Below, piece by piece: positions 1 to 64,000 of a stretch of DNA of 64,000 nucleotides (positions are counted from its first letter, which is position 1; each line of letters starts with the position of its first letter). The position numbers and the translations under genes were made by a program. Source of the stretch: a virus (lineage: Duplodnaviria; Caudoviricetes). The stretch lies in the IMG/VR virus record IMGVR_UViG_3300031993_006627, positions 32,001-96,000 of that record; one strand, written 5' to 3'. A model generated the notes under the pieces. That model ran no database searches. It was not told the origin of the DNA and was given only the letters and a program-made list of their open reading frames with translations.

Positions 1-2
1 AT

Positions 3-587
3 CCTTATTCGTACTGGGTCGCTACGTCTACGATGGTTCTTGCAACGGAGCTCTCGTCATGTGTGAGGAACACAGGCGGAGGCATCGCCATTGCTATGGC
101 CCCGCTGTCAATCGCGACAGTGGAGCGCGGCTGGGAAGGCGTCGCCATTGCAAACGGAAGTCAGTCGGCGGCGAGAGCCGCGAGCAGCGGTGCCGTGGCT
201 GTTACTCTTGGTTGCGATTCGGTTGCTATTACCGAGGGTGACGAATCCGTGGCTTTCGTAGGTGCGTCCAGCCTCGCTGTCGTGAAAGGTCGCAACAGTG
301 TAGGCATGTCCGTATTCCGTGGAGCCAAGGTTCTACTCGAAGGTGATGGATGCGTGGCTATGGCTCTCGGTGATGTTGAAGTTCGAGGGAAAGGTTGTGT
401 TGTCATATTGGCATGCGGCTACAAGAAGGAAGCCCTGATTAAAGCCACAGCCGGTACCAGACTTCTCATCCCATTCCTCGACACAATGACCTACAACGAA
501 ATCATCTGCGGAGAAGCGGATGACTGGCCGGCGGGCGTTGCCCGCAGCTACATGGATATCATGGAGGATTTTCTGAAAAATGTATGA
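3..587 (+). CDS. 5'-truncated protein with small-residue (A/G/S/V) repeats, paralog of C-terminal half of 1110..2381
   Basis: Frame is open from the window start. It shares 'SIAIA..G..S.A' repeats and 'CVA.A.G...V....C.V.I....A..GTR' with 1110..2381. Confidence 0.7.
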   Translation, partial: PYSYWVATSTMVLATELSSCVRNTGGGIAIAMAPLSIATVERGWEGVAIANGSQSAARAASSGAVAVTLGCDSVAITEGDESVAFVGASSLAVVKGRNSVGMSVFRGAKVLLEGDGCVAMALGDVEVRGKGCVVILACGYKKEALIKATAGTRLLIPFLDTMTYNEIICGEADDWPAGVARSYMDIMEDFLKNV

Positions 588-750
588 CATTCTGATTACA
601 ATCAATTCGCCGGGACTCTATGCCCTGGTGCCCGTTCGGGAATTGGAACAGTTCCACAAAGTGCTCATTGTTACCGCAGAGGAGATTGCTCCTAAGCGCT
701 GGGATACAAACAACAAATGGATGGAGGCCACTCATGCACAAGAAAGCTGA
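580..750 (+). CDS. small hypothetical protein (56 aa, MYDILITINSPG...)
   Basis: GGAGG at 563-567; overlaps the upstream stop and downstream start. Below the ORF-track cutoff. Confidence 0.55.
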   Translation: MYDILITINSPGLYALVPVRELEQFHKVLIVTAEEIAPKRWDTNNKWMEATHAQES

Positions 751-1123
751 ACGCAGCGATATCGTTCCCTTCGGGGATTTCAACTGGTGCGCCAACAGGG
801 ACTGCCCGAAGGCGCTGATCTGCGGGCGCTCTGTGAGGCGTTTGGACTTTCTGCCGAAACAGGTCCTGTGGCAGATGGCTCCTGCACCGGATGAGACAGG
901 GAGCTGTGAGTTCCAGGAGCCGTACAAGACCTATGCCCATGCGCTCGTCTACCCGGAGCTGAAGGCAATGCGGGATGACGTGGCGGAAGCCATCGACGTC
1001 ATCCGCAAGCTGTACGACGAAGACGGCACGCTTGATAACATCCAGGCTATCCTGGAGAGTGTCGAAGAGCGTGTGAACTACTTGCTCACTGGCTTCGAGG
1101 AGAAGAAAAATGCCAAGAAATGA
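734..1123 (+). CDS. hypothetical Cys-containing protein with C-terminal coiled coil
   Basis: GGAGG at 723 precedes ATG 734 (MHKKAERS...); 'WCANRDCPKALICGR'. Confidence 0.7.
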   Translation: MHKKAERSDIVPFGDFNWCANRDCPKALICGRSVRRLDFLPKQVLWQMAPAPDETGSCEFQEPYKTYAHALVYPELKAMRDDVAEAIDVIRKLYDEDGTLDNIQAILESVEERVNYLLTGFEEKKNAKK

Positions 1124-2381
1124 CACTGTGGTCGACAACAACGACTTCGACTGTGAAGACCTGCACGCCGCCTTTGACAGCCTGCAGGAGCTTGAGTCGA
1201 CTGTCCGGTCGTTCTGCGGCAGATGGGATTGCAGTGAATGCCCGCTGGGCAAGCATATTGCTCCCGAAGCAGCCTATCCGGCTGACGCCTGCCCCACACT
1301 CCAGCATATCCGTGATCTGCGGTATATCCTGCAGGATCATGTACGGAAGACTGTTGTGAAGGAAAGAGGGCTTGATAAGTATAAAGTCGACTGGGTCGAT
1401 AAACAGAAGGTATTCTTCAAAGGATTCGACCAGGATCTGTGCTGCAGAGGTATGCAGTTCGAGGTCGGCTGGGAGTTCTCTGTGAATGGTCCTGCTGCTA
1501 TCTGCGAGAATGGAATTCACTTCTGCTGCAACATCCTGGAGGTGCTTGACCATTATTCGCTCCCGTGGAGCAGGTACTGCACAGTAACTGTGCCGGAAGG
1601 TGATGATGTGTCCGTCGCGTTTTCATCGGATCATGAGGAGACAAAACGGTGTGCGACGAAGGTCAAGATAGAATGTGAACTCAGTCTATCTGATTTCGTT
1701 CGTAAATTGCAGGCCGGTTACGGTTTCCGGTATGACATCGGGACTTGGTTTTCGAATGACACAATTACCGTCGGCACCGATTGGGCATACTACTGGTGCA
1801 ATGCACCTGTCGGTGTTCTCACAGGATGCTATTCCATGATGCACTTGGATGGCTACATCGGGGTTGCCAAAGCATGTAACTCTGCTGTTTACATTGACTG
1901 GGAACACGCCGTGGCCATCGGGATGAAAGAACACACAGTGGCGCATACCACAGGCTACATGAGCATTGCCATCGCCAAGGAGTGGCGCAGTATTGCGCTT
2001 GCAGATGGGACAGGTTCTATTGCCATTGCGCATGGTACGGAGGCAACGGCCATCGTTGCAGAGCGCTACAGTGTGGGTGTCGATGTGCTCGGAGCAGGCA
2101 GTGTAGTTCGCCTGGAATCAGAGTACTGCGTCGCTGTTGCCACAGGCCATACGGTTGTCACGGCAGACTGCTGCACAGTAGTTATCCCTTACCATCATGA
2201 CAGCGAGAGATTCTCCGTGTGCGCAGTAGAGGGAACCAGAATCATCTGGGTGGGTAACAACGACGAGGATCCGGTCGTAACCACAGTAAGTGAGGACGGG
2301 CCTATCAAACCAAACAAAACCTATGTGTGGTCGGACTTCATCTACAATGTTCTTGGTAGACCGGCCACTTGGAAAGACTGA
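1110..2381 (+). CDS. DUF7666-like phage protein with N-terminal CxxxxCxxCPL motif and C-terminal small-residue repeats
   Basis: 'FKGFDQDLCCRGMQFEVG...ICENGIHFCCNILEVLDHY' matches the common phage KGF..L.CRG.Q.E.G...C..G.H.C motif. Confidence 0.7.
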   Translation: MPRNDTVVDNNDFDCEDLHAAFDSLQELESTVRSFCGRWDCSECPLGKHIAPEAAYPADACPTLQHIRDLRYILQDHVRKTVVKERGLDKYKVDWVDKQKVFFKGFDQDLCCRGMQFEVGWEFSVNGPAAICENGIHFCCNILEVLDHYSLPWSRYCTVTVPEGDDVSVAFSSDHEETKRCATKVKIECELSLSDFVRKLQAGYGFRYDIGTWFSNDTITVGTDWAYYWCNAPVGVLTGCYSMMHLDGYIGVAKACNSAVYIDWEHAVAIGMKEHTVAHTTGYMSIAIAKEWRSIALADGTGSIAIAHGTEATAIVAERYSVGVDVLGAGSVVRLESEYCVAVATGHTVVTADCCTVVIPYHHDSERFSVCAVEGTRIIWVGNNDEDPVVTTVSEDGPIKPNKTYVWSDFIYNVLGRPATWKD

Positions 2382-2393
2382 AAGGAAACAATC

Positions 2394-2801
2394 ATGTCTG
2401 TTATTATGACCATTGGTGTGGCAGCCACCATTATTCTGCTGCTCGCTGCGTCTTACTTCTACGCCAAGGGCATGGAGCAGGATGCTGCGCAGGACGATTT
2501 TGAGCACTTACGCAACAGCTTCCGTGCCATCGGCCACCTCGCGCAGAAGCACAAAGATGGGAGTATCACCACAGCTGATCTCGAAGCGGAGATCGACAGG
2601 GACGCCGCATATACCGACAAGTTGCGAGGTTTATACGGCTCCGCGAGCAGAAAGAACTGTCGCATCAGCTGGATCGTAGGGCTTATTGCCTTCTTCACGA
2701 TACTCCTGTCAATCCTGCTGGAGTCTTATCTGGACTACGCGGTTCAGGAGGCCTATCATCGGGGCGTTCTCGAATCCGTCCAGAAAGGAGTCCAGCCATG
2801 A
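2394..2801 (+). CDS. membrane protein (2 TM segments)
   Basis: Hydrophobic N-terminal and C-terminal helices; AAGGA RBS. Confidence 0.7.
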   Translation: MSVIMTIGVAATIILLLAASYFYAKGMEQDAAQDDFEHLRNSFRAIGHLAQKHKDGSITTADLEAEIDRDAAYTDKLRGLYGSASRKNCRISWIVGLIAFFTILLSILLESYLDYAVQEAYHRGVLESVQKGVQP

Positions 2802-3094
2802 AAATGGTATTCAGTGACGGGACCGAGATCGAGATCCCGATGACAGATCCGGATGCTGTGCAAAAGCTCATGGACAATACTGAAGCACTTATCGAGACCA
2901 ACGAGAAATGGATCGCGGCGAAGGAACGCGAGATCCAGGCAATCCGTAAGCATGTATTCACATTGCGTCGTGAGTACGATGCTCTTGGTGCTCTGAAAGA
3001 TGCTATTGAGCGGCACAATGAGGCCATGGAGAAGTATGCGCGGGAAAGCAACCTGCAAAACACTCAGAGGAGTATTGAAGATGGCGAAGAATGA
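2798..3094 (+). CDS. coiled-coil hypothetical protein
   Basis: AAAGGAG RBS, ATGA overlap, heptad-like composition. Confidence 0.7.
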   Translation: MKMVFSDGTEIEIPMTDPDAVQKLMDNTEALIETNEKWIAAKEREIQAIRKHVFTLRREYDALGALKDAIERHNEAMEKYARESNLQNTQRSIEDGEE

Positions 3095-3881
3095 TTGGAG
3101 CAACATTATTTCCGGCGGTGTCTGCACCAGCGGCACGCTTATGGATCTTCATGATCTTGACAGAGTCCGTGTTTTGAATTATCATATCGGGCATGGTGCT
3201 ATCATGCGTACTGGTAAGCTCAACTCACTGCAGGACATCGTGGTAGATGGCAATCTGAATGCGAGCGACACATTTATCTGCAAGATGACGATACCGACGG
3301 GCTACGCTGCCTTGTACGGGAGTACAACAGGATCCCGTGTGTTTGTCGGTGGGCATCTGGACTGTAACAGCAAAGTGGTGCTCACAGAGCTGGAAATTGT
3401 GTCCGGCGGCAGAGTCACAGTTCAGGGAAGTTCGTTCATACGCAATACTACGGTCTGCTCCGGCGGGGCCGTTGCCATGTATGGGAATACCAGCGCGCAT
3501 CTCATGGTGATTTCCAGTGGTGCAACTGTGACCCTCTACGGCCAGGCTGAACTGACCAGTGCACAAGTGTGCTCCGGCGGCTATCTGGAATGCTGGGATG
3601 ATACCAACACGTCAGATCTCTATGTCGCGGAAGGCGCCAAATTCGTGTGCCATGATGGGGCCGAGGTTGTTTATCAGCGGGATTCCCCGCAGAAGCCTAT
3701 CGACTTCGGTGTCTCATCTGCAGGCCAGTCCACAGATAGTGGCTGGGTGGATATTTACAGGGCGAAAGTATCGGTATATCCGGATAACCTTGTAGTGATT
3801 GATCTTCCCGTGTCCATGCAGAAAGCATTTGCAGTCGACAGGATCCACATCAACTGGAAGGGTGACAAAAATGGTAAATGA
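3081..3881 (+). CDS. AIDA-like (V-x-S-G-G) beta-helix repeat protein
   Basis: Repeats IVSGGRV, VCSGGAV, ISSGATV, VCSGGYL; GAGGAG RBS before ATG 3081. Confidence 0.65.
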   Translation: MAKNDWSNIISGGVCTSGTLMDLHDLDRVRVLNYHIGHGAIMRTGKLNSLQDIVVDGNLNASDTFICKMTIPTGYAALYGSTTGSRVFVGGHLDCNSKVVLTELEIVSGGRVTVQGSSFIRNTTVCSGGAVAMYGNTSAHLMVISSGATVTLYGQAELTSAQVCSGGYLECWDDTNTSDLYVAEGAKFVCHDGAEVVYQRDSPQKPIDFGVSSAGQSTDSGWVDIYRAKVSVYPDNLVVIDLPVSMQKAFAVDRIHINWKGDKNGK

Positions 3882-4563
3882 CAAACCGTTCGCCAATATC
3901 AGTGGCCACCTCTATATCTCCAGCGGTCTCTTTGAGTTGCCGGAGGACATCCAAGCCAGACTCGACGGAAACGTACCTGGCGGCCTCATAGCAGTGGGGA
4001 GAGAGGGCACCATGAACATCTACGGGGGTAAAGCCTCACAGACCGTCAGAAAGGCCTGCGTTGAAAATGGCGGGTTCATGTTCGTGTCCGGTTCTCTGGC
4101 CGGCGTGTACGACTGTCATGTCAATGAAGGCGGCAAGCTGTCCGTGGTTTCCGGGGCTGCGGCCTGGGAAATTGAAGTGGAGGGTGAACTCCGTCTGGTG
4201 TCTGCTGCCGGCAACGTGGGCCATGTCCATGTATCGGCCGGCGGATACGTGCAGGTCGAGGGCTGCTGGGTGGATAGGGTCACGACGTATGCCGGTGGTT
4301 CTCTGTCCGTTCTGAGTGGTGGTCATGTGGAAGTTCTGCATGTTGCTCCAGGGGCTGTGTGCCATGTCATCAAAGGTTCCGTTGCAAGTGCGGAAATTCA
4401 TTCCGGCGGTACGCTGACTGTCACGGATGGCGCAGCCACGGAACTCAGCGTGGATTCCGGTGGAGTTGTCATCAGGAACGGTCGTTGCAAGATCCACTAC
4501 CAATCCTATTCCCAGGTTGGAGGGGCCTCATTCGAGGAATACCACGATGCCGAAATTGATTAG
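3871..4563 (+). CDS. AIDA-like beta-helix repeat protein
   Basis: Repeats VENGGFM, VNEGGKL, VSAGGYV, IHSGGTL, VDSGGVV. Confidence 0.65.
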   Translation: MVNDKPFANISGHLYISSGLFELPEDIQARLDGNVPGGLIAVGREGTMNIYGGKASQTVRKACVENGGFMFVSGSLAGVYDCHVNEGGKLSVVSGAAAWEIEVEGELRLVSAAGNVGHVHVSAGGYVQVEGCWVDRVTTYAGGSLSVLSGGHVEVLHVAPGAVCHVIKGSVASAEIHSGGTLTVTDGAATELSVDSGGVVIRNGRCKIHYQSYSQVGGASFEEYHDAEID

Positions 4564-5158
4564 AGCTACTTGGGACTGGGGCTTTGAGTATCGTGGCGGA
4601 ACGGAGGCATCTGGTGAGCCTGGTCATTGGACAGTATGCCGTGACAGGTTCCAGGATAACTCTTTCCCATTCGCAAAGCGAAATGCCAAGAGTTGCAACC
4701 TCCATGAGGACAAAGAGCGGTGGAAAAAGCTGCATGGATTCAGGAAGGTCTTCGATGAGAAGGCCCTGAAGGAATTCAGGCGCCCGGAAGGTATGACAAC
4801 ACCGAAGTTTGTCCCAGGTGAGAAAGTCTGGGCGGTGTGCCCGGATGTTTGGAGTCCCTTCGCGGCCAAAGGTGTTGTATGTTCCATAGACTGGAGTTTC
4901 TCCACGCAGAAATGGATATATGGCATTGCCTGGTACGAGCGTGTCAAGAATACACCGGAAGGTTGCCCGAAGAACCAATACCGCATCGCAGTCAGACATG
5001 TTCTGGAAGAATATCTCTACAAGTTCGAGGATAAGGCGAAAGCAAGAGAACTTATGATCGGCACCATTGCCAAGATCTTGAAATGGGTTGCCGATTTTGA
5101 GGACCGCTTGCATAATCTGAAACCCAAAGACTTGAAAGAGGGTGACTGGCTGAAATGA
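4547..5158 (+). CDS. hypothetical protein (KOW/SH3-like 'F.PGEKVW' domain)
   Basis: GAGGA RBS before ATG 4547; 'KFVPGEKVWAV'. Confidence 0.6.
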   Translation: MPKLIRATWDWGFEYRGGTEASGEPGHWTVCRDRFQDNSFPFAKRNAKSCNLHEDKERWKKLHGFRKVFDEKALKEFRRPEGMTTPKFVPGEKVWAVCPDVWSPFAAKGVVCSIDWSFSTQKWIYGIAWYERVKNTPEGCPKNQYRIAVRHVLEEYLYKFEDKAKARELMIGTIAKILKWVADFEDRLHNLKPKDLKEGDWLK

Positions 5159-5188
5159 CGCTGGGTCTCTTTGTAGGAGGTAACGCCT

Positions 5189-6088
5189 ATGAAGAGACTC
5201 AAAGTTTTGATCATCAATGGTGGCGGAATTTTCGGCTGTCTTCCAGCTCATTTTCTTTCCATGCTACCAACAAACCAGCAGAGCCTGAAAGGTATTGATG
5301 TTCTTTCAGGATGCAGCGTGGGCGGCATATTGGCAGCCGCATATGCTGTAGGTCATCAGTTTGCGCTCATTGATGACGTTTTTCAGCGCAGGGCAAAGGA
5401 TTGTTTCAAGAAGCGGTTCGCCGCCAAGATAAATCCACTCGCATGTCCCACGTATGATAACGACAGCATTGATGAAGTAATACAAGAGATGATCGGAGAA
5501 AGTACGATGCGGGATGTCCATAAGATTTTCCCGAAGTTGTCTCTGATTATTCCTGCGTTGGATGTCACTGATGATAAGTACATTGTGTTTGACAATATCA
5601 GACACAAGTATGATCTGGTTCCTCTGAAGAAGATCGCAGGTTATACGTCGGCTGCACCGAGTTATTTTGCGGGAAGAGACTTTAATGGTCACTGTCTTAT
5701 TGATGGCGGTTTGATAGAGGTCTTCCCTATGATCACAGCAACCACGTCCGTGAAGAAGAACCTTGGTGTTCCATTCATGAACATGTCTGTGCTGATGCTC
5801 GGTACAGGTCAGGACAAGGATCAACATCCTTTAACACTCAAAAGCTACAACAATCTTGGACTTCTTGGGATTGCTACTGATGTGCTTGTTCCTTATGCAA
5901 CTCTGAGTAATTCTCTGGCAACAGAGTATTGGGGCCGCAACATGGGATACGGCAATTTCTATTACTTCAACCCAGTTCAGACGGATGGTAAACTTGATGA
6001 TGTCAAGCAGATTCCGGCTCTGGTGAAAGAAGCAGACAACCATCGGGAAGAATTTCTCGAAGTCTGGGATAAGTGGTACAACGACTAA
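5189..6088 (+). CDS. patatin-like phospholipase
   Basis: GGGIFG oxyanion loop, GCSVG nucleophile elbow, SAAP and DGG motifs; AGGAGG RBS. Confidence 0.9.
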   Translation: MKRLKVLIINGGGIFGCLPAHFLSMLPTNQQSLKGIDVLSGCSVGGILAAAYAVGHQFALIDDVFQRRAKDCFKKRFAAKINPLACPTYDNDSIDEVIQEMIGESTMRDVHKIFPKLSLIIPALDVTDDKYIVFDNIRHKYDLVPLKKIAGYTSAAPSYFAGRDFNGHCLIDGGLIEVFPMITATTSVKKNLGVPFMNMSVLMLGTGQDKDQHPLTLKSYNNLGLLGIATDVLVPYATLSNSLATEYWGRNMGYGNFYYFNPVQTDGKLDDVKQIPALVKEADNHREEFLEVWDKWYND

Positions 6089-6104
6089 GGTTATCGTAAA
6101 TAAA

Positions 6105-6135
6105 GACCCGCTGAAGTTCACGGCTCCAGCGGGTC
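6105..6135 (+). terminator. stem-loop after patatin gene
   Basis: GACCCGCTG...CAGCGGGTC inverted repeat; no clear U-tract. Confidence 0.45.
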
Positions 6136-6150
6136 CAAACTCTAACACAC

Positions 6151-6402
6151 ATGCGTAGTATTCGCCAATCTAATGAGAAACAAGCAAAACCAATTCAGTG
6201 TATAGAAACTGGAGAAATCTGGGAATCTGTACATGAAGCAGCCAGACAGCTTGGGTTAAACCAGGCTAATATGTCTAAGCGCTGTCAGAATTATGAAGCT
6301 GGCAAAACATACAGACGTCACACTTATCGGGGCAAGGCTGTACTTCATTTTCGTTGGATTGATAAACAATTAACCAACCAATCACCCAACTTGGTTGTAT
6401 AA
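6151..6402 (+). CDS. stand-alone NUMOD1/IENR1-like HTH (C-terminal domain of local HNH endonucleases)
   Basis: 'IQCIETGEIWESVHEAARQLG...GKAVLHFRW' aligns with the C-terminal units of 27944 and 35806. Confidence 0.65.
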   Translation: MRSIRQSNEKQAKPIQCIETGEIWESVHEAARQLGLNQANMSKRCQNYEAGKTYRRHTYRGKAVLHFRWIDKQLTNQSPNLVV

Positions 6403-6427
6403 TCAGGTTGGGTATTCGCCTTCAACT

Positions 6428-6461
6428 GGCCCGGATCAGAAATGTTCCGGGCTTTAATTTT
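6428..6461 (+). terminator. intrinsic terminator
   Basis: GGCCCGGA...TCCGGGCT followed by T-rich tract. Confidence 0.6.
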
Positions 6462-6480
6462 CTACCCCAGGTGGAAATTT
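6456..6480. repeat. 25-bp pseudo-palindromic site, copy 1
   Basis: AATTTTCTACC-CCA-GGTGGAAATTT. Confidence 0.8.
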
Positions 6481-6483
6481 CAA

Positions 6484-7092
6484 ATGAGTGAAAACAAAGA
6501 AATCGAAGTGACTCTGCGTACACCGGCCGATTGGATGCAGATGGCAATCGAACATAAGATCGGGAACCAGGAACTCTGGGACCATATCGACAAAAGCAAG
6601 GAAGAGAAGACCGTGTTCGACGGTAAGGAATGGCCGACGCTGTTTGCTATCACCGAGGAGCAGCGTCAGACTATCAACGAACACGTCGACGCGATCTTCA
6701 ACGTCTGCATGAGCGGCGGGATCCCGATCACGGTCGTCATGCAGGAGATGAACATGGGTGGCATCGGTGCCTACAACGTGATGAATGTCATCCCGCGTGG
6801 ACGTGCCGGCCGTAAGATCATGGAAGTCGGAAACATCGTGCATGCTTTCATCGGGGAAGGCACGATTGATTCCCAGAACAGATCGCTGGACTACATCGTC
6901 ACCCGGCACATCGCCAACCTGACAGCGCTCCTGTGGAAGGCCAAAAATCACGAGGTTCCCCGCGAGGAGTTCCACATGCAGATGGAACTTATTGTCCAGG
7001 CGATCTGCAATTACGCCGGAGAACTCAGTAATACGCTGGAACTCTCGGATCCAGAACCTGTTCCCAGTGAAAATGACGAGAAGGAGATCTGA
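6484..7092 (+). CDS. hypothetical protein (paralog trio member 1)
   Basis: Start MSENKEIE; motif 'IFNVCMSGGIPITVVMQ'. Confidence 0.7.
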   Translation: MSENKEIEVTLRTPADWMQMAIEHKIGNQELWDHIDKSKEEKTVFDGKEWPTLFAITEEQRQTINEHVDAIFNVCMSGGIPITVVMQEMNMGGIGAYNVMNVIPRGRAGRKIMEVGNIVHAFIGEGTIDSQNRSLDYIVTRHIANLTALLWKAKNHEVPREEFHMQMELIVQAICNYAGELSNTLELSDPEPVPSENDEKEI

Positions 7093-7094
7093 TC

Positions 7095-7676
7095 ATGTTC
7101 GCTGAAGATGACTTCAATTTTGAGGACTTTGTCGATAATGCTGCTCGCAATGTCCGCAAGAACCTGAAGAAGGAAGAATCGCAGGAGAAATCGGAAAAGA
7201 AATCCGGGGAACAGCCTGAGAAGGGTCCCAGGATGATCAAGAGCAAGGATGGCAAGAGCGGCATCATTGCGTGCAGAACGCCGGAAGAAGCCATCGAGGC
7301 TATCAAAAAATACGGCGTGCCTGACGACGTTATGACTATCGGAGATATCCTGAATCGTATTCTCAAAGGTTCCGAGGAGTATGAACTCACAGAGGAAGAG
7401 GATAAGGAACTTGAGTCCTTGATGAAACCTCTTCAGAAGTTCTGCGACAAACACAAGCTCCCGGCCATGGTTCTTGTCCAGCATGGTAAGAGCGGGACAT
7501 CTGTTGGCATGAAGGGATTCCGGAATGCCGAGGAAGGCCGCATGGAACTCCGTATGCGCTTCATGATGCGTCTGAAGGATCTCATTTACAATGATGCCTG
7601 CTGTGCCGAGGACATGGAGGACATTGCTGAGATCTTCAATCGCATCTATGAAAGACAGGAGAAACGACATGGGTGA
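7095..7676 (+). CDS. hypothetical protein (paralog trio member 2)
   Basis: AAGGAG RBS; motif 'LQKFCDKHKLPAMVLVQ'. Confidence 0.7.
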   Translation: MFAEDDFNFEDFVDNAARNVRKNLKKEESQEKSEKKSGEQPEKGPRMIKSKDGKSGIIACRTPEEAIEAIKKYGVPDDVMTIGDILNRILKGSEEYELTEEEDKELESLMKPLQKFCDKHKLPAMVLVQHGKSGTSVGMKGFRNAEEGRMELRMRFMMRLKDLIYNDACCAEDMEDIAEIFNRIYERQEKRHG

Positions 7677-8001
7677 CTGTCCGGGACGAGGTTGCCTGAC
7701 ATACAAGCTCTCTGAAGCCGACGAAAAGAAACTACAGAGAGCTGTAACCAGGCTGGAGAAGCTGTGTAAGGAACTTGTTGTTCCGGCCATGTGCGTTATC
7801 CAGGTCAGTAACAACAATCGGCACTATGGCACCATCTCCTTCAGCAACCAGGTGACAGCCAAGTCTGATCTGACTGTCGACGCCATGGTGAAGCTGGAAC
7901 ATCTCTTTTGGGGCTTTGAAGACTGCCTCAACAGGGAAGATGTCGCCGATATATGGGAGCATGTGGACGACCTCCACCAGATTTTGAAGGAGAGGAACTG
8001 A
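7669..8001 (+). CDS. hypothetical protein (paralog trio member 3)
   Basis: AGGAG RBS; motif 'LEKLCKELVVPAMCVIQ'. Confidence 0.7.
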   Translation: MGDCPGRGCLTYKLSEADEKKLQRAVTRLEKLCKELVVPAMCVIQVSNNNRHYGTISFSNQVTAKSDLTVDAMVKLEHLFWGFEDCLNREDVADIWEHVDDLHQILKERN

Positions 8002-8201
8002 TGCTCATGCCTACATCCCTTGTGGTGGGCATGGCAATCGGTGAATGGGTAGCCAAAGAATGGGATGGCTGGATGGATGGATGGACCTACACATGGGTTT
8101 ATACTCATGATCGGGACCTGTCTTTTGCTGATGGGCATTCTTCTGGCTGTCGGGGAAAAGAAACCAGAACAACAAACAACGAAGGAATCGACAATGGCTG
8201 A
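8001..8201 (+). CDS. small ORF, possibly a frameshifted membrane-protein gene
   Basis: TGATG overlap. A (TGGA)4 tract at 8070-8085 separates two hydrophobic segments lying in different frames. Confidence 0.4.
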   Translation: MLMPTSLVVGMAIGEWVAKEWDGWMDGWTYTWVYTHDRDLSFADGHSSGCRGKETRTTNNEGIDNG

Positions 8202-8364
8202 TTGTACCAAATGCAACAGCAGTGACAACCCAATCGTGGAAGGCCCGGACTGGAGTGGAGAGAACGAGATTCAGGTTCACCGCAAATGCGAAGTCTGCGG
8301 CCATGTCCAGATCGAATATTACAAGCTCGTGCTCACTGATATTGACGACATGGGGGATCAATGA
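8194..8364 (+). CDS. small zinc-ribbon protein
   Basis: CTKC...CEVCGH..IEYYKL; AAGGA RBS. Confidence 0.7.
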   Translation: MADCTKCNSSDNPIVEGPDWSGENEIQVHRKCEVCGHVQIEYYKLVLTDIDDMGDQ

Positions 8365-8531
8365 AAGCGCCTGAGAAATGCTCCAAGTGTGGAAAGGACG
8401 ATATTCAGACTTTCGAGCCTCCGCTGTTTGAGAGTGACAACCGCATCAGTGTTGTCATGCAGTGTCAGGATTGTGGGCACAAGTGGTATGAATACTTCGA
8501 TCTTACCGAGGTCGTGGAGGAGAACGACTGA
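8361..8531 (+). CDS. small zinc-ribbon protein (56 aa)
   Basis: MKAPEKCSKCG...CQDCGHKWYEYFDL; ATGA overlap. Confidence 0.75.
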   Translation: MKAPEKCSKCGKDDIQTFEPPLFESDNRISVVMQCQDCGHKWYEYFDLTEVVEEND

Positions 8532-8707
8532 TGTTCATCGAAAAAGCATGTCCGCAATGTGGCAGTGAGGACATCGACATCGACTATGGACCGGAGTTCA
8601 ATCTCTTCCAGGATGATGAAGTCACCATAGGTTTCCTGTGCACGGAATGTCTTCATTTCTGGTCCAAGAACTACAAACTCACGCCAGTGGAGGATAACAA
8701 TGGCTAA
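8531..8707 (+). CDS. small zinc-ribbon protein (58 aa)
   Basis: MFIEKACPQCGSEDI...CTECLHFWSKNYKL; GGAGGAG RBS. Confidence 0.75.
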   Translation: MFIEKACPQCGSEDIDIDYGPEFNLFQDDEVTIGFLCTECLHFWSKNYKLTPVEDNNG

Positions 8708-8894
8708 AAAGAAAGAGAAACCGGTTCCCAGGATGCACTGCCCTAAATGTGGCAGCGATGACCTCGATGTGCATGAGATTAACAGAGATGATCGTAGCAT
8801 GTCCGAGGAAGTCGACTGCTGCACTTGTGGTAAATCCTGGACTGAGCACTACAAACTGGTTCTGGAGGAGATCGAAGATGACGAAAATGAGTAG
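8700..8894 (+). CDS. small zinc-ribbon protein
   Basis: CPKCGSDDL...CCTCGKSWTEHYKL. Confidence 0.75.
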   Translation: MAKKKEKPVPRMHCPKCGSDDLDVHEINRDDRSMSEEVDCCTCGKSWTEHYKLVLEEIEDDENE

Positions 8895-9234
8895 CCCGGA
8901 GATACCGCAGAAGGCAAAAGACCTTTGCGCCAAGCTGGAGAGGCTCGCTGAAGACAGAGGGCGCATCACGGAAGCATACCGCGCATTGCGCCATACGGAG
9001 GAGTGCATTCAGGCACAGCAGGAAGAGATCGAACAGGACCTGATGGACATTCTCAACACTGGTGACTTCGAGATACTGGACATCGGTCGGCTTCGCCTTA
9101 TCTTCCAGCCGGAGGACAAGTATAATACCAGGCCGTGGTTCGAGGTTCGCTACCCGGACTACACCGGCGTCTATACCAAGCGACACTTCCTGCGTAAGCC
9201 CGGAAACAAACGCCGGCCGAAGAAAGGAGACTGA
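8887..9234 (+). CDS. hypothetical protein
   Basis: Start MSSPEIPQ; overlaps the upstream stop; coiled-coil N-half. Confidence 0.65.
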   Translation: MSSPEIPQKAKDLCAKLERLAEDRGRITEAYRALRHTEECIQAQQEEIEQDLMDILNTGDFEILDIGRLRLIFQPEDKYNTRPWFEVRYPDYTGVYTKRHFLRKPGNKRRPKKGD

Positions 9235-9235
9235 C

Positions 9236-9589
9236 ATGGGATTTTTACACGAATGCCCATCCTGTCACAAGGTGTGCGAGCAGAACATCTGCACAAGAAC
9301 AGATACCAAGGGATATGAGACCGAACTACTGGAATGTTCAGGTTGCAAACATACTTGGTTTGCCACGCACGTGATCACAGAAGTGAATCTGAATATCGTG
9401 ACGTGCCCAAAGTGCGGCAGTCACGAGACGGATGTCAACGAAGGCCCGTGGATCTACGACACCTACATGAAACTCAACCAGGAATGCTATGAATGCGGCC
9501 ATCTGTGGACCGGCATTTATAAACTCCCTGAGAGAATTGGTGTGGAGGATGAATCGGATCCGACGGACGCCATGGAGGATATCAAATGA
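9236..9589 (+). CDS. double zinc-ribbon protein
   Basis: CPSC..CSGCKHTW and CPKCGS..CYECGHLW; AAAGGAG RBS. Confidence 0.75.
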   Translation: MGFLHECPSCHKVCEQNICTRTDTKGYETELLECSGCKHTWFATHVITEVNLNIVTCPKCGSHETDVNEGPWIYDTYMKLNQECYECGHLWTGIYKLPERIGVEDESDPTDAMEDIK

Positions 9590-9768
9590 AATGCCCGAAA
9601 TGCAAAAGTGAAGAGATCTATCTGGAAGACGGTCCGAACTTCGGACACGGCTGTGACGAAGAAATCTACAACGTCTGGCAGTGTGAGAAGTGCGGAGCCC
9701 GATGGGCCGCTTCCTATGAACTCAATCTCATAGACATAGAAATCCTGGAGGAAGGGAACAATGGATAA
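9586..9768 (+). CDS. small zinc-ribbon protein
   Basis: MKCPKC...CEKCGARWAASYEL. Confidence 0.75.
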   Translation: MKCPKCKSEEIYLEDGPNFGHGCDEEIYNVWQCEKCGARWAASYELNLIDIEILEEGNNG

Positions 9769-9934
9769 GCCCCAGTTCTTACCATGCCCGGTCTGCGGCA
9801 GTATGGTGATCGACTACACGCGAGTGCAACCGATTACAGAGCAGCAGATCGTGATCACCCAGAAATGTGAAGCCTGCGGTCATGTGTGGGAAGATACCTT
9901 CTGGGTGGAGCGCAGTACAAACCTGGAGAACTGA
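9761..9934 (+). CDS. small zinc-ribbon protein (57 aa)
   Basis: MDKPQFLPCPVCGS...CEACGHVWEDTF; GGAGG RBS. Confidence 0.7.
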   Translation: MDKPQFLPCPVCGSMVIDYTRVQPITEQQIVITQKCEACGHVWEDTFWVERSTNLEN

Positions 9935-9935
9935 C

Positions 9936-10175
9936 ATGACTATGCAAACAGTATGCCCGCATTGCGGTTATGCAGCTGATTCGGCCAACCTTGCTGTCAT
10001 GGATCCACCTGATCACATGTCGTTTCTCCAATGCTGTGAACGGTGCGGCGAGTACTACACGGACCACTACAAGGTTCATTTCCTCGGTAGCTCCGCTTAT
10101 GGCTGCAACCTTTATCCGGCAGACGGTGAGACCGAAGAGTCTATGACAGCTGCCGGTGTGGAGCTCGACGACTGA
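9936..10175 (+). CDS. small zinc-ribbon protein
   Basis: CPHCG...CERCGEYYTDHYKV; C-tail YPADGETEESMTAAGV shared with 11768. Confidence 0.7.
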   Translation: MTMQTVCPHCGYAADSANLAVMDPPDHMSFLQCCERCGEYYTDHYKVHFLGSSAYGCNLYPADGETEESMTAAGVELDD

Positions 10176-10372
10176 TGGTTATGCCACATGAATGTCTGGA
10201 GTGCGGAGAGCATTCTAATATCGGTATGGATACCACTGTACAGATGACTCCATGTGGCGAACCAAGTCGCCTGGAGTTCACATTCACGTGTCTGCGATGT
10301 AATCACCAGTGGACAGTCACCACCAAGTATTTCACCGTGGATTTCGATAGGAGACCGCCTGATGAAAGGTAA
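10175..10372 (+). CDS. small zinc-ribbon protein
   Basis: CLECG...CLRCNHQW. Confidence 0.7.
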   Translation: MVMPHECLECGEHSNIGMDTTVQMTPCGEPSRLEFTFTCLRCNHQWTVTTKYFTVDFDRRPPDER

Positions 10373-10733
10373 ACAAACAATCAACTACGAAGGCCATAAG
10401 ATCGGCGACAAGGTGTGGATCTGGGTGGGCTGGTGCAAACTGCTCACCCAGGTCGAAATCCTGGGCATGACACTCTGGTTCTATGAAGACGAACCGGATA
10501 AATCTCACCCGGATTACACGGTCAAGTTCGTTGATCCCAATGGAGAAACTCAGACCTACACGTTCCAGGAGGATGACGTCTACGACACCGCAGAGGAAGC
10601 TATCAGAGCCGCCATCAAGGAGGAAGAGACGGATCTTACTGAGAACAAGGAGATCATCCAGCGGCAGGAGTTCAGCCTTGACTGGCTCAGGCGCCGCCTT
10701 GTACAGGAGACAGCTGATGGCTCTGAAGCATAA
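10362..10733 (+). CDS. hypothetical KOW/SH3-like protein
   Basis: 'HKIGDKVWIW...DVYDTAEEA'; AGGAG RBS. Confidence 0.65.
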   Translation: MKGKQTINYEGHKIGDKVWIWVGWCKLLTQVEILGMTLWFYEDEPDKSHPDYTVKFVDPNGETQTYTFQEDDVYDTAEEAIRAAIKEEETDLTENKEIIQRQEFSLDWLRRRLVQETADGSEA

Positions 10734-10941
10734 GTGCCCGAAGTGCGGAGAACTGACGATCCAGATTGTGGACCACGAGTTCCGCCTCAAGGGCGTCATG
10801 ATCCTGTGGCGCATCTGTGAAAACTGCGGGCATAAGTGGCGTGAAGTCTACAACCTCAGCTTCTTCCAGGGGCTCCCGTGGATCAAGCCGCCGCATAACG
10901 ACGGAGAAGATATATTCGAGGAGGATGACGATGGCTATTGA
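10717..10941 (+). CDS. small zinc-ribbon protein
   Basis: MALKHKCPKCG...CENCGHKWREVYNL. Confidence 0.75.
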   Translation: MALKHKCPKCGELTIQIVDHEFRLKGVMILWRICENCGHKWREVYNLSFFQGLPWIKPPHNDGEDIFEEDDDGY

Positions 10942-11368
10942 ATCCATGTCGCAACTGATCCAGCATGTCAAAAATCACGACGACATCACAGGAAGATGTG
11001 CCGTGATTTTGTCGTTCTGGGCGCACTACTATGAGAAGTCGAGCCATTATCGCAGTATCTCGGTGATAGACTGGGGTCTGCATCAAGGAAAAACAGCGCT
11101 GGAAATCTCTGCCAGTTACAGAGCCTGGGACAGGACGTCCATGGCGATCAGAGGATCCAGTTTCCCAGCGATGTACCTGTTCATGCCGATAGAAGATGTC
11201 GAAGCAGACATCAAGAAACGCCGGCGTGAATACGACAAGGAGATCCGCAAGGAGCGGAAGGCGCAGGAACGTGAGGACCAGGAAAAACGAGACGCCCGGA
11301 TCGAACGGGAATATGCCGAGCTCCAGGAGCGTCGTGCTAAGAAACAAAAGAAAGGAACCAAGAAATGA
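10931..11368 (+). CDS. hypothetical protein with charged coiled-coil tail
   Basis: GAGGAGG RBS; K/E/R-rich C-terminus. Confidence 0.65.
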   Translation: MAIESMSQLIQHVKNHDDITGRCAVILSFWAHYYEKSSHYRSISVIDWGLHQGKTALEISASYRAWDRTSMAIRGSSFPAMYLFMPIEDVEADIKKRRREYDKEIRKERKAQEREDQEKRDARIEREYAELQERRAKKQKKGTKK

Positions 11369-11766
11369 AATTCCGCAAGAAACCTGTTGTCATCGAGGCT
11401 ATCCAATGGACGGGCGACAACGTTGAAGAAATCGGCGAGTTCATGACTGGTGTCCACTGGGCAATGGCAGGTGATCGCGATCCGGTTATTCCCACGCTGG
11501 AAGGGGACATGAAGGTCTCAGTGAACGACTGGATCATCAGAGGCGTGAAAGGGGAATACTATCCCTGCAAGCCCGACATCTTCGAGGCCACCTACGAGCC
11601 CGCGATGAATGAACAGTCTGTGAAATGTCCGGAGTGCGGCGGTACCACTGACCAGGATATCATTATATCCACAGAGGTCCCGCAGTACAGAAAGACCATG
11701 CAACTGCGTGTCTGCAAGCGCTGCGGCAGGGATTTCGTCACAGAGCTCTCCACAAGGGAATTCTGA
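11365..11766 (+). CDS. conserved phage protein (KKPVVIEA...TLEG...YPCKPDIF family) with appended zinc ribbon
   Basis: Signature MKFRKKPVVIEAIQWTG...IPTLEGDM...WIIRGVKGEYYPCKPDIFEATYE, then CPECG...CKRCG. Confidence 0.8.
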   Translation: MKFRKKPVVIEAIQWTGDNVEEIGEFMTGVHWAMAGDRDPVIPTLEGDMKVSVNDWIIRGVKGEYYPCKPDIFEATYEPAMNEQSVKCPECGGTTDQDIIISTEVPQYRKTMQLRVCKRCGRDFVTELSTREF

Positions 11767-11767
11767 C

Positions 11768-12076
11768 ATGGAGACGAAATGTCCGACATGTGGTCATGAG
11801 CGCTCCATACCACTTGGAGAGCTATTTGACAACCAGCGGGGTTCTTCTGAAGGATCGCGCAAGGATGGCTTATTCGGCTTTTGGCTCATCTGTCCGGAAT
11901 GCCATGAAGCATACATGGAATGGGTCAAGGTGCAGCGTCTCGGCGTTACTGTGGACGACGCCATTGCGACCATACCGCACAGATTCTTCTACCCTGCCGA
12001 AGGGCAGACAGAGGAATCTATGGTCGCAGCAGGTGTCCAGAAACTCGGTTCTATCATGAAAGGATCTGACAAATGA
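11768..12076 (+). CDS. zinc-ribbon protein
   Basis: CPTCG...CPECHE; tail FYPAEGQTEESMVAAGV. Confidence 0.7.
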   Translation: METKCPTCGHERSIPLGELFDNQRGSSEGSRKDGLFGFWLICPECHEAYMEWVKVQRLGVTVDDAIATIPHRFFYPAEGQTEESMVAAGVQKLGSIMKGSDK

Positions 12077-12267
12077 TTAAACCACAAGTCTGCTCCCGTT
12101 GCGGAAGCGAGAACATCTGGCGAGTCTTCAGCCATAAGGAAGGAGACGACGAATACGCCATGATGGTGACTTGCAAGAGCTGCGGCTATGATTGGCTGGA
12201 GCATTACGAAACTAGGCTGGTCCGTATCGAACTGGTGCATTTCAACAAAAAGGACTCTGACAAATGA
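12073..12267 (+). CDS. small zinc-ribbon protein
   Basis: CSRCGSENI...GDDEY...CKSCGYDWLEHYE. Confidence 0.75.
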   Translation: MIKPQVCSRCGSENIWRVFSHKEGDDEYAMMVTCKSCGYDWLEHYETRLVRIELVHFNKKDSDK

Positions 12268-12527
12268 CCCTGAAGATCGGAATTGGTATCCTGATTGCAG
12301 GGCTCGTGCTGATGTCGCCGGTGTTCTTCCTGCTGATACGGGATATCTTCAAGAAGATCATGAATGAGTTCAAGAGCGACTTCCCAGTAACCGCCTATGT
12401 CATCGGTGTGGCCCTGCTCATAACAGGACTGTTCGTGTGCGCCCTCGCCCTGGGGCTGCGCAACCAGAAGCAATCAGAGGCTGACGCACAACCAATGAAG
12501 GAGACAACCACCAACAATCAACCATAG
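12264..12527 (+). CDS. small 2-TM membrane protein
   Basis: Two hydrophobic helices. Confidence 0.7.
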   Translation: MTLKIGIGILIAGLVLMSPVFFLLIRDIFKKIMNEFKSDFPVTAYVIGVALLITGLFVCALALGLRNQKQSEADAQPMKETTTNNQP

Positions 12528-12537
12528 GAGTACCCAA

Positions 12538-12786
12538 ATGAGCAAGAACCTGTACGGGCTGGTCTTCGTGGAAACACATGATTGCAGCCCGGAATCGTAT
12601 GATGTGTTCGACAACGGCACCAAGATAGCCACTGTGACGTATGACTGGGGGAAGATGACCTGTACGAAAAAAGGCAAGGTCGTCTATACCAGAGACGCGG
12701 AATACAACTGGCTGTCCAGATTCCGCAATGACAAGGAACGCACGGACTGGCTTGAGGATGCCGCGAGACACATCAAGGCCGCATAA
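12538..12786 (+). CDS. hypothetical protein
   Basis: AGGAG RBS; 'CSPESYDVF.NG..IATV.Y.WG' motif. Confidence 0.7.
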   Translation: MSKNLYGLVFVETHDCSPESYDVFDNGTKIATVTYDWGKMTCTKKGKVVYTRDAEYNWLSRFRNDKERTDWLEDAARHIKAA

Positions 12787-12822
12787 GAGCTTTGCGCCAT
12801 TACGCTGCAGGTATTGTAGCAC

Positions 12823-12865
12823 AAGGGCAGTGGTTCCAACACACGGAGCCCCTGCCCTTTCTTTT
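12823..12865 (+). terminator. intrinsic terminator
   Basis: AAGGGCAG.GGTTCC...GGAGCC.CTGCCCTT then TCTTTT. Confidence 0.65.
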
Positions 12866-12888
12866 ACAATCCGCACGGGAATAAAAGA

Positions 12889-13062
12889 ATGGACGAGAAG
12901 GACTCCAGGAAGTATGGCATACCGATCTATACGCAGACACAGATGGACGAGTTGAAGAAGCTGTACATTTCACTTATCTGCGCCGCGATGTTCTTTGCGT
13001 TCTGCCTGGGATTCGTGTGCGGACATCTTGATCTCCAGAAGTTGGCGGACTTCTTCAGATAA
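12889..13062 (+). CDS. small single-TM protein (57 aa)
   Basis: MDEKDSRK...LYISLICAAMFFAFCLGFVCG; below the ORF-track cutoff. Confidence 0.55.
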   Translation: MDEKDSRKYGIPIYTQTQMDELKKLYISLICAAMFFAFCLGFVCGHLDLQKLADFFR

Positions 13063-13147
13063 GGCGGCAAGGGTCTTCGACGGTTTTCCTCCTTTGCTGC
13101 CGGACGGCGGTCACTGCTTTCATCCTTTCCAGTGGCCGCTGTCTTTT
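13063..13147 (+). terminator. double hairpin ending in terminator
   Basis: GGCGGCAAGGG/CCTTTGCTGCC and GACGGCGGTCACTG/CAGTGGCCGCTGTC plus TTTT. Confidence 0.6.
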
Positions 13148-13199
13148 ATTGTAGAACGCACGCTGTTTAATGAGAACAACATAAGGAGACACTCCCACT

Positions 13200-13886
13200 A
13201 TGTCCACATACGAAGTCATACAGATGCATGATGCACAGGATTCGTCCAAGCTGCAATTCCCCAAGGTTCCGCTGGAAGCGCTGATAGAGGATGTCAACCA
13301 TCTGACAACACCCTATGGAATTCCCGCCAGAGTCACGGAGCTTCTCGCCCTGTCAGCAACAGCTCCCACTCCCACGAAGGCAGGCCAGCACTACTACAAC
13401 ACGGCAACGCACAAGATCCATACGTCGGAAACAAGCGGTGCGACATTCACATGGGATGCGGGACAGGAGCCGCAGGCAGGCATTCTCTATAAGGTGCCAC
13501 AGCAGAGTGGATCCAGCGATACTCTTTACGTAAAGAGTATCGATGCTCTGGGTATCGGGCTGCATGCGATTGGTGTGTACCAGTACAATGGCCCGTTCTG
13601 GTGTGCAGGGGTCAAGTCGGGCACGACATGGGTTGTCGCAGTGGAGTCAGGCAACGTGTACGCAGGCTGGAAGGAGTACACTGTGGCAAGGAATACCAGC
13701 GGTATCACACTGGAAGCAGGGCAGACGCTTTATCTGGTGGGGACCAACGGATCCACAGATGCCACGTTCCAATATACCACAAATGCTTCTGTCACGGGAG
13801 ACATGAGAGTCCGCATCGCATATAACAACGCAGGCAATCTTGTACAGTGTCAATACGGAGATATCCAGACGAATGCATTGACGTAA
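13200..13886 (+). CDS. putative virion/tail-associated beta-rich protein
   Basis: T/G/S-rich; TAAGGAG RBS; lies before a large fibre gene. Confidence 0.55.
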   Translation: MSTYEVIQMHDAQDSSKLQFPKVPLEALIEDVNHLTTPYGIPARVTELLALSATAPTPTKAGQHYYNTATHKIHTSETSGATFTWDAGQEPQAGILYKVPQQSGSSDTLYVKSIDALGIGLHAIGVYQYNGPFWCAGVKSGTTWVVAVESGNVYAGWKEYTVARNTSGITLEAGQTLYLVGTNGSTDATFQYTTNASVTGDMRVRIAYNNAGNLVQCQYGDIQTNALT

Positions 13887-13909
13887 TATTCCACTCCAGG
13901 TGGAAAATC
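13885..13909. repeat. 25-bp pseudo-palindromic site, copy 2
   Basis: AATATTCCACT-CCA-GGTGGAAAATC. Confidence 0.8.
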
Positions 13910-13980
13910 CCGGTAGTGTTACGCCGCTTCTATTGTAACACGATACTCTCTTATAATGGTTGCAACCCAGGAGATTCAAC

Positions 13981-14280
13981 ATGTATGACACAAAGCCCGA
14001 ATTGATCGGCATCTACAACAACGGCGTGAAAGGCGGCGGTGGAGGCGGCGGTGGCTCCGGAAGCACAATCACCATCACAGTACCGAATGCTACTCTCACG
14101 GATCCCGGTGTCGTTGTTACCGGGAATACCACCAGTGAAAGCGTCACCAGCGAAACTGTCAATGTCGTTCCTACTATGTGGTGGTTCCAGCAGGAAGTTG
14201 CCCGGCTGGACCTTCGCATCGACAACGCACAGGGAACTGTGATGTACACCAAAATCGCACAATATCCACCTGAAGACTAA
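13981..14280 (+). CDS. putative tail-fibre-associated small protein
   Basis: AGGAG RBS before ATG 13981; poly-Gly and 'NATLTDPGVV' (fibre-like AT...G.V motif). Confidence 0.55.
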   Translation: MYDTKPELIGIYNNGVKGGGGGGGGSGSTITITVPNATLTDPGVVVTGNTTSESVTSETVNVVPTMWWFQQEVARLDLRIDNAQGTVMYTKIAQYPPED

Positions 14281-14292
14281 AGGAGTCTACAT

Positions 14293-17200
14293 ATGAGCCA
14301 AGTTTACATGACAGCGAAACTCAATCTCGCGGATGGCACTATCATCTATCCGCAGGTTTCCTTGGATAATATCGTCGCCAGCATCAGCAACCCCACGCTG
14401 GTGTCCGTGGCTACTACGGCAGATGTGTCTGCACAGATGTCAACCAAACAAGATACACTTACGGAGGGTCCTGGCGTGCAAATCCTTAACGGCAGCACCA
14501 TTTCTTTCAACGGCACCACGCTGGATGTCACCACCATCATGGAGACAGAGAGCAATGGTGTGCACCTTTCTCTGGATGGGGCCAACGTCAGCGTCGTGGC
14601 TAACCTTGCTGCCAACGACAGCGCCGGTGTTATTGCCGGTGCGGCTGATGGTGTCACACTGGATAATGGCGTCGTGAAGGCGAATATCGGCGACGGTCTG
14701 CTGGTTGAAGACAGCCAGATTGCTATTGATGAAGCCACCGTGGAGCAGGTTCTCCAGGGCGGTACTGCTACATGGACGGAAGGTGCCGGCGGCTGGTCCC
14801 AGTCTGTTGTGCTCGCCGATGACAAGGTGGACACTCCGGCGAATCTGCGTGGCGCTCTTTCCGTGGGACAGGCTGTAGATGTCAGCTGTGCGCCGTATAA
14901 CAACAGCGGCAGTATCGTTTATGTGAACGATGATTTCCTTCAGGGCTTTACAGCCACGATGGTCAATGGCACCAAGGTCGGGTTCTACGATACCACGACG
15001 CACAGGTTCCCGAAGTTTGCCGACGGTCTGGTCTACCTTTTCATTGCCAATGTTTCGGGTTCAGGCACGGTTACACCGAATGGTGCATCCGCTGTTACAC
15101 TGTCCGATACGCCGCAGCGCATTTGGACGAAGGTAACGGCAGCTGACTCCGGCTACATCTCCGCATCTGCCAACGCGACCATGACTGTAACCAACTGGCG
15201 CCAGTATGAAGTCACCGCGCTCACAGACGAAGCCATCGCTTACATCGCCAGTCTTCCGGATCCCGACCAGTTCTTCCGCAGCTCCACGATCTTCCAGGTC
15301 CGCGACAAGTACCTCGTGAAGCAGGACATGGTCTGCCCCTGGATCTATACCATCGGCATGCCCGACAACAGCGATCTTACGGTCGCCGCCGGTCTGAGCT
15401 ACAAGATCAAGTATACCAATGACAATCCGCACAAGATCACCGTGGATACCATCCCCACGGATGCCTACGGCTGGGATACTCACGTGCAGATGTTCATCAA
15501 GGGTACATCTTCCATCCAGTTCCAGCACCCGCTGATCCTGATGGACGCTCTTACGCCGAATGCCGGCCACAACCTGATCATCAAGTACCGCAACGGCGAT
15601 GCCCTGGTGTACGTGGATGACACCAACGCCGGTAACATAGTGGTCGCAGCCACAGGTACGACTGCAGGCACACTGAACTACTTCCTTCAGCAGGATCCCG
15701 GCAGTGGCAATGAAAACTATATCATCTTTGCGCCTGCTACCGATGGTCTTACCTGTGATGCCGGTACAGTGTCCGTGGCTTATAATACGGATATTCTCGG
15801 CAACGGCATGGACAAGACGGCGATCAGCGGCATCTGTACCATCGGATACAACAAGGTCATGAATCTGCAGGACCTGACGATCAGCGGCAGCACGATCAAT
15901 GGAGCCGGAACGGTGAACTTTGATAATGTTTCGCTGAGTAACGTTGATTTGTCCGTTACGGTCAGCGAATACGGCACAGTTATTGTTCCGGCGGGCAGCA
16001 CAGTTACGGGCAGCGGATACTTTCTTAAAGGTAAGTCACTTATTATAAATGGTACTCTATACAAAAAGGGTGCAAAGTCCCATTTTATAGATGGTGACGG
16101 GACCGGCGTGATCGACGGCGGCGGCTCTATGAGTGATCTTATCAGTCTCTATCTGTCCAACGAGAGTTATATTATAAAAAACATAACGGTCACAGGAGGT
16201 TCCTCCTCGACGTCCGGCGGCGCATCCTGGGTCACAGATATAAAAGACGCCTATTTCTATAACTGCACTTTCCAGGGAAATACAGCGAGTTCTGCCAGCA
16301 GAGATTTTTACTTGAAGGTGATAACTGGGGAAATCGTTTTTGATGGGTGCAAGTTCTTGGACGAGTATCCTATCATGCATACCAATTCCTGCAACGTGCT
16401 GAAGATTGTTGACTGCACTTTTACGGCTCAGATCAGAATCATCACCACCGCTCCAAGTGGCTCAACACCATCATACAGGGGCAAACTGATTTTTGCCGGC
16501 ACAAATAAGATTAACAGTCGTATCTGTGGCCCCAGCACAGCCGCCAGTTATAACTATATAGGCTGTGACACTTATCTGTCTGCTGGAAGTGTACTGGATT
16601 TTATGGATTATGCATTACCCGTGACTACCGCGTTTCTTACCTATACAAGTTTTGCAGAGGCCAACTCACTTGGGAAATACATCTTTGTTTCCGACGATGT
16701 TTCCGTGATATCGCCCGGTGGTACGACCGCTTCCATAGACGGATGCAGGATTGACGGTTTGTTTGTGACTGGTATGGTCAGAAACATTGAAGATGGCGTC
16801 GTTACGATTACCGGCTCCACTGCAAATCCGTGGAAAGCGACCAACGTCATCTTTGCCTCACCCCTCGATGCTTCCGCCGCTTCCACGGTCAAGCTCTCCG
16901 GCACCACGTTCACCAGTGGCTCCCTTATTTCCGGTCAGCCTACCCGTATCCAGCTGCCTGCGTCTACTACCGTCAGCCTCTCCGGCAATACCAACGCGGC
17001 TGACACCAAGATCATTCAGGCACCGATCATCGTGGTCGGCGACGATCCGGCTGCTCCGAGCGGCAGCGCCACTGTTGTCAACGCGGCCGGTACCACCAGC
17101 ACTATCAGCGGCATCGGCACCTACATCGACAAGGAAGGCGACAACGACTTTGTGGCTAATAATTCCACTAATGTTGTTCCAGTTGATAATTCTACTACTG

Positions 17201-18381
17201 GTGCTAAATATCTTGGTACTGTTCTCTCGGCTACTACTGGTGAAACTGGTGCTAATAGGTTCGCAAAGATTGACAGTGGCGCGGTTGCTGTTGTGGATGG
17301 GGCTGTGAATGCTGTAAACAAGCAGATTATCACACACGATTACGAGCCTATTATTGGTGGTACTTTCTCATTGACTTCAGCTACCGTAAATGAAGCTACT
17401 AAGACCGTAGCTATTCAGTCTGGTGGTGCTATAAGTGTTGATGATATTCGTGGTGGAAACGATAGTATTATTGACCTTAATGAGAAATTGTTTGCTAAGT
17501 TTGCTAGTAGATCTGCTAGTATAAGTGGCTTTACTATAACTAATGGTGGTCAATCAGGTAATGGTGGTGGGGTTATACAATTTAGCGGTTCAGATAAGCA
17601 ACTTAATATTAGTAATTGTTCTTTCACAAATAATTATACTGGTGGCACTTATACTCTTAATGTCATTGACAATGAAGCTGGTACAGTAATGATAACTGAT
17701 TGTTACTTCGGTTCTCAAAAGAATAGCAATAGAATCATTAAAACTAGAGCTGCAGGGACTACCATTATCGAAGGTTCTACTATCTATGGATTCGTAACTT
17801 TTGTAGGTGGTCCAGGAGGTTCTTATGTATTATCTGGTTATAATTATTTCAATGGATCACTATCAGCTTCCAATTCTAATGCTGGTACTGTAACACTCAC
17901 CAGCGGCGCTGTCCTCGACCTCACGGGCAACGCGACCGTCACACCTATTGCTCCTGGTGTCGGCGTTACGTTCGAGGCTGGCGGTGCAACTGTCTACCCA
18001 TCTGCCGGTTCTGCCTCTGCCTATGTGCTCGGCGGCATGACTGTTCCGCAGATCGGGAACACCAATGTTGTGAACCTGAGTGGCGGTACGGCTATCGTGC
18101 CAGTCAACACACAGGCATACGCCAGCGGAGCCATTTTCAGCAGCGGAAACGTGTTCGTCTCCAGCGGCGGCACACTCACGCTTGGAACTGTCGGGTTGCA
18201 GGAAATTGCGGGGGAAAGCGGCGCAGTCATTATCAGCTCCGGCGCATCGGTCAATCTCACGTCCAGCATTGCTCCCGGCGGCGGAATCACTGTTCTTACT
18301 GGTGGTTGCAAAGTGAACGGCAATACCATCCCTGCCGGAACGTACACCAGCATTGACAGTAATGGTAGTGCCACTGTTTGA
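14293..18381 (+). CDS. large tail fibre/tailspike-like adhesin with beta-helix modules (1362 aa)
   Basis: 'KQDTLT.G.G..I' fibre motif; pectin-lyase-like repeats (TVTGG...GG, NCTFQGN, NCSFTNN); C-terminal SSGG repeats. Confidence 0.65.
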   Translation: MSQVYMTAKLNLADGTIIYPQVSLDNIVASISNPTLVSVATTADVSAQMSTKQDTLTEGPGVQILNGSTISFNGTTLDVTTIMETESNGVHLSLDGANVSVVANLAANDSAGVIAGAADGVTLDNGVVKANIGDGLLVEDSQIAIDEATVEQVLQGGTATWTEGAGGWSQSVVLADDKVDTPANLRGALSVGQAVDVSCAPYNNSGSIVYVNDDFLQGFTATMVNGTKVGFYDTTTHRFPKFADGLVYLFIANVSGSGTVTPNGASAVTLSDTPQRIWTKVTAADSGYISASANATMTVTNWRQYEVTALTDEAIAYIASLPDPDQFFRSSTIFQVRDKYLVKQDMVCPWIYTIGMPDNSDLTVAAGLSYKIKYTNDNPHKITVDTIPTDAYGWDTHVQMFIKGTSSIQFQHPLILMDALTPNAGHNLIIKYRNGDALVYVDDTNAGNIVVAATGTTAGTLNYFLQQDPGSGNENYIIFAPATDGLTCDAGTVSVAYNTDILGNGMDKTAISGICTIGYNKVMNLQDLTISGSTINGAGTVNFDNVSLSNVDLSVTVSEYGTVIVPAGSTVTGSGYFLKGKSLIINGTLYKKGAKSHFIDGDGTGVIDGGGSMSDLISLYLSNESYIIKNITVTGGSSSTSGGASWVTDIKDAYFYNCTFQGNTASSASRDFYLKVITGEIVFDGCKFLDEYPIMHTNSCNVLKIVDCTFTAQIRIITTAPSGSTPSYRGKLIFAGTNKINSRICGPSTAASYNYIGCDTYLSAGSVLDFMDYALPVTTAFLTYTSFAEANSLGKYIFVSDDVSVISPGGTTASIDGCRIDGLFVTGMVRNIEDGVVTITGSTANPWKATNVIFASPLDASAASTVKLSGTTFTSGSLISGQPTRIQLPASTTVSLSGNTNAADTKIIQAPIIVVGDDPAAPSGSATVVNAAGTTSTISGIGTYIDKEGDNDFVANNSTNVVPVDNSTTGAKYLGTVLSATTGETGANRFAKIDSGAVAVVDGAVNAVNKQIITHDYEPIIGGTFSLTSATVNEATKTVAIQSGGAISVDDIRGGNDSIIDLNEKLFAKFASRSASISGFTITNGGQSGNGGGVIQFSGSDKQLNISNCSFTNNYTGGTYTLNVIDNEAGTVMITDCYFGSQKNSNRIIKTRAAGTTIIEGSTIYGFVTFVGGPGGSYVLSGYNYFNGSLSASNSNAGTVTLTSGAVLDLTGNATVTPIAPGVGVTFEAGGATVYPSAGSASAYVLGGMTVPQIGNTNVVNLSGGTAIVPVNTQAYASGAIFSSGNVFVSSGGTLTLGTVGLQEIAGESGAVIISSGASVNLTSSIAPGGGITVLTGGCKVNGNTIPAGTYTSIDSNGSATV

Positions 18382-18403
18382 CACATCTGCCAGTACAGAT
18401 ACT

Positions 18404-18437
18404 AGCCCTCCTGGGAGTAATCCTGGGAGGGCTTTTT
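18404..18437 (+). terminator. intrinsic terminator
   Basis: AGCCCTCC...GGAGGGCT TTTT. Confidence 0.75.
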
Positions 18438-18489
18438 CATGCTCGTATAGTAAGACAACCGCTAAACCCAAACAGAAAGGATTCCCGCT

Positions 18490-19035
18490 ATGTCAGACAC
18501 TACCCTTGTGCCCAATTCCGTCTACTGCGTCCCGGACACCTTCAACGTCTTCCTTGCGGATGACATCAAACTGGACTTCCCACCGGACAGACTTCATCTG
18601 GGCTTCTGCTACCAGCTGGCAAAGATGCCGGTGATCGCCAGCAGCCTCAAGGACGGCAAGCTCCGTCTGAAAGTGCACGGAGGTGATGGTGATCCCAATT
18701 TCCCTGCAGAGATGCATGGCATGCTCGGCGACTGCTACTGGGCGACCGCAAAGGAGGCTACTGTGGCACTTCTGAAGCGGCGCATTGCAGATGTCCGCAG
18801 AGCATTGGACTCTGTGCTGGAACTGCCTGACATGATTGACAAGCACGAGGGGCTGTTGGATGGCCAGTATGATGAAGAGACCATCAAGTACGATTACACC
18901 ACCGGAGACATGATCATGATTCTCACCACCAGAATTGCCCCGGTACTTGGCTCCTTTGTCAGCGACGTCGCCAAGCTCCTTATCCAGTACCGTCGGCTCC
19001 GCAAGGAAGAGCAGGAGGCCGCCAATGATCGTTAA
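18490..19035 (+). CDS. hypothetical protein
   Basis: AAAGGA RBS; long ORF. Confidence 0.7.
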   Translation: MSDTTLVPNSVYCVPDTFNVFLADDIKLDFPPDRLHLGFCYQLAKMPVIASSLKDGKLRLKVHGGDGDPNFPAEMHGMLGDCYWATAKEATVALLKRRIADVRRALDSVLELPDMIDKHEGLLDGQYDEETIKYDYTTGDMIMILTTRIAPVLGSFVSDVAKLLIQYRRLRKEEQEAANDR

Positions 19036-19552
19036 ACCGAGAGCTGTGCCGGCGGATCCCACCAAGGTTTGCAGAACCTGTTCTCACTATGACCCCAATC
19101 TGCATGTATGCTGCGCCAATGATTATGCTATCCACGATGAAGAGGCTAATACTATGTCTTGCAGTGATTGGAATCCGAAGAAGATCTGCATTACCTGTGA
19201 CCACTTCGACCCAGATACGAATCAGTGCTGTTCTGAGGAGTATGACATGTCAGAGGAAGATTCTATGACGAGAACCTGCGAGTCCTGGGAGCAGAGGGAG
19301 GATAAGCAGACAGTCTTCGGCGACACTTCCCTGAATGAGCTGGAGGCGAAAGCCAAGGTCTGGGGACACCAGCAGGAAGCCAAGACTCTTAATCGCGGCG
19401 CCAAGCAGGGCATGACCCTGGAGGCTCTGGACACGGTTTTTGCGATTGCCTGTCAGCAGGTGCCTTCTATGGAGCAGCGCTGGATGGAGCTGAAGGCTGA
19501 AATCAATGTCATGTTTGCCCAGAAGTGGTCAGCGGAGGATATGACGAAATGA
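19025..19552 (+). CDS. protein with tandem Cys-rich repeats
   Basis: CRTCSHYDP...CC...CSDW and CITCDHFDP...CC...CESW. Confidence 0.7.
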   Translation: MIVKPRAVPADPTKVCRTCSHYDPNLHVCCANDYAIHDEEANTMSCSDWNPKKICITCDHFDPDTNQCCSEEYDMSEEDSMTRTCESWEQREDKQTVFGDTSLNELEAKAKVWGHQQEAKTLNRGAKQGMTLEALDTVFAIACQQVPSMEQRWMELKAEINVMFAQKWSAEDMTK

Positions 19553-19770
19553 ATAACGTCAGCATTGTTCTGTTTGTTCTGTCCGGCATTTTCTTGCTGC
19601 CATTGCTCGGTGCCTGCATTGTTGCCTGGTGCCAGGAAGCACTGCGTTTGTTCCACTATGCGATCAAGACGCACAAGTTCGATGACATCGCGGCTTTTTC
19701 GGTTTACATGTGTGTCAGCCTCGGTCTTCTGGCAGTCATTGTCGCTGCAGTAGACAGATTTCTTCTGTGA
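19549..19770 (+). CDS. small membrane protein
   Basis: Two TM helices; 'FLLPLLGACIVA' resembles 20044. Confidence 0.65.
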   Translation: MNNVSIVLFVLSGIFLLPLLGACIVAWCQEALRLFHYAIKTHKFDDIAAFSVYMCVSLGLLAVIVAAVDRFLL

Positions 19771-19778
19771 GGTGCCCT

Positions 19779-20042
19779 ATGACATACGAGAGAGTACTCG
19801 AAATCATTAACCAGGCGGACGAAGTACCTATCTGGGGCTACGCGCTGGATGACACCGGCTGGTACCTGTTTATCCTGGATCGCAACGACGAGGAGTTCCC
19901 GGAGCCGCTGGCGTGGGACATCATGCTGGACGAATACCGGGATGCTCCGGATGCCAGGAAGCGTGCCAAGCGCAAAGCGACCTGGTGGGTGTCCACCGTG
20001 AATCCGCAGGAAACAATCAGACAGAACCACTGGGAGTCATGA
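19779..20042 (+). CDS. hypothetical protein
   Basis: GAGG RBS; MTYERVLE... Confidence 0.6.
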   Translation: MTYERVLEIINQADEVPIWGYALDDTGWYLFILDRNDEEFPEPLAWDIMLDEYRDAPDARKRAKRKATWWVSTVNPQETIRQNHWES

Positions 20043-20043
20043 C

Positions 20044-20310
20044 ATGAGAATCGCCATGTACGTTTTCTTCAGTATCGCTGCTCTTTGTTTCCTCCCATTC
20101 GCCGGCAGTATCATTGTAGGCGCTTGTTACTATTTCAACGAGTGGCGCAAGGAATTCTTCGGGAAAGGCGGATACAAAGATCCACAGCAGGTGATGGATG
20201 CCATCATGTTCATCGGTTGTATGTGTTTCCTTCTCGGCGGCATGACGTGCTGCTTGCAGGAGATTGAAGACAAACCGCAACAGGAAGTGCAACAGGAAGC
20301 GCAGCCATGA
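20044..20310 (+). CDS. small membrane protein
   Basis: Two TM helices. Confidence 0.65.
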   Translation: MRIAMYVFFSIAALCFLPFAGSIIVGACYYFNEWRKEFFGKGGYKDPQQVMDAIMFIGCMCFLLGGMTCCLQEIEDKPQQEVQQEAQP

Positions 20311-20600
20311 CGTTCATCAAGATCCTTGCTCTCATTGGTGCGCTTCTTATGGGTATACCCCTTCTATGTGGCATATGCTATGTGCTCTGGGAGTTTGCCA
20401 AATATGTGCGCAAGATGACATGGTGCGAACGGCTGAACCTTATGTTTCATACAGGCTGGGCTATTTTGATCGCAGCGGCTATGGGCTGGACTTTGATTCG
20501 TATATACGACAGGAAGATTACCGCTGATGCTTCTACAGATACTAAACAAGAAATTCCACCTCAGGTGGAGAATCTCAACCAAGAGGAGCTTCCGAAATGA
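20307..20600 (+). CDS. small membrane protein
   Basis: Two TM helices; ATGA overlap. Confidence 0.65.
   Translation: MTFIKILALIGALLMGIPLLCGICYVLWEFAKYVRKMTWCERLNLMFHTGWAILIAAAMGWTLIRIYDRKITADASTDTKQEIPPQVENLNQEELPK
20550..20574. repeat. 25-bp pseudo-palindromic site, copy 3
   Basis: GAAATTCCACC-TCA-GGTGGAGAATC (inside the 3' end of a CDS). Confidence 0.75.
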
Positions 20601-21028
20601 AATACTATATCTGGCAAGGGGTTACGTACAAAAACAACCCGCCCAATCCACTGTACACCGAAGATGGCCGGTCCATCAGTCCCGTGGATGACGAAACCTT
20701 CATTGCGAATGGCGGCGAGATCACCGAGGACGCCAAGCCAACCCCGGTGGACGAAGCACATGCGGCCTGGAAGCAGTTCCGTAAGGCGGTCTATGACACC
20801 CAGAAGTTCCTGCATGATCCCACCTACATGGGTGGCTTCGACGAGGACTGGAAGATCGAGCAGTCCGAGTACACTGCGGCTGATCCCACGACCGCACTCA
20901 TGCTGACCACCAGACTCCAGAACGCCAATGCCAAGTGCGTGTATCGTTCCGGTCTCATCGGCCTTGGACAGCCGGAATGGTACTTCGAGTGCTGGAAGCA
21001 CACGGACGAAGACGATCCGGAGGAATAA
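20597..21028 (+). CDS. hypothetical protein (possibly tail-fibre accessory)
   Basis: GAGGAG RBS; clear coding bias. Confidence 0.65.
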   Translation: MKYYIWQGVTYKNNPPNPLYTEDGRSISPVDDETFIANGGEITEDAKPTPVDEAHAAWKQFRKAVYDTQKFLHDPTYMGGFDEDWKIEQSEYTAADPTTALMLTTRLQNANAKCVYRSGLIGLGQPEWYFECWKHTDEDDPEE

Positions 21029-21031
21029 GCA

Positions 21032-22699
21032 ATGGCTGACGGAAAACAGAGCGATCCGGAATTACAGGAGATTCGCAGGAAGTATAATATCTGGCGTAAG
21101 AGTACAAATCGAATCCCTGTAGACTATAATAGGGAACAAGCTGCCGCTGGCGGCAGCTCTGTTTTTCGTGGCCTGATCAATTACAATGATCCTGTTGATG
21201 TAGCCACAAAAACACGCGCAGATAACATACGTCTTTCCCTGAATAAGTGGCGTGATTACATGAGCCCGGAAAGAGGTAATGCAGGGTACTACGCAAAGCA
21301 CATGGAACTCCCACCGTTCTCCATCAGGATGTTTATGGGTGGCAAACATACTTTGGATTCCCGTACGGATCCGAGTAAGCAGAAACAGGATGTCACACCG
21401 ACGGAGAAGTCTGTCGAAGCTCCAGTCAATGCAGTGCAAGAGAAGACAGCAACGGCTCATAATATGAATATTTGCACGGTAAGAAATGCCATGCAGAAGC
21501 GAGCATTTTTCTCCTTCTGGCCACAGTGGCCGAGCGATCAGGAAGTCGCTGCTGTCTATGGAGAAACGCCGCAACAAGTCGCTGACAGGCAATTTGAAGC
21601 GCAGCATGGTATGACCCGTGGTGTCTGGGATCAGCGCTATCAGGAGGCTTCCCAGAATCTTGACAAATACTTATCCGGACAGCCTTCGGAATCGATCTTC
21701 TCGCCGGGGCACATGATCTATCCAAATGAAGGCCCTGCGCAGATGCGTACCAGAGCCAATATGGAGAATGATCTTCGGACACTCTCGGCAATGAATCCGG
21801 ACGCCTATAACCATTTGATGCGCATTTCCGGAGGCAACCCGACACCTCAACTGCTGAACGACTACATGTTCCGTGCAGTCCCCGGATATAAAGGAGCTTA
21901 CCAGGGCTTTAACATATACGAGTACGGCAACTATACACCAAAGCAAAGAAACCAGATACTCAGTGCCGCAAGGGAGTTGGGAGTTAAGCCGAATCAAATT
22001 GCTGCGGTACGCCTTGGTCAGAGTGGGCTCATCAATGGTTTCCAGACGACAAGCAATCCAGATACACTTCGCCGTCTTGTCCAACTGAAAAACCCACAGG
22101 CTTATAACAACTATATCCTGAGTTACCTGAAGCCCCAATGGGGTGCGAATCCCAGGACGAGGGGGCTTGCGATGCCATCTAATCAGCAGTTTCTTACGGC
22201 GTTTAACAGAAATCAGAATCCTGCATGGCTGTCCAGGGATATGAATGGTATGCACCTTGGCAAACGGCCAAAAGGTGCTGCACCCATGAGCACATTCGGT
22301 ATCAATGGTCAGTACTATGACAAGTACGCTGATGGCAGAATCGTTGCGGTGAATCCCGGCATGGTGAGAGGACGCTCCATGATGAATGGTGGCCACATGA
22401 CTGGAACAAGAGCAGGAAGAGCGCCTGGGTACAACAAGCCGGATTGGTCCACAAGGCCCCAGGGTGATAACTACTGGAACGGCCAGAAGTGGGTCGCGAT
22501 TGATCGCTCCGAACTCGGAAAGCCTGTTACCGCAGAGGAGATGGGATACAGGACAACATCAGCTGGAGGCACGACATCGGATTTTACCCGCTTGCCGCAA
22601 ACGCATTACAAGTTTAAGCCATCTACGACGTCCACGAACGGTACATCCGGAGCTCTGCGCAGGCAGATGAGGAATACGGTGAACAGCCGAATTGCTTGA
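21032..22699 (+). CDS. putative virion protein with K-x-A motifs
   Basis: EKTATA and QKRAFF after a polar N-region; Q/N/G-rich. Confidence 0.6.
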   Translation: MADGKQSDPELQEIRRKYNIWRKSTNRIPVDYNREQAAAGGSSVFRGLINYNDPVDVATKTRADNIRLSLNKWRDYMSPERGNAGYYAKHMELPPFSIRMFMGGKHTLDSRTDPSKQKQDVTPTEKSVEAPVNAVQEKTATAHNMNICTVRNAMQKRAFFSFWPQWPSDQEVAAVYGETPQQVADRQFEAQHGMTRGVWDQRYQEASQNLDKYLSGQPSESIFSPGHMIYPNEGPAQMRTRANMENDLRTLSAMNPDAYNHLMRISGGNPTPQLLNDYMFRAVPGYKGAYQGFNIYEYGNYTPKQRNQILSAARELGVKPNQIAAVRLGQSGLINGFQTTSNPDTLRRLVQLKNPQAYNNYILSYLKPQWGANPRTRGLAMPSNQQFLTAFNRNQNPAWLSRDMNGMHLGKRPKGAAPMSTFGINGQYYDKYADGRIVAVNPGMVRGRSMMNGGHMTGTRAGRAPGYNKPDWSTRPQGDNYWNGQKWVAIDRSELGKPVTAEEMGYRTTSAGGTTSDFTRLPQTHYKFKPSTTSTNGTSGALRRQMRNTVNSRIA

Positions 22700-22703
22700 G
22701 GAT

Positions 22704-22729
22704 AAGGCCCTGCAATGGGCCTTTCTTTT
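22704..22729 (+). terminator. intrinsic terminator
   Basis: AAGGCCC...GGGCCTT TCTTTT. Confidence 0.7.
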
Positions 22730-22760
22730 ATTGTAAAGGGAACAACAAAGGAGACACAGC

Positions 22761-25079
22761 ATGGCATACCCGGACTATACCAGTAATTTTGACAGTAAAT
22801 GGAAGGATCAGAGTACGCCATGCAAGTATGATGTGGATAATCCCACGTTCTGTTCCCCGATGTCTGTCCTGTCCGGTCTTGTCAGCGGATTCTGTGAGCG
22901 ACAGGCCGTTGTTAATTCCAGCTTTGTCACCGGAACTACGACATCTCCTGTTACTTCGGACTGGTATGCGGCCACACAGGCAGGCCGTGATACCATTGTA
23001 AACAATGCCGTGCAACATGTTGCGCTACATGATTTGAAGCCGTCCCAAGTCGGTGCAGAGAGCTACAAGGGCCCTGTGGACGCTACGTTCGCTCCAGTGG
23101 ACAAGACTACGGTGACGGATGGTGGTGTTTCCGTTGTTACCACCTATATGACATATATGGATAACCTGATCACTTCTCTGGTCGAGATAGGAAGCTATTG
23201 CACGGATATTTCAGGTGGGACATTTTTCACATCCTTTGACCAGCTCGCTCAGTCCGCTTATGCATCTATCTCCGGAGGTGCTTCTGCACTTGCAAACGTT
23301 CCTGTATATGGTGGTACAAATTATAGCCAGGATTTTATGCCTGCTTTTCCAAAAGAATGGGCAAAAGAGCGCAAGTGGATGCTGGAACAACTGCGATATA
23401 CTGCGGACAATACATCCAGCATGATACAGGGGAATAATACCGAGTTGTCAGGCGCTTCATGGGTGGAGGATTTGACAGTAAGCAGGGCAACGCTATCCCC
23501 GGATATTGCAGTTTCAGGGGGCACGGCTTTCAGCGATGAAATACCGGCGAGTTCCATGATTCTGCAGATAGGGATGCGGGGAAATAACTATGATGATGCC
23601 ACATTATCTCCCAGTACAGCATGTGCTGTTGCCTACGAATACGCAGATACCCAGACAGTACAAACAGTCGGAGAGGGAGTCACTGTAACGCGCGCCGGAT
23701 ATAACGATTTTGTCACATATGACTATAATATTGCGTGGTGTACTGATGATGGCACCTATGAAATACTGGATACAGCTGTCCTGACTGGAACGTCGGCTAC
23801 AGAGGTTGACATTACCGGGACTACCAGTGGTACGAATCTGAGACTCAGCGCCTATCTTAGTCCTCCAAACAGAAGATACAGCGGTGTTTTCTACAGCTCA
23901 TATATGAATGATGCTTCTGTGATCGTAACGGGTACAACTATATTTACAGGACAGAACATGCCAGGCAGTAACCAGGATAATGTGCCAGGCACTATTATAG
24001 TCACATCCGGCGGTACCGCCGTGGTTTCGGCCGGCTCAATGGATCGTGTAATCGTGGAACCGCATGGCAGCTTGGTTATCCAGAGTGGTGCTCGTGTTAC
24101 GAACTGCTGTGTATTGACTGCAGTGGAAGAAGGTCAGACGGTTCGGGGCACTGTGACAGGTCTATACGAGACAACTACCAGTGCAGATACCATCTCATCT
24201 TTACTCATAGATTTCGTTGACATGCACTGTGCCTCTGCCACCTCATGTTACTTTGTCTCATCCGGTGTTCAGTACACATACACGTCTGCCACTGTTGGCG
24301 GCGCCGATTGTATTGTGGTCCTTACAGGAGGAACATGTGTGGTAACTGATGCAGAGTATACAGGGGAAGTCCGTGTCGAATCCGGTGCTTCTGTCCTTAT
24401 TGCAGATAACGGGAAACTGTTGGGCGACTGTGTTGTGTACGAAGGTGGCTATGTTGGTATTACCGGCAGTGATGCGGGTATCGGAGATGTGGATCATGAA
24501 CAAGCCTGCCTCTTTTTACATAGCGGGGCATCCTGCAGGATAAGCCCTCCAACTGATGAATTTGCCTGGGTCAGAACATGCGAAATTCTGAGTGGGGCTA
24601 CGTGTACAATTACATGTAGCGTCGGATTGGCAACTATGTGGGGCGGTGGTAATAACAGAGGACATTTACACGTAGAAGATGGCGCTGTCATACGTGTAGA
24701 GTCTGCCGGCGTAATTCTGAATAAGCCGATAGATATTATGACAGCTTATAAGGGGCAGAGGGATTGTCCTGATATAACATATGTGCAACGATTCTATGAC
24801 CAGGAAATGGTAGCGGGCGAGAACACCCTGCACAGGGGGTGGAATACTTTTGAGCTTTCGCCAAGTGGTACAAGTGCCACGTTATTGACAAGGCGCAGTA
24901 CACCAACCGGTATTACTCCTGTTAAAGAAACCATGTTTGTTGGTACATGTAATAACGCTGACTACAGTCAAGTATATCTGAATGCCGGTTTTCATATATG
25001 CACAATACGAGCCGAAATAGTAGGCGCAGGTACTGTTGATCACTACACCAAATTCAGACTTCGCCAGAACGCGACTTGA
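22761..25079 (+). CDS. putative virion protein with AIDA-like repeats
   Basis: VTSGGTAVVSAG, IQSGARV, VESGASV, LHSGASC, ILSGATC repeats. Confidence 0.6.
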   Translation: MAYPDYTSNFDSKWKDQSTPCKYDVDNPTFCSPMSVLSGLVSGFCERQAVVNSSFVTGTTTSPVTSDWYAATQAGRDTIVNNAVQHVALHDLKPSQVGAESYKGPVDATFAPVDKTTVTDGGVSVVTTYMTYMDNLITSLVEIGSYCTDISGGTFFTSFDQLAQSAYASISGGASALANVPVYGGTNYSQDFMPAFPKEWAKERKWMLEQLRYTADNTSSMIQGNNTELSGASWVEDLTVSRATLSPDIAVSGGTAFSDEIPASSMILQIGMRGNNYDDATLSPSTACAVAYEYADTQTVQTVGEGVTVTRAGYNDFVTYDYNIAWCTDDGTYEILDTAVLTGTSATEVDITGTTSGTNLRLSAYLSPPNRRYSGVFYSSYMNDASVIVTGTTIFTGQNMPGSNQDNVPGTIIVTSGGTAVVSAGSMDRVIVEPHGSLVIQSGARVTNCCVLTAVEEGQTVRGTVTGLYETTTSADTISSLLIDFVDMHCASATSCYFVSSGVQYTYTSATVGGADCIVVLTGGTCVVTDAEYTGEVRVESGASVLIADNGKLLGDCVVYEGGYVGITGSDAGIGDVDHEQACLFLHSGASCRISPPTDEFAWVRTCEILSGATCTITCSVGLATMWGGGNNRGHLHVEDGAVIRVESAGVILNKPIDIMTAYKGQRDCPDITYVQRFYDQEMVAGENTLHRGWNTFELSPSGTSATLLTRRSTPTGITPVKETMFVGTCNNADYSQVYLNAGFHICTIRAEIVGAGTVDHYTKFRLRQNAT

Positions 25080-25108
25080 CCCGCTCTCTTCCATAAGAGG
25101 AATCACCA

Positions 25109-26416
25109 ATGCCAGACTTCGCTCCAGGAATCCCAGACAAGCTCAATAAGGGCAGGCTCATGGATCTGCCGACCGACGTGTTGCTCACGATGGTACGGCA
25201 GCAGCATGACGCCCGGAAGGCCGGCCGGCACACGGATCTGCGCATCGGCAATGAGTCTGGCCTCTTCAGTTGGGCTGTGCCGAAGGATCTTCCCACAGAA
25301 CCCGGCCAGTTCCGTCTGGCGATTCCTACGAGCCTGCACCGATATTCCTACAAGGACTTCGAGGGCGACATCCCGGAGGGCAAATACGGCGCCGGCCATG
25401 TGAGCAAGCAGGAAGAATCCCCTGTGGTTCTCCTGAAGAACACGTCCAGCTATATCGAGTTTACCAGGGGCACCAGCAAGGATTCCCCGGTATACAAGAT
25501 GAAGCGCACCAGCGGTGGCAACTGGATCATCGGTATCAAGGAGCCCCAGGAGCCGGAGTCCGTGGCCGATTACCAGCGTGAGCACTTCAAGTCGGTTCCC
25601 ATTGAGAGCGTCCAGAAGATGATTGATAGCGGCGCGACCATTGCCCCCAAGATCGACGGCTCCTCTGTGTTGGCATATCTGGACAAGCACGGCATCAAGG
25701 TCTATGGCACCCGACCGGACAAGTCGGGGCACAAGCCTGACTACAGCGCACACATCGGCGGTCTTTCTCAGGTGCAGGTGCCGGAGGATCTCGTGGGCAT
25801 GATGCTGCGCGGAGAACTCTACGGTGTGCGTAATGGGCAGGTGATCCCACCTCAGGAACTCTCCGGGTTTCTCAACAGTACCATCCAGAACGCCATTCAG
25901 AAGCGCCAGCGTGGTCTCCGACTTATGGTCGCGGCTCTGGCCGTGAATCGTGGCAAGGATGACTATGGAGCGCCTGTGGGCGACATCGTGCGCCGGCTCC
26001 ACAGTCCTTCTTTTACAGCATTGCAGCCGGTCGGCGGGGAGAAAGCCCGCAGATTGCTCCGGCAGATACTGGCTGGCCGGCATCCGCTCACCCAGGAGGG
26101 CTTAGTGATCCACCAGAAAGACAAGCGGCCGCTGAAGGCGAAGCTCCGTGAGGACTATGATGTGGTAATCCGGGACATCTTCCCGGCGGATACCAAGTCC
26201 GAGCCACGGGCCGGCGGATTCACCTATGCACTCCCTGATCGGCCGGACAAATTGGTCGGTAACGTGGGTACCGGGTTCTCCCATGAACTGCTGCGGGACA
26301 TGCTGCAGCACCCGGAGAAATACGTTGGCCGGCTGGCCCGCATCCATGCTCAGTCTCAATATCCGGACACCGGCGCTTACAGAGCGCCGAGTTTTATCGC
26401 AATGAGGGAAGACTAA
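25109..26416 (+). CDS. LigD-type 3'-phosphoesterase domain fused to ATP-dependent DNA ligase
   Basis: PE: QQHDA...HTDLRI...SWAVPK...RLA...H..SY.DFEGDIPEGKYGAG. Ligase: KIDG, GEL, EGLVI, LKAK; OB-fold VGTGF, RAPSF. Confidence 0.85.
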   Translation: MPDFAPGIPDKLNKGRLMDLPTDVLLTMVRQQHDARKAGRHTDLRIGNESGLFSWAVPKDLPTEPGQFRLAIPTSLHRYSYKDFEGDIPEGKYGAGHVSKQEESPVVLLKNTSSYIEFTRGTSKDSPVYKMKRTSGGNWIIGIKEPQEPESVADYQREHFKSVPIESVQKMIDSGATIAPKIDGSSVLAYLDKHGIKVYGTRPDKSGHKPDYSAHIGGLSQVQVPEDLVGMMLRGELYGVRNGQVIPPQELSGFLNSTIQNAIQKRQRGLRLMVAALAVNRGKDDYGAPVGDIVRRLHSPSFTALQPVGGEKARRLLRQILAGRHPLTQEGLVIHQKDKRPLKAKLREDYDVVIRDIFPADTKSEPRAGGFTYALPDRPDKLVGNVGTGFSHELLRDMLQHPEKYVGRLARIHAQSQYPDTGAYRAPSFIAMRED

Positions 26417-26509
26417 TGCGAACTTTGCGCATCGGATTCAAAATTTCGCAGTAGTTACTGTAGTAACGTTTACCGACACTTCTTTTTATAGAACAACAAG
26501 GAGCAACTT

Positions 26510-27067
26510 ATGAAATACACCGACTTCAAGAAATCCTATGATCCCAGCAAGCAACTCGTTGCTGAACAACCTACGGAAAAGCCCATCGAGAAGCAGGCCG
26601 CCGAAGACGCCACCAAATCTGACATCATCGACATGCTCTGCAAGATTCTGGCGGATGAGTATGTGTCTTACTACGCATACTTCGCCGGCGCCAAGAACAT
26701 CCGTGGCGAGAACTGGATGGACGTGAAGCAGGAGTTCGAGCAGCATGCAGAAGACGAACGCGGCCATTTCGAGTCTGTGTTCGACCGGCTCTACCAGCTG
26801 GGTTACTACAACAAGGATCTCCTGAAGGACATCAAGGAGAATGCTGGCTACTACTGGGACGTTGACACCAAGGATCCCAAGAAGGCTGCCGAGATCGCCC
26901 GCACGGCGGAGAAGAAGGCCGTGGAAGCCTACCAGAAGCTCCTCGCGGCCATCGCCGGTCAGGAACCGGAGAAGCGGGACTACGCCACCGAGAAGCTCGC
27001 CAAAGAGCATCTGGAGACCGAGCAGGATCACCTGCAGGATATGGAACGGCTCGTGGAAGAGTTCTGA
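26510..27067 (+). CDS. ferritin-like (DPS-like/bacterioferritin) di-iron protein
   Basis: LADE...Y, EDERGH, AEKKAVEAY, DYAT...ETEQDH four-helix-bundle pattern. Confidence 0.85.
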   Translation: MKYTDFKKSYDPSKQLVAEQPTEKPIEKQAAEDATKSDIIDMLCKILADEYVSYYAYFAGAKNIRGENWMDVKQEFEQHAEDERGHFESVFDRLYQLGYYNKDLLKDIKENAGYYWDVDTKDPKKAAEIARTAEKKAVEAYQKLLAAIAGQEPEKRDYATEKLAKEHLETEQDHLQDMERLVEEF

Positions 27068-27071
27068 TCCA

Positions 27072-27096
27072 GAAGTTCCACTTCAGGTAGAAAATT
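27072..27096. repeat. 25-bp pseudo-palindromic site, copy 4
   Basis: GAAGTTCCACT-TCA-GGTAGAAAATT. Confidence 0.8.
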
Positions 27097-27097
27097 G

Positions 27098-27121
27098 AGG
27101 CTCCAGAAATGGAGCCTTTTT
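27098..27121 (+). terminator. intrinsic terminator
   Basis: AGGCTCCA GAAA TGGAGCCT TTTT. Confidence 0.8.
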
Positions 27122-27135
27122 CATGCCAAAATGGG

Positions 27136-27165
27136 CTAAATTTGAAGGGTTTTGAGGGCAGTATA
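27136..27165 (+). promoter_or_regulatory. class-1 promoter-like motif
   Basis: CTAAAT-N17-CAGTAT, with GG immediately before the -10-like box. Confidence 0.65.
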
Positions 27166-27215
27166 AGATGTCCCTGTAATTCTTCATCAACCAAACTCTA
27201 GAAAGGAGAACTCAA

Positions 27216-27812
27216 ATGAAGAACAACCCTAAATTACAGTTCGTCGTCGGAATCATCCTCATGGTTGCTTGTGGTGGTATGCTTACGGCCGCATTCCGCA
27301 CACTTGGACATTCCTGGCTGGGCGCCATCGGGCTTGCAGTCCTTTGGTCTGTGCTCACTTTCATCGGACTTTTGCTCGCGATTGTTCTGCTCGCAGTCTT
27401 CACAGGCTGGATTCTGCAGGCAATTCGCAGTAGACGATTCGATAGAAATTGGGTGAAGCATACCCAGGAGATCCGTGATTTCATGGATGCTCTTACGGTC
27501 GATCCTTCGTCCTGCCCCGCAGACAAGGATATCATCGTAAGTGGCACTGCCAAAGTGAGAATCACTGGACAGCCAAAGCAGAAGATCTACGTCAAGAAAG
27601 GAGCCATGGTGTGGCTCAATGACGGAGAGGTCAAAGGGGAAGGAGGAACGGTCTGTATTGGGTCGGGCGACAGCCTGATCTATGTGGACAACGATCCTGA
27701 ACCGAAGAACCATATTTGGCTTTCCGGCGAATTCAAGGAAGTTCGAGTTGGACTGGATGTCCCGGTGACATTCCGGCAAGGAATCAAAATCGGACACATC
27801 AGTGTTTACTGA
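27216..27812 (+). CDS. membrane protein with C-terminal beta-rich domain
   Basis: Two N-terminal TMs; AAAGGAG RBS. Confidence 0.7.
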   Translation: MKNNPKLQFVVGIILMVACGGMLTAAFRTLGHSWLGAIGLAVLWSVLTFIGLLLAIVLLAVFTGWILQAIRSRRFDRNWVKHTQEIRDFMDALTVDPSSCPADKDIIVSGTAKVRITGQPKQKIYVKKGAMVWLNDGEVKGEGGTVCIGSGDSLIYVDNDPEPKNHIWLSGEFKEVRVGLDVPVTFRQGIKIGHISVY

Positions 27813-27865
27813 TTGTCCTGCCCCTCTGCCCCGCAAGGGGCATGGGCTTTTCTTTTATTCTGTAC

Positions 27866-27896
27866 CTGAAAAACGTGGGCTCCTGGGGGCATAATA
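27866..27896 (+). promoter_or_regulatory. class-1 promoter-like motif
   Basis: CTGAAA-N18-CATAAT (GG-CATAAT-A). Confidence 0.55.
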
Positions 27897-27943
27897 CGAT
27901 GAGAGCTCTATACCATAAACCAAACTAACGAAAGGAGTTACAA

Positions 27944-29116
27944 ATGGAACAAGAAGAGTGGAAGCCAATCATCGGGTTTGAAGGGCAATACGAGGTATCC
28001 AATCTTGGCCGACTCCGCAGAACATGTAATCAGCGCATCCTGAAACCAAGCAGTGTGAGAGGGTGTCTGCTGGTCACACTTCGTAAAGACAGGAAAGCAC
28101 GGTCATACACGGTAGCAAGATTGGTTGCCTTTGCATTTCTCGGTGCACCGGATAACAGTGAGTCCGTAGTAGGGCATCTGGACGGCGATACTTGCAATAA
28201 TGCGTTGAAGAACCTGTACTGGACGACCAATGGCTATTTGCTGCAGACACCGAGAATTGTGGCGCTTCTCAAGGCAGCAAGATCTTCCCCTGAGGCTCGC
28301 GCAGCCATGGCAAAGCGTATGGAAGGTTATGGCGATACTCCGGAGGGAGCCGCCAGATTGCGTAAGATGACAGACGCTGCTGCTTTGCACAACATAAAAA
28401 AGATCATGTGTCTGGAAACCGGCGTTATTTACCCGTCTATCAAAGCCGCTTCTGCTGCATTCGGGCTTTCCAGGGGAGCAATATCAACGAAACTTCTCCG
28501 GGCAAAAACCAGGCAGTATAACAAGTTCAGCACGAAAGGTAAACCTGTATTTCATTTCCGGTTATATGACCCGGAGGAATGGAAACCTAAAGAACGCATC
28601 TGGCGACCCGTAGTGGGATTCGAAGGGAAATACGAAGTCTCGAATATGGGTGAAGTGCGGAATGCTAAAACGAAGCGGCCAAAGAAAGTCTGTTGGGATA
28701 AGGAAGGCAAGCCCGATTACGTTGGTCTCTCTGTGAATGGGAGCAAAGGAAGAACCCTCACGGTTCCACGGCTGGTTGCAGAAGCATTTATCCCCAAGGT
28801 ATATGGATCTTCAGCAGTGGGTCACAGGGATGGTGATCGACACAATAACTGTGTGACAAACCTGTTCTGGTCCAGTAAGCGTGGAGTGACTACTCCCATA
28901 GCGAAGGCACGATTTATGGAGAGGCTACCAAGGAGACAGATAATTTGTATAGAAACTGGCAAATTATATGGCTCCATCAGGGAAGCAGCAAAAGACTGCA
29001 ACATGCGAGAAGGCACTGTTGGTATGGCCTGTAAGCGAGCAGAGAAAGGAGTACGGTATACCGTCCGGAATGCACGTGGTAGATCTATTCTTCATTTCCG
29101 GTATGCTGACCAGTGA
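27944..29116 (+). CDS. tandem-duplicated NUMOD4-HNH-NUMOD1 endonuclease
   Basis: Two units of W.P..GFEG.YEVSN.G...V.RLVA.AF...VGH.DGD..NN...NL.W...I.C.ETG..Y.SI..A...HFR. Confidence 0.85.
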   Translation: MEQEEWKPIIGFEGQYEVSNLGRLRRTCNQRILKPSSVRGCLLVTLRKDRKARSYTVARLVAFAFLGAPDNSESVVGHLDGDTCNNALKNLYWTTNGYLLQTPRIVALLKAARSSPEARAAMAKRMEGYGDTPEGAARLRKMTDAAALHNIKKIMCLETGVIYPSIKAASAAFGLSRGAISTKLLRAKTRQYNKFSTKGKPVFHFRLYDPEEWKPKERIWRPVVGFEGKYEVSNMGEVRNAKTKRPKKVCWDKEGKPDYVGLSVNGSKGRTLTVPRLVAEAFIPKVYGSSAVGHRDGDRHNNCVTNLFWSSKRGVTTPIAKARFMERLPRRQIICIETGKLYGSIREAAKDCNMREGTVGMACKRAEKGVRYTVRNARGRSILHFRYADQ

Positions 29117-29163
29117 CCCCGGAAGAGCCAGGTGGTGCAAACCCCCTGGCTTTTCTTTTAGTC

Positions 29164-29192
29164 CTTAATCGGGTATCTTCCTGTGGCATAAT
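29164..29192 (+). promoter_or_regulatory. class-1 promoter-like motif
   Basis: CTTAAT-N17-CATAAT. Confidence 0.6.
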
Positions 29193-29251
29193 CAGATGCA
29201 AGGCTTACAATTTTCTAATAGTCAATCAATAACTTTTAGGCTCCAGTTGAC

Positions 29252-29281
29252 CTTAATAAGGATACCTTTTGGGGCAGAATA
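29252..29281 (+). promoter_or_regulatory. class-1 promoter-like motif
   Basis: CTTAAT-N17-CAGAAT. Confidence 0.6.
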
Positions 29282-29333
29282 ATCTGGATCGGGTGATCCA
29301 ATAGTTTAACCAACCAAACAGAAAGGAGGAACT

Positions 29334-30419
29334 ATGGAATTTATACCCATTGATCCATTCCTGTCGCTGCCTCACCCGGCACGCGACGGAATCTGCGGGA
29401 TGCCCAATGTCCAATGGGATCCTGCCCTGCTTACAAAGCGCGAGCAGGAAATCATCATCGCCGCCTGGGACGGAGATGTCATCATCGACTTCCAGGCGAA
29501 GCGCTTCGAACGCGGCCGCGTAATCACGGTTGCAGTCCATAACGGAGATCCTCACGCCGATGACATCGGTGCTGTGGCGCTCCTCATGGTTCTGCTTCGT
29601 GGTTTCCAGATCCGGGTTTTCCGTACCCGTGATCCGCAGAAACTGGCCAATGCCGATATCCGCATCGACGTTGGTTTCGGCGCGTTCGATCACCACGGGC
29701 TCCGCGCCGATAAGGCGCATGGGATCTCCGCGATTACGAGGATATTCTTCCTCCTCCTGAACAGTCTGGGCGATGAATATCCCCGGATTGTCTGGGAGCG
29801 GTTCGCAGATATCTGCGACCGTATCGCGGCGTCTGATGTCGGCCTCATCGAGTTTACCATCACCCCCTGGGTGAACGATGCAGTGGCCGCACATCGTGCC
29901 GACCCCGGCTGGTCGGCTGACGGGGACGGCAGCGATACGACGGAAGATGGCCTGTTCAATAGGCTAGTCGACCGTATGTATAGCTGGTTCGACGACGTGT
30001 TCCGCAAGGCGATGGCGGAGCACAGAGCTACCGAAGCAGCGCTTGCTGACATTGCGGAATCGGGGGATCCTGCCTATGTCGTTTTCTCCGAGGATGCCAG
30101 GCAGGCGCCGTGCAAGGAGATCCTGTGGAAGCAGGGTCACACCGCATGGTACTTCATCAGCCCCGGCCGGGCAGGTGAAAGATGGGTCGTGGGTTGCACC
30201 TGTGATCCGTCCGGTCCGTTCCTCCGGAAGTCCAGCTGGCACCTGTTCCCGGAACGCCTCTGGGGGCTGGAAGATGCCGCGCTGGAAAAAGCAGCCGATC
30301 TCCCGAAGGGGACTATCGGCTTCGTCCACGCAGACGGCTTCCTGGCCGTGCTTAATAGCTTTGAGGCAGCTATTAAGTTTGTCAAGTTCTGCCTCAAGGA
30401 AGGGGGCTGGGGGTCGTGA
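29334..30419 (+). CDS. MYG1/UPF0160 family (DHH-type) protein
   Basis: HNGDPHADD, RTRDP, DVG...FDHH, FVH..GF motifs. Confidence 0.8.
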   Translation: MEFIPIDPFLSLPHPARDGICGMPNVQWDPALLTKREQEIIIAAWDGDVIIDFQAKRFERGRVITVAVHNGDPHADDIGAVALLMVLLRGFQIRVFRTRDPQKLANADIRIDVGFGAFDHHGLRADKAHGISAITRIFFLLLNSLGDEYPRIVWERFADICDRIAASDVGLIEFTITPWVNDAVAAHRADPGWSADGDGSDTTEDGLFNRLVDRMYSWFDDVFRKAMAEHRATEAALADIAESGDPAYVVFSEDARQAPCKEILWKQGHTAWYFISPGRAGERWVVGCTCDPSGPFLRKSSWHLFPERLWGLEDAALEKAADLPKGTIGFVHADGFLAVLNSFEAAIKFVKFCLKEGGWGS

Positions 30420-30450
30420 GACCCCCTCCACTTTTTCTTTTAGAATCGGG

Positions 30451-30480
30451 CTAAATAAGTGGGGTTTTGTTGGCAGTATA
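30451..30480 (+). promoter_or_regulatory. class-1 promoter-like motif
   Basis: CTAAAT-N17-CAGTAT. Confidence 0.65.
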
Positions 30481-30521
30481 AGTTGAGGCTGAATCATCAA
30501 CCATTAACCAGGAGGTGTATC

Positions 30522-30776
30522 ATGGCAAATGAAACAGTCAACCCCACCAACAATGTCGCGGTGCTCTACGGGGACGCCACGATACATGGGACGTTCGACA
30601 AGATCAATGTAGCAAAGGGAACCCTCAGGTTCTCTGGCTCAGTCAAATTCTTGGAAGTCGATGCGAACGCCTCCGTGTATGTTGCAGAGGGCAGCGACGT
30701 CGGGCAGTTCAAACTGCATCCTGGCGCCCGTTATCAATACGCGGACGAAGATCCGATCACCGGCTGGTGCAGCTGA
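30522..30776 (+). CDS. small beta-rich hypothetical protein
   Basis: AGGAGGT RBS before ATG 30522. Confidence 0.7.
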   Translation: MANETVNPTNNVAVLYGDATIHGTFDKINVAKGTLRFSGSVKFLEVDANASVYVAEGSDVGQFKLHPGARYQYADEDPITGWCS

Positions 30777-30786
30777 GGTGGCCTAT

Positions 30787-31161
30787 ATGCATAAGAGACC
30801 ACAGAAGCAGCAACAGGATCCTGAGCGCTATATCCCGTCTCCGACGGAGCGTATGGCCCAGGAGCTCGCGGTTATCGGAGGCACGGCCAGCATCCTGCAG
30901 GGGACGCTGGACCGTGTAAATGCCGCTGTGCTCAGGAATGGTCTTGACCACAATGTCGGAGGCTTGTTGGTCAAGGCTACCGAATTCATCGGTGCAATCG
31001 ACGCCGATGGTGCTCGTCTGGTAGCTCATCATCTGTTCATCATGATAGATGATATTCAAACAGACAAGCATCCCTGGACGGCTCGCTACGCGATCCCGTT
31101 TCTCCAGCAGCTAATCCAGCAGTCTCGTGAGAGCGCGTTCAATACGCGCTTGGGACTGTGA
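30787..31161 (+). CDS. hypothetical protein
   Basis: GAGGTG RBS; followed by a terminator at 31172-31203. Confidence 0.65.
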   Translation: MHKRPQKQQQDPERYIPSPTERMAQELAVIGGTASILQGTLDRVNAAVLRNGLDHNVGGLLVKATEFIGAIDADGARLVAHHLFIMIDDIQTDKHPWTARYAIPFLQQLIQQSRESAFNTRLGL

Positions 31162-31212
31162 ACAGAGAATCGACCGGGCGTGGGAACCCCGGTCTTTTCT
31201 TTTAGATTTGAA

Positions 31213-31242
31213 CTTAATAATAGACCTTTTGCGGGCAGTATA
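31213..31242 (+). promoter_or_regulatory. class-1 promoter-like motif
   Basis: CTTAAT-N17-CAGTAT. Confidence 0.65.
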
Positions 31243-31286
31243 AACTGAACCTCTTAACCACAAATAAAACCGAAAGGAGAATTATC

Positions 31287-31619
31287 ATGTTCAACTTCAT
31301 AAAGAGGCTTTTCACGTGTCACAAACCGGAAAAACAACCTGATGTCGAACTCATTCAGACCAATGAGGATGACGGCTATGAGTGCGCATATCTGCGCAAT
31401 CAGGGGACGTCTTCGGTCGAATGCGAAGTTCACTTTAGGTATAAACCAACTGTGACATTGAGATTAGGAGCCACAGCACATGTGGCCTATGGATATAACA
31501 CCATTGATGGTGTTGTAACCACAATTTTTCACACGGGCTTCGAGGTCAAGTCGGAGTCATGGGATGGAACGCCATTCTGGGAGTGGTTTCCTTACAGAAA
31601 CTTGCTCGGCGCCAAGTGA
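31287..31619 (+). CDS. hypothetical protein
   Basis: AAAGGAG RBS; own promoter and terminator. Confidence 0.7.
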   Translation: MFNFIKRLFTCHKPEKQPDVELIQTNEDDGYECAYLRNQGTSSVECEVHFRYKPTVTLRLGATAHVAYGYNTIDGVVTTIFHTGFEVKSESWDGTPFWEWFPYRNLLGAK

Positions 31620-31674
31620 GGCGCCAGGAGATCGGGTGCCCCGAAAGGGATGCCCGGTTTTCTTTTACAATGTA

Positions 31675-31705
31675 CTTGAAAAGCGCAGCTTCTGATGGCA
31701 TAATA
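31675..31705 (+). promoter_or_regulatory. class-1 promoter-like motif
   Basis: CTTGAAA; TTGAAA-N17-CATAAT. Confidence 0.65.
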
Positions 31706-31758
31706 GCATGGTAGTGTTACACCTTCACCAATAACAATCAACAAGAAAGGAGACTGTC

Positions 31759-32118
31759 ATGAAAAAGAGCTTTCGAGACAAAGTCCGTGATGCGCTGGCG
31801 CTGCGGCACATCAAGAGCCTGACCCCTGGCGGCAAACCGGTTCGTTCTGCCGAGGTCAACATCGTCACTGCCCAGGTGGCGTTCAAGCATTTCTGGAAGA
31901 AGGACTTCGACAAGTCCATCATCTGGACTACCGTATGGGAAAGCGGACTGAAGAATCACTATTCCAGCGGGGTCATCTACATTGGCGATTACAAGCTGAC
32001 TGCCGACGGTAAGGACCGCAAAGAAGCGACTGCGAAACTCGCCCGCAAGTTCTGCAACACTGTCCCGCTGTTCACTGCCAACGGGAAGGAGATCGAAAGG
32101 GTCATTGGCAATGGCTAA
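31759..32118 (+). CDS. hypothetical protein
   Basis: AAAGGAG RBS. Confidence 0.7.
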   Translation: MKKSFRDKVRDALALRHIKSLTPGGKPVRSAEVNIVTAQVAFKHFWKKDFDKSIIWTTVWESGLKNHYSSGVIYIGDYKLTADGKDRKEATAKLARKFCNTVPLFTANGKEIERVIGNG

Positions 32119-32623
32119 TTGCTGCATGATCACCCTTCGTATGGACTTCGGCAGTAAGTTGGAAGCAGACACCTGCTTCAACTGGATCGAAGCCAAGATG
32201 AAGGAGACGCTGGAAGACAAACCAGGATACGGCTTCGAGCTCGGAAAGGACACCAAGTTCTGGATCCTTGACTACGATGTGGTTCGTGTGTCGGATATCA
32301 GTGTGGAGATTGGCGGCTGGGTGAAGTGGGCCATTGACACGCCTGCTTTTGTCAAAGCTGTGGACCAGCTCACCAAGAGCTATGACATTCGATACCTGCG
32401 TTGTGACTACGAGGAGTCCGGGAACAACGTGTACGGTTACTGGGAGTATTTCCAGGAGAATCATACCCTGACAGACTGGGGCGTGGATCAGCACTACTGT
32501 GATGAGTACTGGGACAGCCACCGGGAAGAAGCCGAAACAGACGAGGGCGTGGCGGAGATCATCGAGCACTTTTGCAACGCCCCCGCAGAAGCCTACAACG
32601 CAGACTATGAGGTGCAGTTATGA
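32111..32623 (+). CDS. YubB/DUF1281-like ferredoxin-fold protein
   Basis: MANCC.I.L start, 'KW' and 'YEESG...YG' motifs. Confidence 0.5.
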   Translation: MANCCMITLRMDFGSKLEADTCFNWIEAKMKETLEDKPGYGFELGKDTKFWILDYDVVRVSDISVEIGGWVKWAIDTPAFVKAVDQLTKSYDIRYLRCDYEESGNNVYGYWEYFQENHTLTDWGVDQHYCDEYWDSHREEAETDEGVAEIIEHFCNAPAEAYNADYEVQL

Positions 32624-33024
32624 CCGACGAAGAGTTCGACGAAGTAAAGGAGAACGATACCGTTTACATCGTTCTGGATGAAGAATACAGGTATCCGGAG
32701 GATGATCGTTCCATTATCACGCAACCCATCAAGCCGACGCTGTTCAAGGCAAAGGTACTTGGCAAGCTCTGCGACTACGACAACTGGGGCGCCTACGTGC
32801 ACATCGAAGGTTCCCAGCGGAAGCACGAGTTCTTCCAGTACTATTCCCTGGAGACTCAGCCGGTCAAGGCTATCTGGAACTATACCAGACAGCTCCAGAT
32901 GAGTCTTATGCACAAGCTCAAGGAAGAGGACCGGACGGAACAGTGCGGTGTGTTCGGCGGACGTTGCGATCACATCGGGTGGTGTGATGAGTGCCCCCGT
33001 GTAACAGAGGATGACGAATTATGA
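32620..33024 (+). CDS. hypothetical protein
   Basis: Overlapping operon gene; C-terminal Cys cluster. Confidence 0.65.
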   Translation: MTDEEFDEVKENDTVYIVLDEEYRYPEDDRSIITQPIKPTLFKAKVLGKLCDYDNWGAYVHIEGSQRKHEFFQYYSLETQPVKAIWNYTRQLQMSLMHKLKEEDRTEQCGVFGGRCDHIGWCDECPRVTEDDEL

Positions 33025-33299
33025 ATGTTACTAAGAAAAGTCGCAAGGAGCGTCTTGCCACTTTCCGGAAGGAGATCGAAGACGACCTGAAGAAGCTCGG
33101 GGAGACGGAGGAAGTTATGGAGATGCTCCATGATATCGTTCGGGATCCAGATAGGGCTTATGATTATTTCTACAGGTGTCGTGACGATGCAGTGAACCTC
33201 AAGTTGCGCCTGAAGGAAAGGATCAAATTCCTTTTGGACAAAGACCTTCTGCCGCGTGATTTCGGAAAAACGATTCTTGCAGAATTGGAGAACAGCTGA
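33021..33299 (+). CDS. hypothetical protein
   Basis: ATGA overlap. Confidence 0.6.
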   Translation: MNVTKKSRKERLATFRKEIEDDLKKLGETEEVMEMLHDIVRDPDRAYDYFYRCRDDAVNLKLRLKERIKFLLDKDLLPRDFGKTILAELENS

Positions 33300-33496
33300 T
33301 GAACAAAAGACAGTACGAACTCCTCAAGAAGGCGCATGCGGAGTTGGTGCGCCTGGCGGATCAAATGACCGATGTTACCTGTGACACGGAAACACTTGGC
33401 ACAGCAAGAGATGCGCTGGAGGATGTTCTCTTCCAGGCATCGGATCATTTCGAGGAACAACCCTCGGAAGACGACTACGATGTGGAGGATCTCTGA
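33299..33496 (+). CDS. hypothetical protein
   Basis: TGATG overlap. Confidence 0.6.
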   Translation: MNKRQYELLKKAHAELVRLADQMTDVTCDTETLGTARDALEDVLFQASDHFEEQPSEDDYDVEDL

Positions 33497-33723
33497 TGGT
33501 TGCCATATCGAAAGCGCAGATGGATGAGCAGGCTCGCAAGGCTTGGCTCATGGGGATGCAGCAGTGGGATGCTGTGATGCAGATGGCGAAAACCTGTCCG
33601 CATGTCAGAGGGTTCACTTACATCGGACCTGACAGCATCACCATTTCTATCTCAGATAAGTGTCCGTGGCTGAAGTTCCGTGAACGCCTACAGAAGGAGG
33701 TGCAGCATGCTGACGCAGTTTGA
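33496..33723 (+). CDS. hypothetical protein
   Basis: TGATG overlap; GGAGG RBS. Confidence 0.6.
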   Translation: MVAISKAQMDEQARKAWLMGMQQWDAVMQMAKTCPHVRGFTYIGPDSITISISDKCPWLKFRERLQKEVQHADAV

Positions 33724-33889
33724 GACGGACGCGATCACCAGAGGCGTTCTCGCCTTGGAAAGAATCGCAGACGCTCTGGAGTCAATCCGGGATAAGCTGC
33801 CGGAAGATGTTCCCAGTCTGACGGAGGCGGATGCCTGCGATTTCCCGTGCGATCACAAACACGACAAGTGGAAACAGGGATATGACTGA
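33707..33889 (+). CDS. hypothetical protein
   Basis: AAGGAGGT RBS; 'ALERIADALE' motif. Confidence 0.6.
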   Translation: MLTQFETDAITRGVLALERIADALESIRDKLPEDVPSLTEADACDFPCDHKHDKWKQGYD

Positions 33890-33936
33890 TCCCGAAAGGG
33901 GTCGAAATCGAGCCCCTTTGCTGCAAGGCATTGGGG

Positions 33937-33966
33937 CTTATTTTTACAGGTTTCTGGGGCATAATA
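33937..33966 (+). promoter_or_regulatory. class-1 promoter-like motif
   Basis: CTTATT-N17-CATAAT. Confidence 0.6.
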
Positions 33967-34021
33967 GGTTGATGCGGTGCATGGTGTACCGCACACCTTC
34001 ACTTAACCAAAGGAGTACAAA

Positions 34022-34279
34022 ATGCAAGTACAAGAAGGTGCTGTCGTTCACGCAGTTGTCGTTCAGGCAAATGCCGTGATTGTGACTGAAGTTCGTGTGG
34101 ACTACGAGTGCGACGGAAAGTGGCACTGCCACGAGTTGCACAAAATGATGATCCGAAACGGGGAAGCCTATCGCCCCGGATTGGATCTGTACGCGAACGA
34201 CCTGTTTACATCGGAACAACAGGCAGTCGCTGAGGCTAAGAGACGTCGGCCGACCGGCCAGAATAAAGGAGGCCACTGA
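34022..34279 (+). CDS. hypothetical protein
   Basis: AAAGGAG RBS. Confidence 0.65.
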   Translation: MQVQEGAVVHAVVVQANAVIVTEVRVDYECDGKWHCHELHKMMIRNGEAYRPGLDLYANDLFTSEQQAVAEAKRRRPTGQNKGGH

Positions 34280-34494
34280 TGCAAACTAAGTTCAGACCGT
34301 TGGATCGTATGTATTTCCCAATGTGGCAGAAACAGTTCGCAGAGAGTATCTCGTTGTGCCCAGTCGAGATCGATTCTGCCACAGGAATGGTTACAGCGTT
34401 CGTGGACAAGACTACGGTTAATGACAACAAGGAAAGTATACTGGCAGCAAACATGCATCAGCTTGCTGATTGCGTTGCCAGAACTCGTAAGTGA
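34279..34494 (+). CDS. hypothetical protein
   Basis: AAGGAGG RBS; TGATG overlap. Confidence 0.65.
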   Translation: MQTKFRPLDRMYFPMWQKQFAESISLCPVEIDSATGMVTAFVDKTTVNDNKESILAANMHQLADCVARTRK

Positions 34495-34499
34495 GTTGT

Positions 34500-34528
34500 A
34501 AGCCCAGGAAACTCCTGGGCTTCTTTTT
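34500..34528 (+). terminator. terminator between convergent genes
   Basis: AAGCCCAGGA AAC TCCTGGGCTT CTTTTT. Confidence 0.75.
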
Positions 34529-34814
34529 ACACTTTAGGGGGTGGCTGACCATACTGAAGCAGGCGCTCGATATCTTTCTTGTCATACATCCGGTTGCTTT
34601 TCGTGATGTAGACTTCCCGGATCCAGCCGTTCTTCACATAGCGGCGCAATGTTGGCCGCGTGCATCCCAGGAGGCGCACAGCACCAAGGGCAGTGACAGT
34701 TTCCCTTTCGTCTGCGTGATCCAGCAGATACATGACGTCTTGCATTGTTTCCGGATGCACCGTTGTGTCCCAGTTGAGGATCTTCTGGATACACCATTTT
34801 GTCAGCTTTTTCAT
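34527..34814 (-). CDS. MerR/excisionase-like winged HTH protein
   Basis: 'TALGAVRLLGCTRPTLRRYVKNGWI...RMYDKKDIERL'; GGAGGTG RBS. Confidence 0.8.
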   Translation of the reverse strand: MKKLTKWCIQKILNWDTTVHPETMQDVMYLLDHADERETVTALGAVRLLGCTRPTLRRYVKNGWIREVYITKSNRMYDKKDIERLLQYGQPPPKV

Positions 34815-34852
34815 ATGACACCTCCGCTATAGTAAAGCGCAGGGGTTATAAT

Positions 34853-35056
34853 GGTGCAAGACTCCCGGAAAAGTTCTCCATAGCTCTTGCCGGGAAGTGG
34901 AAAGCCATGCCTATGCAAACCGGTGTACTGTTTCTGTTTGGGTTGAAGTGGGGACGATGAACATCGGTCAGACATGTGATGGGTGCGTGACTCCAGACGC
35001 GCCGAAACTCCTTTCGGGGGTGCCCGCCGGATTGCCCGCCGGCGGGCGCTCTTTTT
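34853..35056 (+). ncRNA. candidate structured small RNA (unassigned)
   Basis: TATAAT at 34847, several hairpins, strong terminator at 35021-35056, only a 17-codon ORF. Confidence 0.3.
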
Positions 35057-35135
35057 ATTCCTCTGTATCGTAGAGGAACATCTCTGCCAGCTCTTTGTAG
35101 AACTCGACGGTACCCTGCACGAAAGTCTCTTCCAT
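35055..35135 (-). CDS. 26-aa acidic microprotein
   Basis: AAGGAGGAG RBS then MEETFVQGTVEFYKELAEMFLYDTEE*. Confidence 0.55.
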   Translation of the reverse strand: MEETFVQGTVEFYKELAEMFLYDTEE

Positions 35136-35195
35136 GGTCTCCTCCTTGGTTGTCCCTATCGGTACTGTAAAGCATAACAACAACGGAGTACTGCC

Positions 35196-35789
35196 ATGAA
35201 GCATTCTGATTTTTACAACATGATGTCGCAAGAGAGCGGCGTGATCACGACAGACGACAACGGCAACAGCATCTGCACCATCTGCCATGGTGTCGGGAAG
35301 CACTTCGAAGCCTCTGTCAAGCACCACAAAGGCTGCGCCTTCATCAAGGCGATTAAGTCCATGGAAGACATCATGCCGGACAAAATTACACTCCAGGTGG
35401 AAAATTCGATCACACTCGGAATGATGCTTCCGTACCTTGCCAATATGGAAGCTGTCAACATGGACAGGATCTCGGATTACGTCAACTGCATGAAGGAGGC
35501 GGAATCCAAAGAGGAACGCGATCATGTCGCCGCCATCATCCAGGCCTGGTGTTTCTGTGTCAAGGATGAGATACTGGAAGCGGTTGTCGAACACGGGCTG
35601 CCGGACGACAAGGCGGAGGAAACCTTCAAGAACTACCTGATCTTCGAATGGTGCAACGAAGCCCAGCTGCTGCATCTTGCAGTTGAGACGCTTGCATTCG
35701 AGAACAGCAAGGCCGCCTTCTATCCGAAATTCAAAGCGCTCCTCTGTGAGAAATATCCGCATTACGCGCAGTCTTCTAAGAAAGACTAA
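35196..35789 (+). CDS. hypothetical protein
   Basis: GGAG RBS; CxxC...H..GC motif. Confidence 0.7.
   Translation: MKHSDFYNMMSQESGVITTDDNGNSICTICHGVGKHFEASVKHHKGCAFIKAIKSMEDIMPDKITLQVENSITLGMMLPYLANMEAVNMDRISDYVNCMKEAESKEERDHVAAIIQAWCFCVKDEILEAVVEHGLPDDKAEETFKNYLIFEWCNEAQLLHLAVETLAFENSKAAFYPKFKALLCEKYPHYAQSSKKD
35382..35406. repeat. 25-bp pseudo-palindromic site, copy 5
   Basis: AAAATTACACT-CCA-GGTGGAAAATT (intragenic). Confidence 0.75.
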
Positions 35790-35805
35790 CACAGGAGCCA
35801 TCTAT

Positions 35806-36603
35806 ATGGAATGGAGATATATTGCAGATCCAAAGGTGGCCTCGAATCGTTATCGTATTTCTGAATACGGTACGCTCCATGATGTAGCCCGAAACAGAGA
35901 TATCAAGCAGTATCCTGATAAGGAAGGTTACATGCGAACGAGGGTGGTAACTGCAGATGGACAGGAAGCGAAATATCCAGTACACAGGTTGGTTGCTATG
36001 GCATTCCTTCCAGCTCCATTGGAGGGGCAAACGCATATTGATCATATAGACGGTAACAGATCTAATAATCATGTCAGTAATTTGCGTTGGTGTACCCCAA
36101 AAGAAAATAATAACTACGCTGGAACAGTCGTGCGAAAAGAAGCAGCGCACAGAATTGCAGAGGCATCTTTGAAAAGAAAAGTCCTGTGCGAGAATACGGG
36201 CGAAGAATTTGCCTCCATGACAGAGGCGGCGAAACATTTCAATATATCCCTTTCCGCAGTCACGCAGAGTTGTAGGAAGTTTGCAGAAGGGAAGCCAAGA
36301 CGTCCCACCAAGTTTGGAAAGCCAGTTATGCACTTTCGTTTGCTTGAGGAATCCCAGGGAGAAATTATACAGGATACTCAGGATACACTGGAACGCGCTG
36401 CCAGTAGATCTAATTCCAGAGCAGTGCGCTGTATTGAAACCGGTTTAGAATACCCTTCAGCATCTTCTGCGGCGAGAGCGCATGGCCTTCGCTATACTAC
36501 TGTTGTCGGCTCCTGTAACAGGCATGCAGCAGGAAGCCGACAGTCTAGAGCCTTCGGTTCGCGTAGATGTTATCATTTTACTTGGCTGGGACAGAGTGCT
36601 TAA
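35806..36603 (+). CDS. HNH homing endonuclease (NUMOD4-like/HNH/2x NUMOD1)
   Basis: VHRLVAMAF...IDHIDGNRSNNHVSNLRWCTPKEN; two C.ETG..S...AA units; directly upstream of the portal. Confidence 0.85.
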   Translation: MEWRYIADPKVASNRYRISEYGTLHDVARNRDIKQYPDKEGYMRTRVVTADGQEAKYPVHRLVAMAFLPAPLEGQTHIDHIDGNRSNNHVSNLRWCTPKENNNYAGTVVRKEAAHRIAEASLKRKVLCENTGEEFASMTEAAKHFNISLSAVTQSCRKFAEGKPRRPTKFGKPVMHFRLLEESQGEIIQDTQDTLERAASRSNSRAVRCIETGLEYPSASSAARAHGLRYTTVVGSCNRHAAGSRQSRAFGSRRCYHFTWLGQSA

Positions 36604-36642
36604 CGTCCAGCAATCTTATATAAGACACACAGGAGACACAAA

Positions 36643-38526
36643 ATGGCATTCCATCCTGACCCAGTTACGGGTTCTGCAGCATATTCGAGACTCAATCCTT
36701 TTAGGACGTGGTCAAATTTTGTCTACCCGCGTACCATCGACCAGGTGCTTATCTGGGCGCAGTGGTTCTGGGATCGCAACGCGAAATACCGCACGGTCAT
36801 CCAGAAGGTTATCTCGTATTTCGTCTCCGGCATCAATGTCACCCAGACGAATGAAAACGAGTCCTCCGATACGGACGCGGTGGCCGATGTCAAGGCAATG
36901 CTGATCGACCAGTACGACCTTCTGAATCTCACCAACAAGGTTGGCGTGGAGCTGGCGGCTCTGGGCAACGTGTTTGTCTCCTGTGAGAAACCGATCACCA
37001 GAATGCTCCTCTGCCCGACAGAGGGCTGCAACTGGATGATGGCTCTCAAGCAGTTGACCAAGAATGTCGAGTACAAATGGGACGGCAAGCATTTCACCGG
37101 TGTTTGCCCGAAGTGCCATAAGGAAGTCGTGTACAAGATCCATGACCAGGAGACCACGGATGCAGAAGGCCGCAAGGTGAAATTCATCTTCCGCGATCCA
37201 CAGGACATCCGCATCCAGTATAACCGGCTGACCGATACCTTCATGTATTACTACAAGATGCCGGATGACATCCGTAACGCCATTCTCCGTGGCGACCCTG
37301 TGTATCTGCTGAATACCCCGCAGGTGTTCCTGGAAGCGGCGCCGGAACAGGCACTCATCGAGTTCCGGGAAGAGGATTTCTTTGCCGCCAGAACCTACAC
37401 GCTGTCTTGCCTGGACAAGCGCTATAAGGGCTGGGGGCTTCCTCTTTTCATGCCCAGCTTCGACAACATGCTCCGGTTGCAGCATCTGGATAAATTCAAC
37501 GAAGCGATCACGCTGGATTACATCGCACCGACCCGTATCATCAGCCCACAGCCGCAGAACCTGCAGGCCGGCATGGGCGATCCGAACCGCGCACCTCTCA
37601 GCGGCAACGTCTTCCGGAGCTTCATCGAGAGCAGCCTGAAGCGTGTCAAGGAGAACCCGACCACCTGGATCGTTTCGCCGGTTCCCGTGCAGTACCAGCT
37701 GATGGGCGGCGAGGGCAAGGAACTCGCTCCCGTGGATCTCATGGAGTGGTACGTCACCCAGTTCAACTCCGATACCGGCATCCCGCAGGAATTCCGTCAA
37801 ACCACCTTCCAGGTGGTTGCTCCGTCCATGGGCATGCGCATGTTCGAACGCCAGTGGCGCCCGAATACCAAGCCGATGGACCGGTTTGTCCGCTGGGCTG
37901 GCCAGCATGTCTGCGACGTGGAAAAGGCTGAGAACATGCGTGTCACGCTGGATATCACCAGTTTCGTCGAAGACGACATGAACAAGCAGATGCGCTTCCA
38001 GCTGATGCAGGGCGGCGTGATCTCCAAGACCGAAACGCTGCGCAGTATCGGCATCGAGTTCGAGGACGACCTGAAGACCCGCATCGGAGAAATGAAGAAG
38101 GAACAGGAGCTCATGCAGAAGGAAGAGAAGGACCAGCAGGACCGCGAGATGGTTGGCTCGGTCATTCCTCCCACTGTTCTCAACGGTGTCAATCAGGCGC
38201 AGGGTGTTCTGGATGCCCAGATGGGTGTTCCACAGGATCCCAATGCACCGGCTGGTCCTGGTGCCCCGATGGCTCCTGCTGCACCGGCCCCGGCCAGCAA
38301 TCCGGATTCGGAGGGCGGCGGTGCCCCGATGGGCAGCGTCTGGCAGCAGGCGATGGACGAGGCGAACAGACTCTATACGCTGCCGCCTGAAGTACGTCGT
38401 CGTGAGCTGGTCAACATGAAAGCCAATAACCAGGAACTCCATGCGGCAGTTATCGAGATCATGAAGGACATGAAGCAGGACGTCGCATCGCAGGCCGTGG
38501 CCCAGAGCCAGCAGCCGCAACAGTAA
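36643..38526 (+). CDS. probable portal protein
   Basis: 627 aa; 'ELAALGNVFV', 'GWGLPLFMPSF...L', 'GIP.EF', 'GVISKTETLRSIG.EFEDD' portal-like pattern; CxxxxC/CxxC insert; P/Q-rich tail; heads the structural block. Confidence 0.6.
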   Translation: MAFHPDPVTGSAAYSRLNPFRTWSNFVYPRTIDQVLIWAQWFWDRNAKYRTVIQKVISYFVSGINVTQTNENESSDTDAVADVKAMLIDQYDLLNLTNKVGVELAALGNVFVSCEKPITRMLLCPTEGCNWMMALKQLTKNVEYKWDGKHFTGVCPKCHKEVVYKIHDQETTDAEGRKVKFIFRDPQDIRIQYNRLTDTFMYYYKMPDDIRNAILRGDPVYLLNTPQVFLEAAPEQALIEFREEDFFAARTYTLSCLDKRYKGWGLPLFMPSFDNMLRLQHLDKFNEAITLDYIAPTRIISPQPQNLQAGMGDPNRAPLSGNVFRSFIESSLKRVKENPTTWIVSPVPVQYQLMGGEGKELAPVDLMEWYVTQFNSDTGIPQEFRQTTFQVVAPSMGMRMFERQWRPNTKPMDRFVRWAGQHVCDVEKAENMRVTLDITSFVEDDMNKQMRFQLMQGGVISKTETLRSIGIEFEDDLKTRIGEMKKEQELMQKEEKDQQDREMVGSVIPPTVLNGVNQAQGVLDAQMGVPQDPNAPAGPGAPMAPAAPAPASNPDSEGGGAPMGSVWQQAMDEANRLYTLPPEVRRRELVNMKANNQELHAAVIEIMKDMKQDVASQAVAQSQQPQQ

Positions 38527-38536
38527 GGAGAGCACC

Positions 38537-40600
38537 ATGACACTTGGCACGCTTATTAAGTTGGCGACAGAGCCGATTGAAATACCAGAAGGAGATCATT
38601 ACGGTCTTGGGAAAGTCCGGGATTTTTCCAATAAATATCTTGGCACGAATTTCACCTTTGGTGGGGATACCACGATTGATACCACACCCAGAGAACTGAT
38701 GCCAAAGAATGACCTTTCTGATGATTTAAGTCGCAGGCAGTCCCTTGTCAACGCATATCAACAGGGCCAGAACGACGCAAGCGACCGTTCCATTTTAGGT
38801 TTTGCCAAACCTTGGACAGAGCACCCCGATTATATTTCTGCCAAGCCGCCGACGGATCCGTGGTTGCGAGAACTGGATGAAGCGAAACGTCAGGGATACA
38901 ATGACAAGATGAAGGGCTACGCCATGAATGCCTCGGAGTATGCCGCTCGTCTGTCAAGAATCGCTCCATACGGTGTCCCACAGGTCGCAGATCGTCTGGC
39001 CGGCGCTATTACAAATGGAAAGATGGGTGTCACGGACTGGAACCAGACCAGGTCAGCCAACGATATTCAGAGAGAATATGCCAATGATGTAACTCGTACA
39101 CTTGATAATCCAGATACGCCACAGGGTCGGGACTATATCGCATTCAGGACGGGACTTACAGCGAATTCCCCGTGGACTGCCGGCATGAAAGACTGGGGCA
39201 GGGCGCACCCTGATAGCCCTATCGGCACAGTCGGAAATGCTCTGGGCCGTGTTGAGGATTTCGGGAACGAGCTGTTCAATAAGGGGAGTCTGATCAATGT
39301 CGGTCTCGCTGGTCCTGTAGGAAAAGCACTCACGTTCGGCAAGATGCGCCCAGGCATGCGCATCGCCGCAGAGGGCGCTGCTCTTGCTGCCCCGGACTGG
39401 GTGTATGCTGCAAGCCCGGAAGCTGCCATGTGGATCGGCAAACGGCCCATGCAGCAGGATGAGCGAGCAGCCCGGTTGACTTATGGTGATGCCATTGCCA
39501 ACCGCATGGCGAACGACAAGTATATGGGCTACTGGAGCGATGATAACGGTAATTACACGTTCAGTGGCTCGCAGATCAAGGATCCGGCGAAATTCGGTCA
39601 GGCTCTTGGTTATTTCCCGGACTACGGGCAGTATCTTCAGCAGCATGACATTGCGCCGGAACACTATGCCAATCAGAATGTACTGATGAACTATGTGATG
39701 AACCGTGTAGGCACCGGCACAGCCGGTACAGAGCTGTTCAACACACCGATGTTCCAGATGCTCGATCCGTCGAACAAGGCAAAGGCATTCGATACATGGC
39801 TGGAGAAACGCTATATCTCTGCGGAACGAAATGACAAGATTGGATGGAATTCTGCAGACAGCAAGGCGGTCAAACTGTCGAAAGCACTTGCCAGTGACTC
39901 GACTGGTGTTCTTCGCAATGGCATCCAGAATTTCTTCCGGTACGCAGATGCTCCGACGATTGCCAATTATCTTGGTAGCCATGCCGGTGGTGCTGGCGGT
40001 GGAACAGAAGGTGACATGGATGCTTTGTACGGCGTTTTGAAAGACAGTATCGTGATGAATATGCGGGAGAATCCCGGACATATCACACCGCTGGTTCAGG
40101 ACCTTGTGAAGCTGAAAGCATCCCAGGATCTGCTCGCAAAGAATGATCCCAATGCATCCATGAAGGGTGCCGAAGTCATCAAAGCGGCTTTCAAGGATGT
40201 CATGAAGGATCCGGAAGTGACTTCCCAGATGAGTGCAAGAGACAGAGAGGAATTCATCGCCGCTGTTGCACCTATCATGGAGACACCTGGTGGCGCTGAA
40301 CTTCTCGGAGGCGAGGCTGATGAAGCCGCTATGGCCGCTGTGCGTAATCTGCAGGGAGATGTTCTCGGTGCGGCTATAAGGCATCCGGATATCATACCGA
40401 AACTTGCCGGTTCCTGGACAGCGACTCATATTTCCCCGGAGGCTGGCAAATATGTCAGCAATCCATGGGTCTTCTGGAGCGTTCTGGCAACATTGGCGGC
40501 CGGCGGCGTGATTGCCGCGAGCAGTGTCTTCGACGATGATGAGGACGAGGACGACGAAGAACGCCAGTACAGAAAGGCAATCAGGCTTCTCAGTCGATGA
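38537..40600 (+). CDS. putative virion protein, K-x-A leader, C-terminal TM
   Basis: MTLGTLIKLA; TM 'WVFWSVLATLAAGGVIAA' followed by an acidic tail. Confidence 0.65.
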   Translation: MTLGTLIKLATEPIEIPEGDHYGLGKVRDFSNKYLGTNFTFGGDTTIDTTPRELMPKNDLSDDLSRRQSLVNAYQQGQNDASDRSILGFAKPWTEHPDYISAKPPTDPWLRELDEAKRQGYNDKMKGYAMNASEYAARLSRIAPYGVPQVADRLAGAITNGKMGVTDWNQTRSANDIQREYANDVTRTLDNPDTPQGRDYIAFRTGLTANSPWTAGMKDWGRAHPDSPIGTVGNALGRVEDFGNELFNKGSLINVGLAGPVGKALTFGKMRPGMRIAAEGAALAAPDWVYAASPEAAMWIGKRPMQQDERAARLTYGDAIANRMANDKYMGYWSDDNGNYTFSGSQIKDPAKFGQALGYFPDYGQYLQQHDIAPEHYANQNVLMNYVMNRVGTGTAGTELFNTPMFQMLDPSNKAKAFDTWLEKRYISAERNDKIGWNSADSKAVKLSKALASDSTGVLRNGIQNFFRYADAPTIANYLGSHAGGAGGGTEGDMDALYGVLKDSIVMNMRENPGHITPLVQDLVKLKASQDLLAKNDPNASMKGAEVIKAAFKDVMKDPEVTSQMSARDREEFIAAVAPIMETPGGAELLGGEADEAAMAAVRNLQGDVLGAAIRHPDIIPKLAGSWTATHISPEAGKYVSNPWVFWSVLATLAAGGVIAASSVFDDDEDEDDEERQYRKAIRLLSR

Positions 40601-40630
40601 TGACGCGGCGGCTTTACTAAGAGGTGAACC

Positions 40631-41470
40631 ATGACAGATAATCCAGTTTCAAGAGCCGCAAATGTTTACAGAACGGTGACTGTGAACCCGACAATCAATG
40701 CCGGGATGCAGGGCGCGGTGGGCGCTGGCGTCGGTTATACAAGTTGGGATAGAATGATGAGTACGCTTCGTTCTCTTCTCCGCCGGCCTGTGGCAGCCAT
40801 GACCAGAATGTCTCCCAGGGAATTCGACGAAGAATGGGAGGAGATCCAGAAAGACAAGAAGATGCGGATCATCATTCCCAGCAGCATCGGCGCCAGTATC
40901 ATGGGGCTCAGTCTTCTGACTTCTTATCGACCCAATGAAGCACACGGCGGTCTGCTCAGTTGGAACGATGATCCAAAACCGCTGGATAAGACTGTGTATC
41001 GCGGCTACCGGATGCCGAATGATCCGAATCTGGAGATCAAGAAAACGGCGGCACTCAAGAAGCTGGCGAATGACATGTTCGAGTACGGCGGCTTTGTTCC
41101 ACGAGTGGATTTTTCACAGGTGTTCGATGCTCCTGCCATGAGACAGGAACTTTTCTCCAATGACCCCTGGATGAAGAAGGATCCCCTGACACAATACCGT
41201 GGTATCTCGATTCTTGCAGATGCCCAGAATCGTGCTGGTTCTTCGAATGTGTCCCTTGGTAATCTGTACGACAGTGCCATGGACAAATTCAAAACGAAGT
41301 TCAGCCTGATGGGTGTTACCGGTATCGCGGCCAAGACGATGTTCGCCAATGCAGCGTCCGACCTCCTGGTCAATGCTATCGGGACCATGCTTGATGTTCC
41401 ACAGGAGACTCGTGAGGATCTCATCAGCGCCGGTACATGGTACGGTGCAGCAAAAGCAATTCTAACATGA
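40631..41470 (+). CDS. putative virion protein (Gly-zipper, K-x-A)
   Basis: GAVGAGVGY; KKTAALKKLAND. Confidence 0.65.
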   Translation: MTDNPVSRAANVYRTVTVNPTINAGMQGAVGAGVGYTSWDRMMSTLRSLLRRPVAAMTRMSPREFDEEWEEIQKDKKMRIIIPSSIGASIMGLSLLTSYRPNEAHGGLLSWNDDPKPLDKTVYRGYRMPNDPNLEIKKTAALKKLANDMFEYGGFVPRVDFSQVFDAPAMRQELFSNDPWMKKDPLTQYRGISILADAQNRAGSSNVSLGNLYDSAMDKFKTKFSLMGVTGIAAKTMFANAASDLLVNAIGTMLDVPQETREDLISAGTWYGAAKAILT

Positions 41471-41480
41471 GGTATTACAT

Positions 41481-41825
41481 ATGAATATTGAGAACGTGAG
41501 AAAGCACATGCTGCACAAGAAAGCCTGGTTGGAGATCACCCCCGTGCTCAAGCAGCTTTTCGGCGGTGCGACAGCCGGCGCGGAAGCCGGTAAGAACATC
41601 GCCCTGTACTTGCTTGGCGCGGCCGCTGTAGGCGGTGGCGCCATCGGCGCTTTCGGGGCCAACATTACGGCTCATGGGAAACAGGATGAGGATACGGTAA
41701 AGAAAGAGTACGAGAATGAACGTCTGAAGGCCGACGTCGGCTATATCGCCAGTCGTCTGGAGGACGAGTACAACCGGTCCAAAACTGCAACCAAACCGAA
41801 AGCCGCAAGGGTGCTGAATGTCTAA
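41481..41825 (+). CDS. putative virion protein (Gly-zipper, K-x-A)
   Basis: HKKAWL; LLGAAAVGGGAIGAFGA. Confidence 0.65.
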   Translation: MNIENVRKHMLHKKAWLEITPVLKQLFGGATAGAEAGKNIALYLLGAAAVGGGAIGAFGANITAHGKQDEDTVKKEYENERLKADVGYIASRLEDEYNRSKTATKPKAARVLNV

Positions 41826-42279
41826 CGATCCGCTGCTTGGAGAACTGATCTCCCCCGAAGATGTTGTTCTGATCAACGATGAGGATCTCCCTGGTCTCGA
41901 TGATGAAAGGAACAAGAAAGACAAGAATACCGTGACCGCTTACAATGGCGATGTTCTTTTTGCCTATCGGGAAGAGAACAAGATCAACGGTGTCATTGTC
42001 AACGAGGCAGATCGCGATCTGCCGGTCGAACGGGACGATCAGATCCAGCAGTTTTTCCGGCTTCATCATGTACCGCACTCTGAGATCCTCCGTCTGCCGG
42101 CCGACAACGATAAATATAATCAGTTGCTCCAAGACGTTTATGACGGAAAGGCTATCATAGTAGATGAACAGAAACAATTCGATGCTGCCAAAGGCGAGTT
42201 CATTGTCTGGATCCGTTGGGATTCAGTATGCTATGAATTGAGTCCACGGTACGCTTACCTGAAAGAGGACAAGAAATGA
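41818..42279 (+). CDS. hypothetical protein in structural block
   Basis: Overlapping operon gene. Confidence 0.65.
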   Translation: MSNDPLLGELISPEDVVLINDEDLPGLDDERNKKDKNTVTAYNGDVLFAYREENKINGVIVNEADRDLPVERDDQIQQFFRLHHVPHSEILRLPADNDKYNQLLQDVYDGKAIIVDEQKQFDAAKGEFIVWIRWDSVCYELSPRYAYLKEDKK

Positions 42280-43337
42280 ACAAAACAGCCGGACCATCAG
42301 CGGCATGGGGCAGCAGCCCTTATGGCTCCTATGTAAATACAGCGTTTCCTTTCTCCCAGTTATTTGGGATGACTGACCGTATTCCGAAAACATGGGTTGA
42401 CATGTTTCCGCACACAGAGGGTGGCCAGCGTGCCGCGCATATTACGTTCAAGGCCGGCTTCGATGCTCTTCTGGCGGCCGGACTGATCGCATTGTATCGC
42501 GGTGCCAACCATATCAGCCGCATGGCGGATATGGCAAAGAGCGATAACCCGGCCAAGGGCATGAAGTCCCAGCTCTCCACTACGTTTGCCGGCTCGCTTG
42601 AACCGGAGAAGCAGAAGAAGAACGCATCGTCCAAGTGGGGCCCGAATACCCTGGATCAGCCGGCTGTTTTCAGCATGGGGAATGCCTTTGGCACAGCTCT
42701 TCCCCTTGGCGCCGTACTTCTTGCCACGGCGGCCGCGTACAAAGCCACGGATGACTATCTGGACAAGCAGCGCAACAAGGCGCTCGATGTCGCCATCAAG
42801 AGCAAAGAGAATGCTCTGAAACGTCTTATCAAAACTCGCTCCAGACTGGCGAAAGGCAATGCTACTGACGGAGAAGTCCAAAGTGCGCTTCGCGGCATCA
42901 ATAACGAAGACCTGTATGTGAAGCAGGCCGGCATGGATAAGCAGGCATTCCTGGATGGTCTTTGGGATGCCATCAGCGGCGGTGCCCGGACGACCGTCGG
43001 TGGTTTCTCTGCGCTCAGCTGTCTTCTTCTCGGAGCTGCGGCGGTCGGTTCCTATTACTACTTCAGCAAGGCGGATGAGAACAACGTCAGATACCGTGCT
43101 ATGAAGCACGGTCTGAAGGAATATGCCCGTACACGCACCGGCTATACACCGATTGCCATTATCCCGTCGAAATCCCGGAAATTCTTTGCTGACATCGACG
43201 AGGAGAATGCTGCGATTTCCAAGAAGAAAAAGGAGCAGCTTGCGGCTGCTCCGAGTGTTGAGCCCGTTACTTCAGTGCGTGATGAAAAACCCTTGCTGAC
43301 AGAGGATTATAACAAGCCGATCTCCCTTACTCTGTGA
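42276..43337 (+). CDS. putative virion membrane-type protein (K-x-A)
   Basis: NKTAG, VKQAGMDKQAF; three hydrophobic helices. Confidence 0.65.
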   Translation: MNKTAGPSAAWGSSPYGSYVNTAFPFSQLFGMTDRIPKTWVDMFPHTEGGQRAAHITFKAGFDALLAAGLIALYRGANHISRMADMAKSDNPAKGMKSQLSTTFAGSLEPEKQKKNASSKWGPNTLDQPAVFSMGNAFGTALPLGAVLLATAAAYKATDDYLDKQRNKALDVAIKSKENALKRLIKTRSRLAKGNATDGEVQSALRGINNEDLYVKQAGMDKQAFLDGLWDAISGGARTTVGGFSALSCLLLGAAAVGSYYYFSKADENNVRYRAMKHGLKEYARTRTGYTPIAIIPSKSRKFFADIDEENAAISKKKKEQLAAAPSVEPVTSVRDEKPLLTEDYNKPISLTL

Positions 43338-43347
43338 GGCCGACATT

Positions 43348-44967
43348 ATGCGTAAGAGGTCAGATTTCTTACCAGGAAGTACACTTGGTCCGACTATACG
43401 ACCGAGTAGCCCACCTCCTGTCACAGCATCTTCTGTCCAGTCTACGACTTCACAAAAGCCGGGGAAGAAAGAAGAATTCACCGGTTCCCCTCTGGATATA
43501 CGTCTCAGAACTGAAAATCCCGCACAGGCAGAAACACGTAGGAATGATGATTTTGCCCGCTCCCTGGCGGAAAACATACGGTATACACAGCAAACCGGAC
43601 GGATTACACCTACCAGGAGACAAGCGCAAAGACAGCAAGCAGTCGAAGACTCTGTGACTCCAGCCTTTCAGGATTACAATTCCAAATTGCTTCCGTACTC
43701 TGCTCGTTTCGGGTCTTTTACGAACGGTGGCAAGCAAGTGTATACAGGCACGGCAGGAGGCAATTCCGAGCAGGATAGACAGATACGCATTATGAGTGGA
43801 GTTCCCCGTCCGGGGGATCTGCCTATTATCAACCCGGCATGGTATAGAAACTTGAAAACACCGCAGGGCACTGGCGGTATGGCCGGGCAGCTGAACAGGT
43901 TGCTTTCTCTTGACAGAACACCGGACGCTCCGAAGCAATCTATCCCGATGATAAGCAGCTATAAGGACTGGCAAGATGCGCAAAACGCCAAAAGACTTGC
44001 TGATCATCGTGTGGCTATGTTGCGGGATTTATCCAATCCCTATACATATCCAAAGCTCTGGAGCACTTACGGCAGCATACCTGCAGAATATGCCCCGGTG
44101 GGGCGTGACTATGACATGTCGATCCTGAAAGCGCTTGCGGAGCAACGCGGAACCCCATATAGCATGTTGACCGGGATGCAGAACCCGGCGGACGTGGCAA
44201 ATTTCCTGTATTGGCAGGAAAGGGGTATGGACAGCGGTGCACATCCGGATCTGCTTCCTTATGTGTATAATCAGCGCTCCTGGAACTCTGCAGTGCATTA
44301 TAATCCGCCTGATATGAATGTGGTGCGTGAGGATGCGCTTCCGTGGGAAAAGGCACTGGATACGGGACAAAGAGCTGTTCGGCTCGCACATAGCACCGCG
44401 AGTATTCCACGCGGACTGTTCTCCCAGTTACCCCAACTCGGTGTAAGCACAGTAGGTTCCATTATACAGGACATCAACTCTATGCGCGGCGCTGAAAACA
44501 AGAATTATGCCGTTCAGCAGAAGGTGGATGCTATCAACAATGCTATAGATGCGCCATGGCAAGGGCTCTATTTCCCAATCGACTATGCCAGCTGGAAAGC
44601 GCAACAGGCGATGCAGCCCCAGTTTTATTCTCAAGAGGAACTGAACAGGGTTGTAAATCCGGAGACAGGTAACATTGATTCTATTGGCTTGTCCAATCTG
44701 CTGACCAGAGCCGGTTTTACTTCGGCGGAGCTTGCCAGGAACCTGGCAGTGTTTGGCGGGGTGAAGCCAAACGCAGAAGCAACTTCGTTTATGGGCCGCT
44801 ACATCAGACCGAACGTTGTTCCTATTATGGGACATGTCGGGTTCCTGTCAGAAGTAGGGAAGCCCGTGCATGATACATCCATGTATTTGCATGATGCATT
44901 CAATAACTGGATGCAGCAGCGTATGAACCCGACTCCGGCATCAAATCAACCTCAAGAAAGGCCATGA
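43348..44967 (+). CDS. putative virion protein
   Basis: Long ORF, P/Q-rich. Confidence 0.6.
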   Translation: MRKRSDFLPGSTLGPTIRPSSPPPVTASSVQSTTSQKPGKKEEFTGSPLDIRLRTENPAQAETRRNDDFARSLAENIRYTQQTGRITPTRRQAQRQQAVEDSVTPAFQDYNSKLLPYSARFGSFTNGGKQVYTGTAGGNSEQDRQIRIMSGVPRPGDLPIINPAWYRNLKTPQGTGGMAGQLNRLLSLDRTPDAPKQSIPMISSYKDWQDAQNAKRLADHRVAMLRDLSNPYTYPKLWSTYGSIPAEYAPVGRDYDMSILKALAEQRGTPYSMLTGMQNPADVANFLYWQERGMDSGAHPDLLPYVYNQRSWNSAVHYNPPDMNVVREDALPWEKALDTGQRAVRLAHSTASIPRGLFSQLPQLGVSTVGSIIQDINSMRGAENKNYAVQQKVDAINNAIDAPWQGLYFPIDYASWKAQQAMQPQFYSQEELNRVVNPETGNIDSIGLSNLLTRAGFTSAELARNLAVFGGVKPNAEATSFMGRYIRPNVVPIMGHVGFLSEVGKPVHDTSMYLHDAFNNWMQQRMNPTPASNQPQERP

Positions 44968-44968
44968 T

Positions 44969-45532
44969 ATGAACTACCCTGTTCCTTATAAATACAACAT
45001 GACGAAGCAGGCGGAAGACGAGATTGCTCCGCCGGAATTCACTGCGAAAGAATGGGATCCCGGCTATAAAGCCAGCGAGGAGCAGAAGACTTATGCGGAC
45101 TGGCTGCACCGGTACTATGACCGCATGGATGAGTACACGGGAGAAGTCACCACGACGAAGCATCGTTTCGCCCAGTCGCTCGGTACTATTGCCGCTGCTC
45201 TTATCGGTGCGGCTGGAGGTGGCGCTCTTGGCCTGCTTCTTGGCGGTAAGAACGGCATGAGACTCGGTGTTCCGCTGGGCTTTTCCGCTGGTATGGCGGC
45301 TGATATTCTCGGTGCTGCCTATGGCTACAAGCAGCCAGCACGCTCCAAGAAGGAACAGATGGATTACATGAGCAGTAACGATGGCATTCTGCCGGAGCTT
45401 CTTACACCAGGCTACGCCGGCTATCAGCGCGGTCGCACTGCCAAGCATGTGAATTCCGTGGTCTCCAGGGAGATCCCGAAGAGCGTTATGAATTCCAAGG
45501 TCCGCAATTTCAATGATGTTGCACCCGCCTAA
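44969..45532 (+). CDS. putative virion protein (Gly-zipper, K-x-A)
   Basis: TKQAED; IGAAGGGALGLLLGG. Confidence 0.65.
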   Translation: MNYPVPYKYNMTKQAEDEIAPPEFTAKEWDPGYKASEEQKTYADWLHRYYDRMDEYTGEVTTTKHRFAQSLGTIAAALIGAAGGGALGLLLGGKNGMRLGVPLGFSAGMAADILGAAYGYKQPARSKKEQMDYMSSNDGILPELLTPGYAGYQRGRTAKHVNSVVSREIPKSVMNSKVRNFNDVAPA

Positions 45533-45553
45533 TAACTCAGAGGAGATATCAAT

Positions 45554-46156
45554 ATGAAACTTACACAACGCGAAATCAACATGGTGAAGCTCGCAGCCGC
45601 GCAAATCGCGGTCAACCGCAGCATGAAGAAACAGGCTTCTTTCCAGGAGAAGCTGGCGAGCTATGGAATCGGTCTGTGCAAACAGGCGGAAACCTATGGC
45701 CAGGCGATCAGCCGACAGGTTGACAAGGGTCTTGATAGTTTTGGCAACTGGCTGGACAAATCCTGGAAGACAGTCCAGATGAATGCCGGTAAGACACCAA
45801 ATCAGGTTAACCCACCATCTGATGCTGAATATCAAAAGGGCTATGAAATCTACGGAAGAAATCTCAAAGGTCCTTTCATGACACGTGTCTCTGGTTCTCC
45901 GTTGTGGGAAGAGACGGCTCGTGATCGCAAGATGAATAGGAGACTACAGAAAGAGGATGCCATATTCAACGCTCGGCTCGCTGCACGGGCTGCCAAAGAA
46001 CGTTTTCAGCGTCAGAAGAGCAATTTCCAGTTGAACATGGATCTTGCTCGTGGTGCCTCGACTCCAGAACGGAGAGATGATTATCTGAGAGAAGCTCGTC
46101 TTCTTCCGCCTCGTGATGACTTCGAGGCAACTTATCTCAACATTTTTAACAGGTAA
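45554..46156 (+). CDS. putative virion protein with four K-x-A motifs
   Basis: VKLAA, KKQAS, EKLAS, CKQAE. Confidence 0.65.
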   Translation: MKLTQREINMVKLAAAQIAVNRSMKKQASFQEKLASYGIGLCKQAETYGQAISRQVDKGLDSFGNWLDKSWKTVQMNAGKTPNQVNPPSDAEYQKGYEIYGRNLKGPFMTRVSGSPLWEETARDRKMNRRLQKEDAIFNARLAARAAKERFQRQKSNFQLNMDLARGASTPERRDDYLREARLLPPRDDFEATYLNIFNR

Positions 46157-46163
46157 GTATTAA

Positions 46164-46889
46164 ATGCCTGATCCAACTGCCACACTCAAGCAGCTTGTCG
46201 GTGCCCAGCAGAAGTTCATCGCGAACATTCTGGACCAGGGCAAGCCGAAGCAGATCTACCGGCTGGATGACTACAACCAGATCCGGCACGCACTGTTTGA
46301 CAACGTGAAGAATGCTGTTATGCAGCGCTTTCCGCTGCGCAACGACCGATATACCCTCGGTATCGAGGAAGTCGACTACGATGATCCGGACGAGATCGAC
46401 ATCGCCAAGCAGAAGCGCTGTATCCTGGAGGGAAAGTCCTGCGACCGGCGTCTACGTGGTTCCTGGGTGCTCAGGGATGCGACGAACGACAAGGTCGTCA
46501 GCAAGACCAAGCGCATGACTATCATGCGTGTGCCTTACATGACAGAACGTGGCACTTTCATCAGGAATGGGCACGAGTACGCTTTCACAAATATCATGCG
46601 CCTGGAGCCTGGTGTCTACACCAAACGCCGCGACGACGAGATTTCCGCACAGTTCAACATCCAGAAGGGTACCGGTGCTGGGTTCAACATGTTCCTGTCA
46701 CCGGAAACCGGCGTATTCAAGATCAAGCGCGGCACCACGACCTGTCCGGCATACACTGTGTTCAAGGATCTCGGCGTGACCGACGACCAGATGCAGGAAG
46801 CCTGGGGCAAGGAGCTTTTCGAGAAGAACAAGACGGCAGGTTCAGACGAGAAGTCCCGTCAGGCGGCTGACAAGATATACAACATGTGA
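46164..46889 (+). CDS. RNA polymerase beta subunit, N-terminal fragment
   Basis: 'VPYMTERGTFIRNGHEYAFTNIMRLEPGVY' corresponds to RpoB 'IPLMT..GTFVING.E.....Q..RSPGV'. Confidence 0.85.
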   Translation: MPDPTATLKQLVGAQQKFIANILDQGKPKQIYRLDDYNQIRHALFDNVKNAVMQRFPLRNDRYTLGIEEVDYDDPDEIDIAKQKRCILEGKSCDRRLRGSWVLRDATNDKVVSKTKRMTIMRVPYMTERGTFIRNGHEYAFTNIMRLEPGVYTKRRDDEISAQFNIQKGTGAGFNMFLSPETGVFKIKRGTTTCPAYTVFKDLGVTDDQMQEAWGKELFEKNKTAGSDEKSRQAADKIYNM

Positions 46890-46897
46890 GGACCGAC

Positions 46898-47065
46898 ATG
46901 CAGGCATATGCACAGTTCAAGATCGGACAGACGCCTTCAACGCCTACGGTAAAACAGAACGCAGCACCGATCCAGACTGTACAGCCGCAACAGCCTACGC
47001 AGTCGAATCCTTCCGGTGCACCAAAGCTGGAATCTTACGCGGAATTCAAGGGACAGAACAAATGA
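46898..47065 (+). CDS. 55-aa P/Q/T-rich microprotein
   Basis: GAGGA RBS; fills the gap and overlaps the next ATG; YAQFK...YAEFK. Confidence 0.55.
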   Translation: MQAYAQFKIGQTPSTPTVKQNAAPIQTVQPQQPTQSNPSGAPKLESYAEFKGQNK

Positions 47066-48789
47066 CACTCAACGAATTGATCAAGACAGCAGCGCCGAAT
47101 AATGCGCCAGTACAGACTGCCAAGAAACCTGCCCCGGATACGCAGCCGACACAGGCGCAGAAGGTACAACCGCAGTCCGTCCAGCAGCCACAGCAGAAGA
47201 AATATACTGCCAAAGATCTACCCAAAACATCACTGGAACCGCTTTATAAACGCTATGCACAGCAGGAAAACAGTGAGAGTCTTATGGATTGGTCTCCTGC
47301 CGCGTTTGCAGGATTCGAGAGAGATGTACAGCGCCTTGGAGAGCAAAATGCGCGGCAGGCTGAGGAATCCTATTATCAGCAGGGTCTGAACGAGATCCTG
47401 CAACGCAGCCCCTGGGTTGCCCAGCAGATGGGCTCGATGCCCGGTGCCACACCGCAGGAACTCTATGACCAGGCTGTCCGTATGGAACATTACGGGGCTA
47501 CACAGCAGGGCGTACCTGGCGCCATGGCATATCAGCAACAGCAGGAAGCTGCCAGACAAGCGGAGGCCGCACGTCAGCAGCAAATGCAGGCGCAAGCTGA
47601 TGCACTGAACCGGCAGCAGAGCGCCTTCTGGAACCAGCATCATCAAGTACAAGCTGCAACTGAACGTGCCCGGAATCAGGCTATACAGAATCAGATGGCT
47701 CAGCAAATGCAGGCTTACAGCAACTGGTACAAATCTCCGGAACAGGAAATGATCCGAGCAGATGCCCAGTACAAGAACAGCCCTGAGTATGCGAATTATG
47801 ATCTCCATCAGAATATCATAGGCAACTATGAAAACATGAACAACGAGATCAACGCCATGCTGGATTACGTCTATGGGAAGTACCCTAATATGACTCCAGA
47901 GCAGCGAGCTCAAATGGATGATCTTGGTTTCCGACGCTGGGGCCAGACTTATACTGATCGCAGAAATGAATTCATAGCGAAACAGAATGCCCAGGCCCAG
48001 GAGAACTACAGACTTTCCACGGTGGCTTACAATGCCTTCCAAAAGGACGCACAGGAAGCCATGCGGAATACTGATGTGCGGAATGGTTTTGACATGGCGG
48101 CCTTTGAAGCCCAGTGGGAAAAAGAGCACGGTCTTCCCCCTGGTTCTGTTCAACGTGTTCGTCAGGAGGCGTCGGTGGCGTTTACGCCGATTCCTCTTTA
48201 TACACCGCAGACTCAGCAGGCAGTTGCACAGCGTGAATTTTCCGGTGACAATATCGCAGCGGCAGAAGCAAAGGCCAAGGCGGAGGCTCAGAAATATGAT
48301 GAAATCAACAAACCGGCTCCGAGCACCCAACAGACCGTGACTGCTCAGACAACAGGAACGCAACCGGCGGGAACTGCCGTGCCTGCCACCGGTACCCAAG
48401 TGGCCAGCACGCAAACCAGTGGTAAGCCGGTCAATACCGGAAGCGGCAGACCAGTGGAACAACTTCCAGCTGATTTAGCTGGGGAAGGAAGCAACCCGAA
48501 TCCTAACCCGAATCTGGGTGCAGGTGGATCTCCTTCTGATCTCGGCCTTATGGCCTGGGCGCAGGAACATCCGAACATGGCAGCCGGTATCGCGGCTCTG
48601 CTTACAGGTGCTCTCACGCTGGGTCTTAGTGGCGGTGGCGGCGACAAGAAGAAAGATAGCTCTCTTGGCCTGGTGCTTGCAATGCTTCTTTCCACGGGCG
48701 CTTTCTTTGGTACAAGGAGTCTTCTGACGCCGGAACAAGTTGCCCAGAATTCCAGTAAAGTCATCGACAGTACCAAATCCGGAACATGA
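47062..48789 (+). CDS. putative virion protein, Q-rich, C-terminal TMs (K-x-A)
   Basis: MTLNELIKTAA; two C-terminal hydrophobic helices. Confidence 0.65.
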   Translation: MTLNELIKTAAPNNAPVQTAKKPAPDTQPTQAQKVQPQSVQQPQQKKYTAKDLPKTSLEPLYKRYAQQENSESLMDWSPAAFAGFERDVQRLGEQNARQAEESYYQQGLNEILQRSPWVAQQMGSMPGATPQELYDQAVRMEHYGATQQGVPGAMAYQQQQEAARQAEAARQQQMQAQADALNRQQSAFWNQHHQVQAATERARNQAIQNQMAQQMQAYSNWYKSPEQEMIRADAQYKNSPEYANYDLHQNIIGNYENMNNEINAMLDYVYGKYPNMTPEQRAQMDDLGFRRWGQTYTDRRNEFIAKQNAQAQENYRLSTVAYNAFQKDAQEAMRNTDVRNGFDMAAFEAQWEKEHGLPPGSVQRVRQEASVAFTPIPLYTPQTQQAVAQREFSGDNIAAAEAKAKAEAQKYDEINKPAPSTQQTVTAQTTGTQPAGTAVPATGTQVASTQTSGKPVNTGSGRPVEQLPADLAGEGSNPNPNPNLGAGGSPSDLGLMAWAQEHPNMAAGIAALLTGALTLGLSGGGGDKKKDSSLGLVLAMLLSTGAFFGTRSLLTPEQVAQNSSKVIDSTKSGT

Positions 48790-48882
48790 CGCTGACGCTA
48801 ATGTAACGATAACCCGTAATTCATATACGAACCAAAACAGCTACCAAGTAGCAACAAATACAAACCAAAGAGGAGTCTACAA

Positions 48883-49896
48883 ATGACTTATCAAGAAGCT
48901 CTCAAGAAACGCGCTCGTCTTGCTTACACCGGTCTCCAGAAGAAGGCCGAAGGTGATGAAGCACAGAACAAAGCCTGGAACAAGAAGGTCGACGAGGAAG
49001 AAGCCGGTCGCCAGCACTATATCGCTGAGAAGAACGGTATCGTGAATCGTGCCAAGGGTGAACAGGCCGTTCGTGATATCCAGGATGAGAAAGATCGTGC
49101 TGCTGCCAGCGCGGCTTATATCGCCAACTACCAGAAAGCACTGGACAACAACCTGGCTTCCGGTCAGGCGTACTCCGACAAGCTCAAAGAGCTGGCTGCT
49201 CTGACAGCTGTCGCCCCGGCGGATTATACGGACAAGATGAATCAGGTCGTGAATCGTGCTCTCGGCGAAGAAAAGTCCCGTCAGCTTACGAAGCAGAAAG
49301 AAGACAACGCCGCTTTCAATGCGCAGAATGACGCCATGCTTGCTCAGGCTATGCGTGATCAGGGTATCGCGAATATTCAGGGTGCTCTTTCTGTCCCTGG
49401 CATCCAGCGTCAGCAGTATCTGGATTCTCTTGAGCCCCGTCGTCAGGAGATCGAGCAGCTCGCCAACAAGAACCCGCAGCTTCTCTATCCGATTCTGAAT
49501 GATCTCGTCAATCACGGCGCTTCCGCTGATGCAATCATCAACGCGCTTACTCAGGCGGATGTCGCGAAGGGCATGGAATTCGACAGTGCTCACCGCAAGG
49601 AAGTCGCTGCCCAGAAGGCTCTGGAAAATCGCAACCTCGGCATTGGCATCGGCGCCGGCGCTCTCGGCGGTCTCGGTGCTGCCGGTGCTGCCTATGGTCT
49701 CGCCGGTCTCTTCCCGTCCCTCCGCAAGAAACGTCTCCTCCGTGCCCTTATCGCTCTCGGCGTCGGCGGCGCGGCTGGTGCTGGTATCGGTATCGGGACG
49801 ACCAAGGGTCTCAACAGTGGCGCGATTCAGGGTGCCTACGGCGCTACCAAGGATTACCTCGGTAGTGTCGGCCGTGGACTCTCCGGAAAGGCCTGA
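48883..49896 (+). CDS. putative virion protein (Gly-zipper, K-x-A)
   Basis: KKRAR, QKKAE; GIGAGALGGLGAAGAAYG. Confidence 0.7.
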   Translation: MTYQEALKKRARLAYTGLQKKAEGDEAQNKAWNKKVDEEEAGRQHYIAEKNGIVNRAKGEQAVRDIQDEKDRAAASAAYIANYQKALDNNLASGQAYSDKLKELAALTAVAPADYTDKMNQVVNRALGEEKSRQLTKQKEDNAAFNAQNDAMLAQAMRDQGIANIQGALSVPGIQRQQYLDSLEPRRQEIEQLANKNPQLLYPILNDLVNHGASADAIINALTQADVAKGMEFDSAHRKEVAAQKALENRNLGIGIGAGALGGLGAAGAAYGLAGLFPSLRKKRLLRALIALGVGGAAGAGIGIGTTKGLNSGAIQGAYGATKDYLGSVGRGLSGKA

Positions 49897-49957
49897 TCCA
49901 GTCGATCAACAATAGGGGCTGGGCAACCAGCCCCGATTCTTATAAGGGAAGCGCATT

Positions 49958-50941
49958 ATGAATAGAGCGCAATTCATGTTCAAGGTCGCCACCAAGGACC
50001 GCTCCATTGGTGTGCTTCGATCTATGATCCGTATGTCCAAGCAGGCTGCCGGTGCACCGGCTGGTAATGTTCCACAGCAGGACTTCTACAGCACGATCAA
50101 GTCCATCTTTGAACCAGAAACCAAACCGGCAGGACAACCTGCAGCAACTGGAACAACTGCCCCAGCTACTACACAGGCTCCGGCTACCACGCAAGGTCAG
50201 GCGAGTCAAGGAGCTCCCGCTGGAACGCTTACCCCTGAACAACAGGCGTATCTGAAGCAATGGATGGAGCAGCAGTCGAACTACATCGGAGATCAGGCTG
50301 CAAAGGGTGCTCAGATTGATCTCGCTACAGAGCTCGGAAAAGGCGCTATAGAAGGCGCTGGTCTTGGTCTCTTTGGTGGCGGCGTTATCGGTGCGGGGCA
50401 CAGGGCGATTTCCGACTTCTGGTCCCCAAGTGGTTACTGGAATGCTCTCCGACTGAATAGAGCCCGTGTGGCGGAAATGAACCGAAGTATTGCCCCCGGA
50501 GCTCCAGCTGGTACGACATATAACTTCGAAGACATCGACACACGTATTCACAACAACGAAGCAGCAAGAAGCAGGTTGTCGAGACTCTTCAGGCCTGGTC
50601 CAGTGGTTGCTGCGGGCAAGAACCCAACGTTCAGCAGGATGACAGGCGGTCAAGTGCACGGTCTCGATGTTGCCACAAACGGAACCGGCCCAGGAAGTGT
50701 AAGCCAGTCGGCAGCCACACGCAGTCACTATCTGGATCGTATCTGGGGTGGTGCTAAGCGTGGCGGTGGCTTTGGTGCTGTCGGTGGTGCGTTCGCTGGA
50801 CCTGTTTTTGAGGTGCTTAACGGGGTCAGTGATTCCAACCGTAAGAAATACGGGCAGAAGGCGACAGAGGAAGTTTTCGGTACCCAGGATAACCCGAAGC
50901 CTATGCCCTGGTATCTCAGTGGCAGTAAACCGCAGCAGTGA
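49958..50941 (+). CDS. putative virion protein (Gly-zipper, K-x-A)
   Basis: FKVAT, SKQAA; GAGLGLFGGGVIGAG. Confidence 0.65.
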   Translation: MNRAQFMFKVATKDRSIGVLRSMIRMSKQAAGAPAGNVPQQDFYSTIKSIFEPETKPAGQPAATGTTAPATTQAPATTQGQASQGAPAGTLTPEQQAYLKQWMEQQSNYIGDQAAKGAQIDLATELGKGAIEGAGLGLFGGGVIGAGHRAISDFWSPSGYWNALRLNRARVAEMNRSIAPGAPAGTTYNFEDIDTRIHNNEAARSRLSRLFRPGPVVAAGKNPTFSRMTGGQVHGLDVATNGTGPGSVSQSAATRSHYLDRIWGGAKRGGGFGAVGGAFAGPVFEVLNGVSDSNRKKYGQKATEEVFGTQDNPKPMPWYLSGSKPQQ

Positions 50942-50944
50942 TGC

Positions 50945-50969
50945 AATTTTCCACCTGAGGTAGAAAATC
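50945..50969. repeat. 25-bp pseudo-palindromic site, copy 6 (inverted)
   Basis: AATTTTCCACC-TGA-GGTAGAAAATC. Confidence 0.8.
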
Positions 50970-50973
50970 TTTC

Positions 50974-51001
50974 AGGCCCCGTAACAGGGGCCTTTTCTTT
51001 T
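50974..51001 (+). terminator. intrinsic terminator
   Basis: AGGCCCC GTAACA GGGGCCT TTTCTTTT. Confidence 0.75.
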
Positions 51002-51048
51002 ATAGTAGAGAGTGATACGCGCCCGGTTACATAAGAGGAGACCATAAC

Positions 51049-52623
51049 ATGAATATAGATCATATCAGACAAAGCATGCTGAAGCAAGCCGCTGACAAAG
51101 ATCATTCCAAATTATATAGGGATTCAGGCGATATACTTGAAGGCCCAACTGCATATATTCGTGGTGTGGGAGGAGCTGATGACAAATACAATGAAGAAGG
51201 CTGGGACAACTTTCAGAAGCAGACGGGTAACTGGCAGAGAATAGGTGCTACTCCTTACTCTTTTAGTCCTGATATAAATAAAAAGACCCCGGTTATCGAT
51301 TGGAAGCTGAGAACGCCAAAAGCAGGCGGCGGCACAACTGAATATAAAACAAGGACATTCCCAAATCAATCTATTAGTGCCAGAGTTGGCGCCTGGATGA
51401 TGAGTCCGTCTTTTCAATATCAACAACAGGCAGCAGGAGCTAATACAGCAGGATCAAATTCTGCACAAGGTGCGCAACAAAAACCAGGTCCTCTAAAAAT
51501 ATACACTGGCAGACCGGGTGAGCAACTGACGGAAGATATCATAAATGCCGCGAATGCTGGAAGAACACAATTTACTTTGCAGCCATTCACTAATGAGCAG
51601 CTAATGAGGATAATGACTCTTGATCCCAAGAATCGAAACTATATGAATGAGCTGTTGAGACATTACAGCCATATCCCATTAGAATCTTGGCATAAGGGAA
51701 ATCTGCAACTTGGCTCGCCAGAAGAGATCGAAGCATGGAAAAAGGATAAACCTCCTTTGGATAATAAAAATAACAACCAGAGTGGAACTTATTATTCAAC
51801 TCCTGGAACCATATCTTTGGATTCCACTGGTTTGTTCAACAGATATCTCGATGGATGGGGCAGTCAGGTTTATGATGGCAGATGGACTAATGCTTTATCC
51901 CAGGAAGCATATGCAGGGAATCTCATGACAAGCTCTCCTGTATTGGCAGGTCTGATAGGAGATACATATGGTCATGAGCTAGGGCACAGATATATGATGG
52001 GACAAACTAAAACCACCAAGGCAAACGGACCGATAAAACTAGAATATTCAAGGAAAGCCTTTAATCCTAAAAAGCCCGCGTCGTCTGACAATATTCCAGC
52101 TTTGATGAGCTCTGTGGACTTCAGGCCCCTTCCATTCGATGCACAGCAGTATGAGTGGCTGAAGAACAGAGCTATTCAAAGTTATGCTGTAAATGAGAAT
52201 GAAATGAATCAGGCGCTCACTAGCTTTAATCGTGGTCGATGGGCATTGAAGCAGGACATGATAAACAATCCGGATAATCCAAACTATAGGTATCTGGCGG
52301 AGAATTACCCTGGATTGATGGACAAGTTCAAGGCTCTGCCGGATTTCATTCCAGCCGGTAACGAAGGTATGAAACAGCTGGATAACGTGATGCAGCTTTT
52401 CATACAGAACCCTCAGTTGAAAGTTCTCATGCCGGAACAAGCGCGACTCGTCGGTTATTACCAGAATCTAAAGGCCGCTGTGGATAATGCGGATACTCCA
52501 CAGGAGAAGCAGTTTTTCCAGAACCTTATGAATCGTATGGTTTACAGCAAAGCGTTCCTGGCAAATAACCAGCAGAGCAAGCCTCATATCTCGTATGCTG
52601 ATGCCTATCGAGCGTATGCATAA
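51049..52623 (+). CDS. putative virion zincin-like metallopeptidase (K-x-A leader)
   Basis: LKQAAD; 'YGHELGH' (HExxH) with a downstream 'Y..N.NE'; AT-richer than neighbours. Confidence 0.5.
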   Translation: MNIDHIRQSMLKQAADKDHSKLYRDSGDILEGPTAYIRGVGGADDKYNEEGWDNFQKQTGNWQRIGATPYSFSPDINKKTPVIDWKLRTPKAGGGTTEYKTRTFPNQSISARVGAWMMSPSFQYQQQAAGANTAGSNSAQGAQQKPGPLKIYTGRPGEQLTEDIINAANAGRTQFTLQPFTNEQLMRIMTLDPKNRNYMNELLRHYSHIPLESWHKGNLQLGSPEEIEAWKKDKPPLDNKNNNQSGTYYSTPGTISLDSTGLFNRYLDGWGSQVYDGRWTNALSQEAYAGNLMTSSPVLAGLIGDTYGHELGHRYMMGQTKTTKANGPIKLEYSRKAFNPKKPASSDNIPALMSSVDFRPLPFDAQQYEWLKNRAIQSYAVNENEMNQALTSFNRGRWALKQDMINNPDNPNYRYLAENYPGLMDKFKALPDFIPAGNEGMKQLDNVMQLFIQNPQLKVLMPEQARLVGYYQNLKAAVDNADTPQEKQFFQNLMNRMVYSKAFLANNQQSKPHISYADAYRAYA

Positions 52624-52685
52624 CACCGTGTCCCTTATTCTATAGTAGAACGAGACGCGAGGGCTACATAAGAGGAGATACGAAC

Positions 52686-55600
52686 ATGCCAGAAGAACCT
52701 GTTACACCGATACAAGCAGCGAAAACCACGATGTCCACGATCCGGCTGGTGCCGGACAAGCCGAAAAAGACTGCTGCAGATTGGGTAAGGGATATGCGCA
52801 TGTCTCCTGAGGTCAATAAAACGACCGTAGGAGTCGATACAGCGTCTGTTACCGGTGATCTCCTCCTGGCGACTTCCAATAAGCTCCTCGGTATTTCCCG
52901 GCGCAAACTGGAGCCGGATCCGAAGGATTCCCTGGAGTTCCAGCGTTTTTATGGGCCAGCGGAGTACTTCGCAGAACACGTCATGCGCGACGGTAATAAG
53001 CTCGGCCGCAATATCCTTTGGAAAGCAACGAACCAGGGCAATCTGGATTTTATGCCGGTTGCCGCGCTGGACAAGCATATTTCCGATGTCTACTACGACA
53101 GCAAGCTCGCCCAGATGATCGACGGTTCCTCTCCGCTGGAAACAGTGGATGCTTCCTATAAGACCACCCGCATCGGTGAAGGCGGTGTCGGCGACCTGGA
53201 TTCTGCACCGGAAGAGATGCGCACGGTGCAGCCGTCGTTCCTCGGTTTTATAGATTCAATAAGGTCGCCTGAGAGTTTCCGAGTCGGCCTTGATGTCTAT
53301 ATGACTAAGAATGTTATGAAGGGTTCCGACGGAAAGCTCTACCAGAAGTTCATCAATGCTCACACTGGCAAGGAAGAACTGGTGGATTCCGAGACTATTG
53401 CGAAATCCATAGTAACAACGCCGGAAATCATGAAGACAAAGACTAAATCAGTCTTTGCGGTTGGCGGCCCGACTGGTGTTCGCATCGTTCCGCGCAAGGA
53501 TGTGGATTACTATCTACCCAGAGCGGATGAGGCCTATAGCCTTTCCTCGAATATGGTCACGATGCCATCGGCTGTCATTGGCATGCGTCTGCTGATGGGC
53601 TGCCTGCACCCGGAGACCAATGTGTTTGTGGCCAATGAGCGCAACATGGTGTCTATGGTGAAAGCCAGATACCTGACCGGGAAAGATCAGCGGATACCCG
53701 GTATGAACAAGGAGTACAATTCCCTCTGCTACGGCCTGCGGAATACGATCACCAAGTGCGTTCCCCAGGCAAAGTGGTTCAAAAAGATCGTCTTGCGCTC
53801 CGGTCGCGTGATTATCACCAGTTATGACCATAAATGGCCGGTGCTGGTTAAGGATGAGATGACTCTGGTCCAGGCAAGAGATCTTCGGGCCGGCGACACG
53901 GTGTTCCGTACCACTTTCAAAGACGTGCCGAATCGCCGGACGTTCCTGAACAAACACATCATCACCAGGGACGTTGCGTTTGTCCTCGGTCTGATCTGCC
54001 GGTCGGTCTATACGAATCATCCGGGATCCGTGGGCTTTTGCTACCCGATTGCAACTGATTTGCGTGTAAAAGAGGCAATTCAATACGTCTATAGAGATCT
54101 CACTCCCAAGCAGTTCCATATCACGAAGAAAGACGGTTTCCGGTACATGACAATCAAATGCCAGGGGCTTTATGATTTCGTGAAGCAAAACATTGGTTTC
54201 AAACCAGAGGAACGCCGGATCCCGTCCGAAATCCTCAGCGGCTACGCAGATGTCGCTGCAGAGTTCATCAACGGTTATACCTCGGATGAGACGAAGGTCG
54301 GCATCGACTGCAACGAGGATATCTGGGTGCTGTTTATCCCGAATATGGATTTCCGGGATCAGCTGGCGTTCCTGTTTGCCCGTATGGGTACTGATACGCT
54401 GTACCGGGATGCCTCCCAGAATGGTGAACTGCAGATCGCTCTCAAGATCAATGACCAACCCAGAGTTTTCCATGATATGTACCAAGACACTGTGAAATAT
54501 GTCTGGGAAGGCCCGAAGTGTCCGATCATGGTGGACATCGACATCAATGACAACATGTATGCAGTTGCCAATGGCATCGTGACGCACAACTCGAAGTATC
54601 CTCTGCAGGCTGTCTCTCTGGAGCAACGCGAAGCTCCTCTGGTCCGTACACTGGACGAAGCCTCCGGAAAAGATATGGCGCAGATCGCCGGTAAGTTCCT
54701 CGGTGCCAGGTTTGCCCCGAAGGGTGGTATCGTCAGTGCAGTCCGCAAGGATAGAATCGATGTCATCTGGGATGATGGTTCGAAGGGTGCAGTTCCCCTC
54801 TATGTAAACTTCCCGATGAATGCCAAGGGCTACATCAATAATACGCCGGTGGTGAAGGCCGGCCAGTCGTTCAGTAAGGGTGACTGTCTCGCGGCCTCCA
54901 ATTACACAGACAAGACAGGCACTGCAGCACTCGGCATCAATCTCCGCACCGGTTGGATTTCCTGGAAGGGCGGTACCTACGAGGATGCCGTTGTGATCTC
55001 GGAAGAAGCGGCCAAGAAGCTCACCAGCACGACGATGTACAACACATCAGTTGATCTGGATAAGACTGTTTCCCTGGGCAAGCACAATTACATCACCTGG
55101 AAGCCGGCGGAGTACACCAAAGAACAGATGCAGCAGCTGGACGACAACGGAATTGTCAAGCCAGGCACGGTACTTCACAAGGGCGACCCGATGATCCTCG
55201 CCATCCGTACTAGCGAACCTTCACCTGGTACGATGGGAAAGCGTATCTTGACCGATCTTTCGGAGACCTGGGACCACGATCATGCTGGTGTTGTGACTGA
55301 TGTGGTCAAGACCCGCAAGGGTGTCAAGGTTTATACCACCGTGACTGCGCCGGCGGAAGTCGGGGACAAGATCGCCGGCCTGCATGGCAACAAGGGCACG
55401 ATTGCCCAGATCCTGCCGGCCGACCAGATGCCACAGACACAGAACGGTACACCGCTGGATATTTGCTTCAGCCCGCTGGGTATCACCAGCCGTAACAATA
55501 CGGCGCAGCTCTATGAAGCACTGCTGGCAAAGGTTGCCAAGAAGACCGGCAAGACACAGGTTGTCCCGGCGTTCTACGACGGGGATCTCTACGAGTACGT

Positions 55601-58600
55601 CCAGAGCAAGCTGAAAGAAGCTCGTGTACACGCAGATGAAGACTTGGTGGATCCGGAGACAGGCCGCACGATTCCGAATATCCTGACCGGCTACATCTAT
55701 ACACACAAGCTGAAACATCTGGCTGAATCCAAGATGTCGGCCCGTGGCACCGGCGAATACGCTGCGGATGAGACACCGGCTGGTTCTGGCGAGACAAAGG
55801 CGAAGCGTTTTGGGTCGCTCGAAATTGGCGCGATGGTGGGCCATTCTGCTTTCGAGAACCTGCGCGATGCAAAGCTGCTCAGGGGACAGTCAAATGCCGA
55901 CTTCTGGCGGTCTATCAGAACCGGCAACATCCCGACGATGCCGGGCGAGCCTCTCGTCCACAAGAAGTTTTTCGCCCATCTGATTGGCTCAGGCGTGAAT
56001 GTCCGGAAGAGTCAGCAAGGCGTGAGCGCGTTTGCTCTCTCCAGTGACGATGTGGAAGAACTTACCGGCCCCCGCGAGTTGAAGACCCGTGATACCTACG
56101 AAACACGTAATTTTCGACCCATCGACGGCGGTCTGTTCGGCCAGGACATCTTCGGCATCAATGGAGACAAGTGGGCATATATCAAACTCGACGAACCGGT
56201 TCCGAATCCTGTAATGGAAGAGCCTCTCGCCCGTTTGCTCCGAATGCCGGACAAGACATTCATTGGTGTTGCGACAGGCAAGACGGAGTACAACGGAATC
56301 CGTGGACCGCTGCAGCTGAAGGATGCGTTGGCAAACATCAATCTGGAAACCGAAGCCAAGAATGCTCTCCAGGAACTCAAGAATGCTCCAGTGTCCAAGA
56401 AGGATGCCGCGCTGAAGCGCTATGTCGCCATCGAACGCATGCGCCGGCTCGGTGTCAGCCCGGATAAGTATATGCTGGACAAGATCCCGGTACTGCCTCC
56501 GCAATATCGTCCGATCAGCACGCACAACGGTCTCACGATGGTTGCTGACAGCAATTATCTGTATGCCCAGCTGCTGGATGCAAGGGATGATGTCCGGGAA
56601 GCACGGGATCTACCAGAAGAATATCAGCAGCAGGCACGCGAGACGCTGTACAAAAACTGGAAAGAGCTGACCGGTCTGTACGAACCGGAGAACAAGGCGT
56701 TCAAAGCAAAACATATCCAGGGACTTCTGAAGTGGGCATTGGGTGACAGCCCGAAGTTCTCGGCCGCGCAGCGGAAGATCATCGGTATCGGTGTCGATAC
56801 TGTGGGCCGTGGTGTCATTACCCCGAACCCACGTATCAAGCTGAACCAGGTTGGTCTTCCGGAAGATATGGCGTTCGGTATCTTCTCACCACTGGTGGAA
56901 CGTGCTCTTGTGCAGCGCGGCTACACCCCGGTGGACGCCATCAAGCAGGTGCACGATAAAACGAACCAGGCTCGTGAGATTCTACTGAAGGTCATGGAAA
57001 CACACCCCGTGCTTATGAACCGTGCACCTACGCTGCACAAGCTGTCGATCATGGCGTTTAATCCGGTACTTGTCAGCGGTCATGCTCTGCAGATCAATCC
57101 GAGTATCGTTGTTCCATTCGGTGCTGACTTCGACGGCAACTGTGTTGATTACGACAGCGAGATTTTCTTGAAAATATCAAAGTCTCAACACAATATTTCC
57201 ACTGCTGATTTCGTTAATTGTGTATCAAACCACAAAAATAGAAAGGATACACAAGACATGAAAACAACAGCTGAATCCCTCGTAACCTACTGGAGCGACG
57301 CAGAGAATGACTATCTGGTGATGAAGATCGGGGATCTTCCCCGTCTCGGAAACCCCATGAAGGACAAGAACGGCGCCGATTGCTATCAGGTTCCTGAAGG
57401 TCTCGAAGTCCTTACATGCAATCCGTCTACTGGAACGGCTGAATGGCAGGCAATCAATATGCTGACAGTGGAAGAAGACTGTGATACTGTCAAGATGAAA
57501 TTGGGCGCGAGGGATGTGATTCTGTCTACAAACGAGTCCGTTGCCGTCTTCGACCATGGGACCGGGTTGCTGACTAAAGTTACCCCAGAGACCGCGTATG
57601 CCGAGAAAGCAATGATTCCTGTGTTCAAGCAGAATCCTCTTCCATTCGGGACATATGCAGAACGGGATCTTGGCTGGCTTTTCGGTGCTTTTATCTCGGA
57701 CGGCTGGATGACTGATCGTACTATTGGTTATTGCAAGCTGGAGAAGGCGAAGAGGGATGAGTTCGTATCTATCCTGCGCCGCTACCACGATAACTTCACG
57801 GTGTACCAATACGATGAGGATGGCAAAGCAAACAAGTGCAAACTCGGAAAGTCGGCTAAGATTCACATAAACAGTAAAACAGCTGTTGATTGGCTCAGCC
57901 AGTGGAAGTTTGTGGACGAGGAAGCCAAAGCAAAGAACCCAGATAAACGTACTGCGTTGTTCAAGCACGTTCCGGAACATTTGATTACTTATGGCAGTGA
58001 AGAGTTCCTTTGGGGGCTGTTCTGCGGTCTGATCGACGGGGATGGTAGTCTGGTTAAGAATATGTCCACGGGCAAACCTCGTTTTACCTGCAGATTTTCT
58101 ACCTCAAGTGTAAAATTGAAAGATGACATCTGTCAGCTCTGTTACAGGCTCGGTCTGCGCTACTCTGTGACCGAGATTCCTCCGCGCAACTTCTCGAATA
58201 CAGCGTATGTTGTATTTCCTTCTACGACAGATCTTTTCAGCAAGTTGGACAAGATTCAGCTGATTGGGGAAAGAGAAAAAGCCGTTTTGGAAGAGTGGAG
58301 ACAAAGTGAACCAAGTTTGGACAGGAACGACATTGTTCCTATAACAGAGTTCGAATGGGATTGCATAAAGTCCTATCCGGAAATCATGTCCGACAAAGGT
58401 TTGTACAGCGCAGCCAGTAAGTCCAGAAAGATAGGAAGACGTGCTTGTCGCGAAGTCCTGTATCGTCATCTGGATATATTGAAATGCGCTGCACCATCGT
58501 TACTGCGCAGAGTTCTTAATACAGACACAATATGGATGACCATCGACAGCTTGGATCCGACCGGTAAGCGTCAGGTGTTTGATCTTGAGGTACAGGACAC

Positions 58601-58910
58601 GAAGGTGTTCGCTGTTAACAACGGCATCATCATCTGGGACACGGTCAATATCCATGCTCCAGTCAGTGACAACGCTCGCGAGGAAGCCCGTCGTCGCATG
58701 TTCCCGGAGCGCAACCTGATAGCCATGAAGAATCGGCAGATCGCTTATAAGCCGGAAAAGGAATACACGCAAGGGCTTTATACCGCGAGTCGCATTAACG
58801 ACAAGTCCACAGTACGCCCCATCTTATTTAAGGATCTGGCTGAAGCTCGTGCGGCCTATCGTCAAGGTCTTATCAACATTGACGACCCCATTGACATCCA
58901 GACAATATAA
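52686..58910 (+). CDS. RNA polymerase beta(C-part)-beta'(N-part) fusion with two inteins
   Basis: beta: SPES..VGL, RLLMG, YEDAVVISE, GDKIAGLHGNKG, KLKH...K.SARG, RFG..E. beta': GLF...IFG, IPVLPP.YRP, GRGVI, NRAPTLH, ADFDG. Confidence 0.92.
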   Translation: MPEEPVTPIQAAKTTMSTIRLVPDKPKKTAADWVRDMRMSPEVNKTTVGVDTASVTGDLLLATSNKLLGISRRKLEPDPKDSLEFQRFYGPAEYFAEHVMRDGNKLGRNILWKATNQGNLDFMPVAALDKHISDVYYDSKLAQMIDGSSPLETVDASYKTTRIGEGGVGDLDSAPEEMRTVQPSFLGFIDSIRSPESFRVGLDVYMTKNVMKGSDGKLYQKFINAHTGKEELVDSETIAKSIVTTPEIMKTKTKSVFAVGGPTGVRIVPRKDVDYYLPRADEAYSLSSNMVTMPSAVIGMRLLMGCLHPETNVFVANERNMVSMVKARYLTGKDQRIPGMNKEYNSLCYGLRNTITKCVPQAKWFKKIVLRSGRVIITSYDHKWPVLVKDEMTLVQARDLRAGDTVFRTTFKDVPNRRTFLNKHIITRDVAFVLGLICRSVYTNHPGSVGFCYPIATDLRVKEAIQYVYRDLTPKQFHITKKDGFRYMTIKCQGLYDFVKQNIGFKPEERRIPSEILSGYADVAAEFINGYTSDETKVGIDCNEDIWVLFIPNMDFRDQLAFLFARMGTDTLYRDASQNGELQIALKINDQPRVFHDMYQDTVKYVWEGPKCPIMVDIDINDNMYAVANGIVTHNSKYPLQAVSLEQREAPLVRTLDEASGKDMAQIAGKFLGARFAPKGGIVSAVRKDRIDVIWDDGSKGAVPLYVNFPMNAKGYINNTPVVKAGQSFSKGDCLAASNYTDKTGTAALGINLRTGWISWKGGTYEDAVVISEEAAKKLTSTTMYNTSVDLDKTVSLGKHNYITWKPAEYTKEQMQQLDDNGIVKPGTVLHKGDPMILAIRTSEPSPGTMGKRILTDLSETWDHDHAGVVTDVVKTRKGVKVYTTVTAPAEVGDKIAGLHGNKGTIAQILPADQMPQTQNGTPLDICFSPLGITSRNNTAQLYEALLAKVAKKTGKTQVVPAFYDGDLYEYVQSKLKEARVHADEDLVDPETGRTIPNILTGYIYTHKLKHLAESKMSARGTGEYAADETPAGSGETKAKRFGSLEIGAMVGHSAFENLRDAKLLRGQSNADFWRSIRTGNIPTMPGEPLVHKKFFAHLIGSGVNVRKSQQGVSAFALSSDDVEELTGPRELKTRDTYETRNFRPIDGGLFGQDIFGINGDKWAYIKLDEPVPNPVMEEPLARLLRMPDKTFIGVATGKTEYNGIRGPLQLKDALANINLETEAKNALQELKNAPVSKKDAALKRYVAIERMRRLGVSPDKYMLDKIPVLPPQYRPISTHNGLTMVADSNYLYAQLLDARDDVREARDLPEEYQQQARETLYKNWKELTGLYEPENKAFKAKHIQGLLKWALGDSPKFSAAQRKIIGIGVDTVGRGVITPNPRIKLNQVGLPEDMAFGIFSPLVERALVQRGYTPVDAIKQVHDKTNQAREILLKVMETHPVLMNRAPTLHKLSIMAFNPVLVSGHALQINPSIVVPFGADFDGNCVDYDSEIFLKISKSQHNISTADFVNCVSNHKNRKDTQDMKTTAESLVTYWSDAENDYLVMKIGDLPRLGNPMKDKNGADCYQVPEGLEVLTCNPSTGTAEWQAINMLTVEEDCDTVKMKLGARDVILSTNESVAVFDHGTGLLTKVTPETAYAEKAMIPVFKQNPLPFGTYAERDLGWLFGAFISDGWMTDRTIGYCKLEKAKRDEFVSILRRYHDNFTVYQYDEDGKANKCKLGKSAKIHINSKTAVDWLSQWKFVDEEAKAKNPDKRTALFKHVPEHLITYGSEEFLWGLFCGLIDGDGSLVKNMSTGKPRFTCRFSTSSVKLKDDICQLCYRLGLRYSVTEIPPRNFSNTAYVVFPSTTDLFSKLDKIQLIGEREKAVLEEWRQSEPSLDRNDIVPITEFEWDCIKSYPEIMSDKGLYSAASKSRKIGRRACREVLYRHLDILKCAAPSLLRRVLNTDTIWMTIDSLDPTGKRQVFDLEVQDTKVFAVNNGIIIWDTVNIHAPVSDNAREEARRRMFPERNLIAMKNRQIAYKPEKEYTQGLYTASRINDKSTVRPILFKDLAEARAAYRQGLINIDDPIDIQTI
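53601..54590 (+). mobile_element. intein 1 (330 aa) in RNAP beta, degenerate LAGLIDADG
   Basis: RLLMG|CLHPET...TSYDHKW...YAVANGIVTHN|SKYPLQAVSL; restores an RALMG.NM..QAVPL-like motif. Confidence 0.88.
57141..58640 (+). mobile_element. intein 2 (500 aa) with LAGLIDADG endonuclease at the RNAP catalytic loop, atypical WD C-terminus
   Basis: ADFDGN|CVDYDS...LFGAFISDG...GLIDGDG...VFDLEV....FAVNNGIIIWD|TVNIHAP. Confidence 0.8.
58093..58117. repeat. 25-bp pseudo-palindromic site, copy 7 (inside intein 2)
   Basis: GATTTTCTACC-TCA-AGTGTAAAATT; 23/25 identical to the reverse complement of copy 6. Confidence 0.7.
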
Positions 58911-58948
58911 CGTAAAGCAAACAACCAGATTCAAATATAGGAGTCAAC

Positions 58949-59926
58949 ATGAACTACTATCAAAGACAGCCGATGTGGCCGCTCAATAAACGCGCAGTTG
59001 CGATCCTCACACCCGAAGCGATGCAGGCAGCTATGCAGCCGCCCCCACAGGACCCCTCGATGATGGGTGGTGCTCCTATGGATCCTTCCATGACCGGCGG
59101 TCAACCTCCGATGGACCCCGCGATGGCCGGTGGCGCTCCAATGCCTCCTCCGCAGGGTGCTCCGATGGATCCCTCTATGATGGGCGGTCAGCCCCCGATG
59201 CCTCCGCAAGGTGCGCCGGCCGGTGGTCTTCCTCCTGAAGCATTGCAGGACCAGATGTTCCTGCAGTTCCTTGCCGAGGCTTTCGGCATCATGCTTGATC
59301 CTCGTTCCGGCCAGTTCTTCGATCAGAACGGTCAGCCGGTTCCTCCCGAACTTCTGGCTCAGGCTTTCCAAGCCTATATGCAGGCGATGCAGCAACTTCA
59401 GATGCAGGGAGGCGGTGCCCCGATGCCTCCGCAGGGTGCTCCGATGGATCCGGCCGCCATGGGTGGTGCGCCGATGCCGCCTCCTGGCGAGATGCCTCCG
59501 ATGGATCCCGGCATGGCCGGTGGTCAGCCCCCGATGGATCCTGCAATGGCCGGCGGCGATCCTGGTATGATGGCTCCTCCGCCGGAAGGTGGCGAGCAGC
59601 CAATGGATCCCATGATGGCGGATTTCGCCAGCATGATCGTCAGCGCCATGGAAGATACCGTCGTCACTCCTCTGAAAGAAGAACTGTCGAACCTCATGAA
59701 GCAGTTCAACGATCTGAAGGAAATGATGAAGACCATGCGGGACGACATGGGCACCATCCGTACTGATGTTGATGCCCAGGAATCCAGAGCGGATGAATCT
59801 TCCATGCTTCGTTCCCAGCTTGCTGAGGAACTCGAACCGACCGTTGAACCAGAGCCGGAAGCTCCGCAGGAAAAACAGGCAGCTCTCCGTCCACTGAACA
59901 TTCTTGACATTCTTGGGAGCAAGTAA
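58949..59926 (+). CDS. Pro/Met/Gly-rich repeat protein with coiled coil (K-x-A at both ends)
   Basis: Repeated PMDPxMxGG(A/Q)P units; NKRAV and EKQAA. Confidence 0.75.
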   Translation: MNYYQRQPMWPLNKRAVAILTPEAMQAAMQPPPQDPSMMGGAPMDPSMTGGQPPMDPAMAGGAPMPPPQGAPMDPSMMGGQPPMPPQGAPAGGLPPEALQDQMFLQFLAEAFGIMLDPRSGQFFDQNGQPVPPELLAQAFQAYMQAMQQLQMQGGGAPMPPQGAPMDPAAMGGAPMPPPGEMPPMDPGMAGGQPPMDPAMAGGDPGMMAPPPEGGEQPMDPMMADFASMIVSAMEDTVVTPLKEELSNLMKQFNDLKEMMKTMRDDMGTIRTDVDAQESRADESSMLRSQLAEELEPTVEPEPEAPQEKQAALRPLNILDILGSK

Positions 59927-59927
59927 C

Positions 59928-60698
59928 ATGACATACACCGAGTCCTACATCAAGAAGACGGCAGTAGAAGAAATGCCGTCCGATTACCAGCTTATTGGCC
60001 AGAAACTGAAGGAAGGTAATTCCGCAGTTTCCAGCGCTATGTCCACGCCTGTTGCAGCGGAAGTCGGCTGGGGTCTTATTGGCGCAGGGCTCGGTGCAAC
60101 TGGTGCTTATTTCCTGTCCAAGAAGCTCAGGCGGGACGCGACAAGGCGTCAGCGGGCTCTTGATATCGTGATCGGAGCCATTACCGGTCTTGCCGGCAGT
60201 CAGCTTATTCTCAGCGGCGGTGCTGATGAGAGCGGTCTTTCTACGAGAGGCCGCATGCGTGCTGATGCTTACCTGGAATCCATCAACAAGGGCGACAGGG
60301 ATCACAATAAGAAATACCCAGTCACTGAGCCGTTTGATCTGAACAAGGGAACCATTGGCGGTGCTGCCGGTGGTGCTTTCACAGGCGGTACGATTGGAGC
60401 CATGTTCGGGAATCTTGATACAGTTATGGCAAACAGAGCTAGTAAGAAACAGATGGCACTTGCCACAGCGCAGGCGGCTTCTGCGAAAATGGCCCCAGAT
60501 AAAGCGGCGGATTACATCAGCCGGTACATGAATCAGGGTCGCGGCCACAATGCTGTTGAAAGAGCTCGCCAGATGGGCAAGGGATTCAATATCGGCGTCG
60601 GAGGCATCATCGGCGGTGCCGGTGGATTTGGTCTTGGTGTTCTTGGCAACATGTACGCCAGGAACAAGGAAATGCAGGAATACGGTGGTGGATTCTAA
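59928..60698 (+). CDS. putative virion protein (Gly-zipper, K-x-A)
   Basis: KKTAVE; several GxxxG-rich helices. Confidence 0.65.
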   Translation: MTYTESYIKKTAVEEMPSDYQLIGQKLKEGNSAVSSAMSTPVAAEVGWGLIGAGLGATGAYFLSKKLRRDATRRQRALDIVIGAITGLAGSQLILSGGADESGLSTRGRMRADAYLESINKGDRDHNKKYPVTEPFDLNKGTIGGAAGGAFTGGTIGAMFGNLDTVMANRASKKQMALATAQAASAKMAPDKAADYISRYMNQGRGHNAVERARQMGKGFNIGVGGIIGGAGGFGLGVLGNMYARNKEMQEYGGGF

Positions 60699-60707
60699 GG
60701 AGTGCAT

Positions 60708-62555
60708 ATGAGAACCACTCTGGGCAGAGAACTCATACGGCAGAAGCTGCCGGACAAATTCAAATCCTATGCGGATCAGGTGCTGGATAAAAAGAAGCTC
60801 ACGGAGCTGATGACAAACCTGGCTCAGTATGATCCGGACGCTTACGTCGACATCCTGCAGGACTTGAATAATCTCAGTCAGACCGTCGTGTCCCTCTATG
60901 GCAGGAACACGGCTTTACCATTTGAGGACATCAAGGTTTCCAAAGGGATCAAGAGCCTGAACGCCCAGCTTCGCGCTGTCGTGGATAATGTTCTGAACGA
61001 CGACCGGCTGACTTCCGAGCAGAAGGAAAAGAAGATCACCGATCTCTGCTACAAATATACCAAGAAGGTAGAGGATGCCGTTTTCGCGGACAATGACCGC
61101 CGGCGCACTGCCTTTGCTTCCCAGATCAATTCCGGTTCCCGTGGCAATAAGACCCAGCTGATGCAGATGCAGTTCGGCAACATGGGTATGAAAGACGCCC
61201 TGAACCGTGATATGCCTTATATGATGATCGACCCGTATGCTCTGGGTGCATCCCCGATGGGATATTGGGTCAGCGCATCCTCCGGCCGAAAAGGTTACTA
61301 CGACGTCCAGGCGGCAACCGGTCAGTCCGGTTATCTTGGCAAACGCGTGACAGCGGCCACCCATGATACCGTGATCTCTGAAGATGACTGCGGTACAACT
61401 GACACTGGTATCCCATATCCTGCGAACGATAGCAAGAACGTGGGTGCTGTGCTTCTTCGCCCCTGGCATAGTTATCCGGCTGGCACAGTCGTGACGGATA
61501 AGATGGTAGGCGAAGCCGATGAGGACGAGGAGATGATCCTGCGCAGCCCGATTACCTGCAAAAGCAAGACGGGTGTCTGTGCCAAGTGCAGCGGCCTCGG
61601 TGAGAATGGTAAGTTCCCTGGAATCGGCGAGTATGTTCCAATGAATGCTGCTCGTTCCTTCGTGGAAGTCATCACCCAGGCTGGGGTTGGAAGCAAACAT
61701 CGCGGGGGTGTTGGCGGACGCAAGGTCGAGGATCCGGAAGGCGAAGATCAGCCTACTGGTTTCCGAGCAGTGGAACGTATGTTCACGACGCCGAAGAATT
61801 TCCCCGGTGGCGCAGTGCTTGCTCCTGTGGACGGCATCGTGACAAACATCGCCAAGGCCGCCCAGGGTGGCAATTATATCACGGTTGGCAGCAAAACCGT
61901 GTATGCTTCTCCGGCTCGTACCGTGAAGGTCAAGGTCGGTGACAAGCTGACTGCCGGCGACATCCTGACGAATGGTGTCCCGAACCCTGCCGAGATCGTC
62001 TCGTACAAGGGTCTCGGAGAAGGTCGCCGGTATTTCACCAACAAGCTGAACCAGGTTCTCAATGACCAGGGCTGGGGAACTGACAGGCGCAACATCGAGT
62101 CCTTCTCCAGAGCGTTCTTGAACAAGGTCGAGATCACTGACCCGGACGGGTTTGGAAACTATCTCCCTGGAGATATCGTGGACTACAGCGGTATTGCCGC
62201 AGAGTGGGAGCCCCGCAAGGATTCCGTGACGACCAAGGCCGACAAGGCCATGAACATGTATCTTGAAAAACCAGTATTGTACTACAGCGTGGGAACACGG
62301 ATTACGCCCGAAGTGGCAAGCACGCTGAAGAAGTACAAATTCGACGACGTTGTCGTATCAGACAAGGAGCCTCCTTTCTCGGCCAAGTTCATGCGGCCGG
62401 CCGAAGCGCTGCAGCACAGCAAGTACTGGCTGCCTCGTTTCGCCGGCGAACGTCTGCGCGACAGCTTGTTCGATGCGGCACAGCAGGGAATCACTGATCC
62501 CTATGACTCACCAAGTTATGTAGACAAAATAGTGGCACAGCCATTCAAACCATAA
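60708..62555 (+). CDS. RNA polymerase beta' subunit, C-terminal fragment
   Basis: SGSRG; bridge helix GRKG..D....T..SGYL.KR; DCGT; RSPITC.....C..C.G; trigger loop AARS..E..TQ.....H.GG. Confidence 0.9.
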   Translation: MRTTLGRELIRQKLPDKFKSYADQVLDKKKLTELMTNLAQYDPDAYVDILQDLNNLSQTVVSLYGRNTALPFEDIKVSKGIKSLNAQLRAVVDNVLNDDRLTSEQKEKKITDLCYKYTKKVEDAVFADNDRRRTAFASQINSGSRGNKTQLMQMQFGNMGMKDALNRDMPYMMIDPYALGASPMGYWVSASSGRKGYYDVQAATGQSGYLGKRVTAATHDTVISEDDCGTTDTGIPYPANDSKNVGAVLLRPWHSYPAGTVVTDKMVGEADEDEEMILRSPITCKSKTGVCAKCSGLGENGKFPGIGEYVPMNAARSFVEVITQAGVGSKHRGGVGGRKVEDPEGEDQPTGFRAVERMFTTPKNFPGGAVLAPVDGIVTNIAKAAQGGNYITVGSKTVYASPARTVKVKVGDKLTAGDILTNGVPNPAEIVSYKGLGEGRRYFTNKLNQVLNDQGWGTDRRNIESFSRAFLNKVEITDPDGFGNYLPGDIVDYSGIAAEWEPRKDSVTTKADKAMNMYLEKPVLYYSVGTRITPEVASTLKKYKFDDVVVSDKEPPFSAKFMRPAEALQHSKYWLPRFAGERLRDSLFDAAQQGITDPYDSPSYVDKIVAQPFKP

Positions 62556-62566
62556 GAGGTAACGAC

Positions 62567-64000
62567 ATGCAGAGTTTGATTGTCCGAAACGGACTCATGA
62601 AGAAAACAGCTGAAGAAGGTCTCTCCTTCGAGCAGCAGTTCGGAATCCTTACCAACTCCCTGATCGTCGAGAAGCTGCCCAGCCTCGACAACATGAAGCT
62701 GGCATTCCAGGTGATCGAGAAGTCCGATGATGATACCAAAGCGTGCGGCGCTGCCGTTTACCTCATTGGGGACAACGTCATCTTCGTGCCCGCATTCTTC
62801 AAGCAGAACAAGATCCAGACTGGCGACATGATGTTTATCGCCCAGACGCAGCAGTTCCTGCCGCTGTCGGATGCCTGGGTTGCGTGGCTGCGTGACAAGG
62901 ATCTCAAGACTCCTGGAAAACTGGTCCCGATGGAAGTGGCTCCGGAAGGTGGCTCCTCCAAAGCGACCACGATCCGTGATATGGCGGATCCGATCACCAA
63001 GACCGCTTCCCAGCAGATTCCTAGACCGTCTGACAAGATTCTTGGACTGTACGTCTGGGAGAAGACGGCTGCTCAGGCGGAAGAACAGATGGTAAAGACA
63101 GTCAATCGCATTGCTCCAGTTTTCATGCGTGGGCTTCTGTATCTTGATCCGGATATGCATAAGACCGCTTCTGATTGCGCCTCCATTCTGGATGTTTCTC
63201 TGCATATGGGCAAAACGGTTGCAGAAAGCATGATCAACAAGATGGTCAAAGATGCGAACTTCCTGAATGCTACGATGGTGTTCTATACGCCAGAAGAAGT
63301 GAACAAGTTTGCCAAGCAGGCAGCGGTCATGGAAGAGGCTGAGAATACTCCTACCGTGGAGCTCATCCTCCCGCTGACCAAGGAAGCCAAGACGCTCAAT
63401 GCCCAGGAACTGAAAGCTCTGCACAAGGATGGGTTCTTCATCCGCAAAGTTGCCGATGTCTCCATGGGTGAATCCCCGGATGTTATCCGCAAGAAACAGC
63501 TCGACGGCATGTTCCGCGTTCTGAATGGACCGGGTAAAGCCGGCCTGCTCAAGGTGAACGGCTCCATTTCGAAGCATGTGGTTCTCCCGCTGATCGACAA
63601 CAGGGAGCCATGGCGCCAGTGCATCCGCTCTGCAAATATCCCGGCGAATCTCGCCATGCACCAGAATCACATGGTCGTCATTACCGACGGCAAGTACACT
63701 GAACTTCCCATCGACGTTATGCACAACCAGGAGGAGTTCGAGGAGTGGAAGCCGGAGATGGCTGAAGGCATCGGCAAGGTTCTCAAGAATACCAACTTCA
63801 AGCAGGTTGGCTGGCATGACATCGTTCTGGTTCCATCCTCCGGTTATGCTTACTGTGTCCCGGATACCTGCTGCGATGGTCCGATGATTTACAGCGTGGC
63901 GGCGGAAGATGCCGGGCTGAAAGCACCGATCATCACGATGTCTTCTGTGGTCGTCCCATACGGCAGCCACCTCATCGAACAGAAGGGTGCGCGTGTGGAG
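62567..64000 (+). CDS. 3'-truncated putative virion protein with multiple K-x-A motifs
   Basis: MQSLIVRNGLMKKTAEEGLSFEQQF...; appears open to the window end (not in the ORF track). Confidence 0.75.
   Translation, partial: MQSLIVRNGLMKKTAEEGLSFEQQFGILTNSLIVEKLPSLDNMKLAFQVIEKSDDDTKACGAAVYLIGDNVIFVPAFFKQNKIQTGDMMFIAQTQQFLPLSDAWVAWLRDKDLKTPGKLVPMEVAPEGGSSKATTIRDMADPITKTASQQIPRPSDKILGLYVWEKTAAQAEEQMVKTVNRIAPVFMRGLLYLDPDMHKTASDCASILDVSLHMGKTVAESMINKMVKDANFLNATMVFYTPEEVNKFAKQAAVMEEAENTPTVELILPLTKEAKTLNAQELKALHKDGFFIRKVADVSMGESPDVIRKKQLDGMFRVLNGPGKAGLLKVNGSISKHVVLPLIDNREPWRQCIRSANIPANLAMHQNHMVVITDGKYTELPIDVMHNQEEFEEWKPEMAEGIGKVLKNTNFKQVGWHDIVLVPSSGYAYCVPDTCCDGPMIYSVAAEDAGLKAPIITMSSVVVPYGSHLIEQKGARVE

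Follow-up and report, generated by a model that had tools for sequence, protein, structure and literature searches.

An evenly spaced 25-bp palindrome maintained as DNA in the genome of a large rumen phage

The genome of a large uncultured phage from the cattle rumen (164 kb; G000 in the comparisons below) carries 15 copies of a 25-bp palindrome that are spaced more evenly than expected by chance and that are selected as DNA, overriding protein coding where they fall inside genes. We propose with moderate confidence that this element is where a sequence-specific phage protein of two-fold symmetry, acting genome-wide, docks on double-stranded DNA. Since the strong sites are over-dispersed and stand wherever 25 bp fit, the protein would act on the chromosome as a whole, rather than as a switch for single nearby promoters. 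The binder would most probably be phage-encoded, its specificity having drifted together with that of its sites. Once docked, it might anchor or bridge DNA loops; alternatively, the sites might, at intervals of roughly 10 kb, serve as barriers or landing points in the long-range control of a transcription that is almost entirely one-directional. This biological role is arrived at by exclusion of the alternatives weighed below.

The sites and their spacing along the genome

The element has a 12+1+12 layout and the consensus RATTTTCYACY-YSR-RGTRGAAAATY, in which two half-sites of the form RATTTT-xx-AC-Y, with A-tract arms, enclose a loosely constrained 3-bp centre; the letters marked xx are private to each phage lineage. 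The initial annotation had described a pseudo-palindrome with the consensus RAWWTTMYACY-YCA-RGTRKAAAATY, of which the symmetry stands and the letters are here revised. In the window, that is, the whole 64-kb stretch of DNA analysed, the 17-bp core with up to 3 mismatches gave 12 strand-hits against 0.22 expected, a count reached in 0 of 100 shuffles. All seven 25-mers first reported in it were found at their positions:

6456..6480, no strand assigned, palindrome copy (genome 38456; 36.1 bits)
13885..13909, no strand assigned, palindrome copy (genome 45885; 35.4 bits)
20550..20574, no strand assigned, palindrome copy (genome 52550; 31.5 bits)
27072..27096, no strand assigned, palindrome copy (genome 59072; 32.0 bits)
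35382..35406, no strand assigned, palindrome copy (genome 67382)
50945..50969, no strand assigned, palindrome copy (genome 82945; 38.2 bits, the top score of all copies)
58093..58117, no strand assigned, palindrome copy (genome 90093; 34.7 bits)

The intervals between them had also been given correctly (7429, 6665, 6522, 8310, 15563 and 7148 bp). The copy at 50945 had been called inverted; its central base alone differs, and orientation carries no signal. A degenerate copy had been anticipated near 43 kb, and the 15.6-kb gap in that region holds none, the top score of the position weight matrix (PWM) there being 1.6 bits. Over the whole 164 kb the 15 copies score 26-38 bits each, the next-best match is a lone half-site at 15.1 bits, and shuffled genomes reach at most 15.6 bits; the site set is all-or-none, with about 15 strong members and zero weak ones.

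Gaps between the 15 sites range from 6.5 to 19.3 kb, with a mean of about 11 kb. This spacing is over-dispersed (linear CV 0.40, P about 4e-4), and the minimum gap of 6522 bp was not attained in 20,000 random placements. For G000 and G003 the CV was 0.40-0.46, for G004 0.32-0.35; P lay between 1e-4 and 2e-3 and the largest gap was about 20 kb; the spacing statistics of the four genomes are non-independent, because many sites are inherited. The recurrence about every 7 kb that had been proposed survives as even spacing, borne out genome-wide against random placement; the 7-kb interval itself is local to the window, and no significant period exists genome-wide (best 7300 bp, P=0.17).

Conservation and selection at the DNA level

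The same element is present in five relatives (G002, G003, G004, G005 and G007) and absent from more distant ones. Gene order is conserved across the relatives, and at least 11 of the 15 sites in G000 are matched by a site in synteny. The 6456 copy is in rough synteny with sites at 127370 in G003 and 175820 in G004, the 13885 copy is partnered by G003 114882, and the 20550 copy has no counterpart in G003. Lineage-specific letters fall at two positions per half-site, giving the following core letters:

G000: CCAC/CTAC
G002 and G003: CAAC/GAAC
G004 and G007: ATAC/CTAC
G005: GTAC/ATCC

Most G005 sites are asymmetric, with ATCC on one side and GTAC on the other, and their spacer varies by 1 bp, a pattern that fits a simple homodimer less well.

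Four sites stand at the same codon positions of homologous genes whose proteins are only 30-73% identical. The encoded peptide is D-F-x-L-x-V-x-N, its x residues tracking the DNA variant of each genome; all 12 phenylalanine codons are TTT, whose share genome-wide is 25%, and the rare codons CTA, TTA, ATA, GTA and CAA serve to fit the DNA variant. The 35382 copy, in frame within a 197-aa gene (35196-35789), shares its codon position with the homologous genes of G003 (84352) and G004 (21454). Intragenic copies, which had been thought to be tolerated, are also actively kept, at the same codon and with rare codons; their synonymous positions are conserved, and their scores stand well clear of background. 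Selection on the DNA is unusually clean here: one 25-bp stretch stays at the same codon of proteins that have diverged to 30-70% identity, while amino acids and rare codons shift with the lineage version.

A nucleic-acid hairpin, either an RNA stem-loop acting in termination, processing or stability or a DNA hairpin extruded as a promoter in the manner of phage N4, is suggested by a consensus that folds on paper into a stem of 11 bp and a loop of 3 nt, and by one copy that was caught by a terminator-pattern scan. Against this, at none of the variable arm positions in G000, G003 and G004 do the two arms complement each other more often than independence predicts (for example, 4 times where 7.6 were expected), no compensatory changes are seen, half-site variants mix freely within a site (identical halves 11 against 17.6 expected, P=0.03), and mismatched variants are the rule. 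The arms never co-vary and the element is therefore hardly credible as an RNA or DNA hairpin; furthermore, its stem is A/T-rich without a following U run, and sites lie deep in genes in either central orientation.

The drift of the letters also bears on the idea that the binder is a regulator or nucleoid protein taken over from the host, the letters reflecting different hosts. Phages do carry sites for host regulators, CtrA boxes being one example (PMC9437464). When the relaxed consensus was compared with 185,579 species genomes, the matches listed were single scattered hits in unrelated taxa, and among them no genome with a site set and no rumen candidate stood out, which is weak evidence against a host protein. 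Gradual half-site drift among close phages fits a co-evolving phage protein better, and we consider the use of a host protein very improbable.

Position relative to genes, and candidate readers

Some sites follow stop codons, some span start codons and some lie in frame within genes, and their contexts differ: one arrangement runs from stop codon to site to terminator, one site supplies a GGAG plus ATG, and others lie deep inside genes. The mapped positions agree with the four intergenic and three intragenic window copies first described, one of them in an intein endonuclease. The 6456 copy is intergenic, an ATG beginning 3 nt downstream; that at 13885 overlaps the stop codon of ORF 13200-13886, with the next gene 50 nt on; and that at 20550 lies in frame (EIPPQVEN) in the 3' end of a 97-aa ORF, with the next gene 22 nt on. 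A stop codon stands 4 nt before the 27072 copy, and an intrinsic-terminator-like hairpin and T run follow it directly. The 50945 copy starts 4-5 nt past a stop codon and is followed by a terminator hairpin and then a conserved TATAGTAG element, an arrangement that recurs in G003 just upstream of its RNA polymerase gene. The RNA polymerase gene, a beta-beta' fusion, has a second intein whose LAGLIDADG domain contains the 58093 copy, read in the frame FSTSSVK.

Non-coding DNA makes up approximately 11% of the genome and holds or borders six of the 15 sites (P=0.004), and several abut terminators, so that a link to transcription units is possible. The sites might then be classical transcription signals, operators or promoter elements read by the phage RNA polymerase or a sigma-like protein and switching adjacent units. 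The phage does encode its own polymerase, a fused beta-beta' enzyme of the two-barrel multisubunit type, together with two sigma-70-like proteins; some of the sites at gene boundaries stand beside terminators and -10-like boxes; and copy number, length and lineage-specific letters resemble phage-polymerase promoter sets, T7-group phages carrying about 17 lineage-specific 23-bp promoters. However, the sites are two-fold symmetric, and their central base flips between orthologous copies though transcription is almost entirely one-directional. No fixed distance separates them from start codons or -10-like boxes, the start codon itself lies inside some of them, and the 27072 and 50945 sites stand upstream of the terminator, not past it. 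Of the four intragenic sites with deep conservation, three are 22-62 codons inside their genes, where a promoter or terminator would truncate the gene. We consequently regard transcription signals as unlikely, in keeping with the earlier view that the element is not a classical operator: strict promoter association was not found, and the placement fits neither promoter nor terminator.

For the favoured reading, a docking site for a protein acting genome-wide, the best available candidate reader is the following:

34527..34814, minus strand, gene of a 95-aa candidate reader with a MerR-type winged helix-turn-helix (Pfam MerR_1)

This helix-turn-helix protein had already been named as a possible binder, and it stays a reasonable one on its Pfam match (27.9 bits; cut-off 21.6 bits), its top Foldseek rows (HiNmlR, BldC, MtaN, Pukovnik Xis and RacA) and its co-occurrence with the motif. 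The winged helix-turn-helix is C-terminal (residues about 42-88), and extra helices are N-terminal only, at 3-15 and 21-33 (AF2 model, pLDDT 82); the protein lacks the coiled coil through which classical MerR proteins dimerise, and probably dimerises through these N-terminal helices. Its gene is among the few on the minus strand, with the start codon 568 bp from the 35382 copy. Homologues occur in G002, G003, G004 and G005, the protein being present in all five complete motif-bearing genomes and absent from the complete motif-less G006 and G009. It is the sole co-occurring DNA-binding candidate, in a co-occurrence that is confounded by phylogeny, many clade-specific genes showing a like pattern (for example that of a 172-aa protein at genome 6913-7431). 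Among the small relatives of the candidate, some (BldC and Xis, for instance) recognise direct repeats. The small protein at 6151, also put forward earlier, gave a weak NUMOD-like match.

A dimeric phage endonuclease is a further conceivable reader. It would cut or nick the genome at the palindromes and may seed recombination-dependent replication or clamp loading, perhaps resembling the localized single-strand interruptions of T5-like, phiKMV-like and LUZ24-like phages. Dimeric nucleases typically recognise long symmetric sequences whose centre is unconstrained, the genome has genes for several nucleases of the HNH/NUMOD and LAGLIDADG types, and sites spread evenly would be well placed as entry points for replication or for the loading of clamps. 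Nevertheless, a symmetric cutter would put double-strand breaks in the phage's own genome, the phage nick sites known to us are asymmetric and on one strand, and no nuclease could be linked to the motif; the restriction-endonuclease-like fold rows of the 172-aa protein (Z 3-4.6) are not significant and lie below a useful threshold. Cleavage is, in our judgement, improbable.

More specifically, the docked protein could be the small MerR-type protein, which on about 15 even sites would fold, anchor or partition the chromosome into domains of about 10 kb, as an architecture code private to a lytic clade; we put this forward only tentatively. Such domains may serve a replication or packaging factory, or domain-wise control of transcription, and the specificity of site and reader would diversify between lineages in the manner of plasmid incompatibility groups. 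Some 15 defined sites and a few candidate readers open dispersed dyad repeats, a poorly understood class of phage signal, to direct testing. Should the sites prove to organise the chromosome or to insulate domains of transcription, large phages would be seen to manage their genomes at a new, further level, and the lineage-specific letters would offer a ready-made system for the co-evolution of a DNA-binding specificity with a genome-wide set of sites.

Comparison with known systems

The initial annotation proposed a genome-organising site for a dimeric protein, parS/matS-like, with condensation, segregation, packaging or staged ejection as possible functions. The two-fold-symmetric DNA site and the even spacing support the general idea; the parS/matS label has to be dropped, and nothing speaks for packaging or staged ejection in particular. 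For ParB/parS, including KorB/OB and Noc/NBS, a six-frame search of the 164 kb with PF02195 gave no match at E <= 1, and controls matched, so the ParB N-terminal domain is not encoded. The palindromes of the parS, OB and NBS type are of 13-16 bp and unrelated in sequence to the site described here, which is 25 bp long. The matS consensus is the 13-bp GTGACRNYGTCAC, to which the longer consensus found here is also unrelated.

Recombination sites (hix, gix, res or att) are likewise rejected: a six-frame genome search with PF00239 and PF00589 gave none at E <= 0.1, and gene order is conserved. A temperate life style is not supported, given that these searches found no tyrosine or serine recombinase and no ParB. 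Intrinsic terminators and structured RNAs do not match the A/T-rich arms, the non-conserved sequence after them and the lack of a pairing constraint. The hairpin promoters of phage N4 have a 5-7-bp stem that must pair and a 3-nt loop, are clustered before early genes and are read by a single-subunit virion polymerase; here there is no selection for pairing, the sites occur across all modules and the polymerase is of the two-barrel multisubunit type.

L5 stoperators and P1 C1 operators are repressor sites present in many copies genome-wide, some of them intragenic, and site and repressor specificity co-evolve. The present sites share with them the many dispersed copies of one site, some inside genes, and the shifts of specificity between relatives. 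However, stoperators and C1 sites are asymmetric, stoperators are orientation-dependent, and both serve lysogenic silencing, whereas the palindrome is symmetric and its phage shows no recombinase and no ParB.

The candidate reader shares with the MerR family its winged helix-turn-helix; no antiparallel coiled coil follows that domain, and the MerR operator layout, a dyad in an overlong 19-20 bp -35/-10 spacer, was not seen at the sites. RacA of B. subtilis, a winged-helix member of the MerR superfamily, recognises a palindrome in 25 dispersed regions, its task being to anchor and remodel DNA rather than to regulate promoters (PMC4914108). The fold search with the 95-aa candidate also picked up the DNA-binding domain of RacA, a weak likeness (E about 0.08). 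RacA differs in its long C-terminal coiled coil that binds DivIVA, the extra helices of the phage protein being N-terminal, and its ram site is a 14-bp GC-rich palindrome clustered round the origin. KorB of the IncP plasmid RK2, a CTP-dependent sliding clamp of the ParB family, acts from OB operators and offers a likeness of palindromic sites on a mobile genome through which one dimeric protein acts locally and at a distance (McLean et al. 2025, PMC11790492). Here the ParB N-terminal CTPase domain was not found in the six-frame translation, the site is about twice as long, and no KorA-like partner site was seen.

Among published cases the closest is a 17-bp dyad repeat, TGTTCGG-NNN-CCGAACA, of the Cluster O mycobacteriophages; its authors interpret it as the target of a dimeric DNA-binding protein and doubt that it acts in transcription (Cresawn et al. 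2015, PMC4351075). The phages are unrelated, the present one being large and having its own RNA polymerase and no detected recombinase. Its sites are 25 bp long with A-tract arms, significantly evenly spaced and roughly a fifth as dense (one in 11 kb, where a single Corndog genome has 34), their half-site letters drift by lineage, and they occupy the same codons across divergent proteins. The likeness is one of kind only, and it is extensive: in both, an inverted repeat with a variable 3-bp centre is dispersed between and within genes, at positions mostly common to related phages, without signal in its orientation and with most copies away from promoters.

Palindrome copies and arm structure

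All seven copies of the 25-bp palindrome that the initial annotation had reported in the window were found where it had placed them, and the 17-bp core, with up to three mismatches, gave 12 strand-hits against 0.22 expected. A symmetrised weight matrix applied to the whole phage genome (G000; a single virus record of 164,346 bp, 52% G+C, of which the window is bases 32001-96000) called 15 sites scoring 26-38 bits, the next best match being a lone half-site of 15.1 bits. Shuffled genomes gave maxima of up to 15.6 bits, which rules out an artefact of chance or composition. No other 11-12-mer is repeated as often in this genome as the palindrome, and the flanks of its copies are not conserved. 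The matrix finds no weak site in the 15.6-kb gap of the window, where a degenerate copy near 43 kb had been suspected.

Palindrome sites in G000 (genome positions)
Sites 1-8: 1199, 20464, 38456, 45885, 52550, 59072, 67382, 82945
Sites 9-15: 90093, 101647, 108829, 125253, 139823, 147226, 162313

The layout is 12+1+12 (RATTTT-CY-AC-Y / YSR / R-GT-RG-AAAATY), in which T5, T6, A9 and C10 never vary, nor do the positions that mirror them, and the middle three bases are under loose constraint only. The base at the centre is flipped in some copies relative to their orthologues, so that the inverted orientation assigned to window copy 50945 carries no meaning. In G000 and in the related genomes G003 and G004, complementary combinations of the two arms are at or below the independent-column expectation at every variable pair (for example, 4 against 7.6 expected and 5 against 7.8 expected). 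Identical half-site variants within a site number 11 against 17.6 expected (P=0.03), mixing being commoner than expected. Selection for an RNA or DNA hairpin is ruled out because the arms do not co-vary, and a hairpin as the explanation of the palindrome is left with a probability close to nil. The independence of the arms fits two protein subunits, each occupying one half-site on duplex DNA, and, judged from the sequence, we consider it likely that the palindrome is the duplex docking site of a two-fold-symmetric protein. The lone half-site is a right half, GAAGTGGAAAATC, intragenic at genome 145115-145139; it may be a decayed copy, because it lies near the place of the full G003 site 13300.

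Relatives, spacing and genomic setting

Homologues of the phage RNA polymerase number in the thousands, from 95% identity downward, the closest (87-95% identical) lying on Logan/ENA contigs. The relatives studied here are IMG/VR records recovered with the polymerase alignment, four of which were compared whole. G002, G003, G004, G005 and the fragment G007 all carry the 25-bp architecture, which is missing from G001, G006 and G008-G014, where polymerase identity is at most 59%; in G001, a more distant relative, motif matches equal the control count. A search of IMG/VR for the exact motif gave no match. The motif-bearing genomes have in common the outer arms and the AC/GT dinucleotides, while the two letters before AC vary by lineage, and G005 has in addition a derived ATCC half and a spacer varying by one base. 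G006 has no such palindrome and only an unrelated longer repeat, a conserved element of at least 70 nt in 13 copies (for example 2235-2305, 9174-9244 and 159783-159853); its core is AAGAAAGTGAATTGCTGGG, a hairpin-like CACACCGCGAGGTGTG lies ahead of the core, and most copies are in regions rich in small genes.

Core letters before AC, site numbers and spacing (coefficient of variation, CV); the four spacing tests are non-independent, the sites being inherited
G000: CC, CT (rarely AC); 15 sites; CV 0.40, P=4e-4
G002: CA, GA
G003: CA, GA; 15 sites; CV 0.45-0.46, P about 1e-3 to 2e-3
G004 (circular assembly, 55-bp overlap): AT, CT; 14 sites; CV 0.32-0.35, P 1e-4 or below
G005: GT, AT; about 12 sites; CV 0.54-0.57, P about 0.03
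G007: AT, CT

Computed on G000 as a linear contig, which is about 93% complete, the gaps are 6.5-19.3 kb and the spacing is more even than under random placement, the 6.5-kb minimum gap being reached in 0 of 20,000 random placements. This evenness is not the 7-kb periodicity first proposed: a Rayleigh scan over 3-12 kb reveals no lattice, the best period in G000 being 7300 bp (P=0.17), with worse values in the relatives. Lineage-specific gains, too, look position-driven: the polymerase gene is directly preceded by a site in G003, G000 carries copies 1.7 kb ahead of that gene and within intein 2, and G004 carries one within intein 1.

Almost all genes are carried by the plus strand, and most of their proteins have no family match.

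Genes of G000 with assigned domains
Genome 29220-30206, minus strand: sigma-70-like protein (regions 2 and 3)
Window 25109-26416: LigD-type 3'-phosphoesterase fused to an ATP-dependent ligase-like C-terminus, in a region of small accessory genes
Window 27944-29116: NUMOD4/HNH homing endonuclease, in the same region
Window 29334-30419: MYG1-family exonuclease, in the same region
Window 34527-34814, minus strand: 95-aa MerR-type protein
Window 52686-58910: multisubunit-type RNA polymerase, a beta-beta' fusion containing two inteins; a single 2074-aa ORF joins beta to the N-terminal portion of beta' (Intein_splicing 364-635, LAGLIDADG 1777-1842)
Window 60702-62555: C-terminal domain of beta' as a separate gene, also a weak M23-peptidase match
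Also encoded in G000: split family-A DNA polymerase pieces, NAD-dependent ligase, Baseplate J, gpA-like large terminase and HNH/NUMOD nucleases

A second sigma-70-like gene is also encoded, so that two such proteins accompany the phage's own multisubunit-type RNA polymerase; the one at genome 29220-30206 is conserved in all five genomes compared. The intein content of the polymerase gene differs among relatives, from none to several, and its length ranges over 1285-3257 aa. By polymerase, the nearest cultured phages are Salmonella phage Arash and some Vibrio phages, at 33-36% identity only, and megablast against GenBank phages gave no match. G000, a large phage, is probably virulent, since it encodes neither a tyrosine or serine recombinase nor a ParB domain. 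The first of these absences rules out a recombination site, and the second removes the parS-like label of the initial annotation, the array not being a parS/OB-type system.

Conserved positions and selection on coding DNA

Gene order is collinear among G000 and the motif-bearing relatives compared and, when sites were mapped via protein alignments, a positional counterpart in one relative or more was found for at least 11 of the 15 sites of G000. Sites 67382, 101647, 108829 and 125253 are placed identically, to the codon, in homologous genes of three or four genomes, and the encoded proteins are only 30-73% identical. In all four proteins, which are unrelated to one another, the peptide at the site is D-F-x-L-x-V-x-N, with x residues that track the DNA variant of the genome concerned; at the third codon, for example, G000 has Leu/Thr, G003 has Glu/Gln/Val, and both G004 and G005 have Ile. 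The synonymous-site conservation that the initial annotation had looked to at the intragenic copies is present, with codon choice bent to the DNA variant: Phe is TTT in 12 of 12 cases, TTT being 25% of Phe codons, and rare codons are fitted to the variant (CTA and TTA, 2% of Leu each; ATA, 11%; GTA, 11%; CAA, 17%). A protein motif xFxxQVEN as the object of selection is ruled out by copies read in a different frame (FST-type peptides) or lying outside coding DNA, by the fixed synonymous positions and by residues that follow the DNA variant. The gene that contains site 101647 (884 aa, genome 99508-102162) has its own intein (Hint, LAGLIDADG_3), and its C-terminal extein alone aligns with relatives.

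The setting of the sites is varied. At 162313 and at G003 177485 both the ATG of a gene and a Shine-Dalgarno-like GGAG come from within the 25 bp; 59072, 82945 and G003 71286 lie between a stop codon and a terminator hairpin; and 38456 and G003 127370 immediately precede an ATG. Site 20464 is probably intragenic, as a reading frame through it, unannotated and missed by the crude gene model, is conserved between G000 and G003 at genome 20300-20700 (CLSF..EI...L.A......FSTP..IS.K.Y.KT.RIR..VK). At site 147226 Tandem Repeats Finder detected no tandem array; the equivalent region of G003 and of G004, adjoining the terminase genes, also retains a copy. The genome position of the sites is therefore kept and their relation to expression signals is not.

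Syntenic positions and non-conserved flanks rule out a mobile mini-element or homing target, and we regard a role as nicking or cleavage sites as improbable. A classical operator or promoter role is somewhat less improbable, although unlikely. Six of the 15 sites lie in or at the edge of the approximately 11% of non-coding DNA (P=0.004), an enrichment that we read as placement where 25 bp is cheapest and that leaves room for a link to transcription units. Against a usual promoter or terminator stand the symmetry of the site in a one-directional genome, the lack of a fixed distance to starts or -10-like boxes, the sites upstream of terminators, and the location of three of the four deeply conserved intragenic copies 22-62 codons into genes. 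Nor does a second promoter-like repeat explain the sites, the only one being a promoter/leader-like cassette (TATAGTAG ... ACGCG ... ACATAAGAGGAGA) before two genes. Its two copies (window 50970-51048 and 52624-52685; genome 82970-83048 and 84624-84685) precede a 524-aa gene and the RNA polymerase gene, and G003 has one copy, ahead of its polymerase gene. Neither the 524-aa gene nor the 327-aa gene beside it, near site 50945, has a homologue in the relatives, so that the pair looks like an insertion that duplicated the leader cassette; the 524-aa protein has no IMG/VR match and the 327-aa protein no homologue in a set of 5.8 billion proteins. Binding of a host factor is very unlikely: in a scan that covered 185,579 species genomes, the matches listed were single and scattered, and a host regulon is probably not the explanation.

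A candidate reader and known systems

A Pfam search for a protein that reads the palindrome, covering 146 small proteins and about 40 larger ones, yielded only the MerR-type protein, the two sigma-like proteins, weak wHTH matches and zinc ribbons. A clear sequence-specific DNA-binding domain whose distribution follows that of the motif is seen only in the 95-aa MerR-type protein (MerR_1 27.9 bits against a cut-off of 21.6 bits), with copies of 24-56% identity in G002, G003, G004 (at the same place) and G005, and none found in the complete motif-less genomes G006 and G009. This protein evolves rapidly; a set of 5.8 billion proteins contains only four close homologues. Its predicted structure (pLDDT 82) combines a winged HTH at the C-terminus with two additional N-terminal helices, and the best fold matches are HiNmlR, BldC, MtaN, Pukovnik Xis and RacA (E about 0.02-0.08, probability 0.97-1.0). 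It is without the MerR coiled coil, but a dimer is plausible, because TnrA/GlnR-type relatives dimerise on DNA through N-terminal segments (PMC4914108). The co-occurrence of candidate reader and motif is confounded by phylogeny; a 172-aa clade-specific protein (genome 6913-7431), with no significant fold match (best Z 4.6), has the same pattern. Scans of IMG/VR and JGI metagenomes with the candidate-reader alignment gave no genomes beyond those already compared.

We put at about even odds a genome-wide task for the array, carried out by a phage protein that co-evolves with its sites. The sites might anchor loops or compact the phage DNA, or they might serve as barriers and landing points for long-range control, architecture and transcription insulation being inseparable here.

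Of the systems described so far, the 17-bp dyad repeat of Cluster O mycobacteriophages, of unknown function, comes nearest to the present array, which it resembles in its layout, its mixture of genic and intergenic copies, its positions common to relatives and its lack of promoter association (PMC4351075). Dispersed palindromes also act in long-range silencing by KorB/OB of RK2 (PMC11790492), and in chromosome anchoring by RacA/ram of Bacillus subtilis (PMC4914108); the palindrome described here is a member of neither family. As read from the genomes compared, the array is distinguished by a longer and sparser site than in the Cluster O case, together with deep positional conservation and a visible drift of specificity in a phage without ParB.

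Follow-up and report, generated by a model that had tools for sequence, protein, structure and literature searches.

A three-gene phage RNA polymerase with a separate beta N-terminal subunit and a beta-beta' fusion

The polymerase locus

The window studied here, 64,000 nucleotides long (positions 32,001 to 96,000 of IMG/VR record IMGVR_UViG_3300031993_006627), belongs to a 164-kb phage genome whose multisubunit RNAP (RNA polymerase) is encoded by three genes, all co-oriented. Only one match each to PF00562 and PF00623 was found genome-wide, indicating a single RNAP set. As the initial annotation had proposed, both double-psi barrels lie in one chain, a 2074-aa ORF with Pfam matches to Rpb2_6 (PF00562; aa 713-1026, E 2.7e-57) and Rpb1_2 (PF00623; aa 1422-1485, E 6e-20), and the beta N-terminus (46164-46889) and the bridge-helix/trigger-loop part (60702/60708-62555) are genes apart from the barrel gene. 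The two genes that it placed in the second gap were also counted by us, but the first gap holds four ORFs (575, 337, 327 and 524 aa) and not five. The features of the locus are as follows.

46164..46889, + strand: beta-N subunit gene, 241 aa, protrusion and first half of the lobe (phmmer against the PDB; alignments to Arash gp206 and L089)
47062..52623, + strand: variable island of four genes (47062-48789, 48883-49896, 49958-50941 and 51049-52623)
52686-58910, + strand: large subunit, 2074 aa, joining the remainder of beta in frame with beta' to just past the barrel, with two inteins
52686..53600, + strand: large subunit aa 1-305, comprising a 38-aa N-terminal segment, second lobe half, fork and rifampicin-region equivalent (E. 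coli beta and L089 matches)
53601..54590, + strand: intein 1, 330 aa, in the conserved LMG|S segment of beta (Intein_splicing domain; alignment to intein-less Arash and D69)
54591..56030, + strand: beta C-terminal half, with double-psi barrel, flap region and C-terminal clamp part (Rpb2_6, phmmer)
56031..57140, + strand: beta' N-terminal part fused directly to beta, with clamp helices, lid/rudder region and double-psi barrel, ending in GADFDGN (phmmer, Rpb1_1 and Rpb1_2)
57141..58640, + strand: intein 2, 500 aa, with a LAGLIDADG endonuclease, interrupting the Mg-binding triad at its third residue (LAGLIDADG_3, Intein_splicing)
58641..58910, + strand: last 89 aa of the large subunit, corresponding to about E. 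coli beta' 465-560, plus stop codon (alignment to the C-termini of Arash gp206 and D69 0261)
58949..59926, + strand: Pro/Met/Gly-rich protein, 325 aa (phmmer)
59904..60698, + strand: second gene between large subunit and beta'-C, clade-specific (homology to G001/G002)
60702..62555, + strand: beta'-C subunit gene, 617 aa, with bridge helix, trigger loop, second zinc site and SBHM barrel (Rpb1_5, phmmer)

Beta is cut within a linker of the lobe

The 241-aa beta-N protein matches residues ~50-240 of bacterial beta (phmmer against the PDB) and aligns to aa 29-213, at the N-terminus, of Arash gp206. It shares 41% identity with aa 3-210 of the fused relative L089 and 83-86% with the proteins of G001 and G002 (dN/dS 0.04-0.07), and its gene lies 5.8 kb upstream of the large-subunit gene. 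Collinearity with fused relatives extends to residue 225 of 241 in beta-N and is taken up by aa 39-305 of the large subunit, which match L089 247-513. The earlier suggestion that most of the beta lobe is missing was thus not borne out: beta-N and the first 305 aa of the large ORF are together collinear with the fused relative, and the 36-aa linker alone differs. The cut maps to this linker, which has a pLDDT of 54-60 in an AlphaFold model of a fused relative, and the N-terminal 520 aa of that model align over ~470 residues, with a Z of 22, to residues 16-570 of Thermus beta and 25-691 of E. coli beta. As read from the sequence matches and from this model, which is of a relative 41-45% identical and not of the window proteins themselves, protrusion and lobe are both present and are split within a linker inside the lobe, which lacks the big insertion seen in E. 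coli. Severinov-era split-beta experiments reportedly showed that E. coli beta tolerates splitting in the lobe region, where the cut described here also falls.

The large subunit joins beta to the N-terminal part of beta'

Upstream of the first intein, aa 57-203 of the large subunit match E. coli beta 422-572, and downstream of it the beta C-terminal half matches beta of 8i23, 7l7b and 6wvj (phmmer, E 1e-43 to 1e-51) as far as the end of beta, at about aa 1110-1118. The adjoining beta'-N part matches beta' 171-453 (7l7b_D) and 254-541 (Mtb) with E about 1e-38 (phmmer), as well as the gamma subunit 8h3v_E. No C4 zinc ribbon of beta' was found: the segment from the beta C-terminus to the clamp helices has zero Cys and is short in Arash and D69 too, in agreement with the proposed deletion of the beta' N-terminal zinc-binding domain. 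The C-terminal 89 aa share 87-89% identity with G001/G002.

The remainder of beta' is encoded by the third gene, with a start at either GTG 60702 (617 aa) or ATG 60708 (615 aa), an AAGGAG being better placed for the latter. This ORF matches Rpb1_5 (PF04998, E 3.5e-16) and beta' 579-1066 of 7l7b_D (phmmer, E 1e-38), and is 27% identical with Arash gp216 over its whole length and 87% identical with G001/G002 (dN/dS 0.08). All of the RNAP ORFs are intact, and dN/dS is 0.04-0.08 for the three pieces compared with 0.22 for the portal. These data show that the RNAP is a phage enzyme with non-cellular subunit boundaries. Its initial description as streamlined holds in that no alpha was found and that the beta' zinc ribbon and the big E. 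coli lobe insertion are lacking, but not for the protrusion and lobe, which are kept; likewise, the beta/beta' boundaries do differ from cellular ones, as had been claimed, but not all are new, the beta' cut lying at the cyanobacterial/phiKZ-type place.

Two inteins interrupt the large subunit

The boundaries of intein 1 were placed by reading the sequence and by alignment with the Arash and D69 proteins, which lack inteins. Its ends are canonical (Cys1, terminal His-Asn, +1 Ser), with all four class 1 features present, and it also occurs in G001 and G002. Intein 2, with junctions DFDGN|C ... WD|T, has Cys1 and Thr+1, but its terminal residue is Asp, its penultimate residue is Trp, and its block B position reads NES instead of TxxH, with no block B His. 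It is absent from G001 and G002, which read GADFDGD-TVNIHAP. With canonical boundaries, the spliced product is predicted to read DFDGN instead of DFDGD, i.e. with the third Asp of the triad changed to Asn. All three Asp residues are ligands of the catalytic Mg2+, which leaves activity in question if the Asn is neither accommodated nor converted. The N(-1)/Asp(last)/Thr(+1) arrangement recurs in 89/89 diverse database clusters holding both junctions and in 4/4 intein-bearing IMG/VR loci, a terminal Asp of this type is found in 133/136 clusters, and Asp occupies the triad site in 57/57 intein-less loci. This recurring pattern suggests a selected, working arrangement rather than decay. The large subunit would have to shed two inteins by protein splicing before working.

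A widespread family with one clade of split genomes

The family comprises at least 280 IMG/VR loci together with Salmonella phage Arash and Vibrio phage D69, and its usual form has the whole of beta fused to beta'-N with beta'-C separate. The beta::beta'-N fusion recurs in two close relatives, Arash, D69, about 70 further IMG/VR loci and tens of protein clusters. The three-piece layout is limited to the window and L018-L023; some 70 other loci are fused and 3 fully fused. The split genomes form one clade of seven (support 100) nested among fused forms, in a tree made with FastTree only and containing some long branches; on this tree, the detaching of beta-N is a derived change confined to the seven-genome clade. 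The gap that it opened spans 1 to >10 kb and is filled with fast-changing genes. We conclude that the three-gene RNAP is a real, conserved variant of a widespread, barely described phage polymerase family.

Genes in the two gaps

The island products are of low complexity, with Gly-zipper or TM-like C-termini and, in the last one, an HELGH motif. They have no match in Pfam or PHROGs and no detectable homologs of known function, so neither database backs their original description as virion genes; what speaks for it is the N-terminal leader of the K-x-A-A type that they share. This leader has the form hydrophobic-K-x-A-A/G, often after M-x-T-Y-x-E-F, and the motif sits at N-termini, with 15 observed compared with 3.9±2.2 expected. 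The same leaders are found on unrelated gap genes of L009, L010, L018, L020 and L022, and the island genes are non-homologous to the gap genes of close relatives save for 25-40-aa patches, one N-terminus included.

In the second gap, the 325-aa protein has no match in Pfam or PHROGs; a gene of its type directly follows the large-subunit gene in many family members, and phmmer linked it to the first gap ORF of L019, L021, L023, L078, L083, L089 and L092. The gene at 59904..60698, with a likely start at 59928 (MTYTESYIKKTA...), has homologs in G001 and G002 only, with about 39% identity.

Alpha and sigma

The absence of alpha from the window, noted in the initial annotation, extends to the whole 164-kb genome, in which neither PF01000 nor PF01193 found a match while controls matched 14/14, although a very divergent analogue or a host alpha could escape such a search. 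The window also lacks a sigma gene, again as first noted, and the genome search for a promoter-specificity factor that had been suggested found two sigma70-family genes, both elsewhere in the genome, with Pfam sigma regions r2+r3 and r3. The 268-aa sigma-family protein retrieves sigma factors in a profile search (E 3e-11), and its Foldseek top hits are all sigma factors. One sigma protein is conserved across the family, with homologs in 5/5 distant relatives. The conserved sigma70-family protein may give the phage RNAP its promoter specificity, or the sigma proteins may act on host RNAP instead.

Comparison with known systems

Arash gp206/gp216, and the proteins of the Vibrio phages D69, D181 and D148, display full-length homology with those of the window at 27-31% identity. 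The Arash-type enzyme likewise has beta fused to beta'-N, the same beta' cut and no zinc ribbon; its genes adjoin the portal gene in the structural module, and homologs of portal, sigma and terminase are common to this genome and Arash. In contrast, Arash and D69 carry beta-N within the fused protein (1525-1527 aa), have no inteins and read AADYDGD at the triad. Assignment to the standard Arash-type form fails for beta-N, which is a separate gene here and in 6 related contigs only. In the part of the Arash report drawn on here, Gp206 is the most-detected virion protein (3516 spectra), virions also hold Gp216 (1210 spectra) and the sigma Gp10 (467 spectra), and the two polymerase proteins are annotated simply as beta and beta', with no mention of a fusion in that part (PMC10585845).

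The beta' of cyanobacteria and of phiKZ-type phages is split just after the barrel, and the phiKZ/AR9-type enzymes resemble that of the window in being phage two-barrel RNAPs without alpha and with this same cut; one of their two sets is virion-packaged (PMC7598289). However, they consist of two sets of 4-5 separate polypeptides with no beta-beta' fusion and no sigma homolog, whereas the present genome has one set, a fused beta-beta'-N and sigma70-family genes, and we rejected membership of the phiKZ/AR9 type on these grounds. The window RNAP is also far more similar to bacterial RNAPs than to jumbo-phage subunits. The cyanobacterial/plastid RpoC1/RpoC2 pair shares the beta' cut after the catalytic barrel, but cyanobacterial gamma is separate from an intact beta, whereas the gamma-like part is fused to beta here. 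Natural rpoB-rpoC fusions in Helicobacter and Wolbachia demonstrate that a single beta-beta' chain can function, and splitting in dispensable region I demonstrates that E. coli beta can be broken in the lobe region. Unlike the window arrangement, these fusions and splits are whole-length or laboratory-made, respectively, and keep alpha2 and omega.

The mReC phages resemble the present one in being uncultured tailed phages with bacterial-like, deeply branching beta/beta' (PMC7481178). Those mReC contigs with a capsid or terminase gene mostly carry a Gp23-type capsid (PF07068) and a PF03237 terminase, and their beta and beta' are treated as two subunits with no fusion mentioned (Weinheimer & Aylward 2020, PMC7481178). 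Neither PF07068 nor PF03237 has a match in this genome and its beta and beta' are fused; mReC membership was therefore rejected.

Proposed function and alternatives

We consider it likely that the RNAP is a repartitioned, alpha-less core that is made late, packed into the head and injected for early genes together with a phage sigma. The core, of bacterial type, is reduced to beta and beta' with its subunits repartitioned, and the covalent beta-beta' link would take over the assembly job of the cellular alpha dimer. In the window's clade, roughly the first 225 beta residues became detached at the poorly conserved lobe linker to give a third subunit gene, still under strong constraint, and the gap was then settled by rapidly replaced genes whose products share an N-terminal leader. 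The sigma70-family protein conserved with the RNAP would supply promoter specificity. Virion packaging is probable by homology with Arash, a relative only 27-31% identical, and by gene position, with late synthesis and injection for early transcription proposed on the same basis. A more elaborate version, which we offer tentatively and regard as doubtful, is a minimal, alpha-less, sigma70-dependent, capsid-delivered RNAP in which the beta-beta' link stands in for alpha, the lobe linker is both fission point and hotspot of leader-tagged injected effector genes, and intein-bearing alleles yield no active enzyme until an unusual splicing or maturation step has restored or circumvented the third Asp, making polymerase activity intein-gated.

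It is unlikely, but somewhat less so than the other alternatives, that the RNAP is real and acts after infection on middle/late genes, early genes being transcribed by host RNAP with a phage sigma. One RNAP set with two sigma genes in the genome would fit such a scheme, and redirection of host RNAP by phage-encoded sigma factors is common (PMC7824862); however, within the head module the RNAP genes share one strand and have the portal on one side and other structural homologs on the other, their orthologs in Arash rank among the most abundant proteins of the virion, and the sigma ortholog Gp10 is found in virions too. Less probable again is a catalytically dead or crippled window copy, be it a defective genome variant or a protein with another role. 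The DFDGN|C...WD|T junction, the NES at block B and the DFDGD of intein-less close relatives point that way, but the same junction arrangement in every cluster and intein-bearing locus cited above, the near-universal terminal Asp (133/136) and the intact, strongly constrained ORFs argue for a working enzyme.

The two beta pieces might also be joined after translation by a split intein or other trans-splicing, giving two subunits. The 38 residues that precede homology in the large ORF are about the size of a C-terminal split-intein fragment, but they end in DMRM|S without His-Asn, contain no Pfam intein domain and are homologous to the linker of fused relatives, and the 16 residues of beta-N beyond 225 are far too few for an N-intein fragment, making this a very improbable reading. 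The genome is a metagenome-derived contig, but that the split or fusion is an artefact of assembly or gene calling, a concern raised for the fusion from the start, is hardly conceivable and is already refuted by the agreement of independent assemblies: the same three-gene layout is found in six other independently assembled IMG/VR contigs, and the fusion in two isolate genomes (Arash, D69) and tens of protein clusters.

To our knowledge, no cellular RNAP assembles its beta and beta' without an alpha dimer. A large natural family of at least 280 loci appears to have swapped alpha for a covalent beta-beta' link, yet its sequence has stayed bacterial-like and it has kept a partner of the sigma70 family. 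Full fusion and division into two or three pieces are all tolerated, a natural experiment on chain breaks and links in a two-barrel polymerase, and its compactness makes the RNAP a candidate for structural and synthetic-biology studies. In the clade-specific fission, a subunit boundary can be seen to arise in a disordered linker at the surface, after which cargo genes moved in. If delivered in the virion with its sigma, this would be a virion RNAP of a kind unlike those of N4, phiKZ and crAss-like phages.

By analogy with T4 internal proteins, for which the concept of a capsid targeting sequence exists (PMC9026906), the gap-gene products may be capsid-targeted internal or ejected proteins. Like those of T4, they are encoded by non-homologous, rapidly replaced head-module genes with a short common N-terminal leader; this leader differs in motif from that of T4. 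A K-x-A-A-like motif is also present in the large subunit (aa 28-32), where the L089 linker reads SKVAAD. As this segment also exists as the linker of fused relatives, the large-subunit motif may be ancestral linker sequence rather than an acquired signal.

Organization of the RNA polymerase genes

The source is a single IMG/VR virus record of 164,346 bp with a completeness estimate of 93%, of which the window covers bases 32001–96000. All long ORFs around the RNAP (RNA polymerase) genes lie on the + strand, and RNAP domains were found in three + strand ORFs of the window, by Pfam for the β-C/β′ genes and by homology for β-N.

46164–46889, + strand: β-N ORF, 241 aa; matches bacterial β ~50–240 (best E 8e-6)
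52686–58910, + strand: large ORF, 2074 aa; Rpb2 domain 6 at aa 713–1026 (E 2.7e-57), Rpb1 domain 2 at aa 1422–1485 (E 6e-20) and, in addition, one intein splicing domain and one LAGLIDADG domain (Pfam)
60702–62555, + strand: β′-C ORF, 617 aa; Rpb1 domain 5 (E 3.5e-16)

The β-N ORF had no match in the Pfam search; bacterial β made up 39 of the 42 chains listed for it at E up to 10, and it matches one PHROG in common with the large ORF. The best-ranking PHROG families were two unnamed ones of ~1200 aa, with those named RNA polymerase beta subunit ranking lower. The anatomy of the large ORF was then read from its translation and from alignment with intein-less relatives.

aa 1–305: β part, of which aa 57–203 match Escherichia coli β 422–572
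aa 306–635: intein 1, whose Cys1, terminal His-Asn and +1 Ser are canonical
aa 636 to ~1115: remaining β up to the C-terminus
~1115 to aa 1485: β′, joined with practically no linker and ending GADFDGN
aa 1486–1985: intein 2
last 89 aa: β′ continued to approximately E. coli residue 560

The 617-aa β′-C begins at approximately E. coli β′ residue 575 and includes the bridge helix, trigger loop and second zinc site. These data place both double-psi barrels in one chain, as the initial annotation had proposed. It had also described the β′ N-terminal zinc-binding domain as deleted, and indeed the stretch from the end of β to the clamp helices contains no cysteine, as is also the case in Salmonella phage Arash and Vibrio phage D69, indicating loss of the N-terminal zinc ribbon. 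The alpha gene reported as missing from the window was likewise not found anywhere in the genome by PF01000 and PF01193 searches, for which the controls were positive. Genome searches with PF00562 and PF00623 revealed no second two-barrel RNAP, and a PF00940 search for a T7-like polymerase gave no match, with an uninformative control.

Position of the split within β

Most of the β lobe had been thought to be missing, a view that comparison with a relative carrying β in one protein (L089) does not sustain. By BLASTP, β-N aa 16–225 align with L089 residues 3–210 and large-ORF aa 39–305 with residues 247–513, both without notable internal gaps, so that a 36-residue linker is the sole stretch of L089 between the two matching parts. 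An AlphaFold2 model of these 520 L089 residues (37-row input alignment; mean pLDDT 80, pTM 0.76) superposes on bacterial β over ~470 residues with Z ~22 (Thermus 16–570, Mycobacterium tuberculosis 51–617 and E. coli 25–691), and the linker is of low confidence (pLDDT 54–60). What is lacking relative to E. coli is its lineage-specific lobe insertion, which minimal β subunits also do without. Collinearity and model together indicate that the split passes through a predicted surface linker of the β lobe.

We considered several rival readings of this layout. An assembly artefact was ruled out, as the β::β′-N fusion is present in two close IMG/VR relatives (G001 and G002) and the three-gene layout in six other IMG/VR contigs. 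Rejoining of β-N by a split intein through trans-splicing was also dismissed, as β-N has just 16 unaligned C-terminal residues and no intein signature. The idea that a homing endonuclease had caused the split was rejected because the gap ORFs of the window have no HNH, GIY-YIG or LAGLIDADG domain by Pfam; no endonuclease motif was seen by eye in the smallest gaps of relatives (1.0–1.6 kb), which hold ORFs bearing the leader described below.

β-N is 83–86% identical with its G001 and G002 orthologues, with dN/dS values of 0.04–0.07, comparable with the other RNAP pieces (0.05 for the large subunit and 0.08 for β′-C) and far below the portal (0.22), these ratios being rough since dS is close to saturation.

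An intein at the catalytic aspartate triad

Intein 2 (junctions at 57138–58643) interrupts the DFDGD triad at its third Asp, the junctions reading GADFDGN/CVDYD...IIIWD/TVNIHAP, and is missing in G001 and G002, where the sequence is GADFDGD-TVNIHAP. Splicing at canonical boundaries (Cys1, +1 Thr) would leave Asn as the third metal-binding residue and give the intein a terminal Asp; its block B position is N-E-S, not T-x-x-H. The same pairing of Asn(−1) with a terminal Asp occurs in all 89 diverse database clusters with both junctions, and terminal Asp in 133 of 136, while in IMG/VR Asn is found in 4/4 intein-bearing loci as against Asp in 57/57 intein-less loci, alleles of the latter kind having mostly Ala as the +1 residue. 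Such conservation indicates, at the sequence level, that the arrangement is neither error nor decay. The enzyme may tolerate the Asn, or the residue may be converted or dealt with by some unusual chemistry, and given that the Asn is what would be left, i.e. that it replaces the third Asp after canonical splicing, we have limited confidence that the encoded enzyme would be active as read. No relevant account of an intein within NADFDGD came from a literature search, which does not prove absence. Five database proteins (P0132, P0136, P0142, P0144 and P0152) have a different insertion one residue downstream (DFDGD-S/C...) and keep the full Asp triad, indicating neighbouring intein sites in the same loop.

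Relatives and origin of the three-piece form

At the DNA level, megablast found nothing similar to the region among phage genomes. The best tblastn matches were Arash and the Vibrio phages D69, D181 and D148 (E ~1e-100, 30% identity), well above the bacterial rpoB/rpoC contaminating some phage records; ranking lower still, weak partial matches (E 1e-18 to 1e-21) were to phage-annotated β/β′ genes, e.g. of Yersinia phage YerA41 and Rhizobium RHph phages. In Arash, gp206 (1525 aa) holds β-N, the remaining β and β′-N in one protein, whereas β-N is separate in the window; β′-C is separate in both (Arash gp216, 606 aa), and D69 has the Arash layout. The window's genome also has the portal and terminase, a pair of sigma-like genes and a few genes for structural proteins in common with Arash. 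IMG/VR labels the 164-kb record a provirus; with a virion-type RNAP and sigma factors of its own, the gene content resembles that of a lytic phage like Arash.

A search of 1.8 billion representative proteins with intein 2 plus flanks returned 673 matches. Among the best 150, approximately 45 were whole β plus β′-N, ~10 were fully fused including β′-C, ~11 start exactly at the window's split point and four were plain β′. An IMG/VR scan gave at least 280 related loci, 80 of which were kept, chiefly from 145–226 kb contigs; β-N is fused in frame in ~70 of these, three are fully fused, and a separate upstream β-N gene is found only in six (L018–L023, G001 and G002 among them) and in the window. 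In a FastTree phylogeny of the β-C/β′-N core these seven split genomes form a single clade with a support of 100 that is nested within the fused forms, although with FastTree only and some long branches the tree leaves a single origin of the split unproven. From these sequence comparisons we conclude that the β::β′-N fusion and the cut in β′ are ancestral to the family, β-N having detached later and only in this clade.

Some relatives (among L025, L029, L097, P0026, P0038, P0067, P0081, P0085 and P0086) have whole β plus β′ as one chain of 2500–3000 aa, and others have three or more inteins, reaching 3143 aa. In the main fused clade a conserved ~80-aa gene (MLVKTQH...VEDD.GNP; L030:14390–14638) lies directly upstream of β′-C, with equivalents in L031, L033, L035, L040, L044, L045, L047 and L051 and none in the window's clade; its product may be a small subunit.

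Whole rpoB–rpoC fusions are known. Split phage RNAPs (phiKZ, AR9) and the cyanobacterial β′ split (PMC7598289) have been described, as have the mReC phages (PMC7481178), membership of which was ruled out here as neither their capsid family (PF07068) nor their terminase family (PF03237) had a match in the genome. Arash-type sequences are public and annotated as β and β′, and the consulted passages of the Arash paper make no mention of a β–β′ fusion (PMC10585845). Our literature search, which was incomplete, found no account of the β::β′-N fusion, its family or the three-piece form.

Genes between the polymerase pieces

Between β-N and the large ORF we counted four ORFs rather than the five initially annotated; two between the large ORF and β′-C was correct. 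Pfam and PHROG searches of the gap and flanking genes found no match, for these four or the others. The first gap measures 1.0, 1.6, 2.3, 2.5, 4.8, 5.8 and >10 kb in the seven split genomes, and its genes are non-homologous between close relatives save for patches of 25–40 aa, one N-terminus among them.

The N-termini of gap genes carry a leader, a hydrophobic residue followed by K-x-A-A/G and often preceded by M-x-T-Y-x-E-F, variants of which are found on the majority of + strand genes between 38537 and 62567. Across the proteome there are 15 occurrences of the strict motif [KR][TQ]AA, compared with 3.9±2.2 after shuffling, and it stands at positions 8, 28 and 12 in three of the four gap proteins; a relaxed motif occurs within the first 40 residues of 14/187 proteins, compared with 4/179, 1/139 and 6/111 for later 40-residue windows. 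Unrelated gap genes of five relatives (L009, L010, L018, L020 and L022) bear it as well. The leader resembles a signal for capsid targeting or a protease site, and as the same kind of pattern is described for the internal proteins of T4 with their capsid targeting sequence (PMC9026906), the gap genes are by analogy candidates for internal or ejected proteins. A similar KKTAAD at aa 28–32 of the large subunit falls in a segment whose homologue in fused relatives is the linker (SKVAAD in L089) and may thus be ancestral sequence. In the form hydrophobic-K-x-A-A/G/E, the leader marks most head-module genes of the window (38537–64825).

Further features of the gaps were as follows.

47062–50941: three Gln/Ala-rich gap proteins with coiled-coil-like regions and glycine-zipper or TM-like ends, the latter suggesting membrane-inserting ejected proteins
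50975–51048 and 52624–52685: near-duplicate ~50-nt leaders of 51049 and the large RNAP gene (TATAGTAGA ... ACATAAGAGGAGA), that of 51049 preceded by a GC hairpin and then a T-run
51049–52623: 524 aa, HELGH zincin-type motif and leader motif, no family match; the only ESM Atlas leads are sub-threshold zincin (metalloprotease)
58949–59926, + strand: first gene of the second gap, Pro/Met/Gly-rich with PPMDP-type repeats; in many family members a counterpart directly follows the gene for the large subunit, and the product could partner the polymerase, either in an accessory role or in packaging

The second gene of this gap is clade-specific. Similar TTATAAG/TATATAAG boxes lie upstream of 49958 and of the portal gene.

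Sigma factors

No sigma gene had been seen in the window, and the genome-wide search for a promoter-specificity factor that had been suggested found two sigma70-family genes, both outside it.

Genome 29220–30206, − strand: sigma factor of 328 aa, regions 2 and 3
Genome 122018–122824: sigma factor of 268 aa, region 3 and C-terminal HTH

Pfam Sigma70_r4 had no match in the genome. Five distant relatives had no match to Sigma70_r2, indicating that the 328-aa protein may be clade-limited. The 268-aa protein has homologues in all five distant family genomes tested (E 1e-26 to 1e-34 in four, and a weak match of 1.5e-5 with 19% identity in the fifth) and 105 database homologues of the same size. It matches sigma factors by profile over regions 2 to 4 (E 3e-11), and its model has three helical domains for which every top Foldseek match is a sigma factor. 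The protein is the leading candidate for the promoter-specificity subunit, be the enzyme it serves that of the phage or of the host, and is the orthologue of the virion-associated Arash Gp10. In the Arash study, virion spectra numbered 3516 for Gp206, the most-detected protein, 1210 for Gp216 and 467 for the sigma factor Gp10 (PMC10585845).

Follow-up and report, generated by a model that had tools for sequence, protein, structure and literature searches.

An intein without the usual catalytic histidines at the metal-binding motif of a phage RNA polymerase, where asparagine is encoded in place of the third aspartate

The polymerase gene and its second intein

The window analysed here is a stretch of 64,000 nucleotides (positions 32,001 to 96,000 of IMG/VR record IMGVR_UViG_3300031993_006627); its source record is one metagenome-assembled virus, classed as a provirus. 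All features described below lie on the plus strand. A 2074-aa reading frame with two inteins (52686-58910) encodes a fusion of the C-terminal part of the RNA polymerase beta subunit with the N-terminal part of beta', and matches the Pfam families RNA_pol_Rpb2_6 (2.7e-57) and RNA_pol_Rpb1_2 (6.3e-20). There is no Rpb1_2 match elsewhere in the 164-kb genome: this gene is the single one, and it provides the sole RNA polymerase of this rumen phage.

The catalytic motif reads GADFDG-N (57120-57140). The first two metal-binding Asp of the (N)ADFDGD consensus are present, and the codon of the third is AAC (57138-57140), giving Asn; this Asn is at the same time the -1 residue of intein 2. To our knowledge, the third Asp is universal among multisubunit RNA polymerases, and Sosunov et al. 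are said to have found in 2005 that substituting any of the three in E. coli strongly lowers all activities.

Intein 2 (57141-58640, 500 aa) follows directly. It ends with TGG GAC, encoding Trp-Asp, and the C-extein (58641-58910) begins with Thr(+1) of TVNIHAP (58641-58661), so that the junctions read GADFDG-N/C...W-D/TVNIHAP, as the first-pass annotation had it. The AF2 model of intein 2 (pLDDT 85.4) adopts a HINT fold with an inserted LAGLIDADG endonuclease domain, its best Foldseek matches being the TliVMA intein (7qss, 3.5e-19), PI-PfuI (1dq3, 1.6e-18) and PI-SceI. The GC content of the intein is 0.44-0.50 versus 0.55 in the flanks.

The N-terminal nucleophile Cys1 (TGT, 57141-57143) is found in all 117 family members extracted. 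A block N2-like segment, T109-V-E111, lies at 57465-57473. In block B (57525-57539), S-T-N-E-S stands where T-x-x-H would be expected: N131 does not vary (117/117) and Glu132, present in 108/117, occupies the position of the canonical His. The two LAGLIDADG motifs are GWLFGAFISDGW (57672-57707), with conserved G178, W179, D187 and G188, and LWGLFCGLIDGDGSL (58008-58052; Pfam LAGLIDADG_3, 2e-4), with conserved D299 and D301. Blocks F and G, VFDLEVQDTKVFAVNNGIIIWD (58575-58640), give a sub-threshold match to Pfam Intein_splicing (6.2e-5, model positions 114-152) and retain D481 (F:4); K488 replaces His there, and Trp499-Asp500 replaces the terminal His-Asn. The last two residues are Trp, Tyr or Phe followed by Asp family-wide, and D500 stands directly ahead of Thr, as a C-terminal Asp does ahead of Ser, Thr or Cys. 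At every position at least 80% conserved, intein 2 carries the family consensus residue.

Within the intein, an SD-like AAAGGA precedes the ATG of codon 40 (57242-57260), a probable internal start, and a promoter-like site lies at 57168-57197. Residue 40 is Met in 102 of 117 members and mostly Leu or Val in the others; the SD-like motif and ATG recur at 9 of the 11 loci with DNA. Initiation there would yield a product devoid of the first 39 intein residues. Some contigs start just ahead of codon 40, but we rejected a split intein on this ground because the upstream frame stays open.

Family-wide junctions and intein-free alleles

Asn at -1, Cys at position 1, an aromatic residue plus Asp at the end and Thr or Ser at +1 are common to all of about 120 homologous inteins, which represent diverged clusters from many samples and are 27-60% identical. 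Among those extracted, N/C and D/[TS] junctions occur in 117/117, and the +1 residue is Thr in 113 and Ser in four; such uniformity of the unusual junctions noticed at first reading goes far beyond chance. Its hallmarks are S-x-N-E in block B, Glu at 111, Lys in block F and the aromatic-Asp C-terminus. Intein 2 belongs to a large lineage from which the terminal Asn and the histidines normally used in catalysis have been lost.

On the host side, the third Asp position is Asn in 61/61 hosts of the N/C intein type and Asp in 96/96 other alleles sampled; intein-free homologues read DFDGD and not DFDGN. The same 61 hosts show no variation in the Gly of the motif or in its first two Asp, and the polymerase remains under selection. 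Two proteins without the N/C intein type, P0154 and P0155, are 93% identical to the intein host over the whole protein and read DFDGD then T; between residues 1425 and 1517 their sole difference from the intein host is N1485D. Two intein-free alleles (L005 and L006, 88% identical) join exactly as DFDGD/TVNIHAP, a joint also present in metagenome run X6, and intein-plus and intein-minus alleles occur together in metagenomes at comparable depth. Intein 2 is therefore inserted in frame at a host site that is conserved, in the catalytic loop, as had been proposed. It is an intact, mobile and bifunctional element (HINT plus LAGLIDADG endonuclease) at the D/T site of the beta' DFDGD motif. Within 70 residues on either side of the motif, only position -1 associates perfectly with intein type (the next column reaches 0.49), and there appears to be no compensating change nearby.

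An intein-free DFDGN-T allele was found 0 times in IMG/VR, against 18 for a DFDGD-T control; in metagenome contigs there were 4 matches, all by chance in non-coding frames. Likewise, 16 of 27 ADFDGNC matches in IMG/VR, among them the ones interrupted by early stops, arose by chance and do not represent split genes. Cultured phages (50,697 records) yielded no match, whether the region was searched by megablast or the intein by tblastn; scanning IMG/VR for close relatives of the intein was equally negative, and a PDB sequence search returned nothing significant. In the literature, we found no paper describing such a histidine-less Asn(-1) intein in RNA polymerase.

The Asn codon is a single A/G transition away from Asp, and the record is one metagenome-assembled, provirus-classed virus; it could thus be imagined that 57138 was wrongly sequenced or assembled, or that the intein is dead and its host gene decaying. 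However, an independent assembly of the probable source run is identical over 56900-58900, and Asn(-1) is invariant across the ~120 diverged clusters. Intein-bearing contigs that are ~95% identical come from two further studies (goat gut, 2022; gut, 2024), with no change at 57138-57140 among the differences listed; a near-length protein search gave no >90% identical fragments from the other runs. Decay is contradicted by the retention of every family-conserved residue in intein 2 and by the otherwise intact host motif. We consider artefact or decay, both raised in the first-pass annotation, extremely improbable.

The -1 residue covaries with intein residue 111

The same D/T site of phage RNA polymerases harbours sister inteins (P0143, P0149, P0151, L077, L089 and the P0173 and P0231 groups), distant homologues of intein 2 along both the splicing and the endonuclease part (1e-20 to 1e-60). 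They keep Asp(-1) and His111, and, except in the P0231 group, the D-H of block B; their position 1 is Ser, Thr, Cys, Gln or Ala and their last residue mostly Asp. Their canonical splicing would yield a normal DFDGD. Junctions of the forms D/S...YD/T, D/[ST]...QD/T and D/C...WD/T all exist, the last in L077. Since Asp(-1) is kept together with a terminal Asp or with Cys1, neither of these forces Asn. The terminal Asp characterises the lineage and is not paired with Asn(-1). The suggestion that Asn and Asp have changed places reciprocally, with the active site completed by the Asp of the far junction, is not supported. Incompatibility of Asp(-1) with a Cys1 thioester was likewise rejected: L077 and L089 are both D/C.

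What does vary with the -1 residue is intein position 111: Asp(-1) comes with His111 in 15/15 cases and Asn(-1) with Glu or Asp111 in 116/117. Asn(-1) goes with the loss of two intein histidines. A FastTree phylogeny with outgroups added unites all Asp(-1) inteins that contain His in a single clade (support 99), with the N/C inteins on the other side. An apparent derivation of the D/S trio from N/C inteins was an effect of midpoint rooting; with outgroups, the trio joins the His-containing clade. P0047 is a nested, independent reversal to D/S that has regained His111 and so obeys the same rule. The only lineage to change Cys1 to Ser has also returned to Asp, which suggests that Asn carries a cost. 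Taken together, we regard the identity of the intein, its boundaries and this covariation as very well founded.

Splicing and the fate of the encoded asparagine

The splice boundaries look canonical. The family admits no exception to Cys1 or to Thr/Ser at +1, and at +1 this holds only in the presence of the intein (117/117 alleles with the intein have Thr or Ser, whereas those without it have T, Q, A, M or N); canonical boundaries are therefore favoured, and the first product should be DFDGN-T, as was predicted at first reading. At the DNA level, it is true that AAC TGT...TGG fits cleanly, with no substitution, between the intein-free GGC and GAC, as if Asn-Cys...Trp were excised and the far-junction Asp left on the C-extein to give DFDG-D-T. 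But a Cys1 thioester is possible only with the residue just before Cys1, cyclisation that would cleave the C-terminal bond is not open to Trp, Tyr or Phe, and Asp is no +1 nucleophile. Such shifted boundaries would also leave the conservation of Thr/Ser(+1) only with the intein unaccounted for, and relatives with Asp at both junctions yield the correct product through canonical ones. We hold this scheme to be very unlikely.

With class-1 boundaries, the Cys1 thioester would form on the Asn carbonyl, the N-extein would then pass to Thr(+1), and the terminal Asp would cyclise and release the intein, as in other Asp-ending inteins; the terminal Asn of inteins can be replaced by Asp or Gln (review PMC4031507). 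The covariation suggests that the extein -1 residue is part of the intein active site and that residue 111 touches it: Asp(-1) and His111 might form an ion pair, Asn(-1) and Glu or Asp111 a hydrogen-bonded one. The Asn codon would travel with the homing intein, brought along because it directly adjoins the insert.

Whether the enzyme keeps this Asn is a separate matter. Encoded Asn may instead become Asp during or after splicing, giving a mature enzyme with the normal DFDGD triad. Asp is universal at this position and Asn never occurs in intein-free alleles; nearly identical intein-free backbones carry Asp, so no compensating change accounts for tolerance of Asn; the N/C lineage is old and successful although it encodes Asn; and an acidic residue is specifically paired with Asn(-1). 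Three routes are conceivable: the lineage-specific Glu111 and Glu132 could remove the side-chain amide of Asn by hydrolysis, acting on the precursor or an ester intermediate, the metal-bound polymerase active site could promote deamidation, or Asn-Thr could deamidate spontaneously via a succinimide. However, class-1 splicing chemistry has no step removing a side-chain amide, and succinimide or thioester routes return Asn or iso-linkages. Spontaneous Asn-Thr deamidation takes weeks in model peptides and gives mainly isoAsp; that route would be slow. The genome has no PCMT or Asparaginase_2 family match, hence no isoaspartyl methyltransferase or asparaginase-like gene by this search, and efficient conversion would have put little pressure on P0047 to return to encoded Asp. 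We regard conversion as plausible, if rather doubtful. It is only tentatively, and with slightly less confidence still, that we suggest protein-level editing performed or set up by this intein lineage, Asn being encoded for the histidine-less site and later made Asp; if so, the polymerase active site would be complete only after maturation.

We favour, at roughly even confidence, persistence of a functional Asn. The polymerase would be born as DFDGN-T and would function in that state, perhaps with reduced efficiency, the side-chain oxygen of Asn serving as a metal ligand; the drive that homing gives the endonuclease would make up for the cost. Against this reading stand the universality of Asp at the third position, the failure to find an intein-free DFDGN-T in IMG/VR or metagenome contigs, and the return to Asp in the one lineage whose Cys1 became Ser.

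One of two textbook rules then has to yield: either a multisubunit RNA polymerase can run with Asn in its metal triad, or splicing can be coupled to a novel side-chain change, one that we know of no intein making. The Asp(-1)/His111 relatives and the near-identical intein-free alleles are natural matched controls, which makes the question directly testable.

Comparison with known inteins

Intein 2 shares its fold and domain layout with class 1 inteins bearing a nested LAGLIDADG endonuclease (TliVMA, 7qss; PI-PfuI, 1dq3; PI-SceI, 1vde), as well as the Cys1 and Thr(+1) nucleophiles, the block F Asp, the two LAGLIDADG motifs, insertion at a catalytic site and the existence of intein-free alleles. 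Unlike them, it has Glu for the block B His, no block F or penultimate His, a terminal Asp instead of Asn, and a host catalytic Asp(-1) that is now Asn.

Asp- or Gln-ending inteins are known from Chy RIR1, CIV RIR1 and Pab PolII (Amitai et al. 2004, as cited in PMC4031507). Like these, intein 2 ends in a non-Asn residue still able to cyclise and cut the C-terminal junction. Those are isolated cases, whereas here the terminal Asp is fixed across related inteins at one site, and in the main lineage every catalytic His has also gone and an extein residue has changed.

Tko CDC21-1 is the only intein lacking the block B His that has been described as functional: it activates its N-terminal junction in the absence of His B:10, a Lys outside the motifs compensating (PMC4031507). 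Here, instead, more than 100 diverged members have Glu at B:10 and at 111, and Asn at B:9 without exception, a family in which an intein active site is built without any usual histidine.

The sister inteins at the D/T site share the insertion point but keep the Asp(-1) and His111 that intein 2 does not. What this comparison adds is that the terminal Asp is not reciprocal to Asn(-1), which covaries with residue 111; an extein residue co-evolving with a single intein residue would be useful in engineering inteins for difficult junctions.

An intein in the catalytic loop of a phage RNA polymerase

The virus record containing the window spans 164 kb, is about 93% complete and comes from a metagenome that is probably bovine gut. 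Its sole beta' catalytic-domain match is the ORF at 52686-58910 (+), an RNA polymerase gene of 2074 aa that combines Rpb2 domain 6 with Rpb1 domain 2 and is split by two in-frame inserts. Intein 1 (53601-54590, +; 330 aa), in the beta part, is canonical: it reads C...THN↓S (arrows mark junctions) and is inserted at LLMG↓SKYP. The second insert (57141-58640, +; 500 aa) runs from Cys to Trp-Asp, between the motif GADFDG-N (57120-57140, +) and TVNIHAP, and has a lower GC content than its flanks. Between the two beta' parts, ORF 58949-59926 is set in GC-rich DNA (maximum 0.65) and has no family match; at the equivalent place, the relatives L005-L007 encode a low-complexity protein rich in Pro, Gly, Met and Asp.

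The second insert is an intein, as the first-pass annotation had proposed. The top PDB matches of its AlphaFold model, built from 27 family sequences (mean pLDDT 85.4), are endonuclease-bearing inteins: TliVMA (7qss, 3.5e-19), PI-PfuI and PI-SceI. Both LAGLIDADG motifs are intact, and wherever at least 80% of the family agree, the intein has the consensus residue.

Codon 40 of the intein is an ATG (57168-57260 region) with AAAGGA and a promoter-like TTGAAA/AATATT pair upstream. Met is found there in 102 of 117 family members and Leu or Val in most others. Of the 11 loci with DNA, 9 have an SD-like motif ahead of the ATG; the residues around this position vary and are disordered in the model. 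This suggests that an N-terminally truncated endonuclease may be translated separately from codon 40.

Asparagine at -1 is fixed with the intein

Scanning all 1.84 billion representatives with HMMER returned 486 relatives of the intein; those reaching the junctions all lie within RNA polymerase-like proteins. Among the 117 family members taken from these and from a separate N-extein search, the arrangement N↓C...D↓[T/S] proved conserved: Asn(-1), Cys1 and a terminal Asp occur in 117/117, the preceding residue is aromatic but variable (Trp 56, Tyr 53, Phe 5), and +1 is Thr (113) or Ser (4).

The Asn junction is neither an error nor a relic. For the probable source run, the independent Logan assembly shows zero differences over 56900-58900, which, together with the family-wide Asn, contradicts an assembly error at this codon. 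Intein-bearing contigs about 95% identical are present in two other studies, one of which also has an intein-free allele with the joint G-D-T. Gene decay, likewise considered in the first-pass annotation, is at odds with the intact LAGLIDADG motifs, the conserved intein residues and the remaining triad residues, invariant among the compared alleles.

Nor do intein-free homologues already carry DFDGN: they read DFDGD, including L005, L006 (88% identical) and the proteins P0154 and P0155. The latter two possess intein 1, lack intein 2 and share 93% identity with the window's protein; over residues 1425-1517, N1485D is the sole difference. Comparing 61 hosts of this intein type with 52 intein-free alleles and 44 with other inserts, we found N at -1 in 61/61 hosts and D in 96/96 others. 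The next-best association with intein type among extein columns up to 70 residues away is 0.49, far below that of -1. Since only -1 follows intein type closely within this range, local compensating change is absent. We infer that the Asn codon, adjoining the insert, moves with the intein in homing.

L007 (IMG/VR 3300031998_007791), a 70%-identical relative, has DFDSD in place of DFDGD; its downstream beta' C-part gene carries a mini-intein, G↓CLAGDT...CVSN↓SKHAGG.

Asn(-1) covaries with residue 111 of the intein

Across the aligned sequences, Asn(-1) goes with histidine loss in the intein. Block B reads S-x-N-E in the Asn(-1) lineage, against S-x-D-H in the Asp(-1) relatives at the same site other than the P0231 group (T-D-D-D-P), and block F of the lineage has Lys. 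Residue 111 is Glu or Asp in 116/117 members of the lineage and His in 15/15 relatives. In a FastTree phylogeny of 135 inteins, the Asp(-1) inteins that contain His all group in one clade (support 99), opposite the N↓C inteins. Only P0047, encoded on a 262-kb phiKZ-like contig, departs from this division and is nested among N↓C inteins: its junction codons are GAC AGT (D↓S) versus AAC TGT in its neighbours, block B N-E is kept and His111 is regained. This reversal follows the same rule, so the -1/111 pairing has changed at least twice; neither one-step intermediate, N↓S or D↓C inside the Asn(-1) lineage, was seen. The -1 side chain probably touches residue 111.

L061, a 262-kb phiKZ-like contig, holds a group I intron (4607-5030; Rfam RF00028, 46.5 bits, E 1.4e-10) after the first Asp codon, GMD↓FDGD. 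A D↓S intein follows four codons further on, placing intron and intein in one catalytic motif.

Other inteins share the site

Besides N↓C inteins, the joint in DFDGD↓TVNIHAP hosts D↓[S/T]...QD↓T (P0173 group), D↓[Q/A]...SN↓T (P0231 group), D↓SC...YD↓T (P0143, P0149, P0151) and, in IMG/VR, D↓C...WD↓T (L077) and D↓C...QD↓T (L089). Each is distantly homologous to the window's intein in both splicing and endonuclease parts (1e-20 to 1e-60), and together they make up a single related set at one site. Most combine a terminal Asp with a retained Asp(-1); the terminal Asp is therefore a lineage trait and not the counterpart of Asn(-1), and the reciprocal Asn/Asp swap initially read into the junctions is not borne out. 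The idea that a thioester beside Asp forces Asn was also rejected: L077 has Cys1 and a Trp-Asp end with Asp(-1).

In P0231, P0265 and P0270 the first residue is Gln or Ala, hence no nucleophile; block B is T-D-D-D-P and the end Ser-Asn, which resembles a mechanism of class 2 or class 3. Eight IMG/VR contigs from one metagenome (L064, L069, L074, L079, L081, L082, L084, L091), in clear RNA polymerase context, read ...GLGADFDGD, then CQWGHVF..., with a stop 18-19 codons on; the D↓T site may here hold an intron or some other element.

Splicing route and fate of the asparagine

Since only intein-bearing alleles conserve Cys1 and Thr/Ser(+1), the splice boundaries are most likely canonical. Cys1 would take over the carbonyl of the directly preceding residue and no other, and the precursor should accordingly yield DFDGN-T, in line with the original prediction. 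The DNA can also be read as an element running from Asn to Trp, placed between Gly and Asp, but this reading lacks workable chemistry and is very unlikely.

We give an even chance to the DFDGN enzyme working as such: canonical chemistry predicts it, and phages with and without the intein are equally abundant in the same samples. Asn can still give an oxygen ligand to the metal. The return of P0047 to Asp suggests that Asn persists and carries a cost.

Re-creation of Asp from the encoded Asn is possible, and we entertain it tentatively. The third Asp is universal at this position, its substitutions in E. coli are reportedly severe, and the near-identical backbones of P0154 and P0155 have Asp. 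Intein-free DFDGN-T alleles numbered 0 in IMG/VR versus 18 DFDGD-T controls, and 4 matches in metagenome contigs were all by chance. As for an isoaspartyl methyltransferase or asparaginase-like gene, the genome has no PCMT or Asparaginase_2 family match.

Comparison with known inteins

Full-text literature searches found no paper that connects the RNA polymerase DFDGD motif with an intein, and none of 50,697 cultured phage records matched the window's intein. A 2014 review counts just two inteins that lack the block B His, of which one is a pseudogene, and the terminal Asp is already known as a rare variant (PMC4031507). New here are the related inteins at this site with Asp(-1) retained, the D↓C and D↓S counter-examples, the covariation of -1 with His111 together with its independent reversal, and the comparison of near-isogenic alleles.
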